64,000 bases of DNA from positions 26,043 through 90,042 of the forward strand of contig JAIYDW010000062.1 of assembly GCA_027487315.1 (NCBI GenBank), written 5' to 3'. The notes under the pieces are model-generated. The model saw only the letters and a list, made by a program, of their open reading frames with translations, made no database searches and was not told the DNA's origin. The DNA comes from Verrucomicrobiaceae bacterium. GTDB lineage: Bacteria > Verrucomicrobiota > Verrucomicrobiia > Verrucomicrobiales > Verrucomicrobiaceae. Made by a program: the position numbers and the translations under genes. Below, in pieces: positions 1 through 64,000 of the stretch (positions are counted from its first letter, which is position 1; every line of letters begins with the position of its first letter).

Positions 1-925
1 CGTAGCCCCGGGCGGCCAGCCAATCGGCGAGGAGGATAGCGGAATCTTCGCAATCGCCCATGCCGCGGGTTTGAGTTTGAAGCGCGGTTTGCCAGCGGTC
101 CGTTTTTTCTTTTTTCACGCCGGGATCTCGAGTGTAGGCGCAACTTTGATGAACGGCGGACCAAATGGTGAATAACTGCTCAACACGGGACTGGCCTTTG
201 GGATAAATGGATGGTGGCTGGTAGCCTGTGAGGTAGTGATTGACGTAGTGGAAGTGGCCAGAGGTATCGGCGGCGATGACGGCGTAGGTTCGATGGCAGG
301 ATGGGCACTCGAGGCTGGAGCTCTCCTGGTGGCGCATGGCGCGGCTGATGTGGCTGGATTTGCAGAGAGGGCAGACGTTGTAGAAGGCGTCGTCAGAGGT
401 TTGATGCAGGAGGTTGGGTGAGAATTCGCGCAGGCGACGGCCGGTGACGAGGAGGACTTGGTGGGCCATGCCGCCCGTGGTGGAGCGGCGAACACTGGCC
501 AAGTGGGTCATTTCGGGTGCGATTTTGTTTAGGGAATCGGTCAGGCTGTCTTTAACGAAGTCCAAGGTGGGGCCTGAAGCTGCGCTGACGGAGATTTTGA
601 GGTAGCGGGGTGACGATTCCTGAATCTGACTGACGACTGCGTCGAGGTTGTCGAGTGGGAGTCCGTCGTCGACGGCGCGCTGCAGCCAGGATTCGAGTTC
701 CTGGTCCGTTTGCAGGAGGGGTTGGGAGTTAGAGATTCGGGTGTAGTTGGCAAAGTCGAGCAGACCGACTCGGAAGAGGTTGATTTTTTTGGTATCTTCG
801 CTGCCCAAAGTCAATCGGGTCCAGAGAGCTTTCCATGTGGTGGCGTGACTTTCGTTCAGCCCTTTGACGGTGCCGGCGATGATCGCGGAACCGAGGCAAA
901 GGAGAAGAATGAGGCGCTTTCCCAT
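1..925 (-). CDS. Transglutaminase-like (papain-fold) protein with zinc-ribbon CxxC...CxxC and an N-terminal signal/anchor. The 3' end runs off the window (partial).
   Basis: Hand translation of the reverse strand from ATG (925-923); positions 1-300 checked codon by codon with no in-frame stop, positions 301-925 translated by eye without encountering a stop. It is absent from the ORF track because it has no stop in the window. Sequence: MGKRLILLLCLGSAIIAG..., CPLCKSS...CPSCHRTY, then GMGDCEDSAILLADWLAARGY, which resembles the transglutaminase-core Cys motif. Confidence 0.55.
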   Translation of the reverse strand, partial: MGKRLILLLCLGSAIIAGTVKGLNESHATTWKALWTRLTLGSEDTKKINLFRVGLLDFANYTRISNSQPLLQTDQELESWLQRAVDDGLPLDNLDAVVSQIQESSPRYLKISVSAASGPTLDFVKDSLTDSLNKIAPEMTHLASVRRSTTGGMAHQVLLVTGRRLREFSPNLLHQTSDDAFYNVCPLCKSSHISRAMRHQESSSLECPSCHRTYAVIAADTSGHFHYVNHYLTGYQPPSIYPKGQSRVEQLFTIWSAVHQSCAYTRDPGVKKEKTDRWQTALQTQTRGMGDCEDSAILLADWLAARGY

Positions 926-1037
926 TATGGAAAGTATAGCAGATACAATTGGCGGTTCAATGGGAATCGTTGGCTCTATGATGACAAAGAGCACCGCGGA
1001 ATGCAGGGATTTCTGCGATGTGTCAATTTACGTAACT

Positions 1038-2237
1038 CTAAAGTTTCAAAATCGTTACATTGCTGCCTGCTTCGATTGAGGAATCGGGGTTGATACGCAA
1101 GAGGCTATTGGCTTCTGCGAGAGCAAAGAGCGCGTCACTACGTTGGAGTCCGCTGGCCGTAAACTGACCTTTTTGAAGGACACCCCGGATGTAGTGTGGG
1201 CGGTCTCCAGGGTTGGTGACTTCATGAGAGAGGGTGGCGGTTGCTGTGGGAGGGCTGAGATCGCTGGAAGGGGTTCCGCACCATTTGAGGAGTGCAGGGC
1301 GAACGAAGAGTTGGAAAGTGACGAAGGTGGAGACTGGATTTCCGGGAAGGCCGAAGACGAACAGTGGCTTGGGCATCGAGCGATGGGTGAAGAGGAAAGG
1401 CTTGCCGGGTTTGATTTTGATTCGCCATAACTGAGGGGGTATGCCGAGTTCGGAGAGAGCTGGCTTGACATGGTCTTTGTCTCCGACCGAGACGCCGCCA
1501 CTCAGGATAATGATATCGTTTTGTTCTGACAGCCTTTGGAGGGTGGAGGTAGTATCAACGAGTGTATCAGGGGTATGAGCCAGTTCGGTGATCGGGAGGC
1601 CGAGTTGGAGCAGCAGGGCGGCGATCATGGAGCCGTTGGAATTGTAGAGCTGGCCGGGCAAGAGGGGGGCTGTGCCAGGGGGGACGAGTTCGTCGCCAGT
1701 GCTTAAGATGGCGATTCGAGGGAGGCGATAGACAGGCAAGTGAGTGAGGCCTTGAGAGGCTAGAAGGCCGATCCGACCTGGGGAAATGAGGGCGCCGGGT
1801 TGGAGAAGGATTTGGCCGGAGCAGAGATCGCTGCCTTGGAGTCGGATGTTTTCGCCTGGAATGACGGGTTCGGTGCAGGAGATGGAGTTGTCAATAACGG
1901 TGACGACTTCCTGCATGATAACGGCATCGCACCCTTTGGGGAGCGGCGCGCCGGTAAAGATCCGGATAGCGTGTCGGGGGGCCTCGATTTTGAGTTGGAG
2001 ATCGGGTCCGGCGGGTTGGATGCCGATGACGGTGATGGGCGAAGGATCGCGAGTGTCCGCAGCGCGAACGGCGTAGCCGTCCATCATGGAGTTATCGAAT
2101 CCGGGAAGGGGGATGGTGGCTGTTTGCTGAGTAGCGCAGCGGCGATTCAGGGTTTCAAGAAGCGGAAGAGACTCCGAAGTGGTGTTCTTTGGGATGGCTT
2201 CGAGAATTTTGGCGAGGGCTTCGGACTCGGTGATCAT
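1038..2237 (-). CDS. moeA: Molybdopterin molybdenumtransferase MoeA
   Basis: 399-aa ORF with the MoeA signature ...PGFDNSMMDGYAVRAADT... and full-length MoeA N/linker/C architecture. Its start overlaps the stop of the upstream ORF (ATGA). Confidence 0.9.
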   Translation of the reverse strand: MITESEALAKILEAIPKNTTSESLPLLETLNRRCATQQTATIPLPGFDNSMMDGYAVRAADTRDPSPITVIGIQPAGPDLQLKIEAPRHAIRIFTGAPLPKGCDAVIMQEVVTVIDNSISCTEPVIPGENIRLQGSDLCSGQILLQPGALISPGRIGLLASQGLTHLPVYRLPRIAILSTGDELVPPGTAPLLPGQLYNSNGSMIAALLLQLGLPITELAHTPDTLVDTTSTLQRLSEQNDIIILSGGVSVGDKDHVKPALSELGIPPQLWRIKIKPGKPFLFTHRSMPKPLFVFGLPGNPVSTFVTFQLFVRPALLKWCGTPSSDLSPPTATATLSHEVTNPGDRPHYIRGVLQKGQFTASGLQRSDALFALAEANSLLRINPDSSIEAGSNVTILKL

Positions 2238-2797
2238 GGGGCGATAGAGGCAGGGGGCTCTTCAGGGAGAGGCTCCAAAGGAATTGTCGGGAGAGGGGTT
2301 GAAGGGCTGTTTATGGTGGGAGGTGCAAGCGAATTGGTGTCGGGAGAGAGAATGGGAGGGGGCTGTCCGTCGCGCCATTCGACAGAGCTTGGGTTGGTGG
2401 CTGAGGGGAGGGATGGATTGACGGTGGGGGCAGGAACGGGTGGGGGGGCGGTTGGATCTGGCTGGTAGATGACAAGATTGCCGGGGCGAGGGTTTCCGGA
2501 TTTGATGTCGGCAGTGACGTGAGTTCCTTTGCGTTCGGGGGAGATGGTCAGTTGAGTGAGGGCACCCGTTGCGTCCAAGGCGGTCAAGGCTTGTCCAATG
2601 GGCATGGGTTGACGTGACTGCATCTTGATGAGAACAAACTTTTGGTCAGGGTTGACGAATTCGATGATGCCTACCGCGATGGGGTCGTTCTTGGGTTTTT
2701 CGGAGTTGTCCTTTGAGTCTTTGTCTTTGCTGGTGGAGGCGCAGGCTGTGAGGAGTGCGACAAAGCAAACGAGAAGTATGCGGTGGTAAAGGATCAC
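2234..2797 (-). CDS. Small secreted lipoprotein with a Pro-rich C-terminal tail (hypothetical)
   Basis: Track ORF 2234-2935 trimmed to GTG at 2797. This gives M-ILYHRILLVCFVALLTAC-AS, a signal peptide plus lipobox LTAC. It is translationally coupled to moeA. No recognisable family. Confidence 0.5.
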   Translation of the reverse strand: MILYHRILLVCFVALLTACASTSKDKDSKDNSEKPKNDPIAVGIIEFVNPDQKFVLIKMQSRQPMPIGQALTALDATGALTQLTISPERKGTHVTADIKSGNPRPGNLVIYQPDPTAPPPVPAPTVNPSLPSATNPSSVEWRDGQPPPILSPDTNSLAPPTINSPSTPLPTIPLEPLPEEPPASIAP

Positions 2798-3234
2798 AAG
2801 AAGAGGGTAGGGGAATTGGAGGTGGAGAACAAGCTTTGAACCCAGAATTGGAGACTGGAGGGATTCGTTTGCACGAGAAAGGCACCGCGACGCGAGGTCA
2901 CGGTGCCTTAGAATCCCACCTGTGCCGTTCGGCATGAGGGCTCACGTATCCCAGCGAGTCCAGGTGGGAGCCCAGCGAATCCTGGAGGTCGTCTTCCCCG
3001 AGGGGCCTGACAGAACCTCCTGGTCGAGCGCTCCCATGATTGAAGAATCGGGCCGGGCCACTAATTCCGATAACGAACACTGCAGGAAAGGATTGCAGAA
3101 ACCGGTTCCACAATTTGGAACCGAATCGTCTGCCAAAGCATGTCAAAGAGCCACCGCTGAGAAGCCGATGATGGGATTGAGATACGTCGCTCGTTGGGCA
3201 GATGCAATGCGAATTCGGGAGGGGGTGTCGCAGA

Positions 3235-4203
3235 CTATCGGCGTTTCCAAGTGAGGACTCTGGCCAATCGGTCGGTCACGCTGCGGGAGGCCGAGGGCTG
3301 GGGTGTTTGCAGGTCGGAGTCTGCCAAGATATCGGGATCACCCGAATCAAAATCTTCTGCGCGGGGCAGGCTGAGGAACGCTGGGGGAAGGGTTTGCTCC
3401 GAAAAGGTGGCGGAGAGGTCAACGCTAGCGTCTGCGACGGTTTCCGTGGTTTGGGGAAGCTCATTTGATTGGACCAAGGGGCGCTGATTGAGCGGAGCGA
3501 TGCCCGCATCGGGGCCGATGAGACCTCCTGAGAAGACGAGTTTCATGGCGTCCTCCATGGAGAGAGGGGCATCGGTGACTTTTTCGGAATCGACAACGAG
3601 GAGCAGACCGGTGGTGGGATTGGGAGTGGTGGGGATGAAGACGGAGGTGAGGGCCTTGCCTGATTTGGCGTCGGTGAATTGGCCTGTGACGAAAGCGACG
3701 AGGCGCATGCCGGGCACGGGATAGTCGATGTAGGCGACGCGTTTGAAGCTTTGGGCGCCGCCGATGGTCTTGAACGAGTCGATGACTTGTTTGAGAGATT
3801 TGTAGATGAAGGAGACGAAGGGGATGCGGAGCATCAGGCGATCAAAGGCGGTGACGATATGAACGCCGATGAAGTTGGTGGCCATAAAGCCGAGGGCGAT
3901 CAGGGCGACGATGGGAATGAGCACACCGATGAACCGGGTGGCCATGAGATAACGAGGGTCTTCGGTGCTGATGACCGGCTTTCCTGCGAGTTCATTGGCG
4001 AGATCAGCGAACCATTTGACGATGGGCTCGCTGGAGCCGTGGAGGAGGCTGTAGATGAACTGAAGGATGACAAAGGTGATGATCAGCGGGAGCGCGAGAG
4101 CGAGGCCAGCGAGAAACTTGTTTCGGATCCACACCATGACGCCACCGGCTGCTGGAGCAGCAGTGGGTGGGACGAGGGATTCGGGTTGGAGGGGTGGGAT
4201 CAC
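3235..4203 (-). CDS. DUF502 family membrane protein
   Basis: VWIRNKFLAGLALALPLIITFVILQFIY... is the N-terminal TM pair typical of DUF502. The start is either GTG 4203 or ATG 4137. Confidence 0.75.
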   Translation of the reverse strand: MIPPLQPESLVPPTAAPAAGGVMVWIRNKFLAGLALALPLIITFVILQFIYSLLHGSSEPIVKWFADLANELAGKPVISTEDPRYLMATRFIGVLIPIVALIALGFMATNFIGVHIVTAFDRLMLRIPFVSFIYKSLKQVIDSFKTIGGAQSFKRVAYIDYPVPGMRLVAFVTGQFTDAKSGKALTSVFIPTTPNPTTGLLLVVDSEKVTDAPLSMEDAMKLVFSGGLIGPDAGIAPLNQRPLVQSNELPQTTETVADASVDLSATFSEQTLPPAFLSLPRAEDFDSGDPDILADSDLQTPQPSASRSVTDRLARVLTWKRR

Positions 4204-4394
4204 GGAGGAGGTGAAAAGTGACGCTCAATGGGTTACGACAATCGAAACGTCTTTTCTCTTCAAAAAAGGTTTCGCGATTGTAACCTGGAATTGCGAGGGA
4301 AGCAACCGTGCCGGAAACGGGCGCGGGTTACGAGTGCCCTCCGGACAACAGATCCCTGCTATCCGGATGCACTTGAGGGGTGTTGATCGGCCGA

Positions 4395-5513
4395 CTAAGC
4401 GCCGACGAGCATCCTGGCAGGATTCTCGATGCAGTCTTTGACCCGCAAGAGGAAGGTGACGGCTTCTTTGCCATCCACGACGCGATGATCGTAGCTGAGG
4501 GCCAGATACATCATGGGGCGGATAACGACTTGTCCATCAATGGCCATGGGGCGCTGCTGGATGCTGTGCATGCCGAGGATCGCGCTTTGAGGCGGGTTGA
4601 GGATGGGGGTGCTGAGGAGCGAGCCGTAGACGCCGCCGTTGGAGATGGTGAAGACGCCGCCGGAGAGGTCGCTGATTTGGAGTTTGCCGTCTTTGGCCTT
4701 TTTCGCGTAGGCGAGGATGTCGAGTTCGAGGTCGGCGAAGGATTTTTTGTCGCAGTCGTGGAGGACGGGAACGACGAGGCCGCGTTCGGTGCCGACGGCG
4801 ACGCCGATGTCGTAGTAGTGTTGGTGGACGATTTCGTCGCCCTCGACGCGGACGTTGATGCCTGGGACGGCTTTGAGAGCTTCGACAACGGCTTTGATGA
4901 AGAAGGACATGAAGCCGAGTTTGACGCCGTTCTTGGCGAGGAAACCGTCTTGGAGCTTCTTGCGCATGTCCATGACAGCGGTCATGTCACATTCGTTGAA
5001 AGTGGTGAGGATGGCGGCGGTTTGCTGGGCGCTGACGAGTTGGTCAGCGATTTTGCGGCGCAGGGGTGTCATTTTTTTCCGAGTGACACGGCCTGAGGCG
5101 GGGGTGGATTGAGGGGCGGGAGCGGAAGGTTTTGGGGCTTCGGCGGGGGCCTTGAATTCGGTGATGTTTGCGGGCTCCGCTGGAGCGGGCGTTGGAGCAG
5201 GTGCCGCGACGGGAGTTGGGGCGGTTGCGACCGGGGCAGGAGCGGGGGGCTCTGGTTGGGCAGGGGCGGGAGCGCCTGCGGACTCGGCGATGGTGGCGAC
5301 GACATTGCCGATTTCGACATCTTCCCCTTCATTTTTGAGGATGGTCAGGGTGCCGGAGGCTTCGGCGGTGACTTCGGCGGCGACTTTATCGGTCTCGAGA
5401 GTGAGGAGGACGTCACCGACTTTGACGGCGTCACCGGTTTTGAAGTTCCATTTGGCGATTTGACCACCTGCGACGGACTCGCCGAGGGCTGGGATTTTGA
5501 CTTCTGTGGACAT
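4395..5513 (-). CDS. sucB: Dihydrolipoyllysine-residue succinyltransferase (E2 of 2-oxoglutarate dehydrogenase)
   Basis: Lipoyl domain with [12 protein letters not shown], an Ala/Pro-rich linker, and a catalytic domain with SYDHRVVDG. It lies directly downstream of sucA. Confidence 0.9.
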
Positions 5514-5566
5514 GAGTGATGGAGGGGAGGGATGAAGAGGGGCGGTGGAGAACGATGGTGTGGATC

Positions 5567-8326
5567 TTAGACTTCGAAGGCGTCTTCGACGAGGCGTTGT
5601 TGTTCGTGGAGGTGAACGGCTTTGGAGCCCGCGGCTGGGCTAGCGCTGCGTTCACGACCGGCGTAACGGACGGGGTGATTGCTGACCTCTTGCAGGCGAC
5701 GAGAGATGTAGGACCAGGAGCCCATGTTGCGGGGCTCTTCCTGACACCAGACGAGTTTTTTCTGAGCGCGAGGGTAGCGTGAGACGATGGCCTTGAGCAT
5801 TTCCCAGTGGAGAGGGTAGAGTTGCTCAATGCGGATGATGGCGGCATTTTTGATGCCCTGCTCTTCACGATATTTGATGAGGTCGTAGTAGACCTTGCCT
5901 GAGCAGAGGATGAGGCGGGTGACTTTTTCAGGGGCGACAGTGAGTTTGTCGTCGTCGAGGATTTCCTGGAAGGAGGTGCCTTCGGCCATGTCTTCGAGTT
6001 TGGACTGGCAGAGGGGATGGCGCAGGAGGCTCTTGGGCGTCATGACGACGAGCGGCTTGCGAATGCCGCGCTTCATTTGGCGCCGGAGAGCGTGGAAGTA
6101 CTGAGCGGGGGTGGAGAAGTTGCAGACCTGCCAGTTGCCTTCGGCGCTGAGTTGAAGGAAGCGTTCGAGGCGTGCGCTGGAGTGCTCAGGGCCCTGGCCT
6201 TCGTAGCCGTGTGGCAGGAGAAGCACGAGGTGGCTGGCTTGCATCCATTTGCTTTCCGCGCTGGCGATGAATTGGTCGATGATGACTTGGGCACCATTGA
6301 TGAAGTCGCCGAATTGGGCTTCCCAGCAGATGAGAACGTTGGGTGTCAGGAGAGAGTAGCCGTAATCGAAACCGAGAACGGCGGCTTCGGAGAGGAGGCT
6401 GTTGTAAACGCAGAAGCGGCCCTGGTCCGGGGTGAGATTTTGGAGGGGGATGAAGCGTTCGCGAGTCTCGGTGTCGTAGAGGACGGAGTGGCGTTGGGAG
6501 AAGGTGCCGCGACGGCTATCCTGGCCGGAGAGCCGGACGCCATGGCCGTCGGTGAGGAGGGTTCCGAAGGCGAGGGCCTCGGCATGTGCCCAGTCGAAGC
6601 CTTCACCGGTTTCGATGGCCTTGCGGCGTGCGGCGAGGAATCGGCGCTCGATGGTGGGGTGGAGGCGGAATTCGGTGGGGGTGTCGAGGAGTTTGGTGCC
6701 GACGGAGCGCAGGGTATCGATGGGGACCCCGGTGGGGATGACATCGTAGCAGTAGCCGGGTTGAGGAATAAAGAGGAAACCTTCGAAGGGGTTGCCACCG
6801 GCTTCTTTCTCACGTTTTTGAAGGCCTTGGACGCCGTCTTCGAGTTCCTGGACGAGTTCTTGTTCGAGGGTCGCGGCTTGCTCCGATGTGAGGACGTTGG
6901 AAGCGATGAGCTGATCCCGGAACAGGGTGGCCGTGGAGGGATGGCTGGCGATGGCGCGGGCCATGTTGGGCTGGGTGAATGCGGGCTCGTCGGTTTCGTT
7001 GTGGCCGTAGCGGCGGTAGCAGACGATGTCGATGACGACATCACGGGCGAAGGTTTGCCGGAACTCGAGAGCGAGCTGGGTGACCCAGGCGATTTCGAGG
7101 GGGCAATCACCATTGACATGGAAGATGGGGACTTCGAGGAACTTGGCGATGTCGGTGCAGTAGTCCGAGGAGCGGGCGTCGGCGGGAAGGGTGGTGAAAC
7201 CGATCTGGTTGTTGACGACGACGTGGATGGTTCCGCCGGTGCGATAGCCGGGGAGTTGGGAAAGGTTCAGCACTTCGGCAACGATGCCTTGGCCGGCGAA
7301 GGCGGCATCACCGTGAACGAGGACGGGGATGACTTTTTTGCGTTCGAGCGTGTCATCAAGAGCGCGCTGGCGGGCGCGGGCCTTGCCTTCGACAACAGGG
7401 TCGACAGCTTCGAGGTGGCTGGGGTTGGCGGCGAGCATGATGCCGACGCTGTCGCCAGATTCGGTTTGGCGAACGGTTTCGAAGCCGAGGTGATACTTCA
7501 CGTCGCCATCGCCAGCGACCATGTTGGGGACGTAGTTCTCGGTGAATTCGTAGAAGAGAACTTCGAGGGGTTTGCGGAGGAAGTTGGCGAGCACGCTGAG
7601 GCGGCCGCGGTGGGCCATGCCCATGACGATTTCTTTGCCGCCGAGAGCTGGCAGGCCTTCGAAGATGGTGCCGAGGGCAACGAGGAGGCCTTCACCGCCT
7701 TCGACGGAGAAGCGTTTTTGGCCGACGTAACGGCGGTGGAGGAAACGCTCGAAGGTTTCGGCTTCAAGGAGCCAACGGAGGGCGCCGATTTGTTTTTTGG
7801 CAGGGGGAACTGGGTGTTCGAGGCGATTTTCGATGCGATCCTGAAGCCACTGGCGGACTTCAGGAGTGTGGATGTGCATGTACTCGAAGCCGATCCGGTC
7901 GCAGTAGATGGAACGGAGATCTTTGAGCATCGCACTGAGCGGCATGGACTTGCCCTGGCGGAAGAGTTGAGTCTGGACGGACTCATTCATGTCACTCTCA
8001 GTGAAACCGAGAGAGGCCATGCTGAGGATCGCTGGGGTGGGGGCGGTCTTGCTGAGAGGGTCGAGCCAGGCAGCGGTGTGGCCGAGCGAGCGGAAAGTGT
8101 GGAGTGCGTTGGAGACGCGCATCCGGAAGTTGAGCGTTTCTTCCGAGAGGGATTGGGGGAGGCTGGAAGAGGCGTTTTTCTTGGTGGCAAGGTGGGCCAT
8201 GCCGAGTTCGAAACCCTCAAAGAAAGAGGCCCAGGTGGCGTCCACGGATTTGGGGTCTAGAGACCATTGGGAGTATTGGGATTCGAGGATGTCCTGATTC
8301 GAACGGGACGGTAAAGTGGCGCTCAT
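5567..8326 (-). CDS. sucA: 2-oxoglutarate dehydrogenase E1 component
   Basis: 919-aa ORF with full-length similarity to SucA (…RGHNETDEP-like [14 protein letters not shown], transketolase-like C-terminal half). Confidence 0.95.
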
Positions 8327-8486
8327 GGATGGTGCTGAATATTTTTGGGGGAGTTAATCATCTACCGCATTCAGGTGGTGTGCAACTGCCGAGGTGGTAG
8401 AAAATGAGCCCAAAACTGGTGATTTTGGGATTAGTGAAGAGTCAATTCGGATTGACCTTGGTGAAAGGGAGGGGAAGAAGGGGGGG

Positions 8487-8903
8487 ATGGCAGCATTTGT
8501 TGACGCATTGACGGTGAGGACGCAGGGGAAGGGGACCTATGAGATTACGGAGGCGTGCGAGGAGGTGGTTCGTAAAAGTGGCATTAGAACGGGAATGGCG
8601 ACGGTGTTTGTGCAGCATACGAGTTGTTCGTTGGTGATCTTTGAGAATGCGGACCGGTCTGCGAGGATGGATTTGCATGCGTTTTTTGACCGGTTGGTGC
8701 CGGAGGAGGCGGGCTACTTCGTTCATACGCATGAGGGGGCGGATGATATGCCAAGCCATTTGCGGATGGTATTGACGCGGACGTCGGAGGTGATTCCGGT
8801 GGTGGAGGGGAGGCTGGCGCTGGGGACGTGGCAGGGGATTTTTCTTTTTGAGCATCGCCGGGCTCCGCATGTGAGGTCGGTGGTGGTGAGCGTAGTGGGG
8901 TAG
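8487..8903 (+). CDS. yjbQ: YjbQ/UPF0047 family protein (secondary thiamine-phosphate synthase enzyme)
   Basis: MAAFVDALTVRTQGKGTYEITE...VFVQHTSCSLVIFENAD...HLRMVLTRTSEVIPVVEGRLALGTWQGIFLFEHR. The start was moved to ATG 8487, which is preceded by a purine-rich stretch. Confidence 0.85.
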   Translation: MAAFVDALTVRTQGKGTYEITEACEEVVRKSGIRTGMATVFVQHTSCSLVIFENADRSARMDLHAFFDRLVPEEAGYFVHTHEGADDMPSHLRMVLTRTSEVIPVVEGRLALGTWQGIFLFEHRRAPHVRSVVVSVVG

Positions 8904-8974
8904 ATTCGGAGGGCAAGATGTCTGGAATGGCGGTTGACCTGGGGAGTTCGACAGGTAGGTTCCGCGCTCTTAAA

Positions 8975-9724
8975 ATGAAAACCACCCTTCAAGCTGCCGT
9001 CGCAGCCACGCTTGCCGTTGCCGCACCTCTGTTCAGTCAAACTCCGGAACCTGCTGCGCCTGCGGGCGAACCTGCGACTGCTCCGGCTCCCGCAACCGGT
9101 CCTGCTGACATGAGCAAGGTGAGTTACTTCATTGGCACGAACATTGGAGGGCAGATGAAGAGCCAGGGGATCAAGATCAACATGGAGGAGCTGGCCGCAG
9201 GCATTAAGACCGCGCTGGAGGGTGGAACACCGAAGTACACTCAAGAGCAGCTGGCCACGGCGATGCAGGCCTTTGAGGGCGAGATGCAAGCGAAGCAGGC
9301 TGCGATGCAGGCTGAAGAAGCAAAGAAGTTCGAGGCTGCGAAGGCTGAGGGCGAAAAGTTTTTGGCTGAGAACAAGAAGCGCGAGGGCGTGACGACGACG
9401 GCGAGTGGCCTGCAGTATGAAGTTCTCACGAAGGCTGACGGTGCCAAGCCAGCGGCAACTGACCAAGTGAAGGTGCACTATCATGGCACGCTGGTGGACG
9501 GCAAAGTGTTCGACAGTTCGCGGGATCGCGGAGAGCCGGTGACCTTCCCTGTGCAAGGGGTGATCAAGGGCTGGGTTGAGGCTTTGCAGTTGATGCCTGT
9601 TGGGTCGAAGTGGAAGTTGTTCATCCCTTCCGAACTGGCTTATGGCAAGCAAGGTGCAGGGGCTGACATTGGTCCTGATTCGGCACTCGTGTTTGAGGTC
9701 GAGTTGCTTGAGATCGTGAAGTAG
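8975..9724 (+). CDS. FKBP-type peptidyl-prolyl cis-trans isomerase (Mip/FkpA-like, secreted)
   Basis: Signal peptide MKTTLQAAVAATLAVAAPLFSQ, a helical N-domain, and a C-terminal FKBP domain (VKVHYHGTLVDGKVFDSS...VIKGWVEALQLMPVGSKWKLFIPSELAYG). Confidence 0.85.
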   Translation: MKTTLQAAVAATLAVAAPLFSQTPEPAAPAGEPATAPAPATGPADMSKVSYFIGTNIGGQMKSQGIKINMEELAAGIKTALEGGTPKYTQEQLATAMQAFEGEMQAKQAAMQAEEAKKFEAAKAEGEKFLAENKKREGVTTTASGLQYEVLTKADGAKPAATDQVKVHYHGTLVDGKVFDSSRDRGEPVTFPVQGVIKGWVEALQLMPVGSKWKLFIPSELAYGKQGAGADIGPDSALVFEVELLEIVK

Positions 9725-9748
9725 TCCTTTTTGACCACTTTTTTGAGA

Positions 9749-9779
9749 GGGCGAACCGGGTAACGGTTCGCCCTTTTTT
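9749..9779 (+). terminator. Rho-independent terminator after the FKBP gene
   Basis: Perfect 10-bp stem GGGCGAACCG / CGGTTCGCCC (9749-9758 / 9764-9773), a 5-nt loop, then TTTTTT (9774-9779). Confidence 0.8.
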
Positions 9780-9787
9780 GTGACGTT

Positions 9788-10756
9788 CTACGAGGAGGAG
9801 AGGAGTTTGCGGAAGGCTCCGCTGGGGTTGGCGTAGTTCGGGTAGGCGGGGTCGGGGTTTTCGGTGGGGAGGTAGCGCCAGTGTTTGTACATCCACATCC
9901 AGCATTCGGGATGTTCGCGGATGGCTTTTTCGAAATGGTTCCAGACCTGCTGGGTGATGGCGGTGACGTTGTCTTCAGGGGTGGGGCGGATGGCGCTGAA
10001 GATTTGGACGCGATAGGTGCCGTTGGGCCATGGGATGCAGACCCCGGTGATGATTGAGAGGCCTAGTCTCTGGGCGAGCGTGGTGTGGAGGGTGGGGACG
10101 CAGGTTTTGAGTCCGAAGCATTCGATGACGGTGGTGGCGCGACCGGGCTTCATGTTGAGGTCGGTCAGGAGGCCGGCATGGCCCTGGCGTTTGAGGCTCT
10201 TGATGAGGCGGAGCATGGCACCGTCTGAGGAGATCACTTGGTGACCGGAATGCTGACGGAGGGTGGTGAAGATCTCGGTGAGGGCGGGGTTTTTGAAGTC
10301 CTGGGCGACGACGTTGAATTTGATGTCGCGAAAGCCCCAGATGAGGCTGACGAACTCGAAGTTACCGAAGTGAGGGGTGACCCAGATGGCGCCGGTTTCG
10401 CGGGCTTGATTTTCAGCGGCGGGGTCGTCGAGTTGGATTTCGACATGGGACTGCCAATTGGTGCGGGTGAGGCTGCGTGCCCAAAAGAGGTCAATGAAAG
10501 TACGGGCGAAGGTCTGGTAGGAACGGCGAGCGATTTGGGCGCGTTGTTTGGGGGTGTATTGATCACCGAAGGCAACGCGAAGGTTTTCGAGGGCGGTGCG
10601 TCGGCCGCGGGAGTCAAGCCAATAGGCTAAGGTGCCGAAGATTCTCGCGAAAAACAGGATGAGGCTGCGGGGCAGTCGCGGGATGAGCCAGGCGAACGAC
10701 CGGACGAGTTGGGCCTCCAGAAAATATCGAATCCTTTTCACGTTGTCATTTGGCAC
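9788..10756 (-). CDS. LpxL/HtrB-family lipid A (Kdo2-lipid IVA) late acyltransferase-like protein
   Basis: 322 aa with an N-terminal anchor, the acyltransferase motif TPHFGNFE (H-x-G-N-x-E) and family-typical length. Confidence 0.75.
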   Translation of the reverse strand: MPNDNVKRIRYFLEAQLVRSFAWLIPRLPRSLILFFARIFGTLAYWLDSRGRRTALENLRVAFGDQYTPKQRAQIARRSYQTFARTFIDLFWARSLTRTNWQSHVEIQLDDPAAENQARETGAIWVTPHFGNFEFVSLIWGFRDIKFNVVAQDFKNPALTEIFTTLRQHSGHQVISSDGAMLRLIKSLKRQGHAGLLTDLNMKPGRATTVIECFGLKTCVPTLHTTLAQRLGLSIITGVCIPWPNGTYRVQIFSAIRPTPEDNVTAITQQVWNHFEKAIREHPECWMWMYKHWRYLPTENPDPAYPNYANPSGAFRKLLSSS

Positions 10757-10782
10757 TTGGTTAAATCGCGGTAGGTTGGAGG

Positions 10783-11775
10783 ATGCCAGTGCCGACCCTG
10801 ACGACGATTCTCAAGCGCATCTTGAAGCAGCCTACTGCACCTTTCCACGAATACCATGTGAGGGGTGAAATCCAGAACATTTTGGAAGGCTGTCCTCATG
10901 TGAAGACGAAAGTGGACAAGTTTGGAAATCTTTTGGTGACCTACAAGAATGGGAAGCGGAAAAGCCGTGAGCCGTGGGTGTTAGGGGCGCATATGGATCA
11001 TCCGGGGTTTGTGAAGAATCCGGCGAGCAAGGGTGAGTGGGAGTTTTTGGGCGGGGTGCCGAGGGTGGAGGTTGAAGCGGGGGTCAAGGCGGGATTGCGG
11101 AAGATCAAAGGTGAGATCGGGACCTGGAACTTTCCGGTGAAGATCAGTGCGGAGAAGATCGAGGCGGCGGCGTGTGATGATTTGGTGGGATGTGCGATCA
11201 TTTTGGCGGTGATCTGGGATCTGGCGAGTTTGGACATGGAAACGACGTTTCATGCGGCGTTTACCCGTGCGGAAGAGGTGGGATTCCTGGGGGCGTGGCA
11301 AGTGGGGCAGAAGTGGCCTTATCCTGAGGATGCGGTGTTTGTTTCGGTGGAGACGAGTCGGCCGGTGAATGGTTCGGTGATGGGGGGGGGGCCGATTGTG
11401 CGGGTGGGAGATCGACTTTCGGTTTTTGACGGTGAGGCTGTGGCGGCGCTGACATTGACGGCGGCGGAGCAGGGGTTGAGGGTGCAGCGCTGTTTGCTGG
11501 ATGCGGGAGCGTGCGAGGCGAGTGCGATGCAGGCGTGTGGTCGGCGTAGCGTGGGTGTGTCGGTGCCTTTGGGCAATTATCACAACATGGATGAGACGAA
11601 GAAGCTTGCGGCGGAATATGTGATGATGGAAGACGTGAAGTCGATGGTCAATCTGCTGAAGGCGTTGGTGGCGACCGGGCGTGAGGGGATTGAGGTCAGG
11701 ACGATTGCAGAGCGGGTGGAGTTGAAGATGAGTGACTATGCCGCTCACTTGAAGGCCGGGAACAAGGAGTTTTAG
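10783..11775 (+). CDS. M42 family metallopeptidase (aminopeptidase / FrvX-like)
   Basis: LGAHMDHPGF metal-binding motif, ...FTRAEEVGFLGA..., 330 aa. Confidence 0.75.
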   Translation: MPVPTLTTILKRILKQPTAPFHEYHVRGEIQNILEGCPHVKTKVDKFGNLLVTYKNGKRKSREPWVLGAHMDHPGFVKNPASKGEWEFLGGVPRVEVEAGVKAGLRKIKGEIGTWNFPVKISAEKIEAAACDDLVGCAIILAVIWDLASLDMETTFHAAFTRAEEVGFLGAWQVGQKWPYPEDAVFVSVETSRPVNGSVMGGGPIVRVGDRLSVFDGEAVAALTLTAAEQGLRVQRCLLDAGACEASAMQACGRRSVGVSVPLGNYHNMDETKKLAAEYVMMEDVKSMVNLLKALVATGREGIEVRTIAERVELKMSDYAAHLKAGNKEF

Positions 11776-11848
11776 GGATCCCGCAGCGATCCTATTGAAT
11801 CCCGGCTTGCGTGTTGGCTGGGGCGGGGTTTGGTGACAGCTCCCTTTT

Positions 11849-14419
11849 ATGAGCAGCGACCAACGCAGACCGTTCCCCTTCGACGAATTTGAGCCGAAAT
11901 GGCAAGACCAGTGGGAGGGCGCACAAGCCTTCCGGACACCGAATCCGGGAGATGCTGATTTTGATGCTTCCAAGCCGAAGTATTATGTCCTGGACATGTT
12001 TCCTTACCCGAGTGGTCAGGGATTGCATGTGGGACATCCGGAGGGGTATACGGCGACGGATATCATTGGGCGGTTCAAGAAGATGTCGGGGTTCAATGTG
12101 CTGCATCCGATGGGATGGGATGCGTTTGGTTTGCCGGCGGAGCAGTATGCCATCAAGACTGGGCAGCATCCGCGGAAGACGACGGAGAAGAACATCGAGG
12201 GATTTCGCGGGCAGTTGAAGCGATTGGGTTTTGCGTATGACTGGAGTCGGGAGGTGAACACGACGGATCCGGGGTATTTCAAGTGGACGCAGTGGATCTT
12301 TTTGAAGTTGTACAACAGTTATGTCGATGAGGTAACGGGCAAGGCGCGGCCGGTGAGCGAGTTGGAGGCGAAGGGGATGAGTCGGGAGGAGATTGATGCG
12401 CGGCGGTTGGCTTACGTGAGTGAGGCGCCGGTGAATTGGTGTCCCGAGTTGGGGACGGTGTTGGCGAATGAGGAAGTGGTGGATGGCAAGAGCGAAGTGG
12501 GTGGGTTTGCCGTGGAGCGGCGGCCGATGCGGCAGTGGATGCTGCGGATCACGGCGTATGCGCAGCGGTTGATTGATGAGTTGGATGGGCTGGACTGGCC
12601 TGAGAGTATTCGATTGCTTCAGCGCAACTGGATCGGGCGGAGTGAGGGGGCGCACGTGACGTTCAAGATCGCGGATTTTGAGCGGGAGGTGACGGTTTTC
12701 ACGACGCGGCCGGACACGTTATTTGGGGCGACCTACATGGTGTTGGCTCCGGAGCATACTTTGGTGAGCGAGATCACGACGGCTGAACAGCGTGGGGAGG
12801 TTGAGGTGTATCAACGGACGGTGATGTCAAAGTCAGACTTGGAGCGAACCGAGTTGGCGAAGGAGAAGAGCGGCGTTTTTACCGGGGCGTATGCGATCAA
12901 TCCGGTGAATGGGGAACGGATTCCGATCTGGATCGCGGACTATGTTTTGATGGGTTATGGGACGGGAGCGATCATGGCGGTGCCGGGGCATGATGAGCGG
13001 GACTTTGAGTTTGCCCAAGTGTTCGGATTGCCAGTGAAGCAGGTGGTGCAACCGCCGGAGGGAGTGAAGTGGCAGGGGTTTACGGATGATGGCGTGGCGG
13101 TGAACTCGGGATTTTTGGATGGTTTGTCGACTGCGGAGGCCAAGGTGCAGATGGCGGATTGGTTGGAGGAGAAAGGGGTGGGTCGAGGGACGGTGAATTA
13201 CAAGCTGCGCGACTGGTTGTTCAGTCGGCAGCGGTATTGGGGGGAGCCGTTCCCGATTGTTTGGGAGGATGGGAGTCATCGGGCCGTGGCGGACAGTGAG
13301 TTGCCGGTGGTGCCACCGGAGATGGAGGACTTCAAGCCGACGGGAACGCCGGAACCGCCGTTGTCGAAGGCGACGGACTGGGTGCGTTACTCGGAGACGG
13401 CGAGGCGGGAACTGAACACGATGCCGCAGTGGGCGGGATCGTGCTGGTATTACCTGCGTTATTGTGATGCGGCGAACACTGAGCGGTTCGTGAGTGAGGA
13501 GGCGGAGCGCTATTGGATGGGTGGAGGCAAGCCGGGCGGGGTGGATTTGTATGTGGGTGGGACGGAGCATGCGGTGCTGCATTTGTTGTATGCCCGGTTT
13601 TGGCACAAGGTGCTGTTTGATCTCGGGTTTGTGAGCACGCCGGAGCCGTTTCAGCGGCTGGTGAATCAGGGATTGATTATGGGAGAGGACGGACAGAAGA
13701 TGTCGAAGAGCCGGGGGAATGTGGTGAATCCTGACGATGTGGTGGCGGAGTATGGAGCGGATTCGTTGCGCCTTTACGAGATGTTCATGGGGCCTCTGGA
13801 ACAGGTGAAGCCTTGGAGCATGAAGGGGGTGGAGGGGGTGCATCGATTCCTGGCGCGAGTGTGGCGGGTGGTGATGGAGCAAGATCAGGCGGGGGAATGG
13901 GTGATTTCCAGTCAGTTGCAGGATGTGGCGCCGGAGAAGAAGCTGACCAAGGTGCTGCATGAGACGATCAAGAAATGCGGGGAGGACATTGAGAAATTGA
14001 GCTTCAACACGGCGATCAGTCAGATGATGATTTTGACCAATGCGCTGACGCAGAGTGAGGTGAGGCCGGCGAGTGTGGTGGGGATTTTCCTGCGGGTGTT
14101 GAGTCCGTTTGCGCCGCATGTGGCGGAGGAGTTGAACGCGCTTTTGAGGGGCGTGTTCCCGGAGAAGGCGGCTGCTGGGTTTGTGGCGGATTCGGCATGG
14201 CCCGTGTTTGATCCTGCGGCGCTGGTGGAGGACGAGGTGGAGATCGTGTTTCAGGTCAACGGCAAGCTGAGGGACAAAGCTGTTGTGCCGGTGGGCGCTG
14301 CGAAGGAAGAAGTGGAGAAGATTGCCTTAGCGAGCGCCAGGGTGCAGGAGTTCATGGAAGGGAAGCCGGTGAAGAAGATCATCGTGGTTCCCGGCAAGTT
14401 GGTGAATGTGGTGGTGTGA
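11849..14419 (+). CDS. leuS: Leucine--tRNA ligase
   Basis: 856 aa with class I motifs HVGHPEGY (HIGH) and QKMSKSRGN (KMSKS), plus full-length LeuS similarity. Confidence 0.97.
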
Positions 14420-14425
14420 TGCGTC

Positions 14426-15496
14426 ATGCACCTAGCGATCCTGCATTACACGAAGCCGCCTGTGGTGGGTGGTGTGGAGCGTGTTGTGGGGGAGCAGGCG
14501 CGGGCGATGGAGCAGTTGGGTTGGACGGTCTGCGTGTTCGGTGCGGCTGAGCGTGAGGTGTTCCGGAGAAGACTGGAAGAGGGTGGGTTTGATGCGGTGA
14601 TCGTGCACAATGTGTTCACGATGCCGTTTGATTTGGCTTGGACGAGGGAGTTGACCGGACTGGCGGAGAAGAGCGTCGGGGTGTGTTGGGTGAATTGGGT
14701 GCACGACGTGGCTGCTGTGAATCCTGCGTATGCGGAGGCTGGATGGGATGAGCCTGCGCCGAAAGCGATTGATGTGGCGGTGTCGAACCTGAGGGCGCGA
14801 GAATGGGCGGGGGTGGCGGGAAAAAGGGTGGATGAGATCGTGGTGATTCCCAACGGGGTGGATGCAGGGAGTGTTTTGGGATTGACTGAGCGGGTGGGGC
14901 GACTGGCAGATGTGCGGAAGTTGTGGGGGAGTGATCTCAACTTGTTACAACCTGCGAGGCTGGTGAGGAGGAAGAATGTGGAGCTTGGGGTCGGGTTGAT
15001 CGCGAGTCTTCGGGACCGTGGGGTTGAGGCGAGACTGATTGTCACGGGAGCGCCGGATCCGCATCAAGCCGATGGAAGGCGCTATTTTGAGGAACTGAAG
15101 GGATTGACCGAGAAGCTTGGAGTGGAGCAGCAGGTGGTGTTTGGGGGAGAGGAAAGTGAGCTGGGTCATGATGACCTGAGAAGCCTCTATGCCTTATGTG
15201 ACGGGTTGTTTTTTCCCAGTTGGAGCGAAGGGTTTGGATTGCCATTGCTGGAGGCGAAGCTGCATCGATTGGCGATTTGGTGCAGCGATTTGCCGGCGCA
15301 TCGCGAGGTGATGGGGATGGCGGCGCATTGGTTTGAGCCGCAGGTCGGGGCGGAAGAATTGGGGGATAGGATGGCGAACTGGTGTCGAACGGATGAGTGG
15401 CTGCTAGGGCGCCGGCGGATTTGGCGAGAGCATGACTGGGGCTGGCTGTGTAAAGAACGGCTTGTGCCTTTGCTCCAGGCGGGTATCGAAGGGTAA
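14426..15496 (+). CDS. GT4-family (GT-B, retaining) glycosyltransferase
   Basis: HYTKPPVVGGVERVV N-terminus and the E-x7-E motif SWSEGFGLPLLEA. It starts 6 nt after leuS, and its stop overlaps the glgB start (TAATG). Confidence 0.8.
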   Translation: MHLAILHYTKPPVVGGVERVVGEQARAMEQLGWTVCVFGAAEREVFRRRLEEGGFDAVIVHNVFTMPFDLAWTRELTGLAEKSVGVCWVNWVHDVAAVNPAYAEAGWDEPAPKAIDVAVSNLRAREWAGVAGKRVDEIVVIPNGVDAGSVLGLTERVGRLADVRKLWGSDLNLLQPARLVRRKNVELGVGLIASLRDRGVEARLIVTGAPDPHQADGRRYFEELKGLTEKLGVEQQVVFGGEESELGHDDLRSLYALCDGLFFPSWSEGFGLPLLEAKLHRLAIWCSDLPAHREVMGMAAHWFEPQVGAEELGDRMANWCRTDEWLLGRRRIWREHDWGWLCKERLVPLLQAGIEG

Positions 15497-17691
15497 TGAC
15501 TCGGAATCTTTCTCCACAGCCTGAAGTTCTCGCCCTGTTGGAAGCACGTCACGGAAACTCGTTTGGGTTTCTGGGGAGGCAGAGGCTAGGGGATGGGCGA
15601 GCGGTGGCGCGGACTTTTCAACCGACGGCCCTGCGGGCGTGGTTCTGGCATGAGGGGGCGACGGACGGAGTGGAGGCCGAGAAGGCGCACCATTATGGGT
15701 TGTTTGAGTTGCTGTTAACTGAAGAACAAATGGGGGGGCGATATGAGTGGGAGTATGAGTCGTTTGAAGGGCATCGTTGGCGGGTGAGAGATCCTTATTC
15801 GTTCGGACCGCTGTTGGGCGAGCAGGACATGTATTACTTTCGTGAAGGCACGCATCGACGGTTGTATGACTGTCTGGGTGCGCATCCCAAGACGCTGGAT
15901 GGTGTGGCTGGAATGCAGTTTGCGGTGTGGGCGCCGAATGCGCGACGGGTGAGTGTGGTGGGGGATTTCAATCAGTGGGATGGGCGAGTGAACCCGATGC
16001 GGTTGAGGATTGAATCGGGCATTTGGGAGATTTTTTTGCCGGGAGTTGGGGCGGGGGCGCACTACAAGTTTGAGGTCTTGAATGCTGAAGGGCATCCTGT
16101 AACGAAGAGCGATCCGTTTGCCTTTTTCTCTCAACATGGGACGCAGACGGCGAGCCTGACTTTTGATTTGGAGCAGTATGCCTGGAGTGACGGGGAGTGG
16201 ATGATGGAGCGGAGGAATCGGAATTTGTATGCGTCCGCGATGAGCATTTATGAGGTGCATCCTGGATCGTGGAAGCGGGTGCCGCATGAGGACAATCGCT
16301 GGCAAACGTGGGGAGAGATGGCGGATGATTTGATTCCGTATGTGACAAGTCTTGGTTTCACTCACATTGAGCTCATGGGGATGTCCGAGCATCCTTTTGA
16401 TGGCTCCTGGGGGTATCAGGTGACGGGTTATTACGCTCCGACAAGCCGGTTTGGGAATCCGGATGAGTTCCGCGGGTTTGTGGATCGGTGTCACCAGGTG
16501 GGGTTGGGTGTGATTTTGGATTGGGTGCCAGGGCATTTCCCCAAGGATTCGCATGGGTTGGCGCAGTTTGATGGTACGGCGCTTTTTGAGCATGCGGATC
16601 CGAGGCAGGGAGAGCATCAGGACTGGGGGACGTTGATCTTCAACTATGGGCGCAATGAGGTGCGGAATTTTCTCGTGGCGAACGCATTGTTCTGGCTGAA
16701 GGAATATCACATCGATGGCCTGCGTGTGGATGCGGTGGCGTCGATGTTGTACCTGGATTATTCCCGCAATGAAGGTGAGTGGGTGCCGAATGCGTTTGGG
16801 GGAAGGGAGAACCTGGATGCGATCGCATTCATGAAGGAGTTGAACCGGGTTTGTTACGAAGAGAATCCCGGGACGACGATCATCGCGGAGGAAAGCACGG
16901 CGTGGCCGGGTGTGTCGAAGCCTGTGGATTCGGGTGGGTTGGGTTTTGGCTTCAAGTGGAACATGGGGTGGATGAATGACACGCTGAGTTACATGGAGCA
17001 TGAGCCGGTGCACCGGAAGTATCACCATGGTGAGGCGACTTTTTCGATGTTGTATGCCTATGACGAGAACTTCATTTTGGTGCTGAGCCATGACGAGGTG
17101 GTGCACGGCAAGGGATCGATGATCAACAAGATGCCGGGGGATCGGTGGCAGAAGTTTGCGAACTTACGGATGTTCTATGCCTGGATGTGGGCGCATCCGG
17201 GGAAGAAGCTGTTGTTCATGGGGGGAGAGTTCGGGCAATGGAACGAATGGAGTCACGAACGGAGTCTTGATTGGCATTTGTTCTTGGGGGCGGAACATGC
17301 CGGACTGCAAAAGCTGGTTGGGACGCTCAATCATTTGTACACGGGGCATCCGGCATTGCATGAGAGGTGCCATCAGGCGGGCGGTTTCCAGTGGTTGGAT
17401 GCGAATGATGCGGATGGGAGCCTGTTTGTGTTTGTGCGCTTGGCGCCGAGCGGGGAGAAGGTTTACGTGGTGGTGAATGCAACACCGGTGCCGCGGAAGG
17501 GCTATCGGATGGGGGTGGCGGAGTCGGGTGTTTACCGTGAGTTGTTGAATACGGATGCGGGTGAGTTTGGCGGATCCAATGTGCTGAATGTGCCCGCGAT
17601 GTTGTCGACGCCGGGGGAATGGCAACAGCAGCCGCATAGTGTGATGCTGGATGTGCCGCCGCTGGGGGCGGTTTATCTGGGGAAGATCTGA
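15496..17691 (+). CDS. glgB: 1,4-alpha-glucan branching enzyme
   Basis: 731 aa with GH13 catalytic regions (DGLRVDAV, ...IAEEST..., LSHDEVVHGK). Confidence 0.95.
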   Translation: MTRNLSPQPEVLALLEARHGNSFGFLGRQRLGDGRAVARTFQPTALRAWFWHEGATDGVEAEKAHHYGLFELLLTEEQMGGRYEWEYESFEGHRWRVRDPYSFGPLLGEQDMYYFREGTHRRLYDCLGAHPKTLDGVAGMQFAVWAPNARRVSVVGDFNQWDGRVNPMRLRIESGIWEIFLPGVGAGAHYKFEVLNAEGHPVTKSDPFAFFSQHGTQTASLTFDLEQYAWSDGEWMMERRNRNLYASAMSIYEVHPGSWKRVPHEDNRWQTWGEMADDLIPYVTSLGFTHIELMGMSEHPFDGSWGYQVTGYYAPTSRFGNPDEFRGFVDRCHQVGLGVILDWVPGHFPKDSHGLAQFDGTALFEHADPRQGEHQDWGTLIFNYGRNEVRNFLVANALFWLKEYHIDGLRVDAVASMLYLDYSRNEGEWVPNAFGGRENLDAIAFMKELNRVCYEENPGTTIIAEESTAWPGVSKPVDSGGLGFGFKWNMGWMNDTLSYMEHEPVHRKYHHGEATFSMLYAYDENFILVLSHDEVVHGKGSMINKMPGDRWQKFANLRMFYAWMWAHPGKKLLFMGGEFGQWNEWSHERSLDWHLFLGAEHAGLQKLVGTLNHLYTGHPALHERCHQAGGFQWLDANDADGSLFVFVRLAPSGEKVYVVVNATPVPRKGYRMGVAESGVYRELLNTDAGEFGGSNVLNVPAMLSTPGEWQQQPHSVMLDVPPLGAVYLGKI

Positions 17692-17700
17692 AATGAACAC

Positions 17701-17742
17701 AAAAAACCTGAACCGTGTTGCCAAGGGAGGCTAGCGGTTCAG
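17701..17742 (-). terminator. Rho-independent terminator after clpC
   Basis: 9-bp stem CCTGAACCG / CGGTTCAGG (17707-17715 / 17734-17742). On the minus strand it is followed by TTTTTT (complement of 17701-17706). Confidence 0.7.
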
Positions 17743-17762
17743 GTGATTTGAAGTGAAGACGT

Positions 17763-20309
17763 CTAGGAGGCGTCGGAAGTGCTTTCGGCGGGTTCGGCGT
17801 CTTCGGTTACGCGAGCGTCGGTGGTGAATTTGAGGCCTTTGCCTTCTTCATTGGCGATGACCTGGACGCGGTCACCGGCTTTGACGTCGCCACGGAGGAC
17901 GTGTTCGGCGAGGGGGTCTTCGATGTGTTTCTCAACGGCACGACGCATGGGGCGCGCGCCGTATTGAGGATCGTAGCCCTCCTTCATGAGGAACTCGCGA
18001 GCGGTTTGGTCGAGCACGAGTTCGATCTTCTTGTGGCGAAGGCGGGTGAGGACCTTGCTGACTTCGAGATCGACGATGCTGGTGAGTTCGGTCTTCTCAA
18101 GCATGTGGAAGACGACGATGTCATCCAGGCGATTGAGGAACTCTGGTTTGAAGAATTTTTTGGCGTGTTCGCCAATTTTACCCTTCATGCCATCGTGATC
18201 GGCTGAGTCCTGGGCCATGGCGCCGAAACCGAGGGAGGTTTGGCGTTTGATGGATTCGGCTCCGATGTTGGAGGTGAGGATGACGATGGTATTGCGGAAG
18301 TCGATCTTGCGTCCGAAGTTGTCGGTGACCTGGCCTTCTTCGAGGATTTGAAGGAGGAGGTGCATGACATCCGGGTGGGCTTTTTCGACTTCGTCGAAGA
18401 GCACGACGGAGTAGGGGCGGCGGCGGACGGCCTCGGAGAGTTGGCCGCCTTCTTCATAACCGACGTATCCGGGAGGGGCTCCGATGAGGCGGCTGGCGGT
18501 GTGCTTCTCCATGTACTCGGACATGTCGAGTTGGATCAAGGCATCCGCGCTGCCGAACATGAATTCGGCGAGGTTTTTGGCCAAGAAGGTTTTGCCGACG
18601 CCGGTGGGGCCGAGGAAGAGGAAGGAGCCGATCGGGCGGCGTGGATCCTTGAGGTCGGCGCGGGAGCGGCGGAGGGCTTTCGAGATGGCGATGACGGCTT
18701 CGTCCTGGCCGATGACACGGCTTTTGAGTTCGGCCTCCATTTTGAGGAGCTTCTCGGCTTCGGCCTGTTCCATGCGTTGAAGGGGAACGCCGGTCCATTT
18801 GGCGATGACGGACATGATTTCGTCCTCATCGACGTCGACGGTTTTTTCCTGGCTGGCATTGCGCCAGGTCTCGAGGAGGCCATCGAAGCGTTTTTTGGCC
18901 TGCTTTTCCTTGTCGCGAAGGTGGGCGGCTTTTTCGAAGTCCTGCTCGCGGATGGCTTCCTCTTTTTCGATCCGGATGGTTTCGATTTCTTCCTCAATGC
19001 CCTTGAGTTCGGGTGGGCGGGTCATGGCGGCGATGCGGGCTTTGGAGCCGGCTTCGTCCATGATGTCAATGGCCTTGTCAGGGAGGAAACGGGAAGGGAG
19101 GTAGCGGGAGGAGAGTTCGACGGCAGCGACGATGGCCTTCTCGGTAAAGCGGGCCTTGTGGTGCATTTCGTATTTGCTCTTCAAGCCGCGAAGGATCTTG
19201 ATGGCGTCTTCGATGGAGGGTTCCTCGACTTTGACGATTTGGAAGCGGCGTTCGAGAGCGGCGTCTTTTTCGATGTATTTGCGATACTCGTTGAGGGTGG
19301 TGGCGCCGACGCACTGGAGTTCACCGCGTGAGAGGGCGGGCTTGATGATGTTGGAGGCATCCATGGCGCCTTCAGCGGAGCCTGCGCCGACGATGGTGTG
19401 GAGTTCGTCGATGAAGAGGATGACGTTTTTGTTGCGACGGATTTCGTCCATCACGGCTTTGATGCGCTCTTCGAATTGGCCGCGGTATTTGGTGCCAGCG
19501 ACCATGAGGGCGAGGTCGAGGGTGATGACGCGTTTTTCGCGAAGGATTTCGGGGACATTGCCGATGGCGATTTCCTGGGCGAGGCCTTCGACAATGGCGG
19601 TCTTGCCGACACCGGCTTCACCGATGAGGACAGGATTGTTTTTGGTGCGGCGGCAGAGGATTTGGATGACGCGGGCGATTTCATCCGCACGACCGATGAC
19701 GGGATCGAGTTCGCCTTTTTGGGCGAGTTCGGTGAGGTCGCGACCGAAGGCGCGGAGAGCAGGGGTTTTGCTTTCTTTCTTGGAGCCGGATTGACCGCTG
19801 GGGTCTTTCTCGTTGCCACTGTTGCTGCTGCCTTCTTCGTCTTCGTCCTCGTCTTCATCCTGGCTGGTGAAGTTGGGGTCGAGTTCTTTGAGGATTTCGT
19901 TGCGGGCCTTGTCGAGATTGATGTCGAGGTTGCGGAGGACCTGGGCGGCGACGCCTTCACCTTCGCGGAGGAGGCCGAGGAGGATGTGTTCGGTGCCGAC
20001 GTAGGAGTGATTGAGGGCCTTGGCTTCTTTGGAAGCGAGGGCGAGGACCTTCTTCACGCGAGGGGTGTAAGGGATGTTGCCGACCATTTTGGTCTCGGGG
20101 CCGGAGCCGACCTGTTGCTCCACTTGCATGCGGACGGTTTCGAGATCGAGACCGAGTTTGTGGAGGACATTGACGGCGACGCCCTGGCCGAGTTTGATCA
20201 GGCCGAGCAGGATGTGTTCGGTGCCGACGTAGTTGTGGTTGAACCGATCCGCTTCTTTGCGGGCGAGGGCGAGGACCTGTTGGGCGCGTGGGGTGAAGTT
20301 ATTCATCAT
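17763..20309 (-). CDS. clpC: ATP-dependent Clp protease ATP-binding subunit ClpC
   Basis: Clp_N repeats ([30 protein letters not shown]), two Walker A motifs ([16 protein letters not shown]) and a UVR-like middle motif. The start was moved to ATGATG at 20309/20306, preceded by AGGAG. An acidic low-complexity insert ([13 protein letters not shown]...) follows the N-domain. Confidence 0.93.
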
Positions 20310-21429
20310 TAGTCTCCTGGAATGAGCCTCCAGTTGGGGGTGGGGATTCGCTATGGGATACGTTAACGGGGGGGGCAATGGATTGCAACCTTAGGCGGGT
20401 GATTTCCGCGCGCATGATGTCGCGTTCATCAGGGGTGAGTTCCCTTTCGGCCTGGAGTTGGAGGTGGGCGGGTTGAATTTCGAGAAGGAGCATGTCGAGG
20501 AGGCCGCGGTCGCAGTCGGGGACGATGTCGAGATCGGCGCCGAGGCGGAGGAGGGAGAGGAGATTGAGGGCTTCCTTGGAGCTGAGAATGTGGGCATGGC
20601 GGAGGATGGCGTAGGCGCGACCGATTTGGTCCCGGAGGTGCGTTGGGCTATCTTCTTTGAGCTTGGCCCGTGCCATGTTTTCAGAACGAACCACGCCTTC
20701 GATGACTTTTTCGATTTGGGCGATGATTTCGGACTCTTTTTCTCCCAGGGTGTGCTGGTTGGAGATTTGGAAGAGGTTGCCGAGGGCTTCGGTGCCTTCG
20801 CCATAGAGACCGCGGACGGCGAGGCCGATTTTGCCGACAGCTTTCACGACCTGGCTGATTTGGTCGGTGAGGACGAGGGCGGGGAGGTGAAGCATTACCG
20901 AGGCGCGCATGCCGGTGCCGAGGTTGGTGGGGCAGGCGGTGAGGTAGCCGAAACGGGAGCTGAAGGCGTAGGCAAGTTCTTGCTCGAGTTCGGTATCGAC
21001 CTGATCGACGAGGGCGAAGGCGCTGCGGAGGTTGAGGCCGGCGCGGATGCCCTGGATGCGGAAGTGATCCTCCTCATTGATCATGATGGAGATGGACTGT
21101 TTGCGATCCACAACGACGCCACAGCCGGTGGAGCGAGCGGCGTGTTCGCGGCTGATGAGGTGGCGTTCGACAAGGACTTGCTTGCGGATTTTGGAGAGAT
21201 TGACGTATTCGTCGCTGAACCCATCCTTCATTTCAGGGAGGGCTTCGACGACGGATCGGACATTGGCGAGGAGGTCGACGCGTTGTTGTTCCTGGGAGAA
21301 GCCAGGGAAGGGGTAGTCCCTGAGGTTCCGGGCGAGGCGGACCCTTGAGGTCATGACGATCTCCGAATGCGGACCGCTGCCGCGCATCCAGTCGGCAGGG
21401 TTTTTGATGAGGGTGGAGAAACGCATCAT
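20299..21429 (-). CDS. mcsB: Protein arginine kinase McsB (ATP:guanido phosphotransferase)
   Basis: VMTSRVRLARNLRDYPF, NEEDHFRIQ and a phosphagen-kinase C-domain. Its 3' end overlaps the clpC start by 11 nt. Confidence 0.9.
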   Translation of the reverse strand: MMRFSTLIKNPADWMRGSGPHSEIVMTSRVRLARNLRDYPFPGFSQEQQRVDLLANVRSVVEALPEMKDGFSDEYVNLSKIRKQVLVERHLISREHAARSTGCGVVVDRKQSISIMINEEDHFRIQGIRAGLNLRSAFALVDQVDTELEQELAYAFSSRFGYLTACPTNLGTGMRASVMLHLPALVLTDQISQVVKAVGKIGLAVRGLYGEGTEALGNLFQISNQHTLGEKESEIIAQIEKVIEGVVRSENMARAKLKEDSPTHLRDQIGRAYAILRHAHILSSKEALNLLSLLRLGADLDIVPDCDRGLLDMLLLEIQPAHLQLQAERELTPDERDIMRAEITRLRLQSIAPPVNVSHSESPPPTGGSFQETNDE

Positions 21430-21546
21430 GGCATGCTAGGGGGTATGAGCGCTACGATGGCTAGGCGATGAAGGGAACGCAAGGACGCGTTGGGGACCGA
21501 CTTCGGAGAGTGGGTGAAAAGATGAAGTGGAGGTGTCACAAAAAGT

Positions 21547-22050
21547 TTAGGCGCCCTTAGATTCCGCTTGAGGTGCTGGAGTTTGCAAGGCTTGCATCTC
21601 GATTTTGATCCGCGCAGCCTCTTCGTAGCGCTCCTCGTCGATGGCGGATTGCAGGGCGTGTTTGAGTTCTTCCATGGAGGCGTTGCGACGGGAGTCCGCG
21701 ATGGCGCGGGTGGGGATTTTTCCAAGATGGCGGGTGCCTTTGTGCATGGAGGAGAGGAGCTGATCCAGACCCTCCTGGAAGGTGTCGTAGCAATGCGGGC
21801 AGCCCATGCGACCGATCTTTTTCAATTGTGCGGAAGTGAAGCCGCAGGCGGGGCAGGTGAGGACGTCGTTGCGGGGGACGTTGGTGGTGTTGCCGGCTCC
21901 GAGGAAGGCTTCCGCAAGGCCGAAGCCCATTTCGTCGGTGACGCCTTTGGCTTTGGAGCAGGTCTCACACAAATTCACCGTGGTCATCTGCCCATTGATG
22001 ATTTGGGTCAGAAAAACGGTGGCTTCATTGGTGCAGACGTCACATTTCAT
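21547..22050 (-). CDS. mcsA: McsA-like activator (four CxxC zinc-finger pairs plus a C-terminal UVR motif)
   Basis: MKCDVCTNE...CETCSK...CPACGF...CPHCYD, then ...EERYEEAARIKIE. It lies upstream of mcsB. Confidence 0.8.
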   Translation of the reverse strand: MKCDVCTNEATVFLTQIINGQMTTVNLCETCSKAKGVTDEMGFGLAEAFLGAGNTTNVPRNDVLTCPACGFTSAQLKKIGRMGCPHCYDTFQEGLDQLLSSMHKGTRHLGKIPTRAIADSRRNASMEELKHALQSAIDEERYEEAARIKIEMQALQTPAPQAESKGA

Positions 22051-22117
22051 GGAAATAGGGATCGAGAGGTTAGGTTCTCAGGTACCATACGCTTTGCGGG
22101 TATGCCAAGCGCGGTTT

Positions 22118-22726
22118 TTATGAGAGTTGGTTTGTCCAGTTGGAGAGAGAGGATTCAAGAAGGTGGTGTTGGTTCAGGTCGTAGTGATGGGTGATGAAGC
22201 CGAGGCGGGCGGCGGTTTCGATGTTTGGGAGGAGGTCGTCGATGTAGAAGGTTTGTGCGGGGTCGAGGTCGAGTTGTTCAATGGCGATTTGAAAAATTTC
22301 AGGGCCGGGTTTGGAGGCTTTGGCGGAGTAGGAGTAGACGCCGTCACGGAAGAGGTTGAAGACGGGAAACTGTGCGAAGAGAAAGTCTTTGTGAAGGCCG
22401 TTTGTGTTAGAGAGGAGGAAGAGGGGGTGGGATGACGCGAGTTGTTCGAGGGTGCGGGTGAGGGCGAGGTTTGGGGCGAAGATATCGCACCAAATTCGGC
22501 TGAAATCGGCGGCGGAGTCTTTGAAGCCGATGGCATCGATGGCTTGGGTGATGAAGGTTTGGTCGTCGATTTGACCGTCTTCGAAAGGCAATTTGAGGTG
22601 ATGGAGACGGTCGAGTAGATCGTTTTCGGGACAATCGGACCGAGCGGCCAGGCGGCTGAAGGCAAGGCGAAAGTCGAAGCTGACGATGACGTTGCCGATG
22701 TCGCAGAGGATGGAGGGGGTGGGCAT
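22118..22726 (-). CDS. HAD-superfamily hydrolase
   Basis: N-terminal DxG/DxxN-type motif (ILCDIGNVIV), ...LLSNTN..., C-terminal YIDD. Confidence 0.75.
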   Translation of the reverse strand: MPTPSILCDIGNVIVSFDFRLAFSRLAARSDCPENDLLDRLHHLKLPFEDGQIDDQTFITQAIDAIGFKDSAADFSRIWCDIFAPNLALTRTLEQLASSHPLFLLSNTNGLHKDFLFAQFPVFNLFRDGVYSYSAKASKPGPEIFQIAIEQLDLDPAQTFYIDDLLPNIETAARLGFITHHYDLNQHHLLESSLSNWTNQLS

Positions 22727-22736
22727 TGGGGAGGGT

Positions 22737-23840
22737 TTAGATGTGGCTCAGAATGGCTTCGGCGGTCATGTGGGCGGCATTGGGGAGGCTGAGAGGTGGC
22801 ACCATATGGTTGCGCATTTCTTTGGCGAGGCTGCCCTGATCGGCGAGCATGCGGGCGGTCAGGGTGGCGGTTTCGAGTGGGGAATGGCTGCGGAGGGCGC
22901 AGTGATGGTTGAGGAGCATTTCGGCATTGCCTTCTTCCTGGCCGGGAACGACGTAATCGATCACGGCCGGGGTGCGCGCGGCGAGGACTTCATGGAGGAT
23001 GGCTCCACCGGCTTTGCAGATGACGAGGTCGTGAGAGCGCAGGAGTTGGGGCATTTGGTCGGTCCAACCGATGAGGGTGAAACGGTCTTCGGGCAGGGAA
23101 TCGGCGAAGCGATTGAGAGTGAGGTGGAGTCGGCTTTTGTGTTTGCCGACGGGCAGGGTCAAGTGTGTTCCGGAGAGGATGAGTGGACGGAGGGCTTCGA
23201 GGGTGGCAGCCACGTGTTTGACGGGGGTGGAGGGGAGATAAAGGATGGATTGGGGAGCGTTGGCGGGGCGGGGGGAGAGGAGCGGGGCGGCGAAGGCTGG
23301 GCTAACGGGGAAGCCAGTGACGAAAATTTTGTCGGAAGGGAGGTCGCGATCGAGAAGGACAGCGACGGTTTCGGGGTCGGCCACGCAGTAGTAGTCACTG
23401 GGGTCGGAAGTCCAGCTGGGGTGGACGGAGACGGAGTCGGTGATGATGGTGAAGAGGGGAGGGACAGGACCTTGGGAGCGGAGAGGGGCGAGGAGAGTGC
23501 TGTAAAAGGGGTAGGTGCTGACGATGGCGCGGGGTTGATGCTGGTGAATCAGGCTGGCGAGGGCTTTTTGAAGGGAAGCGTTGAGGGGGTTGGGTTGCTG
23601 GCCGATGTCGCTTTTGGCGAGTTTTCGATAGGCCCATCTCCAGGCGGAGGGGAAGTTGACAATGGCAGCTTGGTAAGCGGATTGCAGAACCCGGGTCAGG
23701 TTGGGCAAGTGCTGTTCGAAGAGGTCAACCACGAGGACGGATTCGGCTGAGCTCGAGAGCTGGGTTTTCAGCGCTTGGGCAACGGAATTTGCGGCCGTGT
23801 TATGGCCGTCTCCGAAGCCTGCCGTTAGGACGAGAATCAC
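22737..23840 (-). CDS. MGDG-synthase/MurG-like (GT28) glycosyltransferase
   Basis: MILVLTAGFGDGHNTAANSV... is the N-terminus typical of the diacylglycerol glycosyltransferase family, with a C-terminal GT-B half (ICKAGGAILHEVLA). Confidence 0.75.
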   Translation of the reverse strand: MILVLTAGFGDGHNTAANSVAQALKTQLSSSAESVLVVDLFEQHLPNLTRVLQSAYQAAIVNFPSAWRWAYRKLAKSDIGQQPNPLNASLQKALASLIHQHQPRAIVSTYPFYSTLLAPLRSQGPVPPLFTIITDSVSVHPSWTSDPSDYYCVADPETVAVLLDRDLPSDKIFVTGFPVSPAFAAPLLSPRPANAPQSILYLPSTPVKHVAATLEALRPLILSGTHLTLPVGKHKSRLHLTLNRFADSLPEDRFTLIGWTDQMPQLLRSHDLVICKAGGAILHEVLAARTPAVIDYVVPGQEEGNAEMLLNHHCALRSHSPLETATLTARMLADQGSLAKEMRNHMVPPLSLPNAAHMTAEAILSHI

Positions 23841-23944
23841 GCGTTGGTTTCGATGGCGAGCCCAGTCTGAAAAACAATCGAAATATCTCTGGTCATAGAC
23901 CGTAATGTAAGATAATTATCAAGTGCTCTGAATATTTTAGCCCG

Positions 23945-24748
23945 ATGAATAAACCAAACCGATCTTGGCGTTCGAGTCAAGCACTGGCCCTGTTTGTTTT
24001 GGTCGCTGCCGTGTTGATCATGGCCGCGCCATTTCGAGGTGGGGGTGGACTGGTGAGGATGCAGTCGGCGTCTGTGATGCCTTTGTTTGCCACGGCATCG
24101 CTGGCGCATGGGTCGAGTTTTCAGGCTCGGAGTTTGTCTGATCGGGTGGGGTGCAGCGGGGAGTCTTTGTTTCGCTCGGCGCCGACGGTGAAGTTGGTGA
24201 AACGTCGGGAGATTGTGGTCAGGAAAGTGGTTTCGCCGATTCCCGTGGATTTTCACGCGCCGCGCAAGGAGTGGGAGCATTTGAGCCAGGGGGTGCGGAG
24301 GGAGTTGGATCGATTGGCGGCGGGTGCGGAGGTGAAGGCTGTGGAGATTCGGGCAACTGGGACAAGGGTGGGTGATTTGGATGATCTCGTGAGAAGAGCC
24401 AAGGTGCTGGGAGGGACGGGTGAAGTGAATCACATGGGGCAGGCGATGGTGGTGGGACGCGGAGAAGGTGCAGGAGACGGGGAGGTGCAGGTGGGCAAAG
24501 GTGAGGTGTCTGGAGCGGGACCTTTGGCGCTTTATTTGGTGGGGGATTTCAATGAGGTGGGGGTGACCCGTGCGCAGTGGGCGGCCTTGGATGAGGTGAT
24601 GGATTATTTGGCGATGAAGTGGGGGAAGGTGGCGGTCTCGGTGAGGCCGAGCACGTTGGGTGGTGGGAGACTGGGGCTGGGAGCGCTGTTTCCTACCGAG
24701 CGATTTTTGCGGGCGCTGGTGCCACCTTTGAATGCACCGGCGGGATAG
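23945..24748 (+). CDS. Hypothetical membrane-anchored protein, possibly with a degenerate amidase_2/PGRP-like C-terminus
   Basis: This is the only non-shadow-like ORF in the interval. It has an N-terminal TM (ALALFVLVAAVLIMAAP). LYLVGDFNEVGVTRAQWAALDEVMDYL loosely resembles amidase_2 motifs. The functional call is weak. Confidence 0.4.
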   Translation: MNKPNRSWRSSQALALFVLVAAVLIMAAPFRGGGGLVRMQSASVMPLFATASLAHGSSFQARSLSDRVGCSGESLFRSAPTVKLVKRREIVVRKVVSPIPVDFHAPRKEWEHLSQGVRRELDRLAAGAEVKAVEIRATGTRVGDLDDLVRRAKVLGGTGEVNHMGQAMVVGRGEGAGDGEVQVGKGEVSGAGPLALYLVGDFNEVGVTRAQWAALDEVMDYLAMKWGKVAVSVRPSTLGGGRLGLGALFPTERFLRALVPPLNAPAG

Positions 24749-24935
24749 ACTGGTTCTCGAAATGCTTATCACCTTGCCCGTAGGCGGAGCAGCCTCATTG
24801 GCTGCGTCAGCCGCTTGCCCGTTATTGATTTAATAGCGGGTGGCTCGACTTCCTTGCCACTGAGGCCACTGCGCTCTCCGGATCAAAATGATAATCTTTT
24901 CGAGAAACAGTCTAACTTCGGGTGCCATGAAGGGA

Positions 24936-25772
24936 TCAGAACAAGTCCAGTGCCAAGTCGAGCGCTCGAACCGAGTGGGTGAGGGCACCGGAGGAGATGG
25001 AGTTGACGCCTGTGGCGGCGACATCGTGGATAGTGTCGAGCGTGATGCCACCGCTGGCTTCGAGCCAAAGTCGACCGGCATTGAGGGCGACGGCTTGTCT
25101 GAGTTGGGCCAGGTCCATGTTGTCGAGGAGAATCAGGTCGATGCCTTGGAGGAAAAGAAAATCGGCGAGTTGTTCGAGCGTGGCGGCTTCCAGTTGGATG
25201 CGCATGCCGGGATGATCCTGGCGGACGCGGTTGATGGCGGCTTGGAGGGAGGACAGGGAGCCATCGGCGGCGAGGTGATTGTCTTTGACCATCACGGCGT
25301 CGTAGAGACCCATGCGATGGTTGACACCGCCACCGGCTTTGACGGCTTCTTTTTCAAGCAGGCGCCAGCCTGGGGTGGTTTTGCGGGTGTCCCAGACTTC
25401 GACGGGATAGGGTTTGACGGCATCGACGTAGCGGGCGGTCATGGTGGCGACACCGGAGAGGCGTTGGAGGAAATTGAGGGCGGTGCGTTCGGCGGTGAGC
25501 AGCGACCGGGTGCGACCTTCTATCTCGATCAAGGTGTCACCGGCTGCGAATGTGCTACCGTCCGGGCGGTGAACCCAAAGACCGAGACCCGAATCCACTT
25601 CTTTGAAGACCGTTTCCGCGATCGACATGCCGGCGACGATGCCGGGTTCGCGCGCGACGATGCGGGCTTTGTTGCGGGAGTTTTCGGCGATGAAATAGAG
25701 GGAGGTGACGTCACCGGGGCCGACGTCTTCAGTCAGAGCGGCGCGGATGAGGTCGAGGGTAGAGGCGTGCAT
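24936..25772 (-). CDS. nadC: Nicotinate-nucleotide pyrophosphorylase (carboxylating)
   Basis: MHASTLDLIRAALTEDVGPGDVTS..., ...TRKTTPGWR..., GGG.NHR, SGGITLDT. The track ORF was trimmed to ATG 25772. Confidence 0.9.
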   Translation of the reverse strand: MHASTLDLIRAALTEDVGPGDVTSLYFIAENSRNKARIVAREPGIVAGMSIAETVFKEVDSGLGLWVHRPDGSTFAAGDTLIEIEGRTRSLLTAERTALNFLQRLSGVATMTARYVDAVKPYPVEVWDTRKTTPGWRLLEKEAVKAGGGVNHRMGLYDAVMVKDNHLAADGSLSSLQAAINRVRQDHPGMRIQLEAATLEQLADFLFLQGIDLILLDNMDLAQLRQAVALNAGRLWLEASGGITLDTIHDVAATGVNSISSGALTHSVRALDLALDLF

Positions 25773-25831
25773 GAGGAATCGAGTGAGATTGTAACGCGAG
25801 AAATGCGGGACGCTAGCGCGGAGGTGCTGGA

Positions 25832-28039
25832 ATGAGGCCGAGCAAAAGGGGGGCAAGGCGGGGAGGCGATAAGGTTCGGGAGGTGGCGCACGAATTGCGC
25901 AGCCCGCTGCGGCCGGCTTCGAGATGGGCATGGTGGCGGGGAGTCATTTTGCGAGCGTCAGTAGGCGTGTTGATCATGGGGTTTTTGACGGGAGCGGTGG
26001 TTTTGGGCGTGTACAGTCAACTGGCGAAAGGGTATGATTTGGCGGAGTTGGGGGAGATGCCGGAACGGACGGTGGTGCTGGATTCGAAGGGGCAGGTGAT
26101 GGGGCGATTGCATGGCGAGGACCGGATTGTGATCTCGTTAGCGGAGGTTTCGCCGTGGTTCATCAAAGCCTTGCTGGCGCGGGAGGACACGCGTTTTTAC
26201 AGGCACTCGGGGATTGATTTCATTGGGGTGCTGCGGGCGATGATTCGCAATTTGAGGGATGGGCGGATTGTGCAAGGAGCTAGCACCTTAACGATGCAGT
26301 TGGCGCGCAACAGTTATCCTGATTTGGATGACCGGAGCTTTCACCGGAAGTTGTTGGAGATGATGCTGGCGCGTCGGATTGAGAAGGCGATTGGCAAGGA
26401 TCAGATATTGGAGCACTACATCAACCGGATCTTTTTCGGGCCAGGATTGTGGGGGATTCAGAGGGCGAGCCAGGTGTATTTTGGCAAGCATGCGTCCCAG
26501 CTGACATTGAGTGAGGCGGCGTTGATTGCGGGGTTGATTCGGAGTCCATCGAGGTTCTCGCCGTTTCGGAATTTCAATGGAGCGATCAAGGAGCGGGATG
26601 ATGTTTTGAAGCGATTGGTTGAGGTGAAGGCGATCACCAAGGAGGAGGAGTTGGGCGCGCGTTATGAGGAGGTGATCTTGCGGGGACAGCCGGCGTTTCA
26701 GAATCAGGGAGGGTATGCGTTGGACATCGTGAAGCGGGATTTGGATTTGATTTTGGAGGACCGAGAGTTGCGTGAAGGGGGGTTGCGTGTGATCACGACC
26801 TTGGACAAGGAGTTGAACGATGCGGCTGAGGTGTTTTTGGACAAGCGGTTGAGGGAGGTGGAGAAGTTGCCGGGTTACGCGCATCCGACGAAGGCGGGGT
26901 ATGATGCCGGATGGGACATGGTCAGCGCGGTTTTGGAGACGCCTTATCTTCAGGGGGCAACGGCGGTATTGAACAATGACACCGGGGGGGTGCTGGCATT
27001 GGTGGGGGGCAGGGATTACCGGCAGAGTAAGTTCAACCGGGCGACGCATGGGTCGAGGCAGATTGGATCGACCGTGAAGCCGTTTGTTTATGCGGCGGGG
27101 ATTGAAGCGGGATTGATGCCGGGGACATTGATCAGTGATGATCCGTTGAAGCCGGGAGAGATTGCCGGGGTGGAGGCGACATGGAATCCAGGGAACTCGG
27201 ATGGGCGATTCACAGGGATGCAGCCCTTAACGTTAGGATTGGTGCAGAGTCGCAATACGATGACGATCCGGGTGGGGAATCAGGCGGGGCTGGATCGGGT
27301 GATGGCAACCTTGGGAGCGGTGGGTTTGCCGGGGGGGCAGAAGAGCACGCCACAGGTGTTCATTGGCAATGTGTCGGGCAATGCGTATCAAGTGGCAGCG
27401 GCTTATTCGGCATTTCCCAATGATGGGTTGCGGAAGCGGCCTTATTTGATCGATCAAATTGTCGACAAAAGAGGGCAGGTCATTTTTCGGGCGGGTGTGA
27501 TGGAGGTGGACACACTCAGTCCGGGAGTTGCGCAGGTGATTCGACGGATGTTGGGACAGGTGATGGATCAGGGGTCGGCATCGGTTTTGCGATCGGAGTA
27601 TGGATTTAAGGAAGCGGCTGGAGGGAAGACGGGGACGACGAACAATTATCGGGATGCCTGGTTTGCGGGCTACACCTCGGGGCTGACCACGGCGGTATGG
27701 GTGGGGTTGGATCGGGGAGGGACGATTGTGGATGAAGGCTATGGGAGCAAGTTGGCTCTGCCGATCTGGGGGGATGTGATGAACAAGGCGATGGCGTTGG
27801 GGTATGCTTCGGGGAAGAATCGTCCAGAGGCGCCGACGTCGAGGGTGGCGTTGTGTCGTCACAGCAGTGAGTTGGCCACGGAAGGTTGCCATGCGGCTGG
27901 ATGTGCCTATGAGGATGAGCTGCCTTACGAGTTGGTGCCGGGCGTTTTTTGTCGCCAGCATGGAGGTGACGAGGCCGGGAAGGAGGCGGAGAAACCTGGT
28001 TCATCCGTTTGGCAGCGGATGAGGCGGTGGTTTGAATGA
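25832..28039 (+). CDS. mrcA: Class A penicillin-binding protein (transglycosylase/transpeptidase, PBP1A-type)
   Basis: GT51 motifs EDTRFYRHSGID and GASTLTMQLARN. Transpeptidase motifs STVKP, SRN and KTGTT. Confidence 0.9.
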   Translation: MRPSKRGARRGGDKVREVAHELRSPLRPASRWAWWRGVILRASVGVLIMGFLTGAVVLGVYSQLAKGYDLAELGEMPERTVVLDSKGQVMGRLHGEDRIVISLAEVSPWFIKALLAREDTRFYRHSGIDFIGVLRAMIRNLRDGRIVQGASTLTMQLARNSYPDLDDRSFHRKLLEMMLARRIEKAIGKDQILEHYINRIFFGPGLWGIQRASQVYFGKHASQLTLSEAALIAGLIRSPSRFSPFRNFNGAIKERDDVLKRLVEVKAITKEEELGARYEEVILRGQPAFQNQGGYALDIVKRDLDLILEDRELREGGLRVITTLDKELNDAAEVFLDKRLREVEKLPGYAHPTKAGYDAGWDMVSAVLETPYLQGATAVLNNDTGGVLALVGGRDYRQSKFNRATHGSRQIGSTVKPFVYAAGIEAGLMPGTLISDDPLKPGEIAGVEATWNPGNSDGRFTGMQPLTLGLVQSRNTMTIRVGNQAGLDRVMATLGAVGLPGGQKSTPQVFIGNVSGNAYQVAAAYSAFPNDGLRKRPYLIDQIVDKRGQVIFRAGVMEVDTLSPGVAQVIRRMLGQVMDQGSASVLRSEYGFKEAAGGKTGTTNNYRDAWFAGYTSGLTTAVWVGLDRGGTIVDEGYGSKLALPIWGDVMNKAMALGYASGKNRPEAPTSRVALCRHSSELATEGCHAAGCAYEDELPYELVPGVFCRQHGGDEAGKEAEKPGSSVWQRMRRWFE

Positions 28040-28040
28040 A

Positions 28041-29012
28041 TCACTCAGCCTCGGAAGTCGGCAGTTTCAGTCTGGTCACGATGGGGCGATGGTCGCTGGC
28101 TTGATCGAAGTCGTGCGTGTCGAAGATGGATGAGTTTGAAACGTCGATGAAGGGCTTCATGGCGCGGCTCATGAAGAGGTAGTCGAGGCGAGAGTAGCTA
28201 TCGGCCGCTTCCCAGTAGTGGGTCCAGGTTTCTCCGCGTTTGTCGGTGACGCGGATGTCCTCCATGAACAGGACACCCGTTCGGGAGCCCTGGATGGCTT
28301 TGATGGGGGCTTCGTGACGGTATTCGTTGAAGTCGCCGTAGAGGAGGATGGCGGTTTCGGGGGAATCGGAGAGGATGCCGTCGAGGTGTTTGCGGAGCAG
28401 GGAGGCTTCGTTTCGGCGCATGAGGGCCTGATCCGCTTCAGGGACTTCACGCATGGATTTCAGGTGAACGCCGATGAAGCGGAAGTTGAGGTTGGGGCGG
28501 GGTTGGATGGTCGCGTCGAGGAAACCGCGTTGAACGGAAAAGGTTTTGCCTTCGAGTTCGTAGGTGAGATCAGAGACGGACTGTCTGCTGGCGATGGTGA
28601 ATCGGGAGAGGAGGCCGAGGCGGCGGGTGGGGTCACCACCTTGAGCGATTTCGGAGTGGGGGAGGTCGATGCCGGCGGTTTTGAGAAGGGATTGAATCTC
28701 TTTCAGGTCGTCGGCACTGCCGATTTCGCTGAGGCCGAGGACATCCGGGGCGATGGCCTTGAGATGGTTGATGACGGCGGCTTTTTCGACTTCAGGCTTG
28801 GCGGAATCTTTGAGGACTTTGTTGTCTTCGAAGCGATCCATGATGAGCCAGTTTCTGACGTTGTAAGCGCAGAAAACGAGGCTGTCGGGGGAGGCGGGTT
28901 CGGCGGCGCGAGACGAGAGAGGCAGCGACCCCAAGATAAGGAGCGCGAGGGTGGCTTGGCTGAGCCTGAGCGTCTTTTTACGCCATGAGGCAAGCAGGCA
29001 AGCTTGGGACAT
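28041..29012 (-). CDS. Endonuclease/exonuclease/phosphatase (EEP) family protein, secreted
   Basis: Signal peptide, then ...VLGLSEIG... and a C-terminal SDHRPIV motif typical of the EEP fold. Confidence 0.75.
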   Translation of the reverse strand: MSQACLLASWRKKTLRLSQATLALLILGSLPLSSRAAEPASPDSLVFCAYNVRNWLIMDRFEDNKVLKDSAKPEVEKAAVINHLKAIAPDVLGLSEIGSADDLKEIQSLLKTAGIDLPHSEIAQGGDPTRRLGLLSRFTIASRQSVSDLTYELEGKTFSVQRGFLDATIQPRPNLNFRFIGVHLKSMREVPEADQALMRRNEASLLRKHLDGILSDSPETAILLYGDFNEYRHEAPIKAIQGSRTGVLFMEDIRVTDKRGETWTHYWEAADSYSRLDYLFMSRAMKPFIDVSNSSIFDTHDFDQASDHRPIVTRLKLPTSEAE

Positions 29013-29032
29013 TCGGAGCAGACGGAGGGAGC

Positions 29033-29332
29033 TTAGACGTCGTCCGAGGTGGAACCAACGGGTTGACGGGTGGCTTCGGCGGTTTCGCGGCGTTGCTTGG
29101 GCTCTTGAATGGTGGGGCGTTCGACTTCGTCCTGGGCGCGGTGGAGTTCGGTTTCGAACTCTTCACGGGCTTTTTTGAACTCGCCCATGCTTTTGCCGAG
29201 GCTACGGGCGAACATAGGGAGTTTTTTGGCACCGAAGAGGATCAGAACGAGGATGCCGATGATGAGCAGCTCAGGGGTTCCGAGGGGGCCGAAGCCGGCG
29301 ATGACAGGAAGAGTATTCATGAGGATAGTCAT
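29033..29332 (-). CDS. tatA: Twin-arginine translocase subunit TatA/E
   Basis: GTPELLIIGILVLILFGAKKLPMFARSLGKSMGEFKKA. The start is ATG 29332 or ATG 29320. Confidence 0.85.
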   Translation of the reverse strand: MTILMNTLPVIAGFGPLGTPELLIIGILVLILFGAKKLPMFARSLGKSMGEFKKAREEFETELHRAQDEVERPTIQEPKQRRETAEATRQPVGSTSDDV

Positions 29333-29404
29333 ACTTTACTGAACGTCCCGCTGCAATGAAGACTTTCAGGGGATCGTAGGAGAGTCTTGGTGGGTGCTAT
29401 TTGT

Positions 29405-30397
29405 CTATTCGGCGGTGAAGTCGAGGAGGATTTTGCCGGAGCGGTGGGGTTGGGCGGCTAGGGTGAGGGCTTCGGGGGCGTTTTGGAAGGGGATGATGGC
29501 TTGGATGGGGACGTGGAGTTTGCCGGCGAGCATCATGTCCGCGAGGGGGGCGAGGGTGTGGAGGAGGGCTTCGGGGGCGGCGTGTTCGAACCAGCGGCTG
29601 ACCCAGAGGCCGCGGAGGTGGAGGTCTTTGAAGATAAGGAAGCCGTTGGGGACTTTGAGGCTTTTGAGGCTCATGGCGCCGTAGGTGACGAGGGTGCCGC
29701 CGGGGGCGAGGAGGTTCATGAGGCGGATGGCGCTGTCGCCACTGACAGCGTTGGCGGCGAGTCTGACAGGGGTGGTGCCGAGTCGTTCGCGGGCGGCGGC
29801 GTGGCCTTCGGCGTCGTCAACAAAGACGGCGGTGGCGCCTTGGGCTTCGAGCTCGGGAATGAGATCGGCGCGGCGGACGAAGGAGAGGGTACGAATGCCG
29901 AGGGTGGCGGCGATTTGGATAAGGGCGCGGCCGACGGCGGAGTTGCCGGCGTTTTGGGCGATCCAGTCGCCTTCGAGGAGGGGGACAAATTCTTTGAGGA
30001 GGAGCCAGGCGGTGACGGGGTTGATGCGGAGCATGGCGGCCTGGGCGAGGTCGATGCCGGGGGGGAGGAGGGCGAAGAACTGTTCGGCAGCGATCATGTG
30101 CTGGGACCAGGTGCCGACGCCGAGGAGGGGGATGACGTGGTCGCCGACGGCGAGGGAGGTGACTTCGGAGCCGATGGCTTCGACGATGCCTGAGGCTTCG
30201 TGGCCGGGGATGCAGGGGAGGTGGGGTTTGCGGCCGTAGTTGCCCTGGATGACATTGAGGTCGGCCGGGTTGATGGGGGCGTAGTGGATGCGGACGCGAA
30301 CATCGTCGGGACCGAGATCGGGTAGATCGTGGGGGGCGGTGCGGATGACGTCGGGCGGGGAGCCGTTTTCGGAGATGAGGAGGCAGAGAGAAGACAT
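29405..30397 (-). CDS. MDR-superfamily enoyl reductase / NADPH:quinone oxidoreductase-like (Etr1/MECR-type)
   Basis: Trimmed to ATG 30397: MSSLCLLISENG...VRIHYAPINPADLNVIQGNYG...IPGHEASGIV, with a Rossmann segment NAGNSAVGRA. Confidence 0.75.
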   Translation of the reverse strand: MSSLCLLISENGSPPDVIRTAPHDLPDLGPDDVRVRIHYAPINPADLNVIQGNYGRKPHLPCIPGHEASGIVEAIGSEVTSLAVGDHVIPLLGVGTWSQHMIAAEQFFALLPPGIDLAQAAMLRINPVTAWLLLKEFVPLLEGDWIAQNAGNSAVGRALIQIAATLGIRTLSFVRRADLIPELEAQGATAVFVDDAEGHAAARERLGTTPVRLAANAVSGDSAIRLMNLLAPGGTLVTYGAMSLKSLKVPNGFLIFKDLHLRGLWVSRWFEHAAPEALLHTLAPLADMMLAGKLHVPIQAIIPFQNAPEALTLAAQPHRSGKILLDFTAE

Positions 30398-30453
30398 GGA
30401 TCCGAAAGGTGAGTGGAACCAGAGCGGGTGCCGCTTTGGTTCTAAGAGGGAAT

Positions 30454-32034
30454 TTAGCGGGTCAGGAGGCCGCGGGCGATGATGGCGTCGACGGGGTTTT
30501 TGTCGTCGGTGAAGGCGACGAGGGGTGGGGGGAGCCGGGAAGGCGGGACGTGGGTGGAGATGAGGCGCTGGTTGAGGCTGCCAGGGGCGTGGAAGCGATC
30601 GGTGATTCGGCTGTTCCAATTGGATTTGGTGGCGAGGAGGATGACGTTTTGGGGTTCGTCGAGGCGACCGCCGACGCCGAAGACTTCGACGAAAGGGAAG
30701 ACTGCTTTGACGGTGGTCAGGAGGCCGGCGAGGAGTTCGCCACGGGGGCCTTGGACGGCGCTGATGACGTTCATGACGAAGGCGCCGTCGTCGGTGAGGC
30801 GATCGTGGACGAGTTGGAAGAATTCTTTGCTGGTGAGGTGGACGGGGATGGCGCGGATGCCGTTGTAGGCGTCGCCGAAGATGAGGTCCCAGCGTTGTTC
30901 GGGTTTGTCATGAAGGAGGAGGAAGCGACGGGCATCGCCGGGGTGGGCGTGGACGTTGGGGTGTTTGTCGAGTTGGAAGAACTGGCGGCCGACATCGATG
31001 ACGCGGGGGTCGATTTCGGCGACGTCGACGTGGGCGTTGGGGAAGGTGCGGGAGAGTTCGTTGGGCATGCCGAAGGCGCCGGCGCCGAGGAAGAGAGCGC
31101 GATTGAGGGTGAGGTTTTCGTTGAGTTGGGCGAGGCGCCAGTAGTGCTGGTAGGCGAGGATGAGGTCGCCGGTATCCGGGTTCACGCCGCCTTCCTGGGT
31201 GCTGTCGAGTTCGAGGACGCGGCGTTTGTTTGGGCTGGTGCCGTTTTCGGAGACGCGGATGCGGTGGTAGAAGGATTCTTCCTCGTGGATGACATCGGGC
31301 GGTGTGACGGGGCGTTCACCGAGGGCGACGGCGGCGGCGATGAGGCCGGTGAGGAGGATGGGGAGCTGCTGGCGGAAGGAGTTTTTGGAGAGAGAGAAAG
31401 CGATGATGGCGAGGACGAAGAGGAGAACGGCGACGCCGAAGAAGATGGAGCGAACGCCGAAGGTGGAGATGAGGAAGAAGCCGGAGAGGAAGGTGCCCGC
31501 GAAGCTGCCGAGGGAGCCGAGCATGCTGATGATGCCAGCGGAGGCGCCGACGTGGGTGTCCTGGCTGGTGAGGCTGTAGAAGCGGACGGCGGCGGGTGAG
31601 ACGGCGCCGAGGAGGACGCCTGGGACGGCGAAGAGGAGGAGGGAGATGAGGATGGGGCCGATGATGAGGCGGCCGCCGGCGGAGATGGAGGGGCTGAGGA
31701 GACCGTGGAGGGTGGGGATGAAGAAGATCAAAACGGCGGAGCCGGCGAGGAGGCGGCCCATGACATCGAGGGCGGGGCGTCGATCCGCGAGCCAGCCGCC
31801 GAGGTAGCCGCCGGCGCTGGAGGCGATGAGGATGACGCCAATGAGGGCGGTCCAGGTGTAGACGCTGTTGCCGAAGAAGGGCGCGAGGAGTCTGAAGGCG
31901 CAGATTTCGACGACCATGACACTGCCCCAGGAGAGGAAGCAGAGGGCGCCAAGGAAGAAGCGGATGAGGCCGGCGGCGGGCGGGGTGGGTTGGGTGCCGG
32001 AGGTGGGGGTGGAGGGGCGTGGGGGCTTGGGCAC
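30454..32034 (-). CDS. Fused polytopic membrane / spermidine-synthase-like (class I methyltransferase fold) protein
   Basis: N-terminal multi-TM region (FFLGALCFLSWGSVMVVEICAFRLLAPFFG...). The C-terminal PABS-like domain has LFLGAGAFGMP...VAEIDPRVI...GDARRFL...DLIFGDAY. The start is uncertain: GTG 32034, 17 nt after the upstream stop, or ATG 31917. The track ORF N-terminus overlaps the upstream gene and is spurious. Confidence 0.65.
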   Translation of the reverse strand: MPKPPRPSTPTSGTQPTPPAAGLIRFFLGALCFLSWGSVMVVEICAFRLLAPFFGNSVYTWTALIGVILIASSAGGYLGGWLADRRPALDVMGRLLAGSAVLIFFIPTLHGLLSPSISAGGRLIIGPILISLLLFAVPGVLLGAVSPAAVRFYSLTSQDTHVGASAGIISMLGSLGSFAGTFLSGFFLISTFGVRSIFFGVAVLLFVLAIIAFSLSKNSFRQQLPILLTGLIAAAVALGERPVTPPDVIHEEESFYHRIRVSENGTSPNKRRVLELDSTQEGGVNPDTGDLILAYQHYWRLAQLNENLTLNRALFLGAGAFGMPNELSRTFPNAHVDVAEIDPRVIDVGRQFFQLDKHPNVHAHPGDARRFLLLHDKPEQRWDLIFGDAYNGIRAIPVHLTSKEFFQLVHDRLTDDGAFVMNVISAVQGPRGELLAGLLTTVKAVFPFVEVFGVGGRLDEPQNVILLATKSNWNSRITDRFHAPGSLNQRLISTHVPPSRLPPPLVAFTDDKNPVDAIIARGLLTR

Positions 32035-32050
32035 GGAGAGGTGGGGCGGG

Positions 32051-32512
32051 TTAGTGGCTGTAAAAGAGGAGGTGGATGATTTTCCAGCCGGAGGGGGTTT
32101 TGATGAGTGAAAAGTGGTCGATGCCGGTGGTTTTTTGGGCGCCTTTGACGAGGGTCCAGGGGACGCGGGCGAGGGCGGCGCGTTCATCTGACAGGATGGA
32201 CATGGAATCGGCCGTTTCGCGCATGGGTTCGGCGGCGGTTTTGTGGCCCATGCGCTGACCGTAGAGGAAGTCGGAGAGGGTCTCGGTCTGCGGGGTGCCG
32301 TTGCGGTCGGTGACCAAGGTGATGCGGGCGGTTTCGTGGAAGCAGGCGGCGTAACCGTCCATGTCCTGGGTGGACCAGGTTTTGAAGTAGTTTTCGAGGA
32401 AGGCGCGAATGGCGGGCTCGTCCTTGGACTGGGGGGAGTCAGGCTTGGAGCATGACGGGGTGCCTGCAACGAGGAGCAGGCTGGCCAGCAGGAACAGGGG
32501 GGTGCGTTTCAT
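32051..32512 (-). CDS. NTF2/SnoaL-like fold lipoprotein (DUF4440-like)
   Basis: MKRTPLFLLASLLLVAGTPSC is a signal peptide plus lipobox. AIRAFLENYFKTWSTQDMDGYAACFHE is typical of NTF2-like domains. Confidence 0.6.
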   Translation of the reverse strand: MKRTPLFLLASLLLVAGTPSCSKPDSPQSKDEPAIRAFLENYFKTWSTQDMDGYAACFHETARITLVTDRNGTPQTETLSDFLYGQRMGHKTAAEPMRETADSMSILSDERAALARVPWTLVKGAQKTTGIDHFSLIKTPSGWKIIHLLFYSH

Positions 32513-32545
32513 GCGGGCGGAGGAAACACCTGTGGGGCGGCTGGA

Positions 32546-33448
32546 TCAAGCGAAGGACTCTTCTTCGATGCCGAGGAGAGCGATGATGCGATTGAGGTCT
32601 TCGACGCCGTAGTAGTCGATCTCGATGCGGCCTTTTTTGTCGGAGTGATGGAGGCTGACGTTGGTGTTGAGGTGGCTGACGAGTTTTTGTTCGACGGCTT
32701 CGATGGCGGTGCCGAATTCGGTGTCGGCGACTTCGGGTTTGGGTGGCGGGGGATTGAGGACGCCCTGGACGAGTTTTTCGGTGGCGCGGACGGAGAGGCC
32801 TTTTTTGATGACTTCGGCAGCGGCTTTTTCCTGTTCTTTGGGCTTTTTGAGGCTGAGGAGGACTTTGGCGTGGCCGGTGGTGAGGCTGCCTTTGGCGAGA
32901 AAGTCCTGGACCTCCATGGGCAGGTCGAGAAGGCGCATGGAGTTGGCGACGGTGGCGCGGTTGCGGCCGACGCGCTGGGCGATGTCCTCCTGGCGCATGG
33001 CGAAGTCGCGGGCGAGGCGCTCGTAGGCGCGGGCTTCTTCGATGGGGTTGAGATCTTCGCGCTGAAGGTTCTCGATGAGGGCCATCTCGAGGACCTCTTT
33101 GTCGGTGGCTTCGCGGGTGATGACGGGGACTTCGGTGAGGCCTAATTCGCGTGAGGCGCGGAAGCGGCGTTCGCCAGCGATGAGTTCGAGTTTGCCGTTA
33201 ACGGGGCGGACGATGAGGGGCTGGATGACGCCGTGCTCACGGATGGACTCCATGAGTTCGGTGAGCTGAGCGGCGACGAATTCTTTGCGCGGTTGCAGCG
33301 GGCTGGGGACAATTTGCGCGAGAGGGACGCGGCGAACGATATCGCCGGGGGCGGGTTGCGCGAGGGCAGGCGGACGCGCGACGCCTGAGACGGCGGGTGA
33401 GGAGGTGATGAGGGCTCCTAGCCCTTTGCCGAGTACGTTCTTTGCCAT
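32546..33448 (-). CDS. parB: Chromosome partitioning protein ParB/Spo0J
   Basis: ParB box LIAGERRFRASREL (the GERRxRA CTP-binding motif), an HTH region and a C-terminal dimerisation segment. Confidence 0.9.
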   Translation of the reverse strand: MAKNVLGKGLGALITSSPAVSGVARPPALAQPAPGDIVRRVPLAQIVPSPLQPRKEFVAAQLTELMESIREHGVIQPLIVRPVNGKLELIAGERRFRASRELGLTEVPVITREATDKEVLEMALIENLQREDLNPIEEARAYERLARDFAMRQEDIAQRVGRNRATVANSMRLLDLPMEVQDFLAKGSLTTGHAKVLLSLKKPKEQEKAAAEVIKKGLSVRATEKLVQGVLNPPPPKPEVADTEFGTAIEAVEQKLVSHLNTNVSLHHSDKKGRIEIDYYGVEDLNRIIALLGIEEESFA

Positions 33449-33519
33449 GGGAGGCGGAGACTAACCACGAGGCGGGTTGGAAGCAAATACGGAATTGAAG
33501 TGAATTTGATTCGAGTGAG

Positions 33520-35844
33520 CTAGATGAGGCGCTGGCGTTTGCGGAGGAGCCATTCGGTGGTGAGGAGGGCGAGGAGGATGCCGAACCACCACCAGGAGGA
33601 CCAGATGAGGGTTTCTTTGATGGAGGTTTGTTTGCGGTCGATGCGTTTGAGGAGGGCGGGGAGGTCGTTGGCTTGGGATTCGCGGAGGAATTGGCCGCCG
33701 GTGGTTTGGGCGAGGGATTGTAATAGGGGGGTGTTGAGGGTGAGTTGGGCGAGTTCCTGGTCTTCGCGGTCGGAGGCGCGGAAGGTGAGGCGGGAGTCGC
33801 TGCGGGGGGCGTTGAGTGCGGGGGCGATGGCGATTTCGAAGTCGCCAGATTTGAGGGGCGGGGTGAGGGCGCGATAGATGCCGGCGTGGTTGGGGTCGGC
33901 GGTGAGTTCGAGGGTAGCGAGGGTTTCGCCATCGCGGGTGAGGAAGGCCTGGGGGGTGGCGTTGGGGATGAGGGTGCCGGAGGGGCTGCGGAGGCGGACG
34001 CGGACTTCGGCCTGGTCGCCGACACGGTAGCGGAGGCGGTCGGTGCCGATGGCGAGGGTGGCGGTTTCGATTTGGAAGGGGGGAGCGGCGATCCAGGCGG
34101 CGATTTGCATCCAGAGGCGCTGGTGGTAGAGGTCGGCGACCTGGTAGCGCCAGCGCCAGAGTTCGTCGGTGCTGAGGTAGAGGACGGCGCCGGCGCCAGC
34201 GGGGCGGAAGACGATGGCGGGGAGGGGTTGGCCGATGGCGGGGGCTTTCAGTTGGGCGACGACTTGGGCGCCGGGGGCGGGGGTGACGTGGGCGGTCCAC
34301 TGGGCGGGGGGAAGGGTTGGCCAGAGGTCGGTGTTGGTGGCGCGGGAGGCGGAGAGGAGGAGGGCGGGAGGGGTGGGGATGGGGGTGTCGAGGGACCAGG
34401 TGTAGCCGGTGGCGGTGGGCGGGGTGGTGCCGGTCCAGGAGACGGGGAGGAGGCGGGAGGCGTCTTTTTGGGTGAGCCAGGGTTTGAGGTGGCCGCGCTG
34501 GCCGTCGATGAAGATGAGGCCGCCGCCGCGTTGTTCGACGAATTCGAGGAGCCACTCGATTTGGTTGGGGAGGAGGCGGTCGGGGGCGAGGTCGCCGAGG
34601 ATGATGAGGTCGTAGGTGAGGCATTCGTCGCGGGTGGCGGGGAAGGCTTTGGCGATGGCGCCGTCGGCGGGGTTGGGGGTGTAGTCGTCGAAAGCGACCT
34701 TGGCGTCCCAGCGTTCGTCGCGGTCGAAGTGGTTGTGGATGTAGCGGGTTTCCCAGCGGGGGCGGCCGTCGAGGATGAGGACGCGGCGTTTGCGATCGAG
34801 GACGTGGAGGGGGATTTCGGTGGTGTTGTTGGCGCGGGTTTTCTCGAGATTGGCTTGGTTTCCGGAGGCGGTGACCTGGACGGAGAGGAGGCGGAGGGCG
34901 GGGTCGGTTTTTTGGGCGGCGGGAGGGAGGTCCTGGACGGGGAAGCGGAAATCGAAGCGGTGCTGGCCTTTTCCTGTGGTGGTGAAAGACTGTGACCAGA
35001 GGACTTTACCTTGGCTTTCTACGCGAACGGTGGCGGAAATGCCGGAGGGCATGGAATCGCGAACGGTGATGCTGCCGCGGAGTTGTTCCTGGGCGAAAGC
35101 GGATTCCGGGATGTCGGTTTGGGTAATGGAGAGGTCGGGTGGGGGGATTTCGCCGCCGAGGCCGATGGGGAAGAGGGTGACGCCGGCGGTTTTGAGGGAG
35201 GCGGCGAGGTCTTCGGGGGAGCCGTCGGTGTTGTGCTGGCCGTCGGTGAAGAGGACGACGGCGGTGCCGGGGGTGAGGGGGGCGAGGGCGGTTTTGAGGG
35301 GGGAGTCGAGGTTGGTGGAGGCGGAGTCGGGGGCGATGGGGAGTTGGGCGGGGATGGGGCCGGAGGTGTCCTGGCCGTTTTGGCGGCGCCACCAGAGGCG
35401 CTGGGAGGTGGAGCCGCGGAGGGCGACGAGTTCGACGTCGTGCTCGGCGACGAGGGCGGGGAGGAGTGGGATGGTGCCGGAGAAGAGGAGGGATTGGAGG
35501 CGATCCCATCTTGATTGCGGATTGGGGATTGCGGATTGCGGATTGGGAGAGGCCTGCGGCGGCTCGTCGGTGAGGCGCATGGAGGAGGAGGCGTCGAGGG
35601 CGAGGACGACCCGGGTGAGTTGGCGGTCGATGGTGGTGTGGCGGAGAACGGGGCCGGCGAAGGTGAGGACGGCGATGAAGACGGCGAGGGAGCGGAGGAG
35701 GACGAGGAGCCAGCCGAGGGGGACGGGGCTGCGGCGGATTTCGCGGCGGTAGAGGAGGGCCATGAGCAGGGCCAGGGCGAGCGCGACGAGGAGGACCAGC
35801 CAGGGGGCGTGGTCTCCGGTGAAGCGCAGGGCGGTGGTGGTCAT
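33520..35844 (-). CDS. Membrane-anchored vWA (MIDAS) protein with a GATase1-like C-terminal domain (BatB-like)
   Basis: N-terminal TM pair. MIDAS motif LALDASSSM. Later RRVLILDGRPRWE...YDLIILGD...GGGLIFIDG. A C-terminal TM is present. Contains the in-frame heptamer array listed below. Confidence 0.75.
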   Translation of the reverse strand: MTTTALRFTGDHAPWLVLLVALALALLMALLYRREIRRSPVPLGWLLVLLRSLAVFIAVLTFAGPVLRHTTIDRQLTRVVLALDASSSMRLTDEPPQASPNPQSAIPNPQSRWDRLQSLLFSGTIPLLPALVAEHDVELVALRGSTSQRLWWRRQNGQDTSGPIPAQLPIAPDSASTNLDSPLKTALAPLTPGTAVVLFTDGQHNTDGSPEDLAASLKTAGVTLFPIGLGGEIPPPDLSITQTDIPESAFAQEQLRGSITVRDSMPSGISATVRVESQGKVLWSQSFTTTGKGQHRFDFRFPVQDLPPAAQKTDPALRLLSVQVTASGNQANLEKTRANNTTEIPLHVLDRKRRVLILDGRPRWETRYIHNHFDRDERWDAKVAFDDYTPNPADGAIAKAFPATRDECLTYDLIILGDLAPDRLLPNQIEWLLEFVEQRGGGLIFIDGQRGHLKPWLTQKDASRLLPVSWTGTTPPTATGYTWSLDTPIPTPPALLLSASRATNTDLWPTLPPAQWTAHVTPAPGAQVVAQLKAPAIGQPLPAIVFRPAGAGAVLYLSTDELWRWRYQVADLYHQRLWMQIAAWIAAPPFQIETATLAIGTDRLRYRVGDQAEVRVRLRSPSGTLIPNATPQAFLTRDGETLATLELTADPNHAGIYRALTPPLKSGDFEIAIAPALNAPRSDSRLTFRASDREDQELAQLTLNTPLLQSLAQTTGGQFLRESQANDLPALLKRIDRKQTSIKETLIWSSWWWFGILLALLTTEWLLRKRQRLI
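35513..35548. repeat. Five tandem heptamers (GATTGCG/GATTGGG, plus-strand reading) inside the vWA CDS
   Basis: gATTGCGG ATTGGGG ATTGCGG ATTGCGG ATTGGGA, read directly. It translates on the minus strand as PNPQSAIPNPQS. Confidence 0.9.
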
Positions 35845-35847
35845 GTC

Positions 35848-35884
35848 GATTGCGGAATGCGGATTTGGGATTGCGGATTTTTTG
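35848..35884. repeat. Heptamer array GATTGCG GAATGCG GATTTGG GATTGCG GATTTTT abutting the start codon of the 33520-35844 gene
   Basis: Read directly. The 29-nt core at 35849-35877 is identical to 38364-38392. Confidence 0.9.
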
Positions 35885-35921
35885 GAGGGGGAAGGGTGGG
35901 GAGAGGGGAAGGGGCGAGCGA

Positions 35922-35956
35922 GGGTTTTTAATGATCGGCTAAAGCCTTTACTCCGA
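35922..35956. repeat. Copy 1 of the conserved spacer element GGGTTTTTAATGATCGGCTAAAGCCTTTACTCCGAC
   Basis: By hand alignment it is nearly identical to 44016-44050, differing at three positions. Both copies are preceded by a G-run tract and GGATTTTTTGG. Confidence 0.85.
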
Positions 35957-35962
35957 CGGGGG

Positions 35963-36187
35963 TTAGCGATACCAGACGACGGTGATGGCGGAGGTGGAGG
36001 AGTGGAAGGTTTGGATGTTGACGATGTCTATGCCGGGGTTGGCGTTGATCCAGGTTTCGGCTTGGTCGTGGGATTCTTTGATCATGGGGTAGTCGAGTGA
36101 GACTTCGCCGAGGCGGAATTTGAGTTGCTTGATGAATTCGGCGCGGCGGATTGGGCGATGCGTTGGGAGTGGGGGCGGTGTGTCCAT
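35963..36187 (-). CDS. Hypothetical 74-aa protein, translationally coupled to the upstream BatA-domain gene
   Basis: ATG at 36187 sits 2 nt after the TGA of the 36190-38358 gene (TGACCATG). Its C-ending codon usage matches neighbouring minus-strand genes. Sequence: MDTPPPLPTHRPIRRAEFIKQLKFRLGEVSLDYPMIKESHDQAETWINANPGIDIVNIQTFHSSTSAITVVWYR. No family recognised. Confidence 0.5.
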   Translation of the reverse strand: MDTPPPLPTHRPIRRAEFIKQLKFRLGEVSLDYPMIKESHDQAETWINANPGIDIVNIQTFHSSTSAITVVWYR

Positions 36188-36189
36188 GG

Positions 36190-38358
36190 TCAACGGCGTT
36201 TGGGGGAGGTGATGTGTTGTTGGAGGAGGACTTCGAAGAAGAGGAGGGCTAGGAGGGCGAGGAGGAGGGGTTGCCAGACTTCGATGCCGAGTCGGCGGGA
36301 GCGGTCGAGGCGCTGGTAGGTGTCGAAGTCGTTGGCGGTTTGGGCTCCGAGGCGGGTGGCGAGGTCGGTGAGTTCGGTGGGGGCGAGGGGGGTGAGGTTG
36401 GATTCGGCGGGGTCGAGGTTGGCGGCGATGCGACGGATGGATTTGGGGTCGGATGGGGCGGCGTCGGTGGGTTGGATTTGGTAGAGGCCGGGCTGGGTGA
36501 GGGCGGGGAGGGTAAGGGTGGCGGACTCGGGTTTGAGTTCGGAGGATTGGCCGAGGGGGTCGGTGAGGGTGAATGGTTGGGTGGATTGAGAACTGGTGAG
36601 GGAGAGGGAGGGGGTGGTGCCGATGAGGTGGGCGCTGCTTTCGGTGTCCTGGGTGGCGAGCCAGGCGGTGAGGCGTTGGGCGAGGGGGACGAACCAGGGC
36701 TGGAGGGGGAGGTTTGACCAGCCGGGTTTGAGGGGGATGGCGCTTTGGATGACGAGGCCGCGTCCGAGGGGGCGTTCGATGAGGAGGGGGACGCCGCGGT
36801 CGAGGGAGGCGATGGTGCGGGCGTCGTCACCCTGGGGTTCGAGTTTCCACCAGTGCTGGAATTCGCCATCAGGGAGGCGGCCGGAGCGGGGGTCGTTGAA
36901 GTATAGGAGGGCGGGGTGGGTGAAGCGGGTGGTTTGGAGGCGGGCGGGGAAATCGATGTTTTCGATGTGGGTTTGGCCGGTGACTTTGGCGGGCAGGAAA
37001 AGGCCTTCTTTGCCGAGGTCGGATCGCCATTTGAGCGGGTCGGCGTTTTCGGCTGGGAGGATGAGCAGGCCGCCGCCGTTTTCGACGAATTTGCGGAGGA
37101 TGGGGAAGAGGCTGCCGTTGGAGCGTTCGAGGCCGCCGAGGATGACGACCCGGGCACCGGCGAGATCGGATTCCTTGAGGCGTTTCGGGTCGATGGTGCG
37201 AGTGAGGATGAGGTCGCGGAGGGAGGGGACGGAAGCGCCGAGGTGGGGGGTGAGGGCGAGGTTGAAGAAGTCGAGGGCACCGGCGAGGGGGGAGGAGCCG
37301 GGGGCGCCATCGAGGAGGACGACGGGGAGTTGGTCGCGGACTTGGACGATGGTGTGGAAGGCATTGTCGTCGGTAAAGGTATCGCCTTCGAGGCGGACGG
37401 TGAGGGCGTGGTCGCCGAGGGAGTCGAAGGCGTGGGTGAAGTAGAGGGAGGCTTCGCCATCCGGGGGGATGGAGATGCGGGCGGTGCGGAGGCGTGCGCC
37501 ATCGGCTTCGAGGTGGACGGGGATGTCCTGCCAGGGGCGTTTGCCGTGGTTTTGGATGCGGACTTTGAGGGCGACTGGTTGGCTGGTGGCGACGAGTTGG
37601 GCGGAGAGTTCGGCGGCGGTGATGGCGAGGTTTTCGCTGAGTTGGGTGGGGAGTTGGAAGAGGGTGAGGGCGGGGCGGGTGGCGTCGGGGTCTTTGGAGG
37701 TGAGCGCGTCGAGGACGGGTAGGGAGGCGCCGGAGAGGAGGGAGGACCAGTCGGACTTTTGGAAGTCGGAGAGGATGAGGATTTCTTTGGAGGGGTTTCC
37801 GGCTTTTTGGGCGGCGGCGAGGGCGGATTGGAGGCTGTTTTGCAGGGAGACGGGGCCTTGGACGGCGGGGATGTCGGTGAGGTCGGCGGAGAGGAGGTCG
37901 AGGGTGGTGGAGGGGGCGGTGTTGAGGGGGCGGGGGGTGCCGCCGATGCGGATGATTTGGGCGTCGGAGCCGCGCGGGAGGGAGGCGAGGATGCGGGAGA
38001 GATCGGCGCGGGCGTGGTCGGAGGCGGGGGTGCCGTCGGCGGTGGGGGCGCGCATGGAGAAGGAGTCATCGAGGAGGACGATGAGGGAGGATTTGCCGAA
38101 GCCGGGGAGTTGGCTGAGGGCGTTGAGGACGGGGCGGGCGAGGCAGAGCGCGAGGACGATGGGGATGGCGATGCGGGTGAGGAGGAGGAGCCACTGCTCG
38201 ATCTGCGTGCGGCGTTTTTTTTGTTTGAGGACCTCATGGAGGAGGTGCATGGCGCCCCATTGGACGTGGATGATCCGCCTGCGGTTCAGGAGGTGGATGA
38301 TCAGAGGGATCAGGAAGGCGGCGGCGCCGGCCAGGAGGATGGGGGTGAGGAAGGACAA
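36190..38358 (-). CDS. BatA_N (aerotolerance-regulator N-terminal, double-TM) / vWA-like / GATase1-like membrane protein
   Basis: (TTG)SFLTPILLAGAAAFLIPLIIHLLNRRR is a classical BatA N-terminus. It also has LIVLLDDSFSM (DxSxS), ARVVILGGLE...GGGLLILP and a C-terminal TM. Confidence 0.8.
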   Translation of the reverse strand: MSFLTPILLAGAAAFLIPLIIHLLNRRRIIHVQWGAMHLLHEVLKQKKRRTQIEQWLLLLTRIAIPIVLALCLARPVLNALSQLPGFGKSSLIVLLDDSFSMRAPTADGTPASDHARADLSRILASLPRGSDAQIIRIGGTPRPLNTAPSTTLDLLSADLTDIPAVQGPVSLQNSLQSALAAAQKAGNPSKEILILSDFQKSDWSSLLSGASLPVLDALTSKDPDATRPALTLFQLPTQLSENLAITAAELSAQLVATSQPVALKVRIQNHGKRPWQDIPVHLEADGARLRTARISIPPDGEASLYFTHAFDSLGDHALTVRLEGDTFTDDNAFHTIVQVRDQLPVVLLDGAPGSSPLAGALDFFNLALTPHLGASVPSLRDLILTRTIDPKRLKESDLAGARVVILGGLERSNGSLFPILRKFVENGGGLLILPAENADPLKWRSDLGKEGLFLPAKVTGQTHIENIDFPARLQTTRFTHPALLYFNDPRSGRLPDGEFQHWWKLEPQGDDARTIASLDRGVPLLIERPLGRGLVIQSAIPLKPGWSNLPLQPWFVPLAQRLTAWLATQDTESSAHLIGTTPSLSLTSSQSTQPFTLTDPLGQSSELKPESATLTLPALTQPGLYQIQPTDAAPSDPKSIRRIAANLDPAESNLTPLAPTELTDLATRLGAQTANDFDTYQRLDRSRRLGIEVWQPLLLALLALLFFEVLLQQHITSPKRR

Positions 38359-38361
38359 CTC

Positions 38362-38397
38362 GAATTGCGGAATGCGGATTTGGGATTGCGGAATTTA
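38362..38397. repeat. Heptamer array GAATTGCG GAATGCG GATTTGG GATTGCG GAATTTA filling the DUF58-BatA spacer
   Basis: Read directly. The 29-nt core at 38364-38392 is identical to 35849-35877. Confidence 0.9.
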
Positions 38398-38403
38398 GGG
38401 GAG

Positions 38404-39297
38404 TTAGCGCATGCGGAGGGTGAGGTATTGGCGGAGGGCGGTGGCGTGGGATTGGTCGGTGGGGAGTTGGAGGAGATCGACTTGGTGTTTGCGGAGGCCT
38501 TCGGTGATTTGTTGGCGGAAGTCGGCGAGGACTTCGAGGTAGCGGTTGCGGACGGTGGCGGGGTCGAGGGCGACGTGGTCTTCGGCGTTTTCGAGGTTTT
38601 CGAAGCGGGCGAAGCGGGAAAAGGGGAACTCCAACTCGTCGCGGTCCCAGAGTTGGAGGACGACGACTTCCTGGCCCTGGTGGCGGAGGACGCCAACGGC
38701 TTTGAGGAGGGCGGTGGCGTCGTCGAAGAAGTCGGAGATGAGGATGACGAGGCCGCGGCGTTTGAGGTGGTTGCCGAGAGATTCGATGACCGGAGCGAGC
38801 GCGGTTTCACCACCGGGTTTGGTTTGGATCATGGTCTCCAGCATGAGGTGGAGATGGGAGATTTTGGTGCGGTTGGGGATGATCTGGCGGAGCTTGGTGT
38901 CGAAGGTGATCAAGCCGACGGCGTCCTGTTGGGACATGAGCAGGTAAGCGAGGGAGGCGGCGAGTTTGCGGGCGTAGTCGAGTTTCAGGACACCGCCGGT
39001 GCCGCGATAGCCCATGGAGCCGGAGGTATCGAGAACGATGGTGGCGCGGAGGTTGGTTTCCTCGTCGTATTCGCGGATGTAGAAGCGGTCGGAGCGGCCG
39101 AAGATTTTCCAGTCGAGGCGGCGGATTTCATCGCCTTGGACGTAGGGGCGGTGTTGGCGGAATTCGACGGAGAAGCCCTTGTGGGGAGAGGCGTGGAGGC
39201 CGGTGGTGAAGCCTTCGACGACGGTTCGGGCGAAGAGTTGCAGGTGCTGCAGGCTGGTGATGTCTTCGCTTTGAAGGATGTCGGAAAGGGTGGCCAC
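38404..39297 (-). CDS. DUF58 domain protein
   Basis: ...GLHASPHKGFSVEFRQHRPYVQGDEIRRLDWKIFGRSDRFYIREYDEETN...VLDTSGSM. GTG start at 39297. Confidence 0.88.
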   Translation of the reverse strand: MATLSDILQSEDITSLQHLQLFARTVVEGFTTGLHASPHKGFSVEFRQHRPYVQGDEIRRLDWKIFGRSDRFYIREYDEETNLRATIVLDTSGSMGYRGTGGVLKLDYARKLAASLAYLLMSQQDAVGLITFDTKLRQIIPNRTKISHLHLMLETMIQTKPGGETALAPVIESLGNHLKRRGLVILISDFFDDATALLKAVGVLRHQGQEVVVLQLWDRDELEFPFSRFARFENLENAEDHVALDPATVRNRYLEVLADFRQQITEGLRKHQVDLLQLPTDQSHATALRQYLTLRMR

Positions 39298-39382
39298 TCG
39301 GGAGAAATGAAAAGGGGGAGAGAGTTAGACGTGGGGAGAGTCAGGGAGCTTTCAGGGGGATGGTGTCGGATGCAAGAGTTGT

Positions 39383-39425
39383 GAAAAAAGAAACGCCCGC
39401 GCAGCGCGGGGCTGGGCGGGCGTTT
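39383..39425 (-). terminator. Rho-independent terminator after ilvC
   Basis: 10-bp stem AAACGCCCGC / GCGGGCGTTT (39391-39400 / 39416-39425). On the minus strand it is followed by CTTTTTTC. Confidence 0.75.
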
Positions 39426-39451
39426 GAGGGAGTCGCTGCCGACGAGGATGT

Positions 39452-40480
39452 TTACTCGTAGGAGGCTTGGCTGCCGCTGAGGTCGCGCTGTTTGATCCAG
39501 GACATCAGGCCGCGCAGGTGTTTGCCGGTTTCCTCGATGGGGTGAGCGGCTTCTTCCTTGCGGATGCGGTTGAAGTTGGGCTGGCCGGCGTTGTACTCGG
39601 CGGTCCATTCGCGGGCGAAGTCGCCGTCTTGAATGGCCTTGAGTTGCTTGCGCATGGCGTTCTTGACGTCTTCGGTGATGATTTTCGGGCCGACGGTGAC
39701 GTCGCCGTACTCAGCGGTTTCGGAGATGGAGAAGCGCATGCCGGCGATGCCGGATTCGAACATGAGGTCGACGATGAGCTTCAATTCGTGCAAGCACTCG
39801 AAGTAAGCCATTTCGGGCTGATAACCGGCTTCGACGAGGACTTCGAAGCCTGCCTTGACGAGGGCGGAAGCGCCGCCGCAGAGGACGCACTGTTCGCCGA
39901 AGAGGTCGGTTTCGGTTTCTTCTTTGAAGTCGGTCTCGAACACACCGCCGCGGGTGCCGCCGATGCCTTTGGCCCAAGCGAGCGCAATTTCTTTGGCGTT
40001 GCCAGAAGCGTCATTGTGGACGGCGATGAGAGTGGGGACGCCTTTGCCTTCGAGGTATTGGCGACGGACGAGGTGGCCGGGGCCTTTCGGGGCGACCATG
40101 ATGACGTTCACGTTTGTGGGAGCCGTGATGGTCTTGAAGTGAACGGCGAAGCCGTGGGAGAAAAGGAGGGTCTTTCCTGGGGTGAGGTGAGGGGCGATAT
40201 CGGCCTCATACACTTTGGGGATGACGGTGTCAGGGACAGCGACCATGATGACGTCGGCTTTTTTGACGGCTTCGGCGGTGTCGAGCACTTCGAGGCCGCG
40301 TTCGGCAGCGGAGGCGCGGCTTTTGGAGCCGGGGTAGAGGCCGACGATGACCTGGATGCCGCTTTCTTTGAGGTTGAGGGCGTGAGCGTGGCCTTGGGAG
40401 CCGAAGCCGATCACGGCGCAAATTTTACCTTCCAGCGCTGCTGTGCTGGCTTCACTATCTGTAATCACTTTGGCTGCCAT
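39452..40480 (-). CDS. ilvC: Ketol-acid reductoisomerase
   Basis: Trimmed to ATG 40480: [10 protein letters not shown]...[23 protein letters not shown]..., class I KARI length. Confidence 0.95.
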
Positions 40481-40707
40481 GGGGATGTCTGTATTTTTGG
40501 TTAGAGGGGCGGGATCATGGCGCACCATGGGGGAGGGGTCAAACGGGTTTTTCCTGGGTTTGAGGGTCATATCCGTCTTTAGGCGGATGTGGCAAGGTTG
40601 ATGCTTGCGTTTGAGGGGTCGATCCGGTTTAACTGGCGGCGACTGGAAACTGGGCAGAATCGGATCTGCTAAGGAACTAGGCATTAACCTCAAATGAACT
40701 GAAAATT

Positions 40708-41088
40708 ATGAATGAAGATGCAATGAACACAGCAGCAGCGCAGGGCGGATCCATGATCGGTGGGCTCATTGGTTTGGCCATTTTGGTGTTTCTCATCGCG
40801 GCGATGTGGAAGGTCTTTACCAAGGCTGGGAAGGCGGGGTGGTTGGTGTTGATTCCCATTGTCAGTTTTTATCAAATGCTCAAGATCGCGGGGCGTCCGG
40901 GTTGGTGGTTGATTCTTATGATCATTCCGCTGGTGAATTTCATCATCTGGATTTTAGTGTCGATGGACATTGCCAAGTCGTTTGGCAAGGGTGCGGGATT
41001 TGGATTGGGGTTGGCGTTCTTGAGCCCCATTTTTTTCTCAATTCTGGGCTTTGGCAGTGCGACCTACAAGGGGCCTGCGGCGGCGTAA
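40708..41088 (+). CDS. DUF5684-like small membrane protein
   Basis: WKVFTKAGKAGWLVLIPIVSFYQMLKIAGRPGWWLILMIIPLVNFI matches the family pattern as I recall it. The start could be an internal Met. Confidence 0.6.
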   Translation: MNEDAMNTAAAQGGSMIGGLIGLAILVFLIAAMWKVFTKAGKAGWLVLIPIVSFYQMLKIAGRPGWWLILMIIPLVNFIIWILVSMDIAKSFGKGAGFGLGLAFLSPIFFSILGFGSATYKGPAAA

Positions 41089-41108
41089 GTTCGACGGGGA
41101 TTTTTTGA

Positions 41109-41147
41109 CGGGAGGTCTGGGCGGTGTGCCTGGATCTCCCGTTTTTT
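41109..41147 (+). terminator. Rho-independent terminator after the DUF5684 gene
   Basis: Stem CGGGAGGTC / GATCTCCCG with one G-U pair, followed by TTTTTTATTT. The U-tract overlaps the stop of the convergent hydrolase gene. Confidence 0.65.
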
Positions 41148-42108
41148 ATTTCTTGAGGGTGGCGATGAGGAAGTCGGCCATGGAGGGGTGGGTGACGTTG
41201 GGGGCGTTGGGGTAGACGAGTTCGCAGGAGGTGCCGAGGGCTTGGCAGTGTTCCTGGAGTTTGACGCCGTAGTTGGAGGTGTGGGTGGGGTCGCGCTGGG
41301 GTTTGCCGATGGCGGGGGTGTCGGTGTAGATGAGATAGACGGGGGGATCGTCTTTGCTGACGTGTTCGTAGGGGGAGTATTGTTTGATGAAGGGCAGGAC
41401 GGAGTCGCGCTTTTCGAGGAACTCGGCGAAGCGGGTGTCGCGGGTTTTGCGGTCGTTGGGGTCCATGAAGCCGAAGGCGTGGCCGCCGTATTTGCTGTTG
41501 GGGGTCCACTCGATGAGTTGTTTGGGGTCGAGAGAGGTTTGGGCTCCACTGACGGCGGCGCAGGTGAGGCGGGTGGACTCGCGGGCGATGGGGTCGGCGG
41601 AGGCGGGGTCGGCCATGTCGTCATGGAAGGCGAGGTAGAGGCTGGAGCAGGCTCCGGCGGAACCGCCGCTGGCGGCGATGCGGTTTTTGTCGATCTTCCA
41701 TTCGGCGGCTTTGCTGCGGACGAACTGGAGGGCGCGGGCGGCGTCTTCGAGGGGCCATTTGACGGGCGGGGTGATGCCTTCGAGGTGGGCCTGCCAGGAG
41801 TAGCGGTAGTTGATGGCGACGACGGAGATGCCAGCGGCGAGGCAGGGGTCGAGCAGGCCGATGCCGACTTTGTCACCAGAGACCCAGCCGCCGCCGTGGA
41901 TGTAGAAGAGGACGGGGGTGGGAGTGGGGGAATCGGCGCGGTAGAAGTCGAGGACTTGGCGTTCGTGGGTGCCGTAGGGGATGTTGGCGAGGGTGGGGGG
42001 GCGCTGGGGTTTGGGCGCGGGTTTTGGGGTGGGTGTTGGCGCGGGAGCTGGGGTTTGGGCTTGGAGCGCGAGGGTGAGGAGGGGGATGAGGAGGAGGGAG
42101 CGTTTCAT
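41146..42108 (-). CDS. Secreted alpha/beta hydrolase (esterase/lipase, fold-3 type)
   Basis: Signal peptide, oxyanion motif HGGGW and nucleophile elbow GGSAG. Its start overlaps the sulfatase stop (ATGA). Confidence 0.8.
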   Translation of the reverse strand: MKRSLLLIPLLTLALQAQTPAPAPTPTPKPAPKPQRPPTLANIPYGTHERQVLDFYRADSPTPTPVLFYIHGGGWVSGDKVGIGLLDPCLAAGISVVAINYRYSWQAHLEGITPPVKWPLEDAARALQFVRSKAAEWKIDKNRIAASGGSAGACSSLYLAFHDDMADPASADPIARESTRLTCAAVSGAQTSLDPKQLIEWTPNSKYGGHAFGFMDPNDRKTRDTRFAEFLEKRDSVLPFIKQYSPYEHVSKDDPPVYLIYTDTPAIGKPQRDPTHTSNYGVKLQEHCQALGTSCELVYPNAPNVTHPSMADFLIATLKK

Positions 42109-43895
42109 GGGAGGAGAGTGAGGGTGACGCGGCGGAGGTCCATGACGGAGTGGCCGGGGATGCTGAGGGCACGGAGGGTGAGGGGGGCCTGGCCGGAGGG
42201 GAGGGTGATTTTGCCGAGGTTGAGGGAGGCGAAGTCCTTCATGGTGCTTTCGCCATCGGGACGTGGGAGGGTGTCTTGATTGGTGTAGAGGGGTGGGTCC
42301 CAGAAGGGGGTGACGAGGCCGGAGAGTTTGGCGTCTTTGAAGCTGAGTTCGATGGTGGAGCCGGCGTCGGCTTCGGGGCAGGTGTAGTCGATGGTGACTT
42401 CGTAGGTGCCGGCGGTTTTGACATCGAGGAGCCAGACGAGACTGTCGTCTTTGCTGGTCCAGTTGACGAAGTAGGAGCAGTTGGGGGCGTTGCTGCTGCG
42501 TTTGACGGTGCCGCGTGGTTCGCCGTCGCGGGCGGGGAGCATGGTGATGGGGAACTCGGGGTAGCCGGTGGGGATGGGGCGCTGGTCGACGGCATTGCCG
42601 CCGCCGGTTTTTTTGCCGGGTTTGCCTTTGGCGGTTTGGGGGGAGCTGGGGGTGCCGAGGACTTCGGTTTTCCAGTTGGCGACGGCTTGCTGGAGTTGGG
42701 CGGCGAGTTCGGGGGCTTTGTCGTTGACGGGGATGGTTTGGCCGGGGTCGTTGACCATGTCGTAGAGGTTGCCCTGGCTATCGAGGCGATGGGTTTGGGT
42801 GCGTGCGGAGACGGCGGGGCCCCAGGTGGAGAAGAGGGTGCGGTCGGGCCAGTCGGTTTGTTGGTTTTTGAGGAGAGGGGAGAGGTCGCGGCCGTCGAGG
42901 GGTTTGTCGCCGACACGGGGAACGCTGGTGAGGGCGAGCAGGGTGGGGAGGAGGTCGATGGCGCCGGCGATTTGGGTGACGGTGCGGCCTTGGGGGAGTT
43001 GGGCGGGCCAGGAGATGTAGCAGACGGAGCGGATGCCGCCTTCGTCGGTCTGGCCTTTTTTGCCTTTCATGCCACCGGTCCAGCGATTGGTGTTGGGGCC
43101 GTTGTCGGAGAAGTAAACGACGATGGTGTTTTCGGAGAGGTTGTATTGTTTGAGGCGGTCGAGGACGCGGCCGACATTGCGGTCCTGGTTTTCGAGCATG
43201 GCGTAGGCGCAGCGGGTTTGTTCGGGGACTTCCTGGGCGGGTTGGGTGGCGGGTTGGGTGATGGGTTTGTCTTTGAAGCGGGCCCAGTCGGACTCGGGGG
43301 CGGCCCAGGGGGAGTGGGGGGTGGTGAAGGGGATGTAGCAGAGGAAGGGTTTGTTTTTGCTGCGGTCGATGAACTCGAGGGCGCGGTCGGTGCAGACATC
43401 GACGATGTAGCCTTTGGTGCGGATCATTTTGCCTTTGTCTTCGAGGGGGGCGTCGAAGTATTCGCCCCAATGGCCGGAGGTGTGGCCGAAGTATTCGTCG
43501 AAGCCGCGTGCCATGGGGTGGTAGGGCCATTGGGAACCGTTGTGCCATTTGCCGAAGGCACCGGTGGCGTAACCGGCGGCTTTGAGGGCGTCGGGGAGGG
43601 TTTTTTCGTCGAGGTTGAGTCGTTCCTGGCCGGTGGAGACGCCTTTGACGCCGCCTCGGGGGTGGTAGCGGCCGGTGAGGAACTCGGCGCGGGTGGGGGA
43701 ACAGACGGGGCAGACGAAGAAGCGGTCGAGGGAGACGCCGGCTTTGGCGATGGAGTCGATGTTGGGGGTGGCGAGTTGGGTGTTGCCGGAGAAGCTGTAG
43801 TCACCCCAGCCGGCGTCGTCGGCGAGGAAGATGACGAGGTTGGGGGGGGCGGCTTGGAGGGTGGTGGTGAGGAGGAAGAGGAGGAGGAAGCGCAT
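42105..43895 (-). CDS. Secreted sulfatase (formylglycine type) with a C-terminal beta-sandwich (CBM-like) extension
   Basis: This is the real gene within the artefactual 1633-aa track ORF: MRFLLLFLLTTTLQAAPPNLVIFLADDAGWGD...CPVCSPTRAEFLTGR (the C-x-P-x-R FGly motif). ATG at 43895. Confidence 0.88.
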   Translation of the reverse strand: MRFLLLFLLTTTLQAAPPNLVIFLADDAGWGDYSFSGNTQLATPNIDSIAKAGVSLDRFFVCPVCSPTRAEFLTGRYHPRGGVKGVSTGQERLNLDEKTLPDALKAAGYATGAFGKWHNGSQWPYHPMARGFDEYFGHTSGHWGEYFDAPLEDKGKMIRTKGYIVDVCTDRALEFIDRSKNKPFLCYIPFTTPHSPWAAPESDWARFKDKPITQPATQPAQEVPEQTRCAYAMLENQDRNVGRVLDRLKQYNLSENTIVVYFSDNGPNTNRWTGGMKGKKGQTDEGGIRSVCYISWPAQLPQGRTVTQIAGAIDLLPTLLALTSVPRVGDKPLDGRDLSPLLKNQQTDWPDRTLFSTWGPAVSARTQTHRLDSQGNLYDMVNDPGQTIPVNDKAPELAAQLQQAVANWKTEVLGTPSSPQTAKGKPGKKTGGGNAVDQRPIPTGYPEFPITMLPARDGEPRGTVKRSSNAPNCSYFVNWTSKDDSLVWLLDVKTAGTYEVTIDYTCPEADAGSTIELSFKDAKLSGLVTPFWDPPLYTNQDTLPRPDGESTMKDFASLNLGKITLPSGQAPLTLRALSIPGHSVMDLRRVTLTLLP

Positions 43896-43926
43896 GGGCG
43901 GGCGGAGGGTTGTGGGCGGGCGGAGG

Positions 43927-43976
43927 GGGATTTGACAGGATTTACAGGATTTTGGGGGATTAACGGGATTTTTTGG
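43927..43976. repeat. Helically phased GGATT(T) array (five units) upstream of the sulfatase gene
   Basis: GGAT starts at 43928, 43938, 43947, 43957 and 43966 (spacing 10, 9, 10, 9), each followed by a T-tract. The 17-nt GGATTAACGGGATTTTT (43957-43973) is identical to 57254-57270. Confidence 0.9.
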
Positions 43977-44015
43977 GGTGGGGTAAGGGAGAGGGGGATG
44001 GGAATGGGCGGGCGG

Positions 44016-44050
44016 GGGTTTTAATGATCGGCTAAAGCCTTGACTCCAAC
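44016..44050. repeat. Copy 2 of the conserved spacer element GGGGTTTTAATGATCGGCTAAAGCCTTGACTCCAAC
   Basis: See copy 1 at 35922-35956. Confidence 0.85.
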
Positions 44051-44104
44051 TTTGCGGACGGGGTGGGAGGGGTTGGGGGAGGGGCGGTTTTTGGGGACGA
44101 GGGG

Positions 44105-45613
44105 TTAGTTTTGGGATTGGGGGATGTTGGGGATGGGGAGGGGGAAGGTGGGGTTTGGGGCGACTTCGCGGAGGAGGATGGCTTCGGCTTGTTTGATGAG
44201 GTCGGGGTGGGTGGAGGCGAGGTCGGTGGCTTCGGAGGGGTCGGTGTCGAGGTTGTAGACTTCCCAGGGGCCGGGGGTTTTGTTTTTGGTTTTGAGGTTT
44301 TGGCGGACCAGTTTCATGGGGCCGATGCGGACGGCGAGCTGGCCGCCGTATTCGGGGAAGACCCAGAGCATGGGTTGGGAGCGGTCTTTGAGGGGAGTGC
44401 CGGTGGTGAGGGTGGGCCAGAGGCTTTCGCCATCGAGGTTTTCGGGTTTGGGGATGCCGGTGGCATCGCAGAGGGTGGGGAACCAGTCGGCGAAGTAGCC
44501 GGGGGAGTTGTTGGTGGTGTTGGCGGGGATTTTGCCGGGGAGTTTGGCGATGGTGGGGACGCGGAGGCCGCCTTCGTAGACGCTGCCTTTGTAACCTCGG
44601 AGGCCGGCGGTGCTGTTGAAGAAGGCGGGGTCGGCGCCGCCGATGTGGAAGTGGGTGGTGGCCGGGCCGGGGTGGGTGGTGCCGTTGTCGCTGGAGAAGA
44701 TGATGAGGGTGCGGTCGGTGAGGCCTTGCTGCTCGAGTTTGGCGATGACGCGGCCGACGTAGCTGTCGAGGTCGCTGATCATAGCGGCGTAGCCGGCGTG
44801 GGGTCGGGGGTGAGGGATGTAACCGGACTGGCCACGGTAGGGTTCGGTGTCCCAGTCGGCGGGGAATTTGTCGACGGAGGCTTTGGGGGGATGCATGGAG
44901 ACGTGGGGTTCGATGAAGGCGAGGTAGAGGAAGAAGGGGTTCGATTTTTGGGCTTCGATGAAGGACTCGGCCTCGTTGATCATGAGCGAGGGGGCGTAGG
45001 TTTGGCCGATCCAGTCTTCGAGTTTGACATCGCCGGTGACGGGTTTGGCATGGCCGGGGATGGGATTTTGGTTGAGGATGATTTTCTCGTTGTTGCGCCA
45101 GAGGTAGGGGGGGTAGTAGCTGTGGGCGACGGCTTGGCAGTTGTAGCCGAAGAAGAGGTCGAAGCCTTTGCGGTTGGGGTCGCCGGTGCTGCAAACGGGG
45201 CCGAGGCCCCACTTGCCGATGGCGGCGGTGTGGTAGCCGGCTTGTTTGAAGGCCATGGCGAGGGTGAAGGCATTTTCGGAGAGGGGGTGCTGGCCTTCGG
45301 TGTATTTGGCGGGGTCGACTTTTTCCATGGCGCGGTTGCCGCGGACTTCGGCGTGGCCGAGGTGTTTGCCGGTCATGAGGACGCAGCGGGAGGGGGCGCA
45401 GACGGGGGCGCCGGAGTAGTGTTGGGTGAAGCGGGTGCCGGAGGCGGCGAGGGCGTCGAGATTCGGGGTGGGGATCTTTTTCTGACCGAAGGCGCCGACT
45501 TCGCCCCAGCCGAGGTCGTCGGCGAGGATGAGGATGACGTTGGTTTTTTCCTCGGCGGTGACGCTCAGGGCGAGGAGGGCGGCGGAGAGGAGGAGGGGAA
45601 GGAGACGGGGCAT
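44105..45613 (-). CDS. Secreted arylsulfatase-family enzyme (formylglycine type)
   Basis: Signal peptide, then ILILADDLGWGE...PVCAPSRCVLMTGK (C-x-P-x-R). 502 aa. Confidence 0.9.
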   Translation of the reverse strand: MPRLLPLLLSAALLALSVTAEEKTNVILILADDLGWGEVGAFGQKKIPTPNLDALAASGTRFTQHYSGAPVCAPSRCVLMTGKHLGHAEVRGNRAMEKVDPAKYTEGQHPLSENAFTLAMAFKQAGYHTAAIGKWGLGPVCSTGDPNRKGFDLFFGYNCQAVAHSYYPPYLWRNNEKIILNQNPIPGHAKPVTGDVKLEDWIGQTYAPSLMINEAESFIEAQKSNPFFLYLAFIEPHVSMHPPKASVDKFPADWDTEPYRGQSGYIPHPRPHAGYAAMISDLDSYVGRVIAKLEQQGLTDRTLIIFSSDNGTTHPGPATTHFHIGGADPAFFNSTAGLRGYKGSVYEGGLRVPTIAKLPGKIPANTTNNSPGYFADWFPTLCDATGIPKPENLDGESLWPTLTTGTPLKDRSQPMLWVFPEYGGQLAVRIGPMKLVRQNLKTKNKTPGPWEVYNLDTDPSEATDLASTHPDLIKQAEAILLREVAPNPTFPLPIPNIPQSQN

Positions 45614-45794
45614 GGTGGGGCCAAGGCGCGGGTTGGGGCAGTGGTAACAGTGTGGGAGGGGTGGACCTTTCGGGGGGAATGCGGTTTGTGACGGGAAACG
45701 GAGTGAAACAAGATGGAAAGGTGGTTGTGAAAGCGTTGAGTAGGACCATGCTGGGGGCTTCGTCCACGGCAGCTTTCAACGCGTTCCTTCCTTC

Positions 45795-46274
45795 ATGTCG
45801 ATCCCTTTTGTTCGCTACAAACACGCCCGGTTTTCGGCCCGGTTTCCGGAGCCGTTTCGCTATTCGAAATCGCACTATTGGATGGCTCCTGTTGAAGGTG
45901 AGGAGGGGGTGTGGCGGGTGGGGTTCACGAAGTTTGCGACGCGGATGCTGGGGGAGTTGGTGGACTGTGAGTGGAAGCCGGAGGTGGGAGGTCGCGTGGG
46001 GGTGGGGGATACGATTGGGTCGGTGGAGGGGTTCAAGGCGGCGTCCGATGTTTACTGTGTGATGGAGGGGGCGTTTCACGGTGGGAATCCGTATTTGCAG
46101 CAGGATGCGTGTGTGGTGCGGACGGATCCTTATGAGGTGGGTTGGTTGTATGCGGTGAAGGGGGAGCCGGAGGCGGAGAGTTTGGATGTGCATGGGTACA
46201 TCGCGTACTTGGATGGGACGATTCGGCGGATGGCGGAGGAGGGGCATGGGGAGGAAGGGAGTGAGGAGGAGTAG
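45795..46274 (+). CDS. Glycine-cleavage H-protein-like (lipoyl-carrier fold) protein
   Basis: YSKSHYWM...VGFTKFATRMLGELV...GDTIGSVEGFKAASDVYCV resembles GcvH, including the candidate lipoyl-Lys context (E-x-x-K-A-A-S-D). No gcvT or gcvP is nearby. Confidence 0.7.
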   Translation: MSIPFVRYKHARFSARFPEPFRYSKSHYWMAPVEGEEGVWRVGFTKFATRMLGELVDCEWKPEVGGRVGVGDTIGSVEGFKAASDVYCVMEGAFHGGNPYLQQDACVVRTDPYEVGWLYAVKGEPEAESLDVHGYIAYLDGTIRRMAEEGHGEEGSEEE

Positions 46275-46343
46275 AGAGGGGGGAGTGGGGAGGAACGTTG
46301 AACGGGGGTTGACTGGGGTGGGGGTGTGGGGCGTAGTTGGGGG

Positions 46344-47126
46344 ATGAGACAATTTGCTTTTGTGGGGATGATTTGTTTGATGGGTGGGATGACGGCGATG
46401 GGGGCGTTGGTGGAGAAGGTGGTGGAGTATTCGGTGGGGGAGGTGGTGTGTGAGGGGTTTCATGCTTTTGATGATGCGGTGGCGGGGAAGCGGCCGGGGA
46501 TTTTGATTGTGCATCAGTGGACGGGGCTGACGGATTACGAGAAGATGCGGGCGCGGATGCTGGTGGAGCTGGGTTACAATGTGTTTGCGTTGGATGTTTA
46601 TGGGAAGGGTGTGAGGCCGCCGGGTCCGCCGGCTTCGGCGCAGGAGGCGGGGAAGTATAAGGGGGATCGGGCGTTGTATCGTGAGCGGTTGAATGCGGGG
46701 CTGGCGGTGTTGATGAAGGATGAGCGGACGGATGCGGGCAAGGTGATGGCGATTGGCTACTGCTTTGGGGGCACTGGGGTGTTGGAACTGGCGAGGAGTG
46801 GGGCGAAGATTGCCGGGGTGGTGAGCTTTCATGGTGGGTTGGATTCGCCTTCGCCTGCGGATGGGAAGAACATTCAGGGGGAGGTGCTGGTGCTGCACGG
46901 GGATGCGGATCCGTTTGTGCCGGCGGCGGATATTGCGGCGTTTGAGAAGGAACTGCAGGATGCGAAGGTGAACTACCATTTGGTGCGGTATCCGGGGGCG
47001 GTGCATGCTTTCACGCAGAAGATGGCGGGGAATGATCCTTCGAAGGGAGCGGCGTATGATGAGAAGGCGGACAAGGCTTCGTGGGTGGAGATGAAGAGTT
47101 TTTTTGATCGGGTGTTCGGAAAGTGA
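46344..47126 (+). CDS. Dienelactone hydrolase family protein
   Basis: ILIVHQWTGL..., nucleophile motif GYCFGG, ...VLHGDADPFV...HAF. Confidence 0.85.
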   Translation: MRQFAFVGMICLMGGMTAMGALVEKVVEYSVGEVVCEGFHAFDDAVAGKRPGILIVHQWTGLTDYEKMRARMLVELGYNVFALDVYGKGVRPPGPPASAQEAGKYKGDRALYRERLNAGLAVLMKDERTDAGKVMAIGYCFGGTGVLELARSGAKIAGVVSFHGGLDSPSPADGKNIQGEVLVLHGDADPFVPAADIAAFEKELQDAKVNYHLVRYPGAVHAFTQKMAGNDPSKGAAYDEKADKASWVEMKSFFDRVFGK

Positions 47127-47134
47127 GGTGCTAT

Positions 47135-48064
47135 ATGATTCGAGTTTTGATGGCGTGTGTGGGATGGGTGGCGGTGTGCTTGGCGCTGGCGGGTGAGGTG
47201 CGGGCTGAGGAGAAGGAGGCGGCGGAGCACATGCGGTTTGTGGAGGACGATGACGGGGCGGCGCGGCTTGAGACGGTGGTGGTGAAGATGACGGGGCCGA
47301 GTGGGGTGCAGGTGGATTTGGTGGGGGCGGTGCATGTGGCGGATGCGGCGTATTTTGAGGGCTTGAATGAGCGGTTTAAGGGCTATGACGCGGTGCTTTA
47401 TGAGCTGGTGGGGAGTCCGGAGAAGGGCAAGCCGCTGGGGAATCGGGCGGTGGCGAGTGATGCGCGGCTGGGGTGGATCGGGACGCTGCAGCAGAAGATG
47501 AAGGAGGCGTTGAAGCTGGAGGGGCAGTTGGAGAAGATCGATTACACGGCGGCGAATTTTGTGCATGCGGACATGGGGATGGAGGAGTTTCAAAAGACGC
47601 AGGAGACGAAGCAGGAGACGTTTTTGGGGTTGTGGTTGAAGGCGATGGCGGCGCAACAGTCGGTGGGGTCTTCGGAGGCGGCGGGGAATGATCTGGCGAG
47701 TGTGATGGTGCTGATGCAGATTTTGATGAAGAAGGATGGGTCGGATGATTTGAAGCGGTTGATCGGGCGGGAGTTTGATCAGGTGGAGTCGATCATGTCG
47801 GGTCTGGAGGCGGGCGGGGGGACGGTCATCATTGGGGAGCGGAATCGGGTGGCGCTGGAGGTGATGGCGGCGCAGATCGCGGTGGGGAAAAAGCGGTTGG
47901 CGATTTTTTATGGGGCGGGGCATTTTCCGGACATGCAGAAGCGGCTGGAGGCGATGGGTTTTAAGAAGTCGGGTGAGGAGTGGCTGGCGGCTTGGAGTGT
48001 GCCGGCGCAGGTGGTGGAGAAGAAGAAGGCGAAGAAGAAGGTGGATGGGGAGGCAGGGAAGTGA
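47135..48064 (+). CDS. Secreted hypothetical protein, possibly TraB/GumN family
   Basis: Signal peptide. VQVDLVGAVHVADAAYFEGLNERFKGYDAVLYELVG resembles the TraB/GumN N-terminal motif as I recall it. The family call is weak. Confidence 0.45.
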   Translation: MIRVLMACVGWVAVCLALAGEVRAEEKEAAEHMRFVEDDDGAARLETVVVKMTGPSGVQVDLVGAVHVADAAYFEGLNERFKGYDAVLYELVGSPEKGKPLGNRAVASDARLGWIGTLQQKMKEALKLEGQLEKIDYTAANFVHADMGMEEFQKTQETKQETFLGLWLKAMAAQQSVGSSEAAGNDLASVMVLMQILMKKDGSDDLKRLIGREFDQVESIMSGLEAGGGTVIIGERNRVALEVMAAQIAVGKKRLAIFYGAGHFPDMQKRLEAMGFKKSGEEWLAAWSVPAQVVEKKKAKKKVDGEAGK

Positions 48065-48894
48065 TGGGTCTGGTGGATAGTCACACGCATCTGGGGAATC
48101 GGCGTTTTGCGGATGATTTGGAGGGGGTGCTCATTCGGGCGCGGGCGGCGGGGGTGGCGGCGATGGTGGCGCCGGCGGTGGATTTGGTGAATGCGCGGGA
48201 GGTGCTGGCGATTGCGGAGCGGGAGGCGGATGTGTTTGCGGCTGTGGGGATTCATCCATGTGATGTGGACACGGTGACGGGGGAGGCGTGGATGGAGGAG
48301 TTGCGCGAGCTGGCGCGGCATCCGAAGGTGGTGGCGCTGGGGGAGACGGGGTTGGACTATTTTCATGCGCCGCCGGAGGGGTTCACGGTGGAGGCGTGGC
48401 GGGCGTGGCAGAAGCGGGTGCTGCGGTTGCATTTGGAGGTGGCGGTGGAGACGGGGCTGCCGGTGGTGCTGCACAATCGGGAGAGTTGGGAGGATCTGGT
48501 GGCGGAGGTGGCGCCGTTTCATGGTCGGGTGCGAGCGCAGTTTCACTGCTTTACGGGGACGATGGAGGAGGCGCGGCCGGTGCTGGAGGCGGGGCATGTG
48601 ATTTCATTCACGGGGATCGTGACGTTTAAGAATCCGGGGTCGATGGCGGAGGTGGCGGCGTCCGTGCCTGCGGGGTATTATCTGCTAGAGACGGATGCGC
48701 CGTATTTGGCGCCGATGCCGCATCGCGGGACGCGGTGTGAGCCAGGGTATGTGCGGGAGACGGCGATGAAGGTGGCGGCGTTGCGGGGGGAGACGCTGGA
48801 GCAGGTGGTGGCGGAGACGTGGGTGACGGCGCGGGGGTTTTTTGGGGGCGGCTTTGCCGCCGGAGATGGGAGATTGAAGATGGAAGATGGGTAG
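48064..48894 (+). CDS. tatD: TatD family metal-dependent hydrolase (DNase)
   Basis: MGLVDSHTHL..., ...ALGETGLDY..., ...VVLHNRE..., ...ETDAPYLAP. Its start overlaps the upstream stop (TGATG). Confidence 0.9.
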   Translation: MGLVDSHTHLGNRRFADDLEGVLIRARAAGVAAMVAPAVDLVNAREVLAIAEREADVFAAVGIHPCDVDTVTGEAWMEELRELARHPKVVALGETGLDYFHAPPEGFTVEAWRAWQKRVLRLHLEVAVETGLPVVLHNRESWEDLVAEVAPFHGRVRAQFHCFTGTMEEARPVLEAGHVISFTGIVTFKNPGSMAEVAASVPAGYYLLETDAPYLAPMPHRGTRCEPGYVRETAMKVAALRGETLEQVVAETWVTARGFFGGGFAAGDGRLKMEDG

Positions 48895-49069
48895 GGAACT
48901 TTGAATGCAGAGGAGTGAGACTGGCAGAAAGATGGGGGCAGAAAAAAGAGGTGCGATTTGGCGTAAATGAACGGGGGGAAAGATGCCTCCTTACTGGGTA
49001 GTCGGTGGATGTGTCGTGGTGGTGAATTGTCGTGCACAGGCGATGACGCGATGCACTGTGGGAGACTGT

Positions 49070-50155
49070 ATGGAGACTCGACTCAGGTTCTTGATCGTGC
49101 TTGCGGTGGCGTTGGTGCCTTCGACGGCTTCAGCGAATGCGGGAACGCCGTTGATGTGGGCAACTATGCTTCATCTATTCCTTGGCAATGCCGTGATTGG
49201 ACTGGTTGAAGGGATTCTCCTGGAACGCTTTTTCAAGTGTGGAGTGCGGAGGTCGATTCTGATTTTAATTGCCGCGAATTATGTTTCTGCGTGGGTGGGT
49301 TACGGATTGGTCTCAGGTGGTCTCGGGAAGCTTCCTGAAATCACCATCGAGACGGTGCGATTCTGGTCCTGGGTTTTCTTTGTGATCGCTTTTGTTGTGA
49401 CTTTGTTGATCGAACTGCCGTTCGTCCGATGGGTGATGCCACCTCAGGGGAAAACCTTTGGGCAGGTGGTGAAGGCTGTTGTGACTGTTAATGCGATCAG
49501 CTATGCGCTTCTTTTTGGATGGTACTGGATGGCGAGTGGGACGTCGATGATGACCCAATTGCAGGTGGTTCCCGCAAGTAGCCTTGTTCAAGGAGATGAG
49601 TATGAGCTGTTCTTTATCTCGATGGATGGCGATCAGGTTTTGAAAGCAGATCTAAATGGGGGGCGTCAGTCGAAGCTGAGTGAGGTGAGGGCACTCCACC
49701 AAAATGATCGGTTGTTCGCGAGGCGAAATGCGACGGAGGGATATGATCTTTTGGTTTATCTGGATTCGGATGAGGGGGAGGGGAAAAATGAGGTTTTGAT
49801 TGCGAGTGGTTTTTCGAGCTTTGCGCCTCTCAGCGATGCTCCGACAGGGGCTTGGTTTGACTTTGGGAAGGTGCCCTCACTTGCTTCGGATTCGGACTGG
49901 GAATTTCGCACTGGTTTCTGGGCGGCTGAGGGGATTCGGGGCAAGAATAAGAGGACTGGCGCTAAGGTGCACTATGCCTTGGAAACACCGTATTCTATGT
50001 GGAATGTGAGGAATGGCACCCAGATCGAGGAAGACATAGTGGTCTTTCAATTGGGCAAAAGCCAAATCTGCGCTTTGCATCCTGAGAGCAGGAGGATTGC
50101 TTTGCTGGCGCGGGGCAAGGGGCCGATCGTTGCGAAGAGGGCGGCTGCGAATTGA
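49070..50155 (+). CDS. Hypothetical membrane protein (N-terminal multi-TM domain plus a C-terminal soluble domain) in a low-GC island
   Basis: ATG 49070 is preceded by GGGAG. Sequence begins METRLRFLIVLAVALVPSTASA... and has several hydrophobic segments. No family recognised. It is visibly more AT-rich than its neighbours. Confidence 0.5.
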   Translation: METRLRFLIVLAVALVPSTASANAGTPLMWATMLHLFLGNAVIGLVEGILLERFFKCGVRRSILILIAANYVSAWVGYGLVSGGLGKLPEITIETVRFWSWVFFVIAFVVTLLIELPFVRWVMPPQGKTFGQVVKAVVTVNAISYALLFGWYWMASGTSMMTQLQVVPASSLVQGDEYELFFISMDGDQVLKADLNGGRQSKLSEVRALHQNDRLFARRNATEGYDLLVYLDSDEGEGKNEVLIASGFSSFAPLSDAPTGAWFDFGKVPSLASDSDWEFRTGFWAAEGIRGKNKRTGAKVHYALETPYSMWNVRNGTQIEEDIVVFQLGKSQICALHPESRRIALLARGKGPIVAKRAAAN

Positions 50156-50167
50156 GGGATTGAGGAG

Positions 50168-51904
50168 CTAAAGTTGGAGGCGCTTTTTGAGGGGGATGAG
50201 GGCGAGGGTGAGGGCTAGGCAGGTGAGGGCGAAGGTGTCGCCGTGGCGGGCGTAGAAGGTGATTTCGCCTTTGAGAGGGACGGGGAGGTTGGCGGGGAGG
50301 CAGCCTTCGATGAAGGTGGAGGCGGTGGTGGGGTCCTGAAGTTGGGAGGTGATGCGGCCGAGGGGGTCGATGTAGCAGGTGACGCCGGTGTTGGCGGCGC
50401 GGAGCATGGGGCGGCGGAGTTCGATGGCGCGGAAGCGGGCGTTGTTGAGGTGGATTTGAGTTTCGTGACTTTGCAGGAACCAGCCGTCGTTGGTGATGTT
50501 GGCGAGGATCTGGGGGCCGGGGCGGATGAATTTGCGGGCAACGCGGCCGACGGTGTCTTCGAAGCAGATGAGGGGGATCAAGTCGATGGGTTGCTTTTCT
50601 GCGCTGTCGGGTGCGGCTTTGCCGATGGTTGCGGTGAGGGGTTCGGTGGAGGTGCCGGGGCGGAAGTCGCCGGGGAGGAGGTCCCCTAGGAGGGTTTGCA
50701 TGAAGGGGAGTTGGTCGCGGAAGGGGAGGTATTCGCCGAAGGGGACGAGGTGCTGTTTGTGGGCGCGCTTTTGATTGTCGTAGCTGCCCTGGAAGAGGAC
50801 GGCGCTGTTGTGGAATTGCTCGGGTTCTTTGGCGCGGGTGCCGACGCCGGTGAGGAGAGTGAAGTCGCTGGTGCCGAGGACGGCGGTGAGGAAGTCACGA
50901 TGGAAGTCGATGGTTTCGGCATCCAGGTCGAGCATGATGGGGATGGCATTTTCGGGCCAGACGACGAGGTCGATGGGGGAGGGGAGGTCGTTGCGGGCTT
51001 CGGCGTAGAGGCGGGTGCGTTCGTCGAGGCGGCGGTAGAGGGCGAGGGTGTCGTTGCCGGCCCAGCGGACGGCCTGGGGGACGTTGGGTTGGACGAGGAG
51101 GGTGCGGACGGTGAGGGTGGGGGCGGTGGCGGTGTCGTGGTCGCGGATGCGGGCGATGCCGTAGAGGGCGACGCTGATGAGGAGGACCATGGCGAGAGTG
51201 AAGTCGAGCCGGGTGCGGATGGTGGAGGTGCCGCGCCAGTGGCGGGTGAGGCGGATGAGGTTGATCCAGGCGACGCAGGCGATGAAGATGGGGACGAAGG
51301 CGAGGCCGGCGACGCCGACGAGGTCGGCGATTTGAATGAGGGCGGTGTTGCGATGGAGGGCGACGCCGAGGCCGTTCCAACCGAAGCCGGTGAAGATCCA
51401 GCCGCGGAGCCACTCGGTTGCGACCCAGGCGGCGGCGGCGAGGGCGGCGCAGCGGAGGGACTCGAGGGTGCTGGCGGTGGAGGTGGATTGGCTGAGGGGG
51501 GCGGTGCGGGGGCTGGCGTGGCGGGCGACGAACCAGGTCCAGAGGCCGAAGTAAACGGAGAGGATGCCGGCGAGGCCAAGGACGGCCCCTGCGCCGAGGA
51601 GCTCGGGGCCCATGCCGGCCCATTGGTTATCGATGGCGCCGTGGATGACGCGGGAAGAGTGGCGTACCCAGGCGACGTCGGGGATGAAGAAGGCGAGGCC
51701 GGCGAGGTAGCCGGTGAGGAAGGGGCGGCGGAGGGGTGGGGTGTCTGGGTTGAGAGGCCAGAGAATGGAGAGGAGGGGGAGGAGCCAGATCCAGGCGAAG
51801 ACTTCGAGGTTTGTGCCGGGGAAGGCGAGGTGCAGGAGGAAGCCGCTGACGACGGCCGGTGCCAGTTGGCGGAGGGTGGTCAGGCTGGGCAGGAGGCGCG
51901 GCAT
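50168..51904 (-). CDS. lnt: Apolipoprotein N-acyltransferase
   Basis: Polytopic N-terminal domain plus a CN-hydrolase domain (VVWPENA..., ...PLICFED). Confidence 0.9.
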   Translation of the reverse strand: MPRLLPSLTTLRQLAPAVVSGFLLHLAFPGTNLEVFAWIWLLPLLSILWPLNPDTPPLRRPFLTGYLAGLAFFIPDVAWVRHSSRVIHGAIDNQWAGMGPELLGAGAVLGLAGILSVYFGLWTWFVARHASPRTAPLSQSTSTASTLESLRCAALAAAAWVATEWLRGWIFTGFGWNGLGVALHRNTALIQIADLVGVAGLAFVPIFIACVAWINLIRLTRHWRGTSTIRTRLDFTLAMVLLISVALYGIARIRDHDTATAPTLTVRTLLVQPNVPQAVRWAGNDTLALYRRLDERTRLYAEARNDLPSPIDLVVWPENAIPIMLDLDAETIDFHRDFLTAVLGTSDFTLLTGVGTRAKEPEQFHNSAVLFQGSYDNQKRAHKQHLVPFGEYLPFRDQLPFMQTLLGDLLPGDFRPGTSTEPLTATIGKAAPDSAEKQPIDLIPLICFEDTVGRVARKFIRPGPQILANITNDGWFLQSHETQIHLNNARFRAIELRRPMLRAANTGVTCYIDPLGRITSQLQDPTTASTFIEGCLPANLPVPLKGEITFYARHGDTFALTCLALTLALIPLKKRLQL

Positions 51905-51913
51905 GCGGGTGGG

Positions 51914-53203
51914 TCAGGCGAGGAGGGGGCCGGTGGGGGGCTGGGCGAGGCGCTGGGTGAGGGTGTCGGCAAGCGAATGGGCGGGGATTTCCTCCTGGGT
52001 GCGGGCGACGAGGTCTTTCAAGGTGAGTTGGGGATACTCGGCGCCGAAGACGATGGCGTAGCGGGCTTTGCGGTCTTCGGCGGCTTGGAATTGTTTGCCG
52101 ACTTTGGCGGGGGCGAAGGCGTAGTCGATGCGGAGGTCGCGGGCGCGGAGGGTCTGCAAGGCGGCGAGGGCGTGGGGGCGCTGGGCTTCGTCTGCGATGA
52201 CGAGGGTGGCGTCGATGGCGAGGGCGTCCTGCACGGCGCTGGTGAGTTTGAACTGGGCGCCGGGGGTTTTGTCCAGGAGGATGCCGAGGACGACGTCGCC
52301 CATGGCGAAGCCGGCGGCTGGCATGTCGGCTTTGCCGTCGCTCATGAGGGCGCAGAGTTTGTCGTAGCGTCCGCCGCCGGCGATGGCGCGGAGGCCGTGT
52401 TTGAGGTCGAAGACTTCGAAGACGGTGCCGGTGTAGTAGGCGAGGCCGCGGACGATGGTGGCGTCGATGCGGACGTGCTGCCAGAGGCCGCGGGCGGTGA
52501 GGTTGGCGCGGAGGTCGGCGAAGGCGGGGTGGTCGGCGTTGGCGCTGTCCATGAAGGCGCGGACGGCGTCGAGGGTGAGGCCGATGGCTTCGAGTTTCTT
52601 GGCGGTTTCCTCGGGCTTGGCGCGTTCGATTTTGTCGATGATCTGGAGGAAGGGGCCGGTTTGTTCAGCGGGGATGTTGTGGTCGGTGAGGAAGGTGTTC
52701 CAGATTTCGCGATTGCTGAGGCGGATGGCGAAGTCTTCGGCGCTGACGCCGAATTCGATCATGGTGTCGATGGCGAGGGCGATGAGTTCGGCGTCGGTGC
52801 CGGGGGAGGTGTCGCCGAGGATGTCGGCGTTGAACTGGATGAACTCGCGGGTGCGGCCTTCCTGGGGTTCTTCATAGCGGAAGCAGGAGCCGATTTGGAA
52901 CCACTTCAGGGGCTTTTTGTAGTCGCGCTGGCGGGCGGCGGCGAGGCGTGCGAGGGAGGGTGTGACCTCGGGGCGCATGGAGAGCTCGCGGTCGGCTTTG
53001 TCTTTGAAGCAGAAGAGCTGGCTGGTGATTTCGTCGCCGGATTTTTTGCGGAAGAGGTTGGTGGATTCGAGGACGGGGACTTCGTATTCGACGAAGCCGT
53101 AGCGGCGTGCGACGCGGCGCCAGGTGTCGAAGATGAAGTTGCGGCGGGCGCAGGCTTCGGGGTCGAAGTCGCGGAAGCCTTTGACGGTTTGGAAGGTGGC
53201 CAT
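51914..53203 (-). CDS. hisS: Histidine--tRNA ligase
   Basis: VKGFRDF, MRPEVTPSLAR, FRYEEPQEGRTREF, GGGRYD. 429 aa. Confidence 0.92.
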   Translation of the reverse strand: MATFQTVKGFRDFDPEACARRNFIFDTWRRVARRYGFVEYEVPVLESTNLFRKKSGDEITSQLFCFKDKADRELSMRPEVTPSLARLAAARQRDYKKPLKWFQIGSCFRYEEPQEGRTREFIQFNADILGDTSPGTDAELIALAIDTMIEFGVSAEDFAIRLSNREIWNTFLTDHNIPAEQTGPFLQIIDKIERAKPEETAKKLEAIGLTLDAVRAFMDSANADHPAFADLRANLTARGLWQHVRIDATIVRGLAYYTGTVFEVFDLKHGLRAIAGGGRYDKLCALMSDGKADMPAAGFAMGDVVLGILLDKTPGAQFKLTSAVQDALAIDATLVIADEAQRPHALAALQTLRARDLRIDYAFAPAKVGKQFQAAEDRKARYAIVFGAEYPQLTLKDLVARTQEEIPAHSLADTLTQRLAQPPTGPLLA

Positions 53204-53290
53204 GGGGGTGGGAGGATGGGGGAGAAATGGGGGGGAATCAAGGGCGGGGCTTGGGGCGTTGGCCTCAGCGGAGGGGATGACCCCATAGTC

Positions 53291-53668
53291 TCATTTTCTG
53301 ATGAGAATGATGATGAATAAAGGGAGAGCCAAAGAGGCTAGAGCGCAGAAGTGTGGTAGAGAGAAGAGGGGCCGGTGATCTCTGCGGAGGGAGATGGCGT
53401 ATCCGCAGAGAAGGCAGACAAGGCCACATACGGTGATGAACATGGCGACTACAAATGGAAGGGCCACAGCGGGAACAACACCTCTTTCCAACTCTTCCGC
53501 TGACAAGTATTGGCTAATTCGACTCAGTGAATGACTACTACCAGCCATGAAGCAGAGGGGGGCTGCGGTCGCGACCGAGCCGGTCCATAGAAAAGCGATG
53601 GAATCAGGAAGTTCCAGTGAACGGTCAGACGGTTCGTAGCTCATCGCATGGTAGGGTAGTTCACTCAA
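53291..53668 (-). CDS. Hypothetical small membrane protein (low-GC insert between pheT and hisS)
   Basis: 125-aa ORF with three or four hydrophobic segments (VVPAVALPFVVAMFITVCGLVCLLCGYAI, CALASLALPLFIIILI). No family recognised. Confidence 0.4.
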   Translation of the reverse strand: MSELPYHAMSYEPSDRSLELPDSIAFLWTGSVATAAPLCFMAGSSHSLSRISQYLSAEELERGVVPAVALPFVVAMFITVCGLVCLLCGYAISLRRDHRPLFSLPHFCALASLALPLFIIILIRK

Positions 53669-53737
53669 CTTGGTCGGGACAAGATAATTCCCGCCTGATG
53701 ATTGAGCGCCAGCGGGGGCGGTGTTCGGTGCCTGGGG

Positions 53738-56155
53738 CTACTTGCGGAGGGTGACGGGGAGGGCTTTCTCTAATGTGGTGAGGAGGGTTTGGTGGGCGGT
53801 GTCGACTTCGGCGGTTTCGAGGGTGCGGTCGGGGGCGCGGTAGGTGAGGGTGTAGGCGAGGGACTTTCTGTCGGTGGGGAGTTTTTGGCCGGTGGGGTCG
53901 CGGAACTGGTCGAAGAGATCGATCTTCTGCAGCAGGGGTTGTTTGGCTTTTTCCAGGGCGGCGAGGACTTGGGCGTGGGTGAGGTCCTGGGGGCACTCGA
54001 GGGCGATGTCGCGCGAGATGGCGGGGAAGCGGGGGAGGTCTTCAAATTTGGCGGGGCCGGACTGCAACTGGCGTAGGGCGCTGGGGAGGAGTTCGGCGAT
54101 GTAGATGGGGTGGCGGGCGTCGATGTCGCGGGCGCGGGCGGGGTGCAACTGGGCGATCCAGCCGAGGTTGCGGTTGCCGTTGCGGAGTTCGCTGGTGAGG
54201 AGGAAGCCGGGGGTGTTTTCGATGGGTTTGGGTTCGATGGTGACGGCACTGCCGACGAGGTTTTCGATGACGCCAAGGAGGTCATACAAGCTGGCGGGTT
54301 GGGGTTCGCGGGCGTGCCAGCTGGAGGGGGCGATGGGGCCGCTGAGGAGGATGGCGAGGCGTTCTTCTTCGCGGGTGTTGTTTTTCGGGAGGGCGAGGAA
54401 GACGCGGCCGGCTTCGAAGAAACGGAGCTGGGTGGCGCCCTGGCGGATGTTCAGGGCGGCGGTGGCGAGGAGGCCGGGGACGATGCTGGGGCGGAGGTGG
54501 GTGTGGTCTTCGGAGAGGGGGTTTTTCACCGGGACGGCAGCGGTGTCGAGGCCTTTGGCGGGGATGGCGCCGAGGGCGCCGCTAAGCTGGGTGGTGGAGA
54601 TGAGGCGGAGGGTTTGGGCCTCGTGAAAGCCGCGATTGGCGAGGGCGCTGCGCAACGACATGAGGTGGTCGTAGGCGCGGTCGGCGGTGTCGGTGGCGGC
54701 GAAGGCGGCGCGGAAGTTTGCGGGGACGCGGTCGAGGCCGATGACGCGGGCGAGTTCCTCGATGAGGTCGACGGGGCGTTGGAGGTCGATGCGGTAGCTG
54801 GGGATCTGCCAGTGGGAGGTGTGCTCGTTTGCGGTCTGTTTGATGAGGCCGAGTTTTTCGAGGATGGCGTGGCCTTCGTCGGCGGTGAAGGAGGGGATGC
54901 CGAGGAGACGGCGGGCGCGGGTTTCGTCGAGTTCGATGTTCTGAACGAGGGTGGGTGCGGTGCCTGCGACGACAGCGAGGTCTTCGGCTTTGCCTCCGGC
55001 GATGGCGAGGATGAGGCGGGTGGCGGCGTCGGCTGCGCCAAGGGCTTGTTTGGGGTCGACACCGCGCTCGAAGCGGTAGGATGAGTCGGAGTGGATGCTG
55101 AGGCGGCGGGAGGTGCGGCGGATGCCGGAGGGCTGGAAGTAGGCGACTTCGAGGAGGATGTCGGTGGTGGTGTCGGTGACGCCGGATTCTTCGCCACCCA
55201 TGACGCCGGCGATGGCGAGGGGTTTGGTTTGATCGGCGATGACGAGGTCGTCGTGGAGGAGGGCGCAGTTTTGGCCGTCGAGGGCGACGAGGGTTTCGCC
55301 TTCGATTGCGTGGCGGACGACAATGCCGCCGTCGAGCTTGGCGAGGTCGAAGGCGTGGAGGGGCTGGCCCATCTCCATGAGGATGTAGTTGGTGATGTCA
55401 ACGAGGTTGTTGATGGGGCGAAGGCCGATGCTGTGAAGGCGCTTTTGGAGCCACTCGGGGCTGGGGGCGACTTTCACGCCGCGGATGGTGCGGGCGATGT
55501 AGAGGGGGCAGGCTTCGGGGGCGTCGATGCGGATTTCTGCGGGTGTGGCAGGGCGGGTTTGGAGGTCGGTCTCGACGTGATGGGCTTCGCCTTTGAGGGG
55601 GAGGCCGGTGAGGGCGGCGAGTTCGCGGGCGAGGCCGAGGTGGGAGAGGAGATCGGAGCGATTGGGGGTGATTTCGAGATCGAGGAGGACATCGGGCTCA
55701 ACGAGCTCACGGAAGGGTTTGCCGATGGGGGCGGTGGTGTCGAGGATGAGGAGGCCGCTGTGGTCATCGGTGAGGCCGAGTTCACGGCCGCTGCACATCA
55801 TGCCGAGGGAGGCGATGCCACGGAGTTTGCCTTCTTTGATCTGGAAACCGCCGGGGAGTTCGGCGCCAGGGAGGGCGACGGGGACTTTGTCGCCGACTTT
55901 GAAGTTCTTGGCGCCGCAGACGATTTGGCGATCAGAGCCCTGGCCGACGTCGACTTGGCAGACAGAGAGTTTTTCGGCGTCGGGGTGCTGGATGGAGTCT
56001 TTGATTTGACCGACGACGATGAGGTCGGTGTTGACGCCTTTTTGCTCGATGCCTTCGACTTCGATGCCGGCGAAGGTGAGGAGGTCGGAGAGCTGGGGGA
56101 TTGTGTAGTGGCTGAGGTCGATATGCGTCTGAAGCCAGGAGAGGGAAACTTGCAT
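53738..56155 (-). CDS. pheT: Phenylalanine--tRNA ligase beta subunit
   Basis: 805 aa with a tRNA-binding N-domain, B3/4, B5 and FDX-ACB domains. It lies downstream of pheS. Confidence 0.95.
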   Translation of the reverse strand: MQVSLSWLQTHIDLSHYTIPQLSDLLTFAGIEVEGIEQKGVNTDLIVVGQIKDSIQHPDAEKLSVCQVDVGQGSDRQIVCGAKNFKVGDKVPVALPGAELPGGFQIKEGKLRGIASLGMMCSGRELGLTDDHSGLLILDTTAPIGKPFRELVEPDVLLDLEITPNRSDLLSHLGLARELAALTGLPLKGEAHHVETDLQTRPATPAEIRIDAPEACPLYIARTIRGVKVAPSPEWLQKRLHSIGLRPINNLVDITNYILMEMGQPLHAFDLAKLDGGIVVRHAIEGETLVALDGQNCALLHDDLVIADQTKPLAIAGVMGGEESGVTDTTTDILLEVAYFQPSGIRRTSRRLSIHSDSSYRFERGVDPKQALGAADAATRLILAIAGGKAEDLAVVAGTAPTLVQNIELDETRARRLLGIPSFTADEGHAILEKLGLIKQTANEHTSHWQIPSYRIDLQRPVDLIEELARVIGLDRVPANFRAAFAATDTADRAYDHLMSLRSALANRGFHEAQTLRLISTTQLSGALGAIPAKGLDTAAVPVKNPLSEDHTHLRPSIVPGLLATAALNIRQGATQLRFFEAGRVFLALPKNNTREEERLAILLSGPIAPSSWHAREPQPASLYDLLGVIENLVGSAVTIEPKPIENTPGFLLTSELRNGNRNLGWIAQLHPARARDIDARHPIYIAELLPSALRQLQSGPAKFEDLPRFPAISRDIALECPQDLTHAQVLAALEKAKQPLLQKIDLFDQFRDPTGQKLPTDRKSLAYTLTYRAPDRTLETAEVDTAHQTLLTTLEKALPVTLRK

Positions 56156-56197
56156 TGAAGGAAAGAGATTGAGGATTGAGAGATGGTAGCGAGATGC

Positions 56198-57217
56198 TTA
56201 GAATTGGCGGAGGAAGCGGAGGTCGTTTTCGATGAGGTGGCGGATGTCGGTGATGCCGTGGAGGATCATGGCGAGGCGGTCGAGGCCGAGGCCGAAGGCG
56301 AAGCCGGTGATTTCGGTGGGGTCGAAGAGGGTGTCTTTGCGGCTTTGACTGACGGCTTCGAAGACGGCGGGATCGACCATGCCGCAGCCGGCGATTTCGA
56401 TCCAGCGATCCTCTTTGCCTTTGGCTTCGAGTTTGACGTCGATTTCGAAACTGGGTTCGGTGAAGGGGAAGAAGTGGGGGCGGAAACGGACGGCGGTTTT
56501 GGGGCCGAAGATTTCGCGGAAGAAGTATTCGAGGGTACCCTTCAAGTCGGCGAGGGAGACGTCTTTGTCGACGTAGAGGCCTTCGAGTTGATTGAAGACG
56601 GAGAGGTGGGTGGCGTCGATTTCATCGCGCCGGTAAGCGGCTCCGGGGGCGATGATGCGGACGGGGAGTTCTTTGGCGGATTCCATGGTGCGAATCTGCA
56701 CGCTTGAGGTGTGGGTGCGGAGGAGGCGACCGTCGTTGAGGTAGAAGGTGTCGCTCTCGTTGCGGGCGGGGTGATCGGCTGGGGTGTTGAGGGCGTCGAA
56801 ACAGTGCCATTCGGTCTCGACTTCGGGGCCTTCGGCGAGGGCGAAGCCCATGCGGCGCAGGGTGGTGATGGCGAGGTGGCGGATCTGGGTGAGGGGGTGA
56901 AGAGAGCCGATGCCGAGGCCTGGGCGGCCGGGGAGGGTGATGTCGAGTCCGGAGACGGAAGCGGCGTCTTTGGTGGCTTGGAAAGCGAGCTGGCGGGAGG
57001 TGATGCCATCGGTGATGGCGGTGCGGACTTCATTGAGTTTGGCGCCGACGTCTTTTTTGAGGTCGGGGGGGACATCCTTCATGCCCGAGCTGAGGGCGGT
57101 GAGCTTGCCTTTTTTGCCGAGGAAGTCGATGCGGAGGGCTTCGAGGGCGGACTCGTCGGAGGCGGCCTCGAGGGCGGCGAGGGCTTCGGTGTGGAGGGAG
57201 GTGAGGTCGGAGAGCAT
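56198..57217 (-). CDS. pheS: Phenylalanine--tRNA ligase alpha subunit
   Basis: 339 aa with class II core motifs (...FRPHFFPFTEPS..., GCGMVDP). Confidence 0.95.
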   Translation of the reverse strand: MLSDLTSLHTEALAALEAASDESALEALRIDFLGKKGKLTALSSGMKDVPPDLKKDVGAKLNEVRTAITDGITSRQLAFQATKDAASVSGLDITLPGRPGLGIGSLHPLTQIRHLAITTLRRMGFALAEGPEVETEWHCFDALNTPADHPARNESDTFYLNDGRLLRTHTSSVQIRTMESAKELPVRIIAPGAAYRRDEIDATHLSVFNQLEGLYVDKDVSLADLKGTLEYFFREIFGPKTAVRFRPHFFPFTEPSFEIDVKLEAKGKEDRWIEIAGCGMVDPAVFEAVSQSRKDTLFDPTEITGFAFGLGLDRLAMILHGITDIRHLIENDLRFLRQF

Positions 57218-57233
57218 CGGCGTTCTGTTTGGG

Positions 57234-57270
57234 ACAGGATTGACAGGATTTGAGGATTAACGGGATTTTT
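57234..57270. repeat. Phased GGATT array (four units) 14-55 nt upstream of the pheS start
   Basis: GGAT starts at 57237, 57246, 57254 and 57263. It shares a 17-nt identity with 43957-43973. Confidence 0.9.
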
Positions 57271-57311
57271 GCGGTCGGGAGGACTGGCTGGGGAGTGGGT
57301 CTTGCGCTGAC

Positions 57312-57344
57312 AAGAAAACAGCCGGGGCGTGAGGGCCCCGGCTG
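57312..57344 (-). terminator. Rho-independent terminator after rplT
   Basis: 10-bp GC-rich stem CAGCCGGGGC / GCCCCGGCTG (57319-57328 / 57335-57344). On the minus strand it is followed by TGTTTTCTTG. Confidence 0.75.
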
Positions 57345-57380
57345 TGGTTTGAATTGAAGTTTCCTGGGTGGAGCCGGGGT

Positions 57381-57764
57381 TTAGGCGGCCTTGGCTTGGG
57401 AAGCCTTTTGGACGAGGGCTTCTTTGGCTTTGGCGATCAAGGTTTCGACGGCGGCTTCATCAGTGACGGCGAGGTCGGCGAGGACTTTGCGGTCGATTTC
57501 GATGCCGGCGGCCTTGAGGCCTTCCATAAATCGGCTGTAGGAGAGACCGTGAGCACGAGTGGCGGCGTTGATGCGCTGGATCCACAGGTTGCGGAAGGTG
57601 CGTTTCCGGACTTTACGGTCGCGGTAGTTGTAGACCATGGCTTTCCGCACGGCGTCTTTGGCGTAGCGGAAGTTGGTGGAACGGAAGCCGCGGAATCCTT
57701 TGGCTTTATCGATGGTGCGCTTGCGGCGCTTGCGACTGGCTGGTGAGTTGGTTGCTCTAGGCAT
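57381..57764 (-). CDS. rplT: 50S ribosomal protein L20
   Basis: [26 protein letters not shown]...[11 protein letters not shown]... Confidence 0.95.
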
Positions 57765-57891
57765 TTGGTTTTGTCATTGAGGGGACTGTTTTTGTTAAGA
57801 GCGACGTTTGATCTCATCCTCTCGAAGAACCACCGGGGCGGTTCAGATCAAGACGTCGTGGTCCCGGAGGGGGACCGTGGGGCTTCATTGA

Positions 57892-58101
57892 TCAGGCGAA
57901 CGGCATGTTCGCTTTGATCGCTGGAGCGTCCACTTCGGCCACTAGGGCTACTTTGCCCAGATTGCGTTTCCGTTTGCGGTTCTTGTTTTGCAACAGGTGG
58001 CGCTTGCCTTTTTTGCGGCGGAGCACTTTGCCTGATGCAGTCAACTTGAACCGTTTGGAGACGGCTTTCCGGGTTTTGGCGATGCCTGCGTTTTTGGACA
58101 T
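57892..58101 (-). CDS. rpmI: 50S ribosomal protein L35
   Basis: Trimmed to ATG 58101: MSKNAGIAKTRKAVSKRFKLTASGKVLRRKKGKRHLL... Confidence 0.9.
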   Translation of the reverse strand: MSKNAGIAKTRKAVSKRFKLTASGKVLRRKKGKRHLLQNKNRKRKRNLGKVALVAEVDAPAIKANMPFA

Positions 58102-58208
58102 AGGGGCCGAGAGGGTAGAGGCTTTTCTCAAACCTGCAAGAGCTTTTTGGAAGGGTTTTTCGAGGTTGGGGTTGTGCGGGTGTGGGATCGGGGGTTGGAT
58201 GGGGTTTG

Positions 58209-59273
58209 ATGTTGGAGCGGTTGTCGGTTCGTGATTTTCGATGTTTTGACCGGGTGCAGGTGGAACTGGACCCGGAGATGACGGCGTTGGTGGGGCGGAA
58301 CGGGCAAGGGAAGACGTCGCTTCTGGAGGCTGCGTGTGTGCTTTTGAGGCTGCAGTCGCCGAGAACGTCGAGTCGGGAGGAGTGGATTCGGTTTGGGCAG
58401 ACGGCGGCGGTGGTGGAGGGGAGGTGGGGGGAGCTGGACCTGCGGGTGGCGGTGACGGAGAAGGCGAGGCGGTTGGCGGTGGATGGGGCTGTGTGCGGGC
58501 GGGCGGGCGAGTATTTGGAGAGGTCGGGGGTCGTGGTTTGGATGGATCACTCGGACATGAATCTGCTGCGGGGAGGGGGGGAGCATCGGCGGCGGTTTCT
58601 GGATTTTGCGGGGAGTCAGGCGTTTGCGGACTATTTGCCGGCGTTGCGGGCGTATGAGCGGGCTTTGCGGGGGAGGAACTATGTGTTGAAGCGGGATGCG
58701 GTGATTGCGTGGAAGGAGGCGGAGGCGTTTGGGCGGGTGATGGCGGAGCATGCGCGGGTGTTGACGGGGCGCCGGGCGGAGTTGTGTGAGGCGATGCGGC
58801 TGCCGGTGGCGGATTTTCATGCGCGGGTAAGCGGGGGGGAGGAGGTGGTGCAGCTGGGCTACACGGCGGGATCCGAGGGGGAGGATTTGGGCGAGGAGCT
58901 TTTGGGTTGGCGGGATGAGGAGGCGAGGTTGCGGGTGACGTTGAGGGGTCCGCATCGGGACGATTTGGAGATGAGGCTGAGGGGACAGGATGCGCGGGCG
59001 TTCGCGTCGGAGGGTCAGCAGCGGACTTTGGCGCTGGCGATGAAGTTGTCGCAGGCGCGGGTTTTGTTTGAGTTGCGGGGGCAGGCGCCGTTGCTGCTGG
59101 TCGACGATGTTTTTGGGGAATTGGACGTGGAGCGGCGGAGGGCGTTTTTGAATTGCCTGCCTTCGGGGACGCAGAAGATTTTGACGACGACGCGGATGGA
59201 TTGGATGGGGGACGAGGTGATGGGGGGGCGGGTTTATGAGGTGGCTGGGGGAGGTGTCGGGTTGGTGGGTTGA
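58209..59273 (+). CDS. recF: DNA replication and repair protein RecF
   Basis: [13 protein letters not shown]..., Walker [14 protein letters not shown], signature [23 protein letters not shown]. Confidence 0.9.
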
Positions 59274-59479
59274 GGTGGAGTGATTACGGAAATTATTATA
59301 GAGGCATTAACCAAACTTGCCTTGACGGCTTCTGGGGGGGGCCTAGTTTGAGAGCTCCCTCTATAATGGTGGTCGCACGGTTTCTTGTGATCCCTGGAAT
59401 TTCTAGATTCGGCGCGTTCTGCGTTTGGGTCTTGGGGGTGGCTTTCGTTTTTTTAACCTTTTATTCTTATCATTTACTC

Positions 59480-60511
59480 ATGCTTGGCAGACTTTTTGGA
59501 TTTGTCGCAAAGGACATTGGAATCGACCTTGGAACCGCAAACACGCTCGTTTACGTCAAAGATCACGGTATTGTGCTGCGGGAGCCTTCGGTGGTTGCCG
59601 TTAGGACGGGCACGAACGAGGTCGTGGCGGTTGGGGATGATGCGAAGCGGATGCTGGGTCGGACGCCGGGAGGAATCACGGCGATTCGGCCGCTCAAAGA
59701 TGGTGTGATTGCGGACTTCCGGGTGACAGAAGCGATGCTGCGTCATTTCATTCGCAAGGTGCACAACAATCGGCGCGCCTGGCGTGGGCCGAGAGTGGTG
59801 ATTGCGGTTCCCTCAGGGATCACTGAAGTGGAGAAGCGGGCGGTGCGGGAGAGTGCGGAGCAGGCGGGGGCACGGGAAGTGCACTTGATCGAGGAGCCGA
59901 TGGCGGCGGCGATCGGGGTGGGCTTGCCGGTGCAGGAGGCAGCAGGGAACATGATCGTTGATATCGGCGGTGGCACCACGGAGGTGGCGATCATTTCGCT
60001 GTCGGGAATCGTTTACAGTCGGAGTGTTCGCGTGGCGGGAGATGAGCTTGATGAGGCGATGATCAGCTACATGAAGCGGGCTTACAATTTGATGATTGGT
60101 GAGCGGACGGCTGAGGAGATCAAGCTGCGCATTGGGTCGGCATTCCCGATGGGCAAGGAGACGACGATGGAAGTGAAGGGGCGTGACATGGTGGCGGGTC
60201 TGCCGAAGACGATAGTGATCACGAGTCAGGAAGTGCGTGAGGCGATGCTAGAGCCGCTGAATGCGATCATTGATGCGGTGCGGACAACGCTGGAGCGATG
60301 CCCGCCTGAATTGTCTGCTGACTTGGTGGATCGTGGGATCATGCTGGCGGGTGGTGGTGCTTTGTTGCGAGGGCTGGACAAGCTGCTTGCAGAGGAAACC
60401 TCGTTGCCGGTGCACATTGCAGAGGATCCGCTGAGCGCTGTGGGTGAAGGGACGGGCCGTGTGCTCAACTCGTATGAATTCCTGCGCAAGGTGAGCACGC
60501 TGGAAGTCTAA
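59480..60511 (+). CDS. mreB: Rod shape-determining protein MreB
   Basis: Trimmed to ATG 59480: [25 protein letters not shown]..., [10 protein letters not shown]. The 206-bp AT-rich region upstream is non-coding. Confidence 0.95.
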
Positions 60512-60584
60512 GACGGTGATGCTGACGGACGCCTGAAGGTGTTGCGAGTTTAATCAAATCCGGACCTGAGCAAGGACAACTGCG

Positions 60585-61397
60585 ATGAGGAAACTGAATG
60601 TGCTAGCTGTGGTGCTGTTTGTGGCATCTTTGGTGGCCGTTTTCATGTTGAACACGCCGACGACACGGCGCATTCAGGAGCGCGTCCTGGCGGTGTTTGC
60701 GCCGTTTGTGCATTCGAGTGCGGCAGTGGGTGATGCGGTGGAGGCGGTATCGGCGCCGGGGATGGACTCCGTGGAATTGGCTGAGCGCAACGAGCAATTG
60801 CGAATGGAGGTGCAGCGGTTGCGGATCATTGCACAGAAGTACAATCAGTTGGTGGATGAGAATGGGCAGTTGAGAAAGGTTTTGGAATTCAAGGGTGCCT
60901 CCCCATTCAAGATGACTGCGGCACGGGTGATCAAGCGTTCGTCGACGACCTGGTGGAACACGTTGTTGATTGATAAAGGATCGCTGGATGGGATCGGCAC
61001 CGACAGTCCGGTGATTACGGAGCAGGGGTTGGTCGGCAAGACGGGGAAGTTGGCGCCGCACATGGCTGAGGTCATTCTTTTGACCGATGAGATGTGTCGG
61101 GTGTCGGCAAAAGTTGAAGGGACTCTTGAGCAAGGTATTCTTGCTGGAGAGCGTGCAGGTCTGGACATGGTGCCGAACCTGCATTTGCGTTTTTTGAGTC
61201 GCAATGCGCCGATCAATGCGGGTGCGAATGTTTATTCGTCAGGAGATGGAGGGGTGTTTCCGGCGAATCTTTTGTTGGGTCGAGTGATTCGTTTTCAGAA
61301 CCGGGATATCTCGGGTGAAGCGCTGGTGAAACCGGCGGTGGATTTCTCGGCATTGGACCACGTGTTTGTAATCGAGATGCAGGAGATTCTGCAATGA
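60585..61397 (+). CDS. mreC: Rod shape-determining protein MreC
   Basis: N-terminal anchor, a coiled-coil (LAERNEQLRMEVQRL) and a beta-barrel domain (SPVITEQGLVGKT..., VYSSGDGGVFP). Confidence 0.85.
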   Translation: MRKLNVLAVVLFVASLVAVFMLNTPTTRRIQERVLAVFAPFVHSSAAVGDAVEAVSAPGMDSVELAERNEQLRMEVQRLRIIAQKYNQLVDENGQLRKVLEFKGASPFKMTAARVIKRSSTTWWNTLLIDKGSLDGIGTDSPVITEQGLVGKTGKLAPHMAEVILLTDEMCRVSAKVEGTLEQGILAGERAGLDMVPNLHLRFLSRNAPINAGANVYSSGDGGVFPANLLLGRVIRFQNRDISGEALVKPAVDFSALDHVFVIEMQEILQ

Positions 61398-61419
61398 ACT
61401 CTGGAGGCGACTGACACTC

Positions 61420-62034
61420 ATGCTGTTCAACTCGGTGGTCTTGATCTTGCTGCTGCTGTCCTTTGGGCTGCAAGAGTTCGTGCCTGCGGTGCCGATTGCG
61501 TATCACGCGAGGCTGTTTTTGCCGGCGGTGTTTTTCTTTACCTCAGCGGTGGCGACCTCGTTTCCGATGATGCTGCTGTTGGCGTTTGTAACGGGATTTT
61601 TGTGGGATGCGCGTTTTTTGCCAGCGCCGATGGCGAGTCCAGATGAGGCGTTGGCGTTGATGGAGGGAGTGGAAAGGCAGTTCACGGGGATGGGCAGCGG
61701 AGAGGTGATGTTTGGGATGTCGATCGTGTTTTTTGGATTGTTTGGCACCTTGATGCAGGGGGTGCGCCCGTTGTTTAAAAGGGGGCGGCTGGAGTTGCCT
61801 GTCGTGATGATTGGGATCGCAGTGTTTGGGTGGCTCTTGAGTCAGTATTTGATGATTACTTTCATTAGAGGAAGTTTTAGCTTTCCACCGGCGGTGTGGT
61901 CAAAGATGATCACGGATACCTTGCTGGCGATGTTAGTGGCACCGTTGTTGTTTTTGCTGCTGCATGCTTTGGCACGGTGGATGAGGTTCGAAATCCGATA
62001 CGACGGGTTACGTCATTATTCTCATGGTCGTTAG
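61420..62034 (+). CDS. mreD: Rod shape-determining protein MreD
   Basis: Polytopic 204-aa protein in the canonical position between mreC and mrdA. It overlaps the mrdA start by 11 nt. Confidence 0.7.
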   Translation: MLFNSVVLILLLLSFGLQEFVPAVPIAYHARLFLPAVFFFTSAVATSFPMMLLLAFVTGFLWDARFLPAPMASPDEALALMEGVERQFTGMGSGEVMFGMSIVFFGLFGTLMQGVRPLFKRGRLELPVVMIGIAVFGWLLSQYLMITFIRGSFSFPPAVWSKMITDTLLAMLVAPLLFLLLHALARWMRFEIRYDGLRHYSHGR

Positions 62035-64000
62035 ATACAAATTCAGACTTTACCTGTTCAGCCTGCTCATGCTGGCGGGGTTCTTTCTGCTTGTGTATCG
62101 GCTGTGGTCTTTGCAGATCGACCGGCATGCTGAGTTTGCGAAGATGGTGCGCGTGGGAAGTGAATTGAAGGCGAGGATTCCGGGAGTTCGGGGCGAGATC
62201 AAGGATCGCAACGGGATCACTCTGGCGACGAATCGAGCGATCTTTGAAGTGCGGATCAATCTCGGGGAGATGCTGAATGAGTACAACCGGTTGGTGCGGA
62301 TTGGACAAATGAAGGAAGTGCCGCCGTTCACTCACAATGTGACGGAGCGTGGGATCATGCGGGAGCGGTCGGAGCCGGATGTGGCGCAGATTTTCAAGCA
62401 GACGATCATGCGCAGGTTGGGCGAGATTGGTTTGGAGGCGAGGAGTTTTAATGCGGATGAGGACATGCGGATTCATTTCCGGACTTTTGCGAGCATTGTG
62501 CCGTGGGTTTACCGGAAGGATGTCACATTCACGGAGTTTAGCCGATTTGCGGAGCACAACTTGGGCTTGCCCGGCGTGACGGTGGCTGAGAGGGCGGTGA
62601 GAGAGTATCCTTATCAATCGCTGGCGAGTCACATTTTGGGCTACGTTCGCTTGCCGGAGGATCAGCGGGTGACCGAAGAGGAGAAAGAGGAATGGGATCG
62701 ATATCTGCCCGACGACTTTGGAGGTGAAGGGGTAGAGAAGAGTTTTGACGAGTATCTGAAGGGCAAGCCAGGTGTGCGCACGATGAAGGTGAGCGAGCGT
62801 GGTCGCTTGGTGGGTGAGGTCAGCTTCAAAGAACCACGCAAGGGTAATGATGTGTATTTGACCATTGATGCGCGCATTCAATACATCGCAGAGAAGGCTT
62901 TGAGAGATGGCGGCATTGGAAGGGGAGCGGTGGTGGTGATCGAGCCAAACAGTGGAGAGGTTTTGGCGATGGCCTCCGTGCCTTCCTACAATCCAAACAA
63001 ATTCATTCCGAGCATCAGCACGAAGGACTATCGCGAATATCTCGATAACCCGGTGAATCCGCTCTTCAACCGAGCGGTGCAAGCTTATGCACCGGGTTCG
63101 ACGTTCAAGATCCCGATCGCATTTGCGGGGTGTTTGGCCGATATCCAGGGGCGCAGTTACAGTTGTCCGGGTGGTGTCCAGTATGGGAACAAGACCATGC
63201 ATTGTTGGATCGCTCAAAAGGGTGGGTCACACGGGTCATTGGGGCTGAGTGATGCGATCATGAGGTCATGCAATTGCTTCTTCTACCGGTATGGCAATGC
63301 GGCGGGCATCAATAACATCACCAAAGCGTGTCAGATGCTTGGAGTGGGAGTGAAGACGGGGATTGAGTTGGAGGCGGATACTCCAGGGGTGTTGCCGAAT
63401 CCAGAGTGGTTGCAATTGAACCTTCCAAAAGAACGGTGGAGTGACGGGTTTACCGCGAACACCTCGATTGGGCAGGGGTTTGTTTTGGCGACCCCATTGC
63501 AGATGGCGTCGGTGGTGGCGACGGTAGCCAATGGCGGGAAGTCGTATCGACCGCATCTGCTCAAGCGGGTGATGGATGGTGATACGTTGGTGAAGGAGCA
63601 GCAACCGGAGGAGTTGGCGAGCTTGGAGAAGGAAGGGATCACGCCGCAGGAGATTGAGCTCATCCGCAAGGGCATGTGGAAGGTGGTGAACGCGCCGAGT
63701 GGCACAGCGCGTGGTGCCCAGATTCCGAATGTGGAGGTCGCGGGTAAGACGGGGACGGCGCAGGCCTGGCGACCTGACAAGGGGAAGTCGATCAAGGACA
63801 ACCATACGTGGTTTATCTCTTTTGCGCCGTATGTGAAGCCGAAATATGCCGTCTGCATTCTGGTGCAGGGGGGGTATTCTGGCGGGGGAACGGCGGCGCC
63901 GGTGGCGAAGCGAGTGTTGGAACAGGCGCTGGCCCTTGATCATGGGTATGAGGTGAAGATTGAGCCGATCCCGGAGGAGAAGGGTAACTTCAATCAGGTG
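62024..64000 (+). CDS. mrdA: Penicillin-binding protein 2 (elongasome transpeptidase). The 3' end runs off the window.
   Basis: Hand translation from ATG 62024: MVVRYKFRLYLFSLLMLAGFFLLVYRLWSLQIDRH.... Motifs STFK, SCN and KTGTA are present. It is not in the ORF track because there is no stop in the window. Confidence 0.9.
   Translation, partial: MVVRYKFRLYLFSLLMLAGFFLLVYRLWSLQIDRHAEFAKMVRVGSELKARIPGVRGEIKDRNGITLATNRAIFEVRINLGEMLNEYNRLVRIGQMKEVPPFTHNVTERGIMRERSEPDVAQIFKQTIMRRLGEIGLEARSFNADEDMRIHFRTFASIVPWVYRKDVTFTEFSRFAEHNLGLPGVTVAERAVREYPYQSLASHILGYVRLPEDQRVTEEEKEEWDRYLPDDFGGEGVEKSFDEYLKGKPGVRTMKVSERGRLVGEVSFKEPRKGNDVYLTIDARIQYIAEKALRDGGIGRGAVVVIEPNSGEVLAMASVPSYNPNKFIPSISTKDYREYLDNPVNPLFNRAVQAYAPGSTFKIPIAFAGCLADIQGRSYSCPGGVQYGNKTMHCWIAQKGGSHGSLGLSDAIMRSCNCFFYRYGNAAGINNITKACQMLGVGVKTGIELEADTPGVLPNPEWLQLNLPKERWSDGFTANTSIGQGFVLATPLQMASVVATVANGGKSYRPHLLKRVMDGDTLVKEQQPEELASLEKEGITPQEIELIRKGMWKVVNAPSGTARGAQIPNVEVAGKTGTAQAWRPDKGKSIKDNHTWFISFAPYVKPKYAVCILVQGGYSGGGTAAPVAKRVLEQALALDHGYEVKIEPIPEEKGNFNQV

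Follow-up and report, generated by a model that had tools for sequence, protein, structure and literature searches.

Background

Strand-specific codon usage has been described in Borrelia burgdorferi as well as in Treponema, Chlamydia, Ehrlichia canis and Lawsonia, where the leading strand is rich in G and T (PMC2099444, PMC3023944, PMC2671203). Two codon-usage classes are set in these genomes by the DNA strand and not by expression, and amino acid content is affected, features shared with the chromosome segment studied here, a window of 64,000 nt from an uncultured freshwater (lake) Verrucomicrobiaceae bacterium. The Borrelia-type organisms are AT-rich parasites with small genomes and a strong T/A component, whereas the window comes from a free-living lake bacterium of 60% GC and its T/A strand component at four-fold degenerate sites is approximately zero. 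Among 352 chromosomes the strand G/C component at four-fold sites reached a maximum of 0.433 (Table 6 of Morton & Morton 2007, PMC2099444), the top values belonging to Blochmannia floridanus (0.433), Clostridium acetobutylicum (0.426) and Ehrlichia (0.35-0.36), and the bacterial mean excess of G is 23-25 per kb (PMC12999951). Strand skew with opposite codon use is a known effect and it is the strength found in the window that is new relative to the 352-genome survey of 2007. A literature search for extreme skew in Verrucomicrobia or any bacterium returned no earlier report, only organellar and mammalian cases, and found no published maximum later than that survey.

The heavy and light strands of vertebrate mitochondrial DNA are also asymmetric, with one strand short of C and A but rich in G and T, and codon usage dependent on the strand. 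This has been attributed to deamination during prolonged single-strandedness and is tied to the strand-displacement replication of a 16-kb circle. The whole-sequence skew of the window is comparable and one of its strands is likewise poor in the amino bases C and A, but the window belongs to a bacterial chromosome of several megabases, carries ordinary housekeeping genes and shows no sign of strand-displacement replication. In ung-deficient E. coli, APOBEC3G reportedly causes cytosine deamination on the lagging-strand template, and C>G changes can accompany C>T when uracil excision is followed by bypass of the abasic site. The window is similar in that C>T is preferred on the strand that would be exposed as lagging-strand template, although it lacks a TC or other context preference.

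Strand composition of the window

The plus strand (positions 1..64000, to which all base counts refer) contained 26,234 G, 12,355 C, 11,431 A and 13,980 T, corresponding to 60.3% GC, a GC skew of +0.360 and an AT skew of -0.100, and the imbalance between G and C was 70 standard deviations off parity. Skew ranged from +0.22 to +0.54 across all 32 two-kb bins and none of the 128 windows of 500 nt was at or below zero, while the 1-kb peak (0.56) was at 46001. The first-pass annotation had described a strong G-over-C excess regardless of gene orientation and far above the ordinary range, illustrated by counts of single 60-nt lines. These counts were exact (37201-37260, G=36 and C=7; 26041-26100, G=31 and C=8; 9001-9060, G=14 and C=25), and the observation as a whole was confirmed. 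Read on the plus strand, plus-strand genes had a skew of +0.40, while minus-strand genes and the 5.5 kb of intergenic DNA both had +0.35, such that G exceeded C whatever the gene orientation, as in replication-associated (Lobry-type) asymmetry. The excess of 217 G per kb was approximately nine times the bacterial average, and the four-fold strand component of 0.81 was about twice the strongest value in the 2007 survey.

The local exception reported at 9001-9060 was real and coincided with the only one of 320 windows of 200 nt to come down to 0, at 9001. It lies in the gene of an FKBP-type isomerase, whose Ala/Pro/Thr-rich N-terminal leader locks the first two codon positions to C. The line 37201-37260 falls within BatA.

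Table 1. Genes, open frames and compositional domain of the window with third-position (GC3) skew on the coding strand
Feature	Coordinates	Strand	Support	Observations
G>C domain (also T>A)	1..64000			Unbroken, no sign change; covers genes of both strands and intergenic DNA; skew +0.36, all 500-nt windows >0, intergenic +0.35
sucB, sucA	4395..8326	-	Pfam	C/A-ending codons; GC3 skew -0.65 to -0.67
747-aa shadow ORF opposite sucA	6017..8260	+		G16 E14 A14 V10 D9 %; not a gene
FKBP-type isomerase gene	8918..9724	+	Pfam	Overall skew only +0.18, GC3 skew +0.31; holds the 9001-9060 exception
leuS, GT1 glycosyltransferase, glgB	11849..17691	+	Pfam	G/T-ending codons; GC3 skew +0.56 to +0.62
clpC, mcsB	17763..21429	-	Pfam	GC3 skew -0.65
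PBP1A (transglycosylase/transpeptidase)	25832..28039	+	Pfam	GC3 skew +0.59
BatA, DUF58, ilvC	36190..40693	-	Pfam	GC3 skew -0.85, -0.77 and -0.58, respectively
1633-aa chimeric open frame	42105..47006	-		Real sulfatase is the C-terminal third only (about 42105-43844)
gcvH, dienelactone hydrolase, 313-aa ORF, tatD	45795..48894	+	Pfam	GC3 skew +0.69 to +0.83; highest local skew
lnt, hisS, pheT, pheS, rplT	50168..57764	-	Pfam	GC3 skew -0.67 to -0.83; GC3 0.72-0.88
874-aa shadow ORF opposite lnt and hisS	50696..53320	+		G25 E16 A15 %
RecF/SMC_N-type ATPase, mreB, mreC	58182..61397	+	Pfam	GC3 skew +0.38 to +0.83

Codon and amino acid usage

Thirty-eight genes in the window were confirmed by Pfam, thirteen on the plus strand and twenty-five on the minus strand. 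Mean third-position GC skew on the coding strand was +0.63 for the former and -0.69 for the latter, and at codon positions 1, 2 and 3 the skew read on the plus strand was +0.40, +0.03 and +0.63 in plus-strand genes and -0.04, +0.27 and +0.69 in minus-strand genes. Ordinary relatives had GC3 skews of -0.1 to -0.3 for leuS, the GT1 glycosyltransferase and glgB. At four-fold sites read on the plus strand, G and C frequencies were.665 and.105 in plus-strand genes and.806 and.059 in minus-strand genes (chi-square 4654 for G versus C by gene strand).

The four-fold sites of the A, G, P, T and V codons were decomposed into strand and coding-strand components by setting plus-strand against minus-strand genes of a single replication arm. 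The skew peaked at these least constrained sites, with a strand component of +0.81 and a coding-strand component of only -0.07, while for T/A the strand component was approximately zero and a T>A preference (0.26) alone followed the coding strand. The measure is the same as that of Morton & Morton 2007, namely the replication-dependent four-fold G/C component with coding-strand effects removed, except that their separation used two arms; the Borrelia value is 0.229 as opposed to about 0.81 here.

Codon choice flipped with the strand as had been proposed from reading codons by eye. Minus-strand genes favoured C- or A-ending codons (CTC.82, GCC.81, ACC.85, AAA.78, GAA.78, CAA.61) and plus-strand genes G- or T-ending codons (GCG.68, GTG.78, ACG.69, AAG.87, GAG.78, TTG.53). 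The first principal component of RSCU held 84% of the variance and separated the genes by strand as in Borrelia-type codon usage, with 13 of 13 plus-strand genes negative and 25 of 25 minus-strand genes positive. Amino acid changes followed the strand bias passively, the net drift of plus-strand genes versus conserved relatives being +20 Val, +14 Met, +8 Trp and -27 Ile. The window is a limit case of mutation pressure in a free-living, GC-rich organism, in which codon usage has been fully rewritten and proteins shifted (Ile to Val/Met in plus-strand genes).

Relatives and independent recovery

Lake metagenomes assembled independently contained near-identical DNA, which in runs X1 and X2 differed at 0-1 positions per contig. 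The same sequence recurred in JGI, ENA and Logan assemblies that differed in lake and year, and strains diverged by 3-6% came from further lakes and studies. When genomes and metagenomes were scanned with LeuS, no match was closer than 84% identity, and relatives above this value came only from a protein search. The strand component was graded by LeuS identity: about 0 in ordinary relatives (Prosthecobacter/Brevifollis-like, 84% or less), about 0.3 in locus L170 (84%), 0.35-0.5 in L165 and L169 (86-87%), 0.35-0.6 in L164 (90%) and 0.6-0.65 in strains at 97-100%. This progression from none to extreme among close relatives is a natural comparative series in which gain or loss of repair and replication genes can be matched to skew amplitude.

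Compared with nine ordinary relatives, the odds of C over T at two-fold sites on the plus strand were down 3.5-3.8-fold and those of G over A were up 1.9-2.6-fold in both gene orientations, indicating that amino bases were lost and keto bases gained on one strand. At four-fold sites T was not raised on the plus strand relative to ordinary relatives, and G replaced C at constant GC3.

A weaker skew of the same polarity in relatives was considered because locus skew was positive in 12 of 14 Verrucomicrobiaceae leuS loci, and was rejected as the third-position strand component was about 0; most of the positive whole-locus skew comes from an excess of purines at the first codon position of plus-strand genes. 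With a strand component of about 0 at the locus, the ordinary relatives are unusable for fixing polarity. What looked like a change of sign towards the right ends of L165 and L169 was also rejected as a terminus. On finer profiles the skew there is low for 5 kb and then turns positive once more, with no dif-like site, and the patch more likely consists of recently moved or acquired genes. No origin, terminus, dif site or skew switch was present in the 64-kb window or in the relative loci examined, which on the 491-kb contig Ga0492733_0000001 covered +/-10 kb around anchor genes.

Recent substitutions

With loci L166 and L167, 552 substitutions between the window and a strain 97.3% identical to it were polarised, a third strain serving as the outgroup. 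Rates of complementary substitutions were unequal, which is the Lobry-type form of asymmetry. Per third-position site on the plus strand, C>T was 1.63 times G>A (p=0.004), A>G was 1.55 times T>C (p=0.025) and C>G was 3.5 times G>C (p=0.003). An equilibrium GC3 skew of +0.42 (95% CI 0.22-0.59) was predicted by the rate matrix, and the observed value, +0.63, was higher. The sequence context of the polarised C>T changes was flat with no hot spot, and therefore offers no handle on the chemistry. Loci L162 and L163 were identical in their overlap, and no polarisation came from that pair.

Origin of the asymmetry

The strand asymmetry is almost certainly real, mutation-driven and independent of transcription. 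It is probably the ordinary mutational asymmetry of replicating strands, greatly amplified in one freshwater clade. Under this reading, strand-specific and transcription-independent mutation would drive nearly all free sites on one strand to G, and two-fold sites to T. The lagging-strand template (the 'leading strand' in sequence terms, here plus) would spend more time single-stranded, its C decaying to T or G and its A to G, with a general GC-favouring pressure making G the sink state on the exposed strand, and the effect would have been amplified stepwise within the clade to about nine times the bacterial average. A link to replication with the usual polarity is probable, and we infer that the asymmetry follows the direction of the replication fork, with the plus strand as the leading strand.

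What causes GC skew in bacteria is a matter of continuing debate, the candidates being single-strand deamination, polymerase asymmetry and selection. Single-strand deamination, as opposed to polymerase error, has about an even chance of being the chemistry here, and since four-fold T was not raised, plain C>T deamination needs an added GC-favouring force or a C>G component. A possible but less probable source of the same replication-linked geometry is asymmetric error by the leading and lagging polymerases, unmasked by lost or weakened mismatch repair or proofreading. Both transitions were asymmetric by a similar factor of about 1.6 and C>T lacked a context signature, as this would have it, and mutation-accumulation lines of mismatch-repair-deficient E. 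coli are said to have a roughly 2-fold strand bias of transitions. The 3.5-fold C>G excess is, however, atypical of a mismatch-repair-deficient signature, and GC usually falls when mismatch repair is lost over the long term, whereas GC3 in the window (0.64-0.88) equals that of relatives. A motif scan of 170 loci for DnaA, MutS, MutL and Ung signatures gave no usable match.

It is doubtful that chromosome replication or repair in the clade takes a form undescribed for bacteria, through a long-lived single-stranded parental strand as in mitochondria, a fork-specific loss of uracil and hypoxanthine excision, or a G-rich lagging strand, the last being hinted at by gene orientation. If true, the graded relatives (strand component 0 to 0.8) would let a genetic determinant of GC skew be identified.

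Gene orientation also bears on polarity. The minus (C-rich) strand carries 66-68% of coding sequence (34.0 of 49.7 kb, or 68%, when Pfam-confirmed), including the rplT operon, pheST, hisS, clpC, sucAB and ilvC. In most bacteria rplT, pheST, hisS, clpC and sucAB sit on the leading strand. This arrangement would suit a reversed polarity, in which the G-rich plus strand is lagging, the gene-rich strand is leading and the process is unlike the ordinary one. The first-pass annotation was correct that about two thirds of coding sequence would be head-on if the plus strand leads, but this is not anomalous for Verrucomicrobia, in which gene-strand bias is lower than in any other clade (median 49.9%, PMC11040001). 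A 2:1 division among about 13 alternating blocks of same-strand genes is therefore unremarkable. Reversal is further made improbable by the excess of C>T and A>G on the G-rich strand, as expected for a lagging-strand template, and by the G>C leading strand of nearly all bacteria, the criterion by which Morton & Morton assign it (PMC2099444).

Long G-runs were confined to the plus strand as previously noted (279 G-runs and no C-runs of at least 5), as were all 43 G-quadruplex-type motifs, and selection could in principle keep one strand G-rich for polar G-rich motifs, G-quadruplexes or strand-specific codon adaptation. Such selection is very improbable given that the G-quadruplex motifs were fewer than composition predicts (80 +/- 7 in block shuffles), the skew peaks at four-fold synonymous sites and is present in intergenic DNA, recent substitutions are already asymmetric and amino acid changes track the bias passively. 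A sequencing or assembly artefact is refuted by the independent assemblies and by full-length Pfam matches in 38 of 38 genes, and an origin in transcription or gene orientation by the equal sign of skew in both orientations and the negligible coding-strand component, leaving these readings practically no probability.

Shadow open reading frames

Very large shadow ORFs, which had been attributed to the skew, are indeed generated by it, with products rich in G, E, A, V and D on the plus strand and in R, L, H and P on the minus strand. Shadow ORFs of 700-1600 codons have displaced real genes in at least one public annotation, and spurious G/E/A/V-rich 'proteins' will find their way into gene catalogues and protein databases that draw on such genomes. 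The ENA gene call in locus L161 picked the opposite-strand shadow ORF of sucA instead of sucA. In the 1633-aa frame the Pfam sulfatase match was limited to residues 1055-1361, and the rest either shadows plus-strand genes or reads a second sulfatase (44105-45613) out of frame.

Strand asymmetry of the window

The plus strand of the window contained 26,234 G, 12,355 C, 11,431 A and 13,980 T, corresponding to a GC content of 60.3%, a GC skew of +0.360 and an AT skew of -0.100, and over the whole window G and C were 70 standard deviations from parity. All 32 of the 2-kb bins were positive (+0.22 to +0.54), none of the 128 windows of 500 nt had a skew of zero or below, and one of the 320 windows of 200 nt reached zero, at 9001. 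The sign was the same in intergenic DNA (+0.35) and across both gene orientations, the latter as the first-pass annotation had proposed; its hand counts of three single lines were all exact on recount. The local exception that it named fell where the FKBP gene encodes its Ala/Pro/Thr-rich leader, whose residues require C at the first and second codon positions.

GC content was 0.60-0.68 at 30000-58000 versus 0.56-0.61 at 1-30000 and 60000-64000, with gene GC3 at 0.80-0.88 versus 0.64-0.77 in these flanks. The skew was correspondingly stronger in 30000-58000, and GC content and gene GC3 fell again past 60 kb, where the last ORFs had weak GC3 skew and lacked a Pfam match.

The magnitude had been suspected to lie far above ordinary skew, and published benchmarks bear this out. 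Typical skew is about 2.5% in SkewDB (PMC8941118) and bacteria carry 23-25 excess G per kb (PMC12999951), compared with 217 in the window. Among the 352 chromosomes of Morton and Morton the top replication-dependent four-fold G/C component was 0.433, in Blochmannia floridanus, with Borrelia burgdorferi at 0.229 (PMC2099444, Table 6), whereas that of the window was ~0.81. Verrucomicrobia belong to the phyla with low bias (PMC4613354, Table 1), and literature searches found no earlier report of such extreme skew in Verrucomicrobia or any bacterium. The phenomenon itself is of a known kind; what is new is its amplitude, its host, a free-living lake bacterium of 60% GC, and the graded series of relatives described below.

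Codon usage and protein composition

Codon choice flipped between the strands, as had been read by eye, with a coding-strand GC3 skew of +0.63 in plus-strand genes and -0.69 in minus-strand genes. The first axis of a PCA of RSCU accounted for 84% of the variance and split every plus-strand from every minus-strand gene, with TTG, GTG, ACG, CGG and GCG at one pole and CTC, CGC, GTC, ACC and GCC at the other. At four-fold sites read on the plus strand, G and C frequencies were.665 and.105 in plus-strand genes and.806 and.059 in minus-strand genes. For the A, G, P, T and V codons the four-fold skew on the plus strand was +0.735 and +0.879, respectively, which resolves into components of +0.81 for the strand and -0.07 for the coding strand. 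The T/A strand component at the four-fold sites of these codons was ~0, the excess of T over A following the coding strand instead (component 0.26). Whichever way the genes ran, G outnumbered A roughly 4-5 to 1 and T outnumbered C roughly 2-3.5 to 1 at two-fold sites on the plus strand.

Protein composition was also affected. Gly, Val, Glu, Met and Trp were commoner in plus-strand genes and Leu, Pro, Ile, Thr and Ser in minus-strand genes. At sites of plus-strand genes conserved among relatives but altered in the window there was a net gain of 20 Val, 14 Met, 9 Glu and 8 Trp and a net loss of 27 Ile, the effect on proteins of A>G or any-base>G pressure.

Source organism and comparison with relatives

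The closest LeuS proteins in species-representative genomes were those of Prosthecobacter and Brevifollis (family Verrucomicrobiaceae) at 79-84% identity. Sampled 31-mers of the window turned up in 16 studies of 2018-2024, in at least 20 metagenome runs from freshwater or lakes, including two with contigs that had 0-1 differences from the window (X1 and X2) and two with a strain 2-3% diverged (X5 and X7). A LeuS protein search returned clusters at 98, 97, 90 and 86-87% identity and then a plateau near 83%, and the contigs of those clusters had been assembled by JGI, ENA and Logan from different lakes. Larger contigs from these sources are JGI Ga0492733_0000001 (491,490 nt, metagenome 3300045678), on which the window falls at about 217-281 kb, and ENA scaffold KRAE22-1_SAMEA8798213_METAG-scaffold_6 (241 kb). 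Recovery in separate assemblies from different lakes shows that the window belongs to a real, widespread, uncultured organism.

The median absolute skew of 160 verrucomicrobial leuS loci was 0.028 and the 95th percentile 0.105. In nine ordinary relatives the same genes had a coding-strand GC3 skew of -0.1 to -0.3 in either orientation, four-fold C and G frequencies of.47 and.35, and a strand component of ~0 +/- 0.05. Inside the clade of the window the strand component of GC3 skew climbed stepwise with LeuS identity, from ~0.3 at 84% (locus L170) to 0.35-0.5 at 86-87% (L165 and L169), 0.35-0.6 at 90% (L164) and 0.6-0.65 at 97-100% (L161-L163, L166-L168 and the window); whole-locus skew was +0.23 in L164 and +0.32 to +0.33 in the 97-98% strains. 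Relative to the ordinary relatives, C-over-T odds on the plus strand of the window were down 3.5-3.8-fold and G-over-A odds up 1.9-2.6-fold in both gene orientations, and at four-fold sites C had been replaced by G with GC3 unchanged.

A few genes of L165 and L169 that are non-syntenic with the window had near-zero or opposite skew. They include genes for a cupin, an M28/M20 peptidase, a PolyA_pol-family enzyme and two hypothetical proteins, beside an RHS-repeat gene; the patches are probably recently moved or acquired DNA yet to equilibrate, as expected under a slow cumulative process. The sole outlier among the 160 loci was L159 (CEWR01104876.1, 3.3 kb, 66% LeuS identity), a second strongly skewed verrucomicrobial contig with an overall skew of -0.23. 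Its leuS had a GC3 skew of -0.53 and an AT3 skew of +0.43 and is thus on the C-rich strand, and this contig may represent an independent origin of strong skew.

Recent substitutions, mechanism and polarity

Substitutions (n=552) were polarised between the window and strain locus L162 (97.3% identical over 22.5 kb) using L166-L168, ~6% from both, as the outgroup. With rates at third codon positions expressed per ancestral base of the plus strand, C>T exceeded its complement G>A (0.057 and 0.035, ratio 1.63, p 0.004), A>G exceeded T>C (0.073 and 0.047, ratio 1.55, p 0.025) and C>G exceeded G>C (0.0125 and 0.0036, ratio 3.5, p 0.003). No 5' or 3' context hot spot was found for C>T. The fitted rate matrix had its equilibrium at a GC3 skew of +0.42 (95% CI 0.22-0.59) and a GC3 of 0.56, compared with the observed +0.63 and 0.73, a gap of the sign that preferential fixation of GC-increasing changes would give. 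Recent changes were most often G>A, and G is now being lost.

The asymmetry belongs to the DNA strand and not to transcription, is strongest at unconstrained sites and is still ongoing; in net terms the plus strand is losing its amino bases, C and A. We infer that the process is classical replication asymmetry. The lagging-strand template would be the exposed strand and subject to more deamination of C and A, where deaminated C would become U, read as T, or as G once excised, and deaminated A would become hypoxanthine, read as G. G on the exposed strand would then act as a sink under the general GC-favouring pressure of the clade, since its partner C on the opposite strand would be protected. 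Candidate causes of the amplification are a lost ability to excise uracil or hypoxanthine, weaker proofreading or mismatch repair, altered lagging-strand priming and lost restart pathways, the last having been reported alongside strong bias in endosymbionts in work cited in PMC4613354.

It is improbable that the polarity is reversed, with the G-rich plus strand not leading. About two thirds of the coding sequence is on the C-rich strand (34.0 kb of confirmed coding sequence on minus, 15.7 kb on plus), including rplT, pheST, hisS, clpC and sucAB, a proportion the first-pass annotation had estimated correctly and a mild hint of such a reversal. However, gene-strand bias in Verrucomicrobia is the lowest of all bacterial clades (median 49.9%, PMC11040001), and the genes of the window form ~13 alternating same-strand blocks, so that the minus-strand excess is due to block length and not block number. 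That the leading strand has more G than C is moreover nearly universal (PMC2099444).

Gene map and annotation

Overlapping open frames on both strands swamped ORF lists of the window, and real genes shared the signature GC3 > GC1 > GC2. Thirty-eight genes were confirmed by Pfam. Those on the minus strand were moeA, DUF502, sucB, sucA, a lipid A acyltransferase, clpC, mcsB, a HAD hydrolase, an MGDG synthase, nadC, an EEP-family protein, an alcohol dehydrogenase, a weak MFS match, parB, BatA, DUF58, ilvC, an esterase, two sulfatases, lnt, hisS, pheT, pheS and rplT, and those on the plus strand were UPF0047, an FKBP isomerase, an M42 peptidase, leuS, a GT1 glycosyltransferase, glgB, PBP1A, gcvH, a dienelactone hydrolase, tatD, a RecF/SMC_N-type ATPase, mreB and mreC. 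No tRNA genes were found within the 64-kb window. A 6S RNA overlaps the 5' end of a 233-aa ORF; should this ORF be a gene, its true start must be downstream of the one called. Genes for ParB and RecF-like proteins are near the origin in many bacteria; in the window neither adjoins parA, dnaA or dnaN and no skew switch is close by.

Features of the window and of related loci
Feature	Sequence	Positions	Strand	Remark
233-aa ORF	window	2234-2935
6S RNA (RF00013)	window	2909-3091	minus	55 bits
Local skew exception	window	9001-9060
parB	window	32546-33448	minus
774-aa ORF	window	33520-35844	minus	no Pfam match
Raised-depth bin	window	35341-35874		534 nt, first two arrays
(GATTGCG)n array	window	35513-35545	plus	minus-strand start codon ~35509
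(GATTGCG)n array	window	35848-35880	plus	minus-strand start codon ~35845
(GATTGCG)n array	window	38363-38395	plus	minus-strand start codon 38358 (BatA)
1633-aa frame	window	42105-47006	minus	chimera
RecF-like ATPase	window	58182-59273	plus
Last ORFs	window	61910-63943	minus
Shadow ORFs	L161	2500-6500	plus	238, 136, 87, 747 aa
Low or opposite GC3 skew	L165	2261-4215
Low or opposite GC3 skew	L165	17558-20961
Low or opposite GC3 skew	L169	10111-13513

Long G-runs were confined to the plus strand, again as first noted by eye (279 G-runs of at least 5 and no C-runs), as were all 43 G-quadruplex-type motifs, for which composition alone predicts 80 +/- 7. Plus-strand T-runs of at least 5 numbered 140 versus 12 A-runs, far above the base-frequency prediction, because of strand-specific codon choice: plus-strand genes prefer TTT for Phe, and the AAA (Lys) of minus-strand genes is TTT on the plus strand.

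The amino-acid compositions attributed to the shadow ORFs, long open frames opposite real genes, were correct on checking. By Pfam, sulfatase occupied only the C-terminal third of the 1633-aa frame. A practical consequence of the skew is that public annotation took shadow ORFs over real genes. On identical DNA, the ENA calls on L161 (ERZ28593842 scaffold_6) gave four plus-strand shadow ORFs, that of 747 aa opposite sucA, instead of minus-strand sucB and sucA, and no Pfam match to any of the four was found, whereas the JGI calls on L162 (Ga0492733_0000001) were the real genes and correct.

The tandem heptamer arrays, (CGCAATC)n in the minus-strand sense, are each directly upstream of a minus-strand start codon and may represent a leader or promoter-proximal repeat specific to the lineage. 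Metagenome contig depth was 88-960x in the bin holding the first two arrays versus 5-20x in adjoining bins, which indicates multiple copies of the motif, either in the genome or in the community. The first array interrupts the 774-aa ORF, which is thus probably two genes of a Bat/aerotolerance-type cluster and not one.

Follow-up and report, generated by a model that had tools for sequence, protein, structure and literature searches.

A four-unit heptanucleotide repeat abuts the start codons of two neighbouring vWA-domain genes in a Verrucomicrobiaceae bacterium

Results

Gene neighbourhood

We analysed a 64-kb stretch of Verrucomicrobiaceae DNA (64,000 nucleotides; hereafter the window). The neighbourhood of interest lies entirely on the minus strand and comprises ilvC, a DUF58 gene, a BatA_N/vWA gene, a 74-aa ORF, a second membrane vWA gene and parB. 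Two identical 29-nt sequences, copies A and B, occupy the leaders of the two vWA genes, here called sites A and B:

38404–39297, minus strand: DUF58 gene, upstream of copy B
38364–38392, minus strand: copy B, identical to copy A
36190–38358, minus strand: 722-aa BatA_N + vWA gene with a TTG start, downstream of copy B
35963–36187, minus strand: 74-aa ORF between the two vWA genes, in a stretch without homologue in the relatives L120 and L121
35849–35877, minus strand: copy A, sense TCCGC AATCCCA AATCCGC ATTCCGC AAT, four heptad units
33520–35844, minus strand: 774-aa membrane vWA-domain gene, downstream of copy A

Both start codons are supported by homology. Homologues of the 774-aa protein all begin MTTTALRF, in support of the ATG at 35844. 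For the 722-aa protein, the alignment to Pfam BatA starts at residue 1, in support of the TTG at 38358; relatives carry GTG or TTG at the equivalent codon. The two downstream proteins are unrelated to each other (BLASTP E=0.55); an earlier first-pass annotation of this DNA had proposed this for their N-termini. Between 35400 and 39800, the only terminator-like sites on the minus strand are overlapping ones at 39393–39410, after ilvC and upstream of DUF58, and a sigma-70 promoter scan of the same interval gave no hits. Because of a terminator-like hairpin at 39396–39410, the DUF58 gene is probably the first of its transcription unit, and since such sites occur nowhere else on that strand of the interval, the arrays probably lie within one transcript.

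The spacer between the two vWA genes (35845–36193) is non-homologous among genomes that are ~97% identical in the flanking genes. It measures 348 nt in the window, 128 nt in L120 (763–890) and ~350 nt of different sequence in L121 (973–1322). In L126, a 76-aa gene is called at the position of the 74-aa ORF, and the DNA aligns across the stretch. The spacer also holds one copy of a dispersed element, GGAGT(A/C)AAGGCTTTAGCCGATCATTAAAA, found on the minus strand at 35926–35954 and 44019–44047 and followed by a ~40-nt C-rich tract and then by AATCC-type repeats. This element precedes two unrelated genes of the window as well as the vWA gene in L121 and L122, and is missing from L120. It could be a mobile or promoter-bearing cassette; an Rfam search of the copy at 35926–35954, the only one within the searched region, gave no hit.

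Two identical four-unit arrays

The sequence ATTGCGGAATGCGGATTTGGGATTGCGGA is present exactly twice in the 64-kb window, at 35849–35877 and 38364–38392, with no further match at up to three mismatches and an expectation of 0 in shuffled sequence. The first-pass annotation had reported the same two base-for-base copies, and our exact-match search agrees. On the sense strand, 4 nt (CGAC) separate the end of copy A from the ATG at 35844, and 5 nt (TCGAG) separate that of copy B from the TTG at 38358; these gaps, also reported earlier, were verified by position. Copy B begins 11 nt past the DUF58 stop and, as previously described, takes up most of the 45-nt DUF58–BatA spacer. Identity between the copies ends where the array ends.

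Tandem Repeats Finder returned period 7 at 35513–35545, 35848–35880 and 38366–38394, which bears out the heptad organization read from the letters in the first pass. On the G-rich strand, the units of the two copies are GCGGATT, GCGGAAT and TGGGATT, with AATCCGC as the sense unit. The 29-mer is a four-unit heptanucleotide simple-sequence repeat of the GGATT-core class. We detected no self-complementarity within the 29-mer and no inverted copy of it in the 64-kb window. Nor does the window hold a complementary G-arm on the sense strand, all 11 of 11 ATTGCGGA octamers being on the plus strand. A CRISPR array was rejected: only two copies exist, set 2515 nt from each other and separated by genes, rather than 28–37-nt repeats with unique spacers.

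A coding array and related repeats

The window contains a third heptad array and three leaders with related AATCC-core repeats:

35513–35545, minus strand: third array, AATCCGC AATCCGC AATCCCC AATCCGC AATC, in frame inside the 33520–35844 vWA gene
43928–43970, minus strand: AATCC-core repeat AAAAAATCCCGTTAATCCCCCAAAATCCTGTAAATCCTGTCAAATCC, period 9–10 nt, 32 nt upstream of the sulfatase start at 43896
56165–56179, minus strand: two-unit heptad TCAATCC TCAATCT C, 9 nt upstream of the ATG at 56155
57237–57267, minus strand: AATCC-core repeat AATCCCGTTAATCCTCAAATCCTGTCAATCC, 20 nt upstream of the ATG at 57217

The third array codes for PNPQSAIPNPQS within a hypervariable loop right after the MIDAS motif DASSS, and this loop is the most variable stretch in a protein alignment of the 774-aa homologues. 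One homologue of 78% identity (L202) has AILNPKSQILNPKS in the loop, encoded by a seven-unit AATCCYA array, and other homologues carry unrelated residues there. The unit type of the 56165–56179 heptad recurs as (CAATCTC)5 before the vWA gene of L202.

The repeat at 43928–43970 falls within a 1633-aa ORF (42105–47006, minus strand) that is an artefact of the stop-poor, C-rich strand. Its sulfatase domain begins at residue 1055, and translation from 43896 would open with MRFLLLFLL, a signal-peptide-like start. The true sulfatase gene is ~597 aa long, and the DNA upstream of its start at 43896 is intergenic.

Rapid turnover and copying between leaders

By its homologues, the organism belongs to Verrucomicrobiales; metagenomic relatives show 99%, 95%, 91%, 89% and 85% protein identity, and Prosthecobacter ~55%. 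The contents of the two leaders in relatives are as follows:

Site A, L120 (~97% DNA identity in flanking genes): no 29-mer; another repeat, AATCC(C/T)G
Site A, L121 (~97% DNA identity): AAAAAATCCGCATTCCGCAATCACCATG, the window sequence less exactly 14 nt, two units
Site A, L122 (89% protein identity): AATCC(T/C)G repeat of the L120 type
Site A, L202 (78% protein identity): (CAATCTC)5, ending 6 nt before the ATG
Site A, L203 (76% protein identity): no repeat
Site B, L145 (96.8% DNA identity over 3.2 kb): exact 29-mer kept
Site B, L124 (1419–1447; DUF58 protein 98% identity): (CCT)n where the contig ends
Site B, L125 (2306–2385; DUF58 protein 94% identity): ATCCTG-type repeats, period 9–10 nt
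Site B, L126 (DUF58 protein 91% identity): no repeat

As judged from these alignments, arrays of the GCGGATT/AATCCGC kind arise and change length in seven-base steps. The first-pass annotation had named absence from orthologous Bat loci of close relatives as evidence that would count against its reading, and among the site B relatives only L145 retains the 29-mer. The DUF58–BatA spacer repeatedly holds different simple repeats in different relatives. Contigs of relatives tend to stop at array spacers, and that of L145 ends just past the BatA stop.

One further relative contig (L176/L155) carries AATCCGCAATCCCAAATCCGCATTCCGCAAT, a 29–31-mer in the unit order of the window, followed by CCCA and the ATG of argS. 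This contig, which stems from the sample that yielded L145, has the same extreme strand composition. Given how often each unit occurs in 162 arrays from other genomes, among the matches listed, the unit order of the 29-mer has a probability of ~6e-4, which argues that the copies derive from one another rather than from independent slippage. On the sequences compared, a single four-unit variant has dispersed to at least three unrelated leaders in this lineage, including that of the housekeeping gene argS.

Tabulating distances to start codons, as the first-pass annotation suggested, brought out a positional preference in the lineage: all three known intergenic copies of the 29-mer (copies A, B and argS) end 4–5 nt before a start codon. 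Across five clade leaders (site A, site B, argS, L121 and L202), the array ends 4–6 nt before the start.

The repeat class across phyla

A scan with TCCGCAATCCSMAATCCGCA, using one genome per species, yielded at least 119 loci, which the pattern itself selected. Hosts among the matches listed include Acidobacteriota, Planctomycetota, Verrucomicrobiota, Nitrospirota, Chloroflexota, Gemmatimonadota and others. Array length centred on four units: among 162 arrays in the matches listed, 41 had three units, 96 had four, 19 had five and 4 had six, under a pattern that demands at least three units and favours longer arrays up to about two-fold. The element is not specific to the Bat pair but belongs to a cross-phylum repeat class.

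An inverted partner accompanies 60 of 134 arrays (~45%) among the matches listed, with the polarity 5′-G-arm, loop, C-arm-3′; the opposite polarity was seen 3 times. The long hairpins (e.g. L011, L034, L106 and L198) have 28–35-nt heptad arms and loops of ~8–100 nt, and in many of them the two arms directly abut the stop codons of convergent genes. Their form recalls bidirectional terminators or REPIN-like elements, and we found no published description of them. One contig with a heptad hairpin, the Pyrinomonadaceae contig L017, also has a match to the Acido-Lenti-1 sRNA at 2852–2898 (46.8 bits; gathering threshold 37), which is unrelated to the heptad arrays.

Genes at these foreign loci were called with a home-made pooled codon-usage model, which is crude and gives approximate positions. 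With this rough caller, 58 of 116 usable arrays among the matches listed were intergenic and a further 17 sat at gene starts that were ambiguous; the caller put the remainder inside ORFs, many of which look over-extended. Single intergenic arrays were strongly polar: an ORF boundary lay within 20 nt of the G-strand 5′ end (the C-strand 3′ end) in 17 of 27 and on the other side in 0 of 27, counts that apply to the matches listed and to crude gene calls. Among the matches listed, the boundary at these 17 arrays was the stop of a convergent gene in 13 and a start in 4, a distribution that again sets the class apart from a device of the Bat genes. Arrays adjoining ATG-initiated ORFs were in the sense orientation 13 times and in the antisense control orientation 3 times among the matches listed from the genome sample, and only 4 versus 3 times among those from an independent metagenome sample. 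The cross-phylum enrichment at start codons is thus modest, being slight and not clearly repeated in the second sample.

The exact 29-mer occurs in at least 31 unrelated metagenome contigs with GC contents of 0.38–0.71, several times as a perfect hairpin. Horizontal spread of the 29-mer may lie behind this, but such recurrence could also arise by chance from few unit variants if the collection holds some tens of thousands of arrays. Rfam 15 gave no relevant match at E<=5 across 33000–41000, and none for the arrays of five hairpin-bearing loci. A full-text literature search for the AATCCGC/GCGGATT unit returned no description of it and no paper with the sequence.

Leader context

None of 15 minus-strand genes checked in the window has a GGAG, GAGG, AGGA, GGGG or AAGG tetramer at −20 to −4. 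Shine-Dalgarno (SD) sequences are therefore generally lacking on this strand, and their absence at copies A and B is not special. The first-pass annotation was correct that neither start has one. The sense strand of the 29-mer contains no GG dinucleotide. We rejected the 29-mer as an SD or extended SD, given its lack of complementarity to CCUCC, an anti-SD sequence that may not be the host's own. Pairing of AAUCC with GGAU just 5′ of the 16S anti-SD would be speculation; it would amount to 4 bp at most, and both window sites end in a truncated unit.

Predicted folding energies were −8.4 kcal/mol for the site A leader and −3.5 for the site B leader, with shuffle means of about −7, so that the array leaders are predicted to be weakly folded and not above shuffles. 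We also rejected the array as a −35/−10 promoter of a leaderless mRNA: inspected by hand, the hexamer matches are poor, and the transcription start would fall past the ATG.

Discussion

The closest published counterparts of the window arrays are the heptamer repeats surveyed by Rehm et al. 2015 (PMC4692102), GGGAATC in Xanthomonas and GGGGA(C/T)T in Nostoc. These prefer four units and are over-represented in non-coding DNA; their G-rich strand is the non-coding one in the 50 bp before an ORF or the coding one in the 50 bp past a stop. They form inverted pairs in Xanthomonas, vary strongly in length and sequence between close relatives, and have neither been associated with gene function nor been assigned a role (PMC4692102). 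Our arrays share the tandem heptamers, the GGA(A/T)T core, the four-unit preference and the non-coding bias. They also share the G-strand polarity, which both window copies obey, the occasional inverted pairs, and the same-site variation in length and sequence between close relatives, and likewise show no link to gene function. They differ in their unit, GCGGATT, which has only GG in three of four G-runs and no quadruplex predicted by ViennaRNA, and in their hosts, which are Verrucomicrobiota, Planctomycetota, Acidobacteriota and others rather than xanthomonads and cyanobacteria. They differ too in that one four-unit variant order has here spread over several leaders. The window motif therefore matches the class of Rehm 2015 in all tested respects except quadruplex-capable G-tracts. 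Since no quadruplex is predicted for GCGGATT units, the four-unit preference is seemingly independent of quadruplex formation.

A second counterpart is the TAACTGA heptamer described by MacGregor 2015 (PMC4679880), which lies a few nt before start codons in the SD-poor leaders of Beggiatoaceae and for which S1, Csp or CsrA-like binders were proposed. Like the window arrays, these repeats (2–6 copies) sit in sense orientation just upstream of starts and overlap the ribosome-binding site in leaders without a canonical SD. Both kinds also occur in ORFs and have a patchy cross-phylum distribution. Unlike TAACTGA, the unit here is AATCCGC, and many AATCCGC arrays adjoin stops or make long hairpins.

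The cyanobacterial STRR heptamers are further long simple repeats comparable to the window arrays. In the part of Mrazek et al. 2007 relayed in PMC4679880, heptanucleotides are the commonest long simple repeats of bacteria, are sporadic among genomes, and are put down to polymerase slippage. Unlike the present analysis, the Mrazek and STRR surveys treat the class statistically. Finally, the hairpin form found in other genomes is, like REP/REPIN elements mobilized by RAYT, an intergenic inverted doublet right after stops. The window copies are instead single-arm, non-palindromic and heptad-built, and we rejected them as REP/REPIN on three grounds: no self-complementarity, no GTAG or CGTC head, and no inverted copy in the window.

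We lean towards the view that the 29-mer is a fast-evolving heptad repeat that serves as a passive, SD-less leader, rather than a specific operator or a coordinator of the two Bat-like genes, and hold this with a little better than even confidence. Arrays would be generated through slippage and would spread between short repeats via gene conversion or template switching. Near start codons, only the orientation that places the G-poor strand in the mRNA would be tolerated, as it brings no SD-like or G-rich structure and would leave a weakly structured, SD-less leader like others on the strand. Once in place, the array would passively set the ribosome-binding region of both genes. Counting against a passive leader, the 4–6 nt spacing in the lineage is tighter than a merely tolerated repeat would need. 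Four units are also preferred where no quadruplex is predicted, so that array length may be set by something besides slippage or quadruplex formation, and the recurrence of one heptamer across phyla points to a possible sequence-specific constraint.

At the level of the locus, the tempting but unsupported reading as an operator of a Bat operon gives way to an element of a documented kind. In wider terms, a unit without a predicted quadruplex here shares the heptamer-repeat anatomy of four units, polar placement against ORF boundaries and fast turnover, and this anatomy reaches Verrucomicrobiota, Planctomycetota, Acidobacteriota and other phyla; the quadruplex account of the four-unit rule is weakened by the GCGGATT unit.

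The main alternative is an active role in initiation, which we consider unlikely. The array would be an SD-independent initiation element, a single-stranded, G-poor standby or landing site that positions or recruits the 30S subunit 4–6 nt upstream of the start, with ribosomal protein S1 or a Csp/KH-type RNA-binding protein as its binder. The 4–6 nt gap in five independent clade leaders fits this well, and the array spans the expected 30S contact region, where it would stand in for an SD in SD-less leaders, much as MacGregor 2015 (PMC4679880) proposed for TAACTGA repeats. The sense bias at ATG-ORFs points the same way in the genome sample (13 vs 3 among the matches listed) and is only 4 vs 3 in metagenomes. 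Because SDs are generally lacking on this strand, however, their absence at the arrays gives an initiation role no direct support, and most genes of the window initiate without any array. The arrays have no anti-SD complementarity, and at orthologous sites of ~97% DNA-identical relatives they are lost or replaced with no compensation seen. Single intergenic arrays also adjoin stops over starts (13 vs 4 among the matches listed). If arrays do affect initiation in SD-less genomes, they offer a simple handle on SD-independent translation.

A reading we judge quite improbable treats the arrays as recognition modules for a widely conserved factor that binds single-stranded nucleic acid and measures about four heptads (28–30 nt). 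Such a factor, if it exists, would explain why four units are preferred although they are unable to form quadruplexes, why one heptamer occurs in distant phyla, and why its polarity against starts and stops is fixed. The arrays would then mark a cross-phylum post-transcriptional control of translation start and, in the hairpin form, of 3′-end processing.

Slightly less probable still is a contingency (phase-variable) repeat, in which slippage would add or remove heptads, alter the leader length and so adjust or toggle expression of the envelope-associated vWA/BatA proteins. At site A, the window and L121 differ by two units (14 nt), as such a repeat would predict; membrane proteins are encoded downstream, and assemblies of relatives break at the spacers (L145 past the BatA stop, L124 in (CCT)n). 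Against it, the array has three variants in four units, an imperfection that lowers slippage, and it lies outside the coding frame and outside any recognizable promoter spacer. The same array also stands before the housekeeping gene argS, and Rehm 2015 (PMC4692102) deemed phase variation unlikely for analogous repeats.

We give very little weight to a role as a DNA structure, whereby a two-tetrad quadruplex on the G-rich template, or an i-motif on the C strand, would modulate transcription near the start. The 29-mer does have four G-runs (GG, GG, GGG and GG) with the G strand non-coding as in Rehm 2015 (PMC4692102), and the proposal has already been made for GGGNATC repeats. Two-G runs with loops of 4–5 nt form quadruplexes poorly, however, and ViennaRNA quadruplex energies, computed in silico with RNA parameters only, gave no quadruplex for the 29-mer or (GCGGAUU)4 and −30.6 kcal/mol for (GGGGAUU)4.

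The least probable reading, to which we assign next to no credence, is a specific operator or target that would co-regulate the two Bat-like genes, akin to the shared operator of the first pass and recognized either by a DNA-binding protein or by a trans-acting sRNA with a complementary GCGGAUU arm: identical sequence in two adjacent ribosome-binding regions and the complementary G-arms seen as hairpin partners in other genomes speak for it, but the 29–31-mer also precedes argS, is not conserved at orthologous Bat loci, has no complementary arm in the 64-kb window, and has a 7-bp period unlike that of typical dimeric operators.

The strand that carries these arrays is itself unusual in composition. 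GC skew is +0.36 over the whole 64-kb window and +0.22 to +0.54 per 2-kb bin, regardless of gene orientation. At third codon positions, five plus-strand genes verified by Pfam (LeuRS, a GT4 glycosyltransferase, GlgB, PBP1A and MreB) have a sense-strand skew of +0.38 to +0.62, and eight minus-strand genes one of −0.64 to −0.85. To our knowledge, this strand bias is far above any in bacterial chromosomes, and it looks like a strand-wide mutational bias. The skew is weaker in more distant relatives, at −0.25 in L125, −0.21 in L126 and −0.09 in L127.
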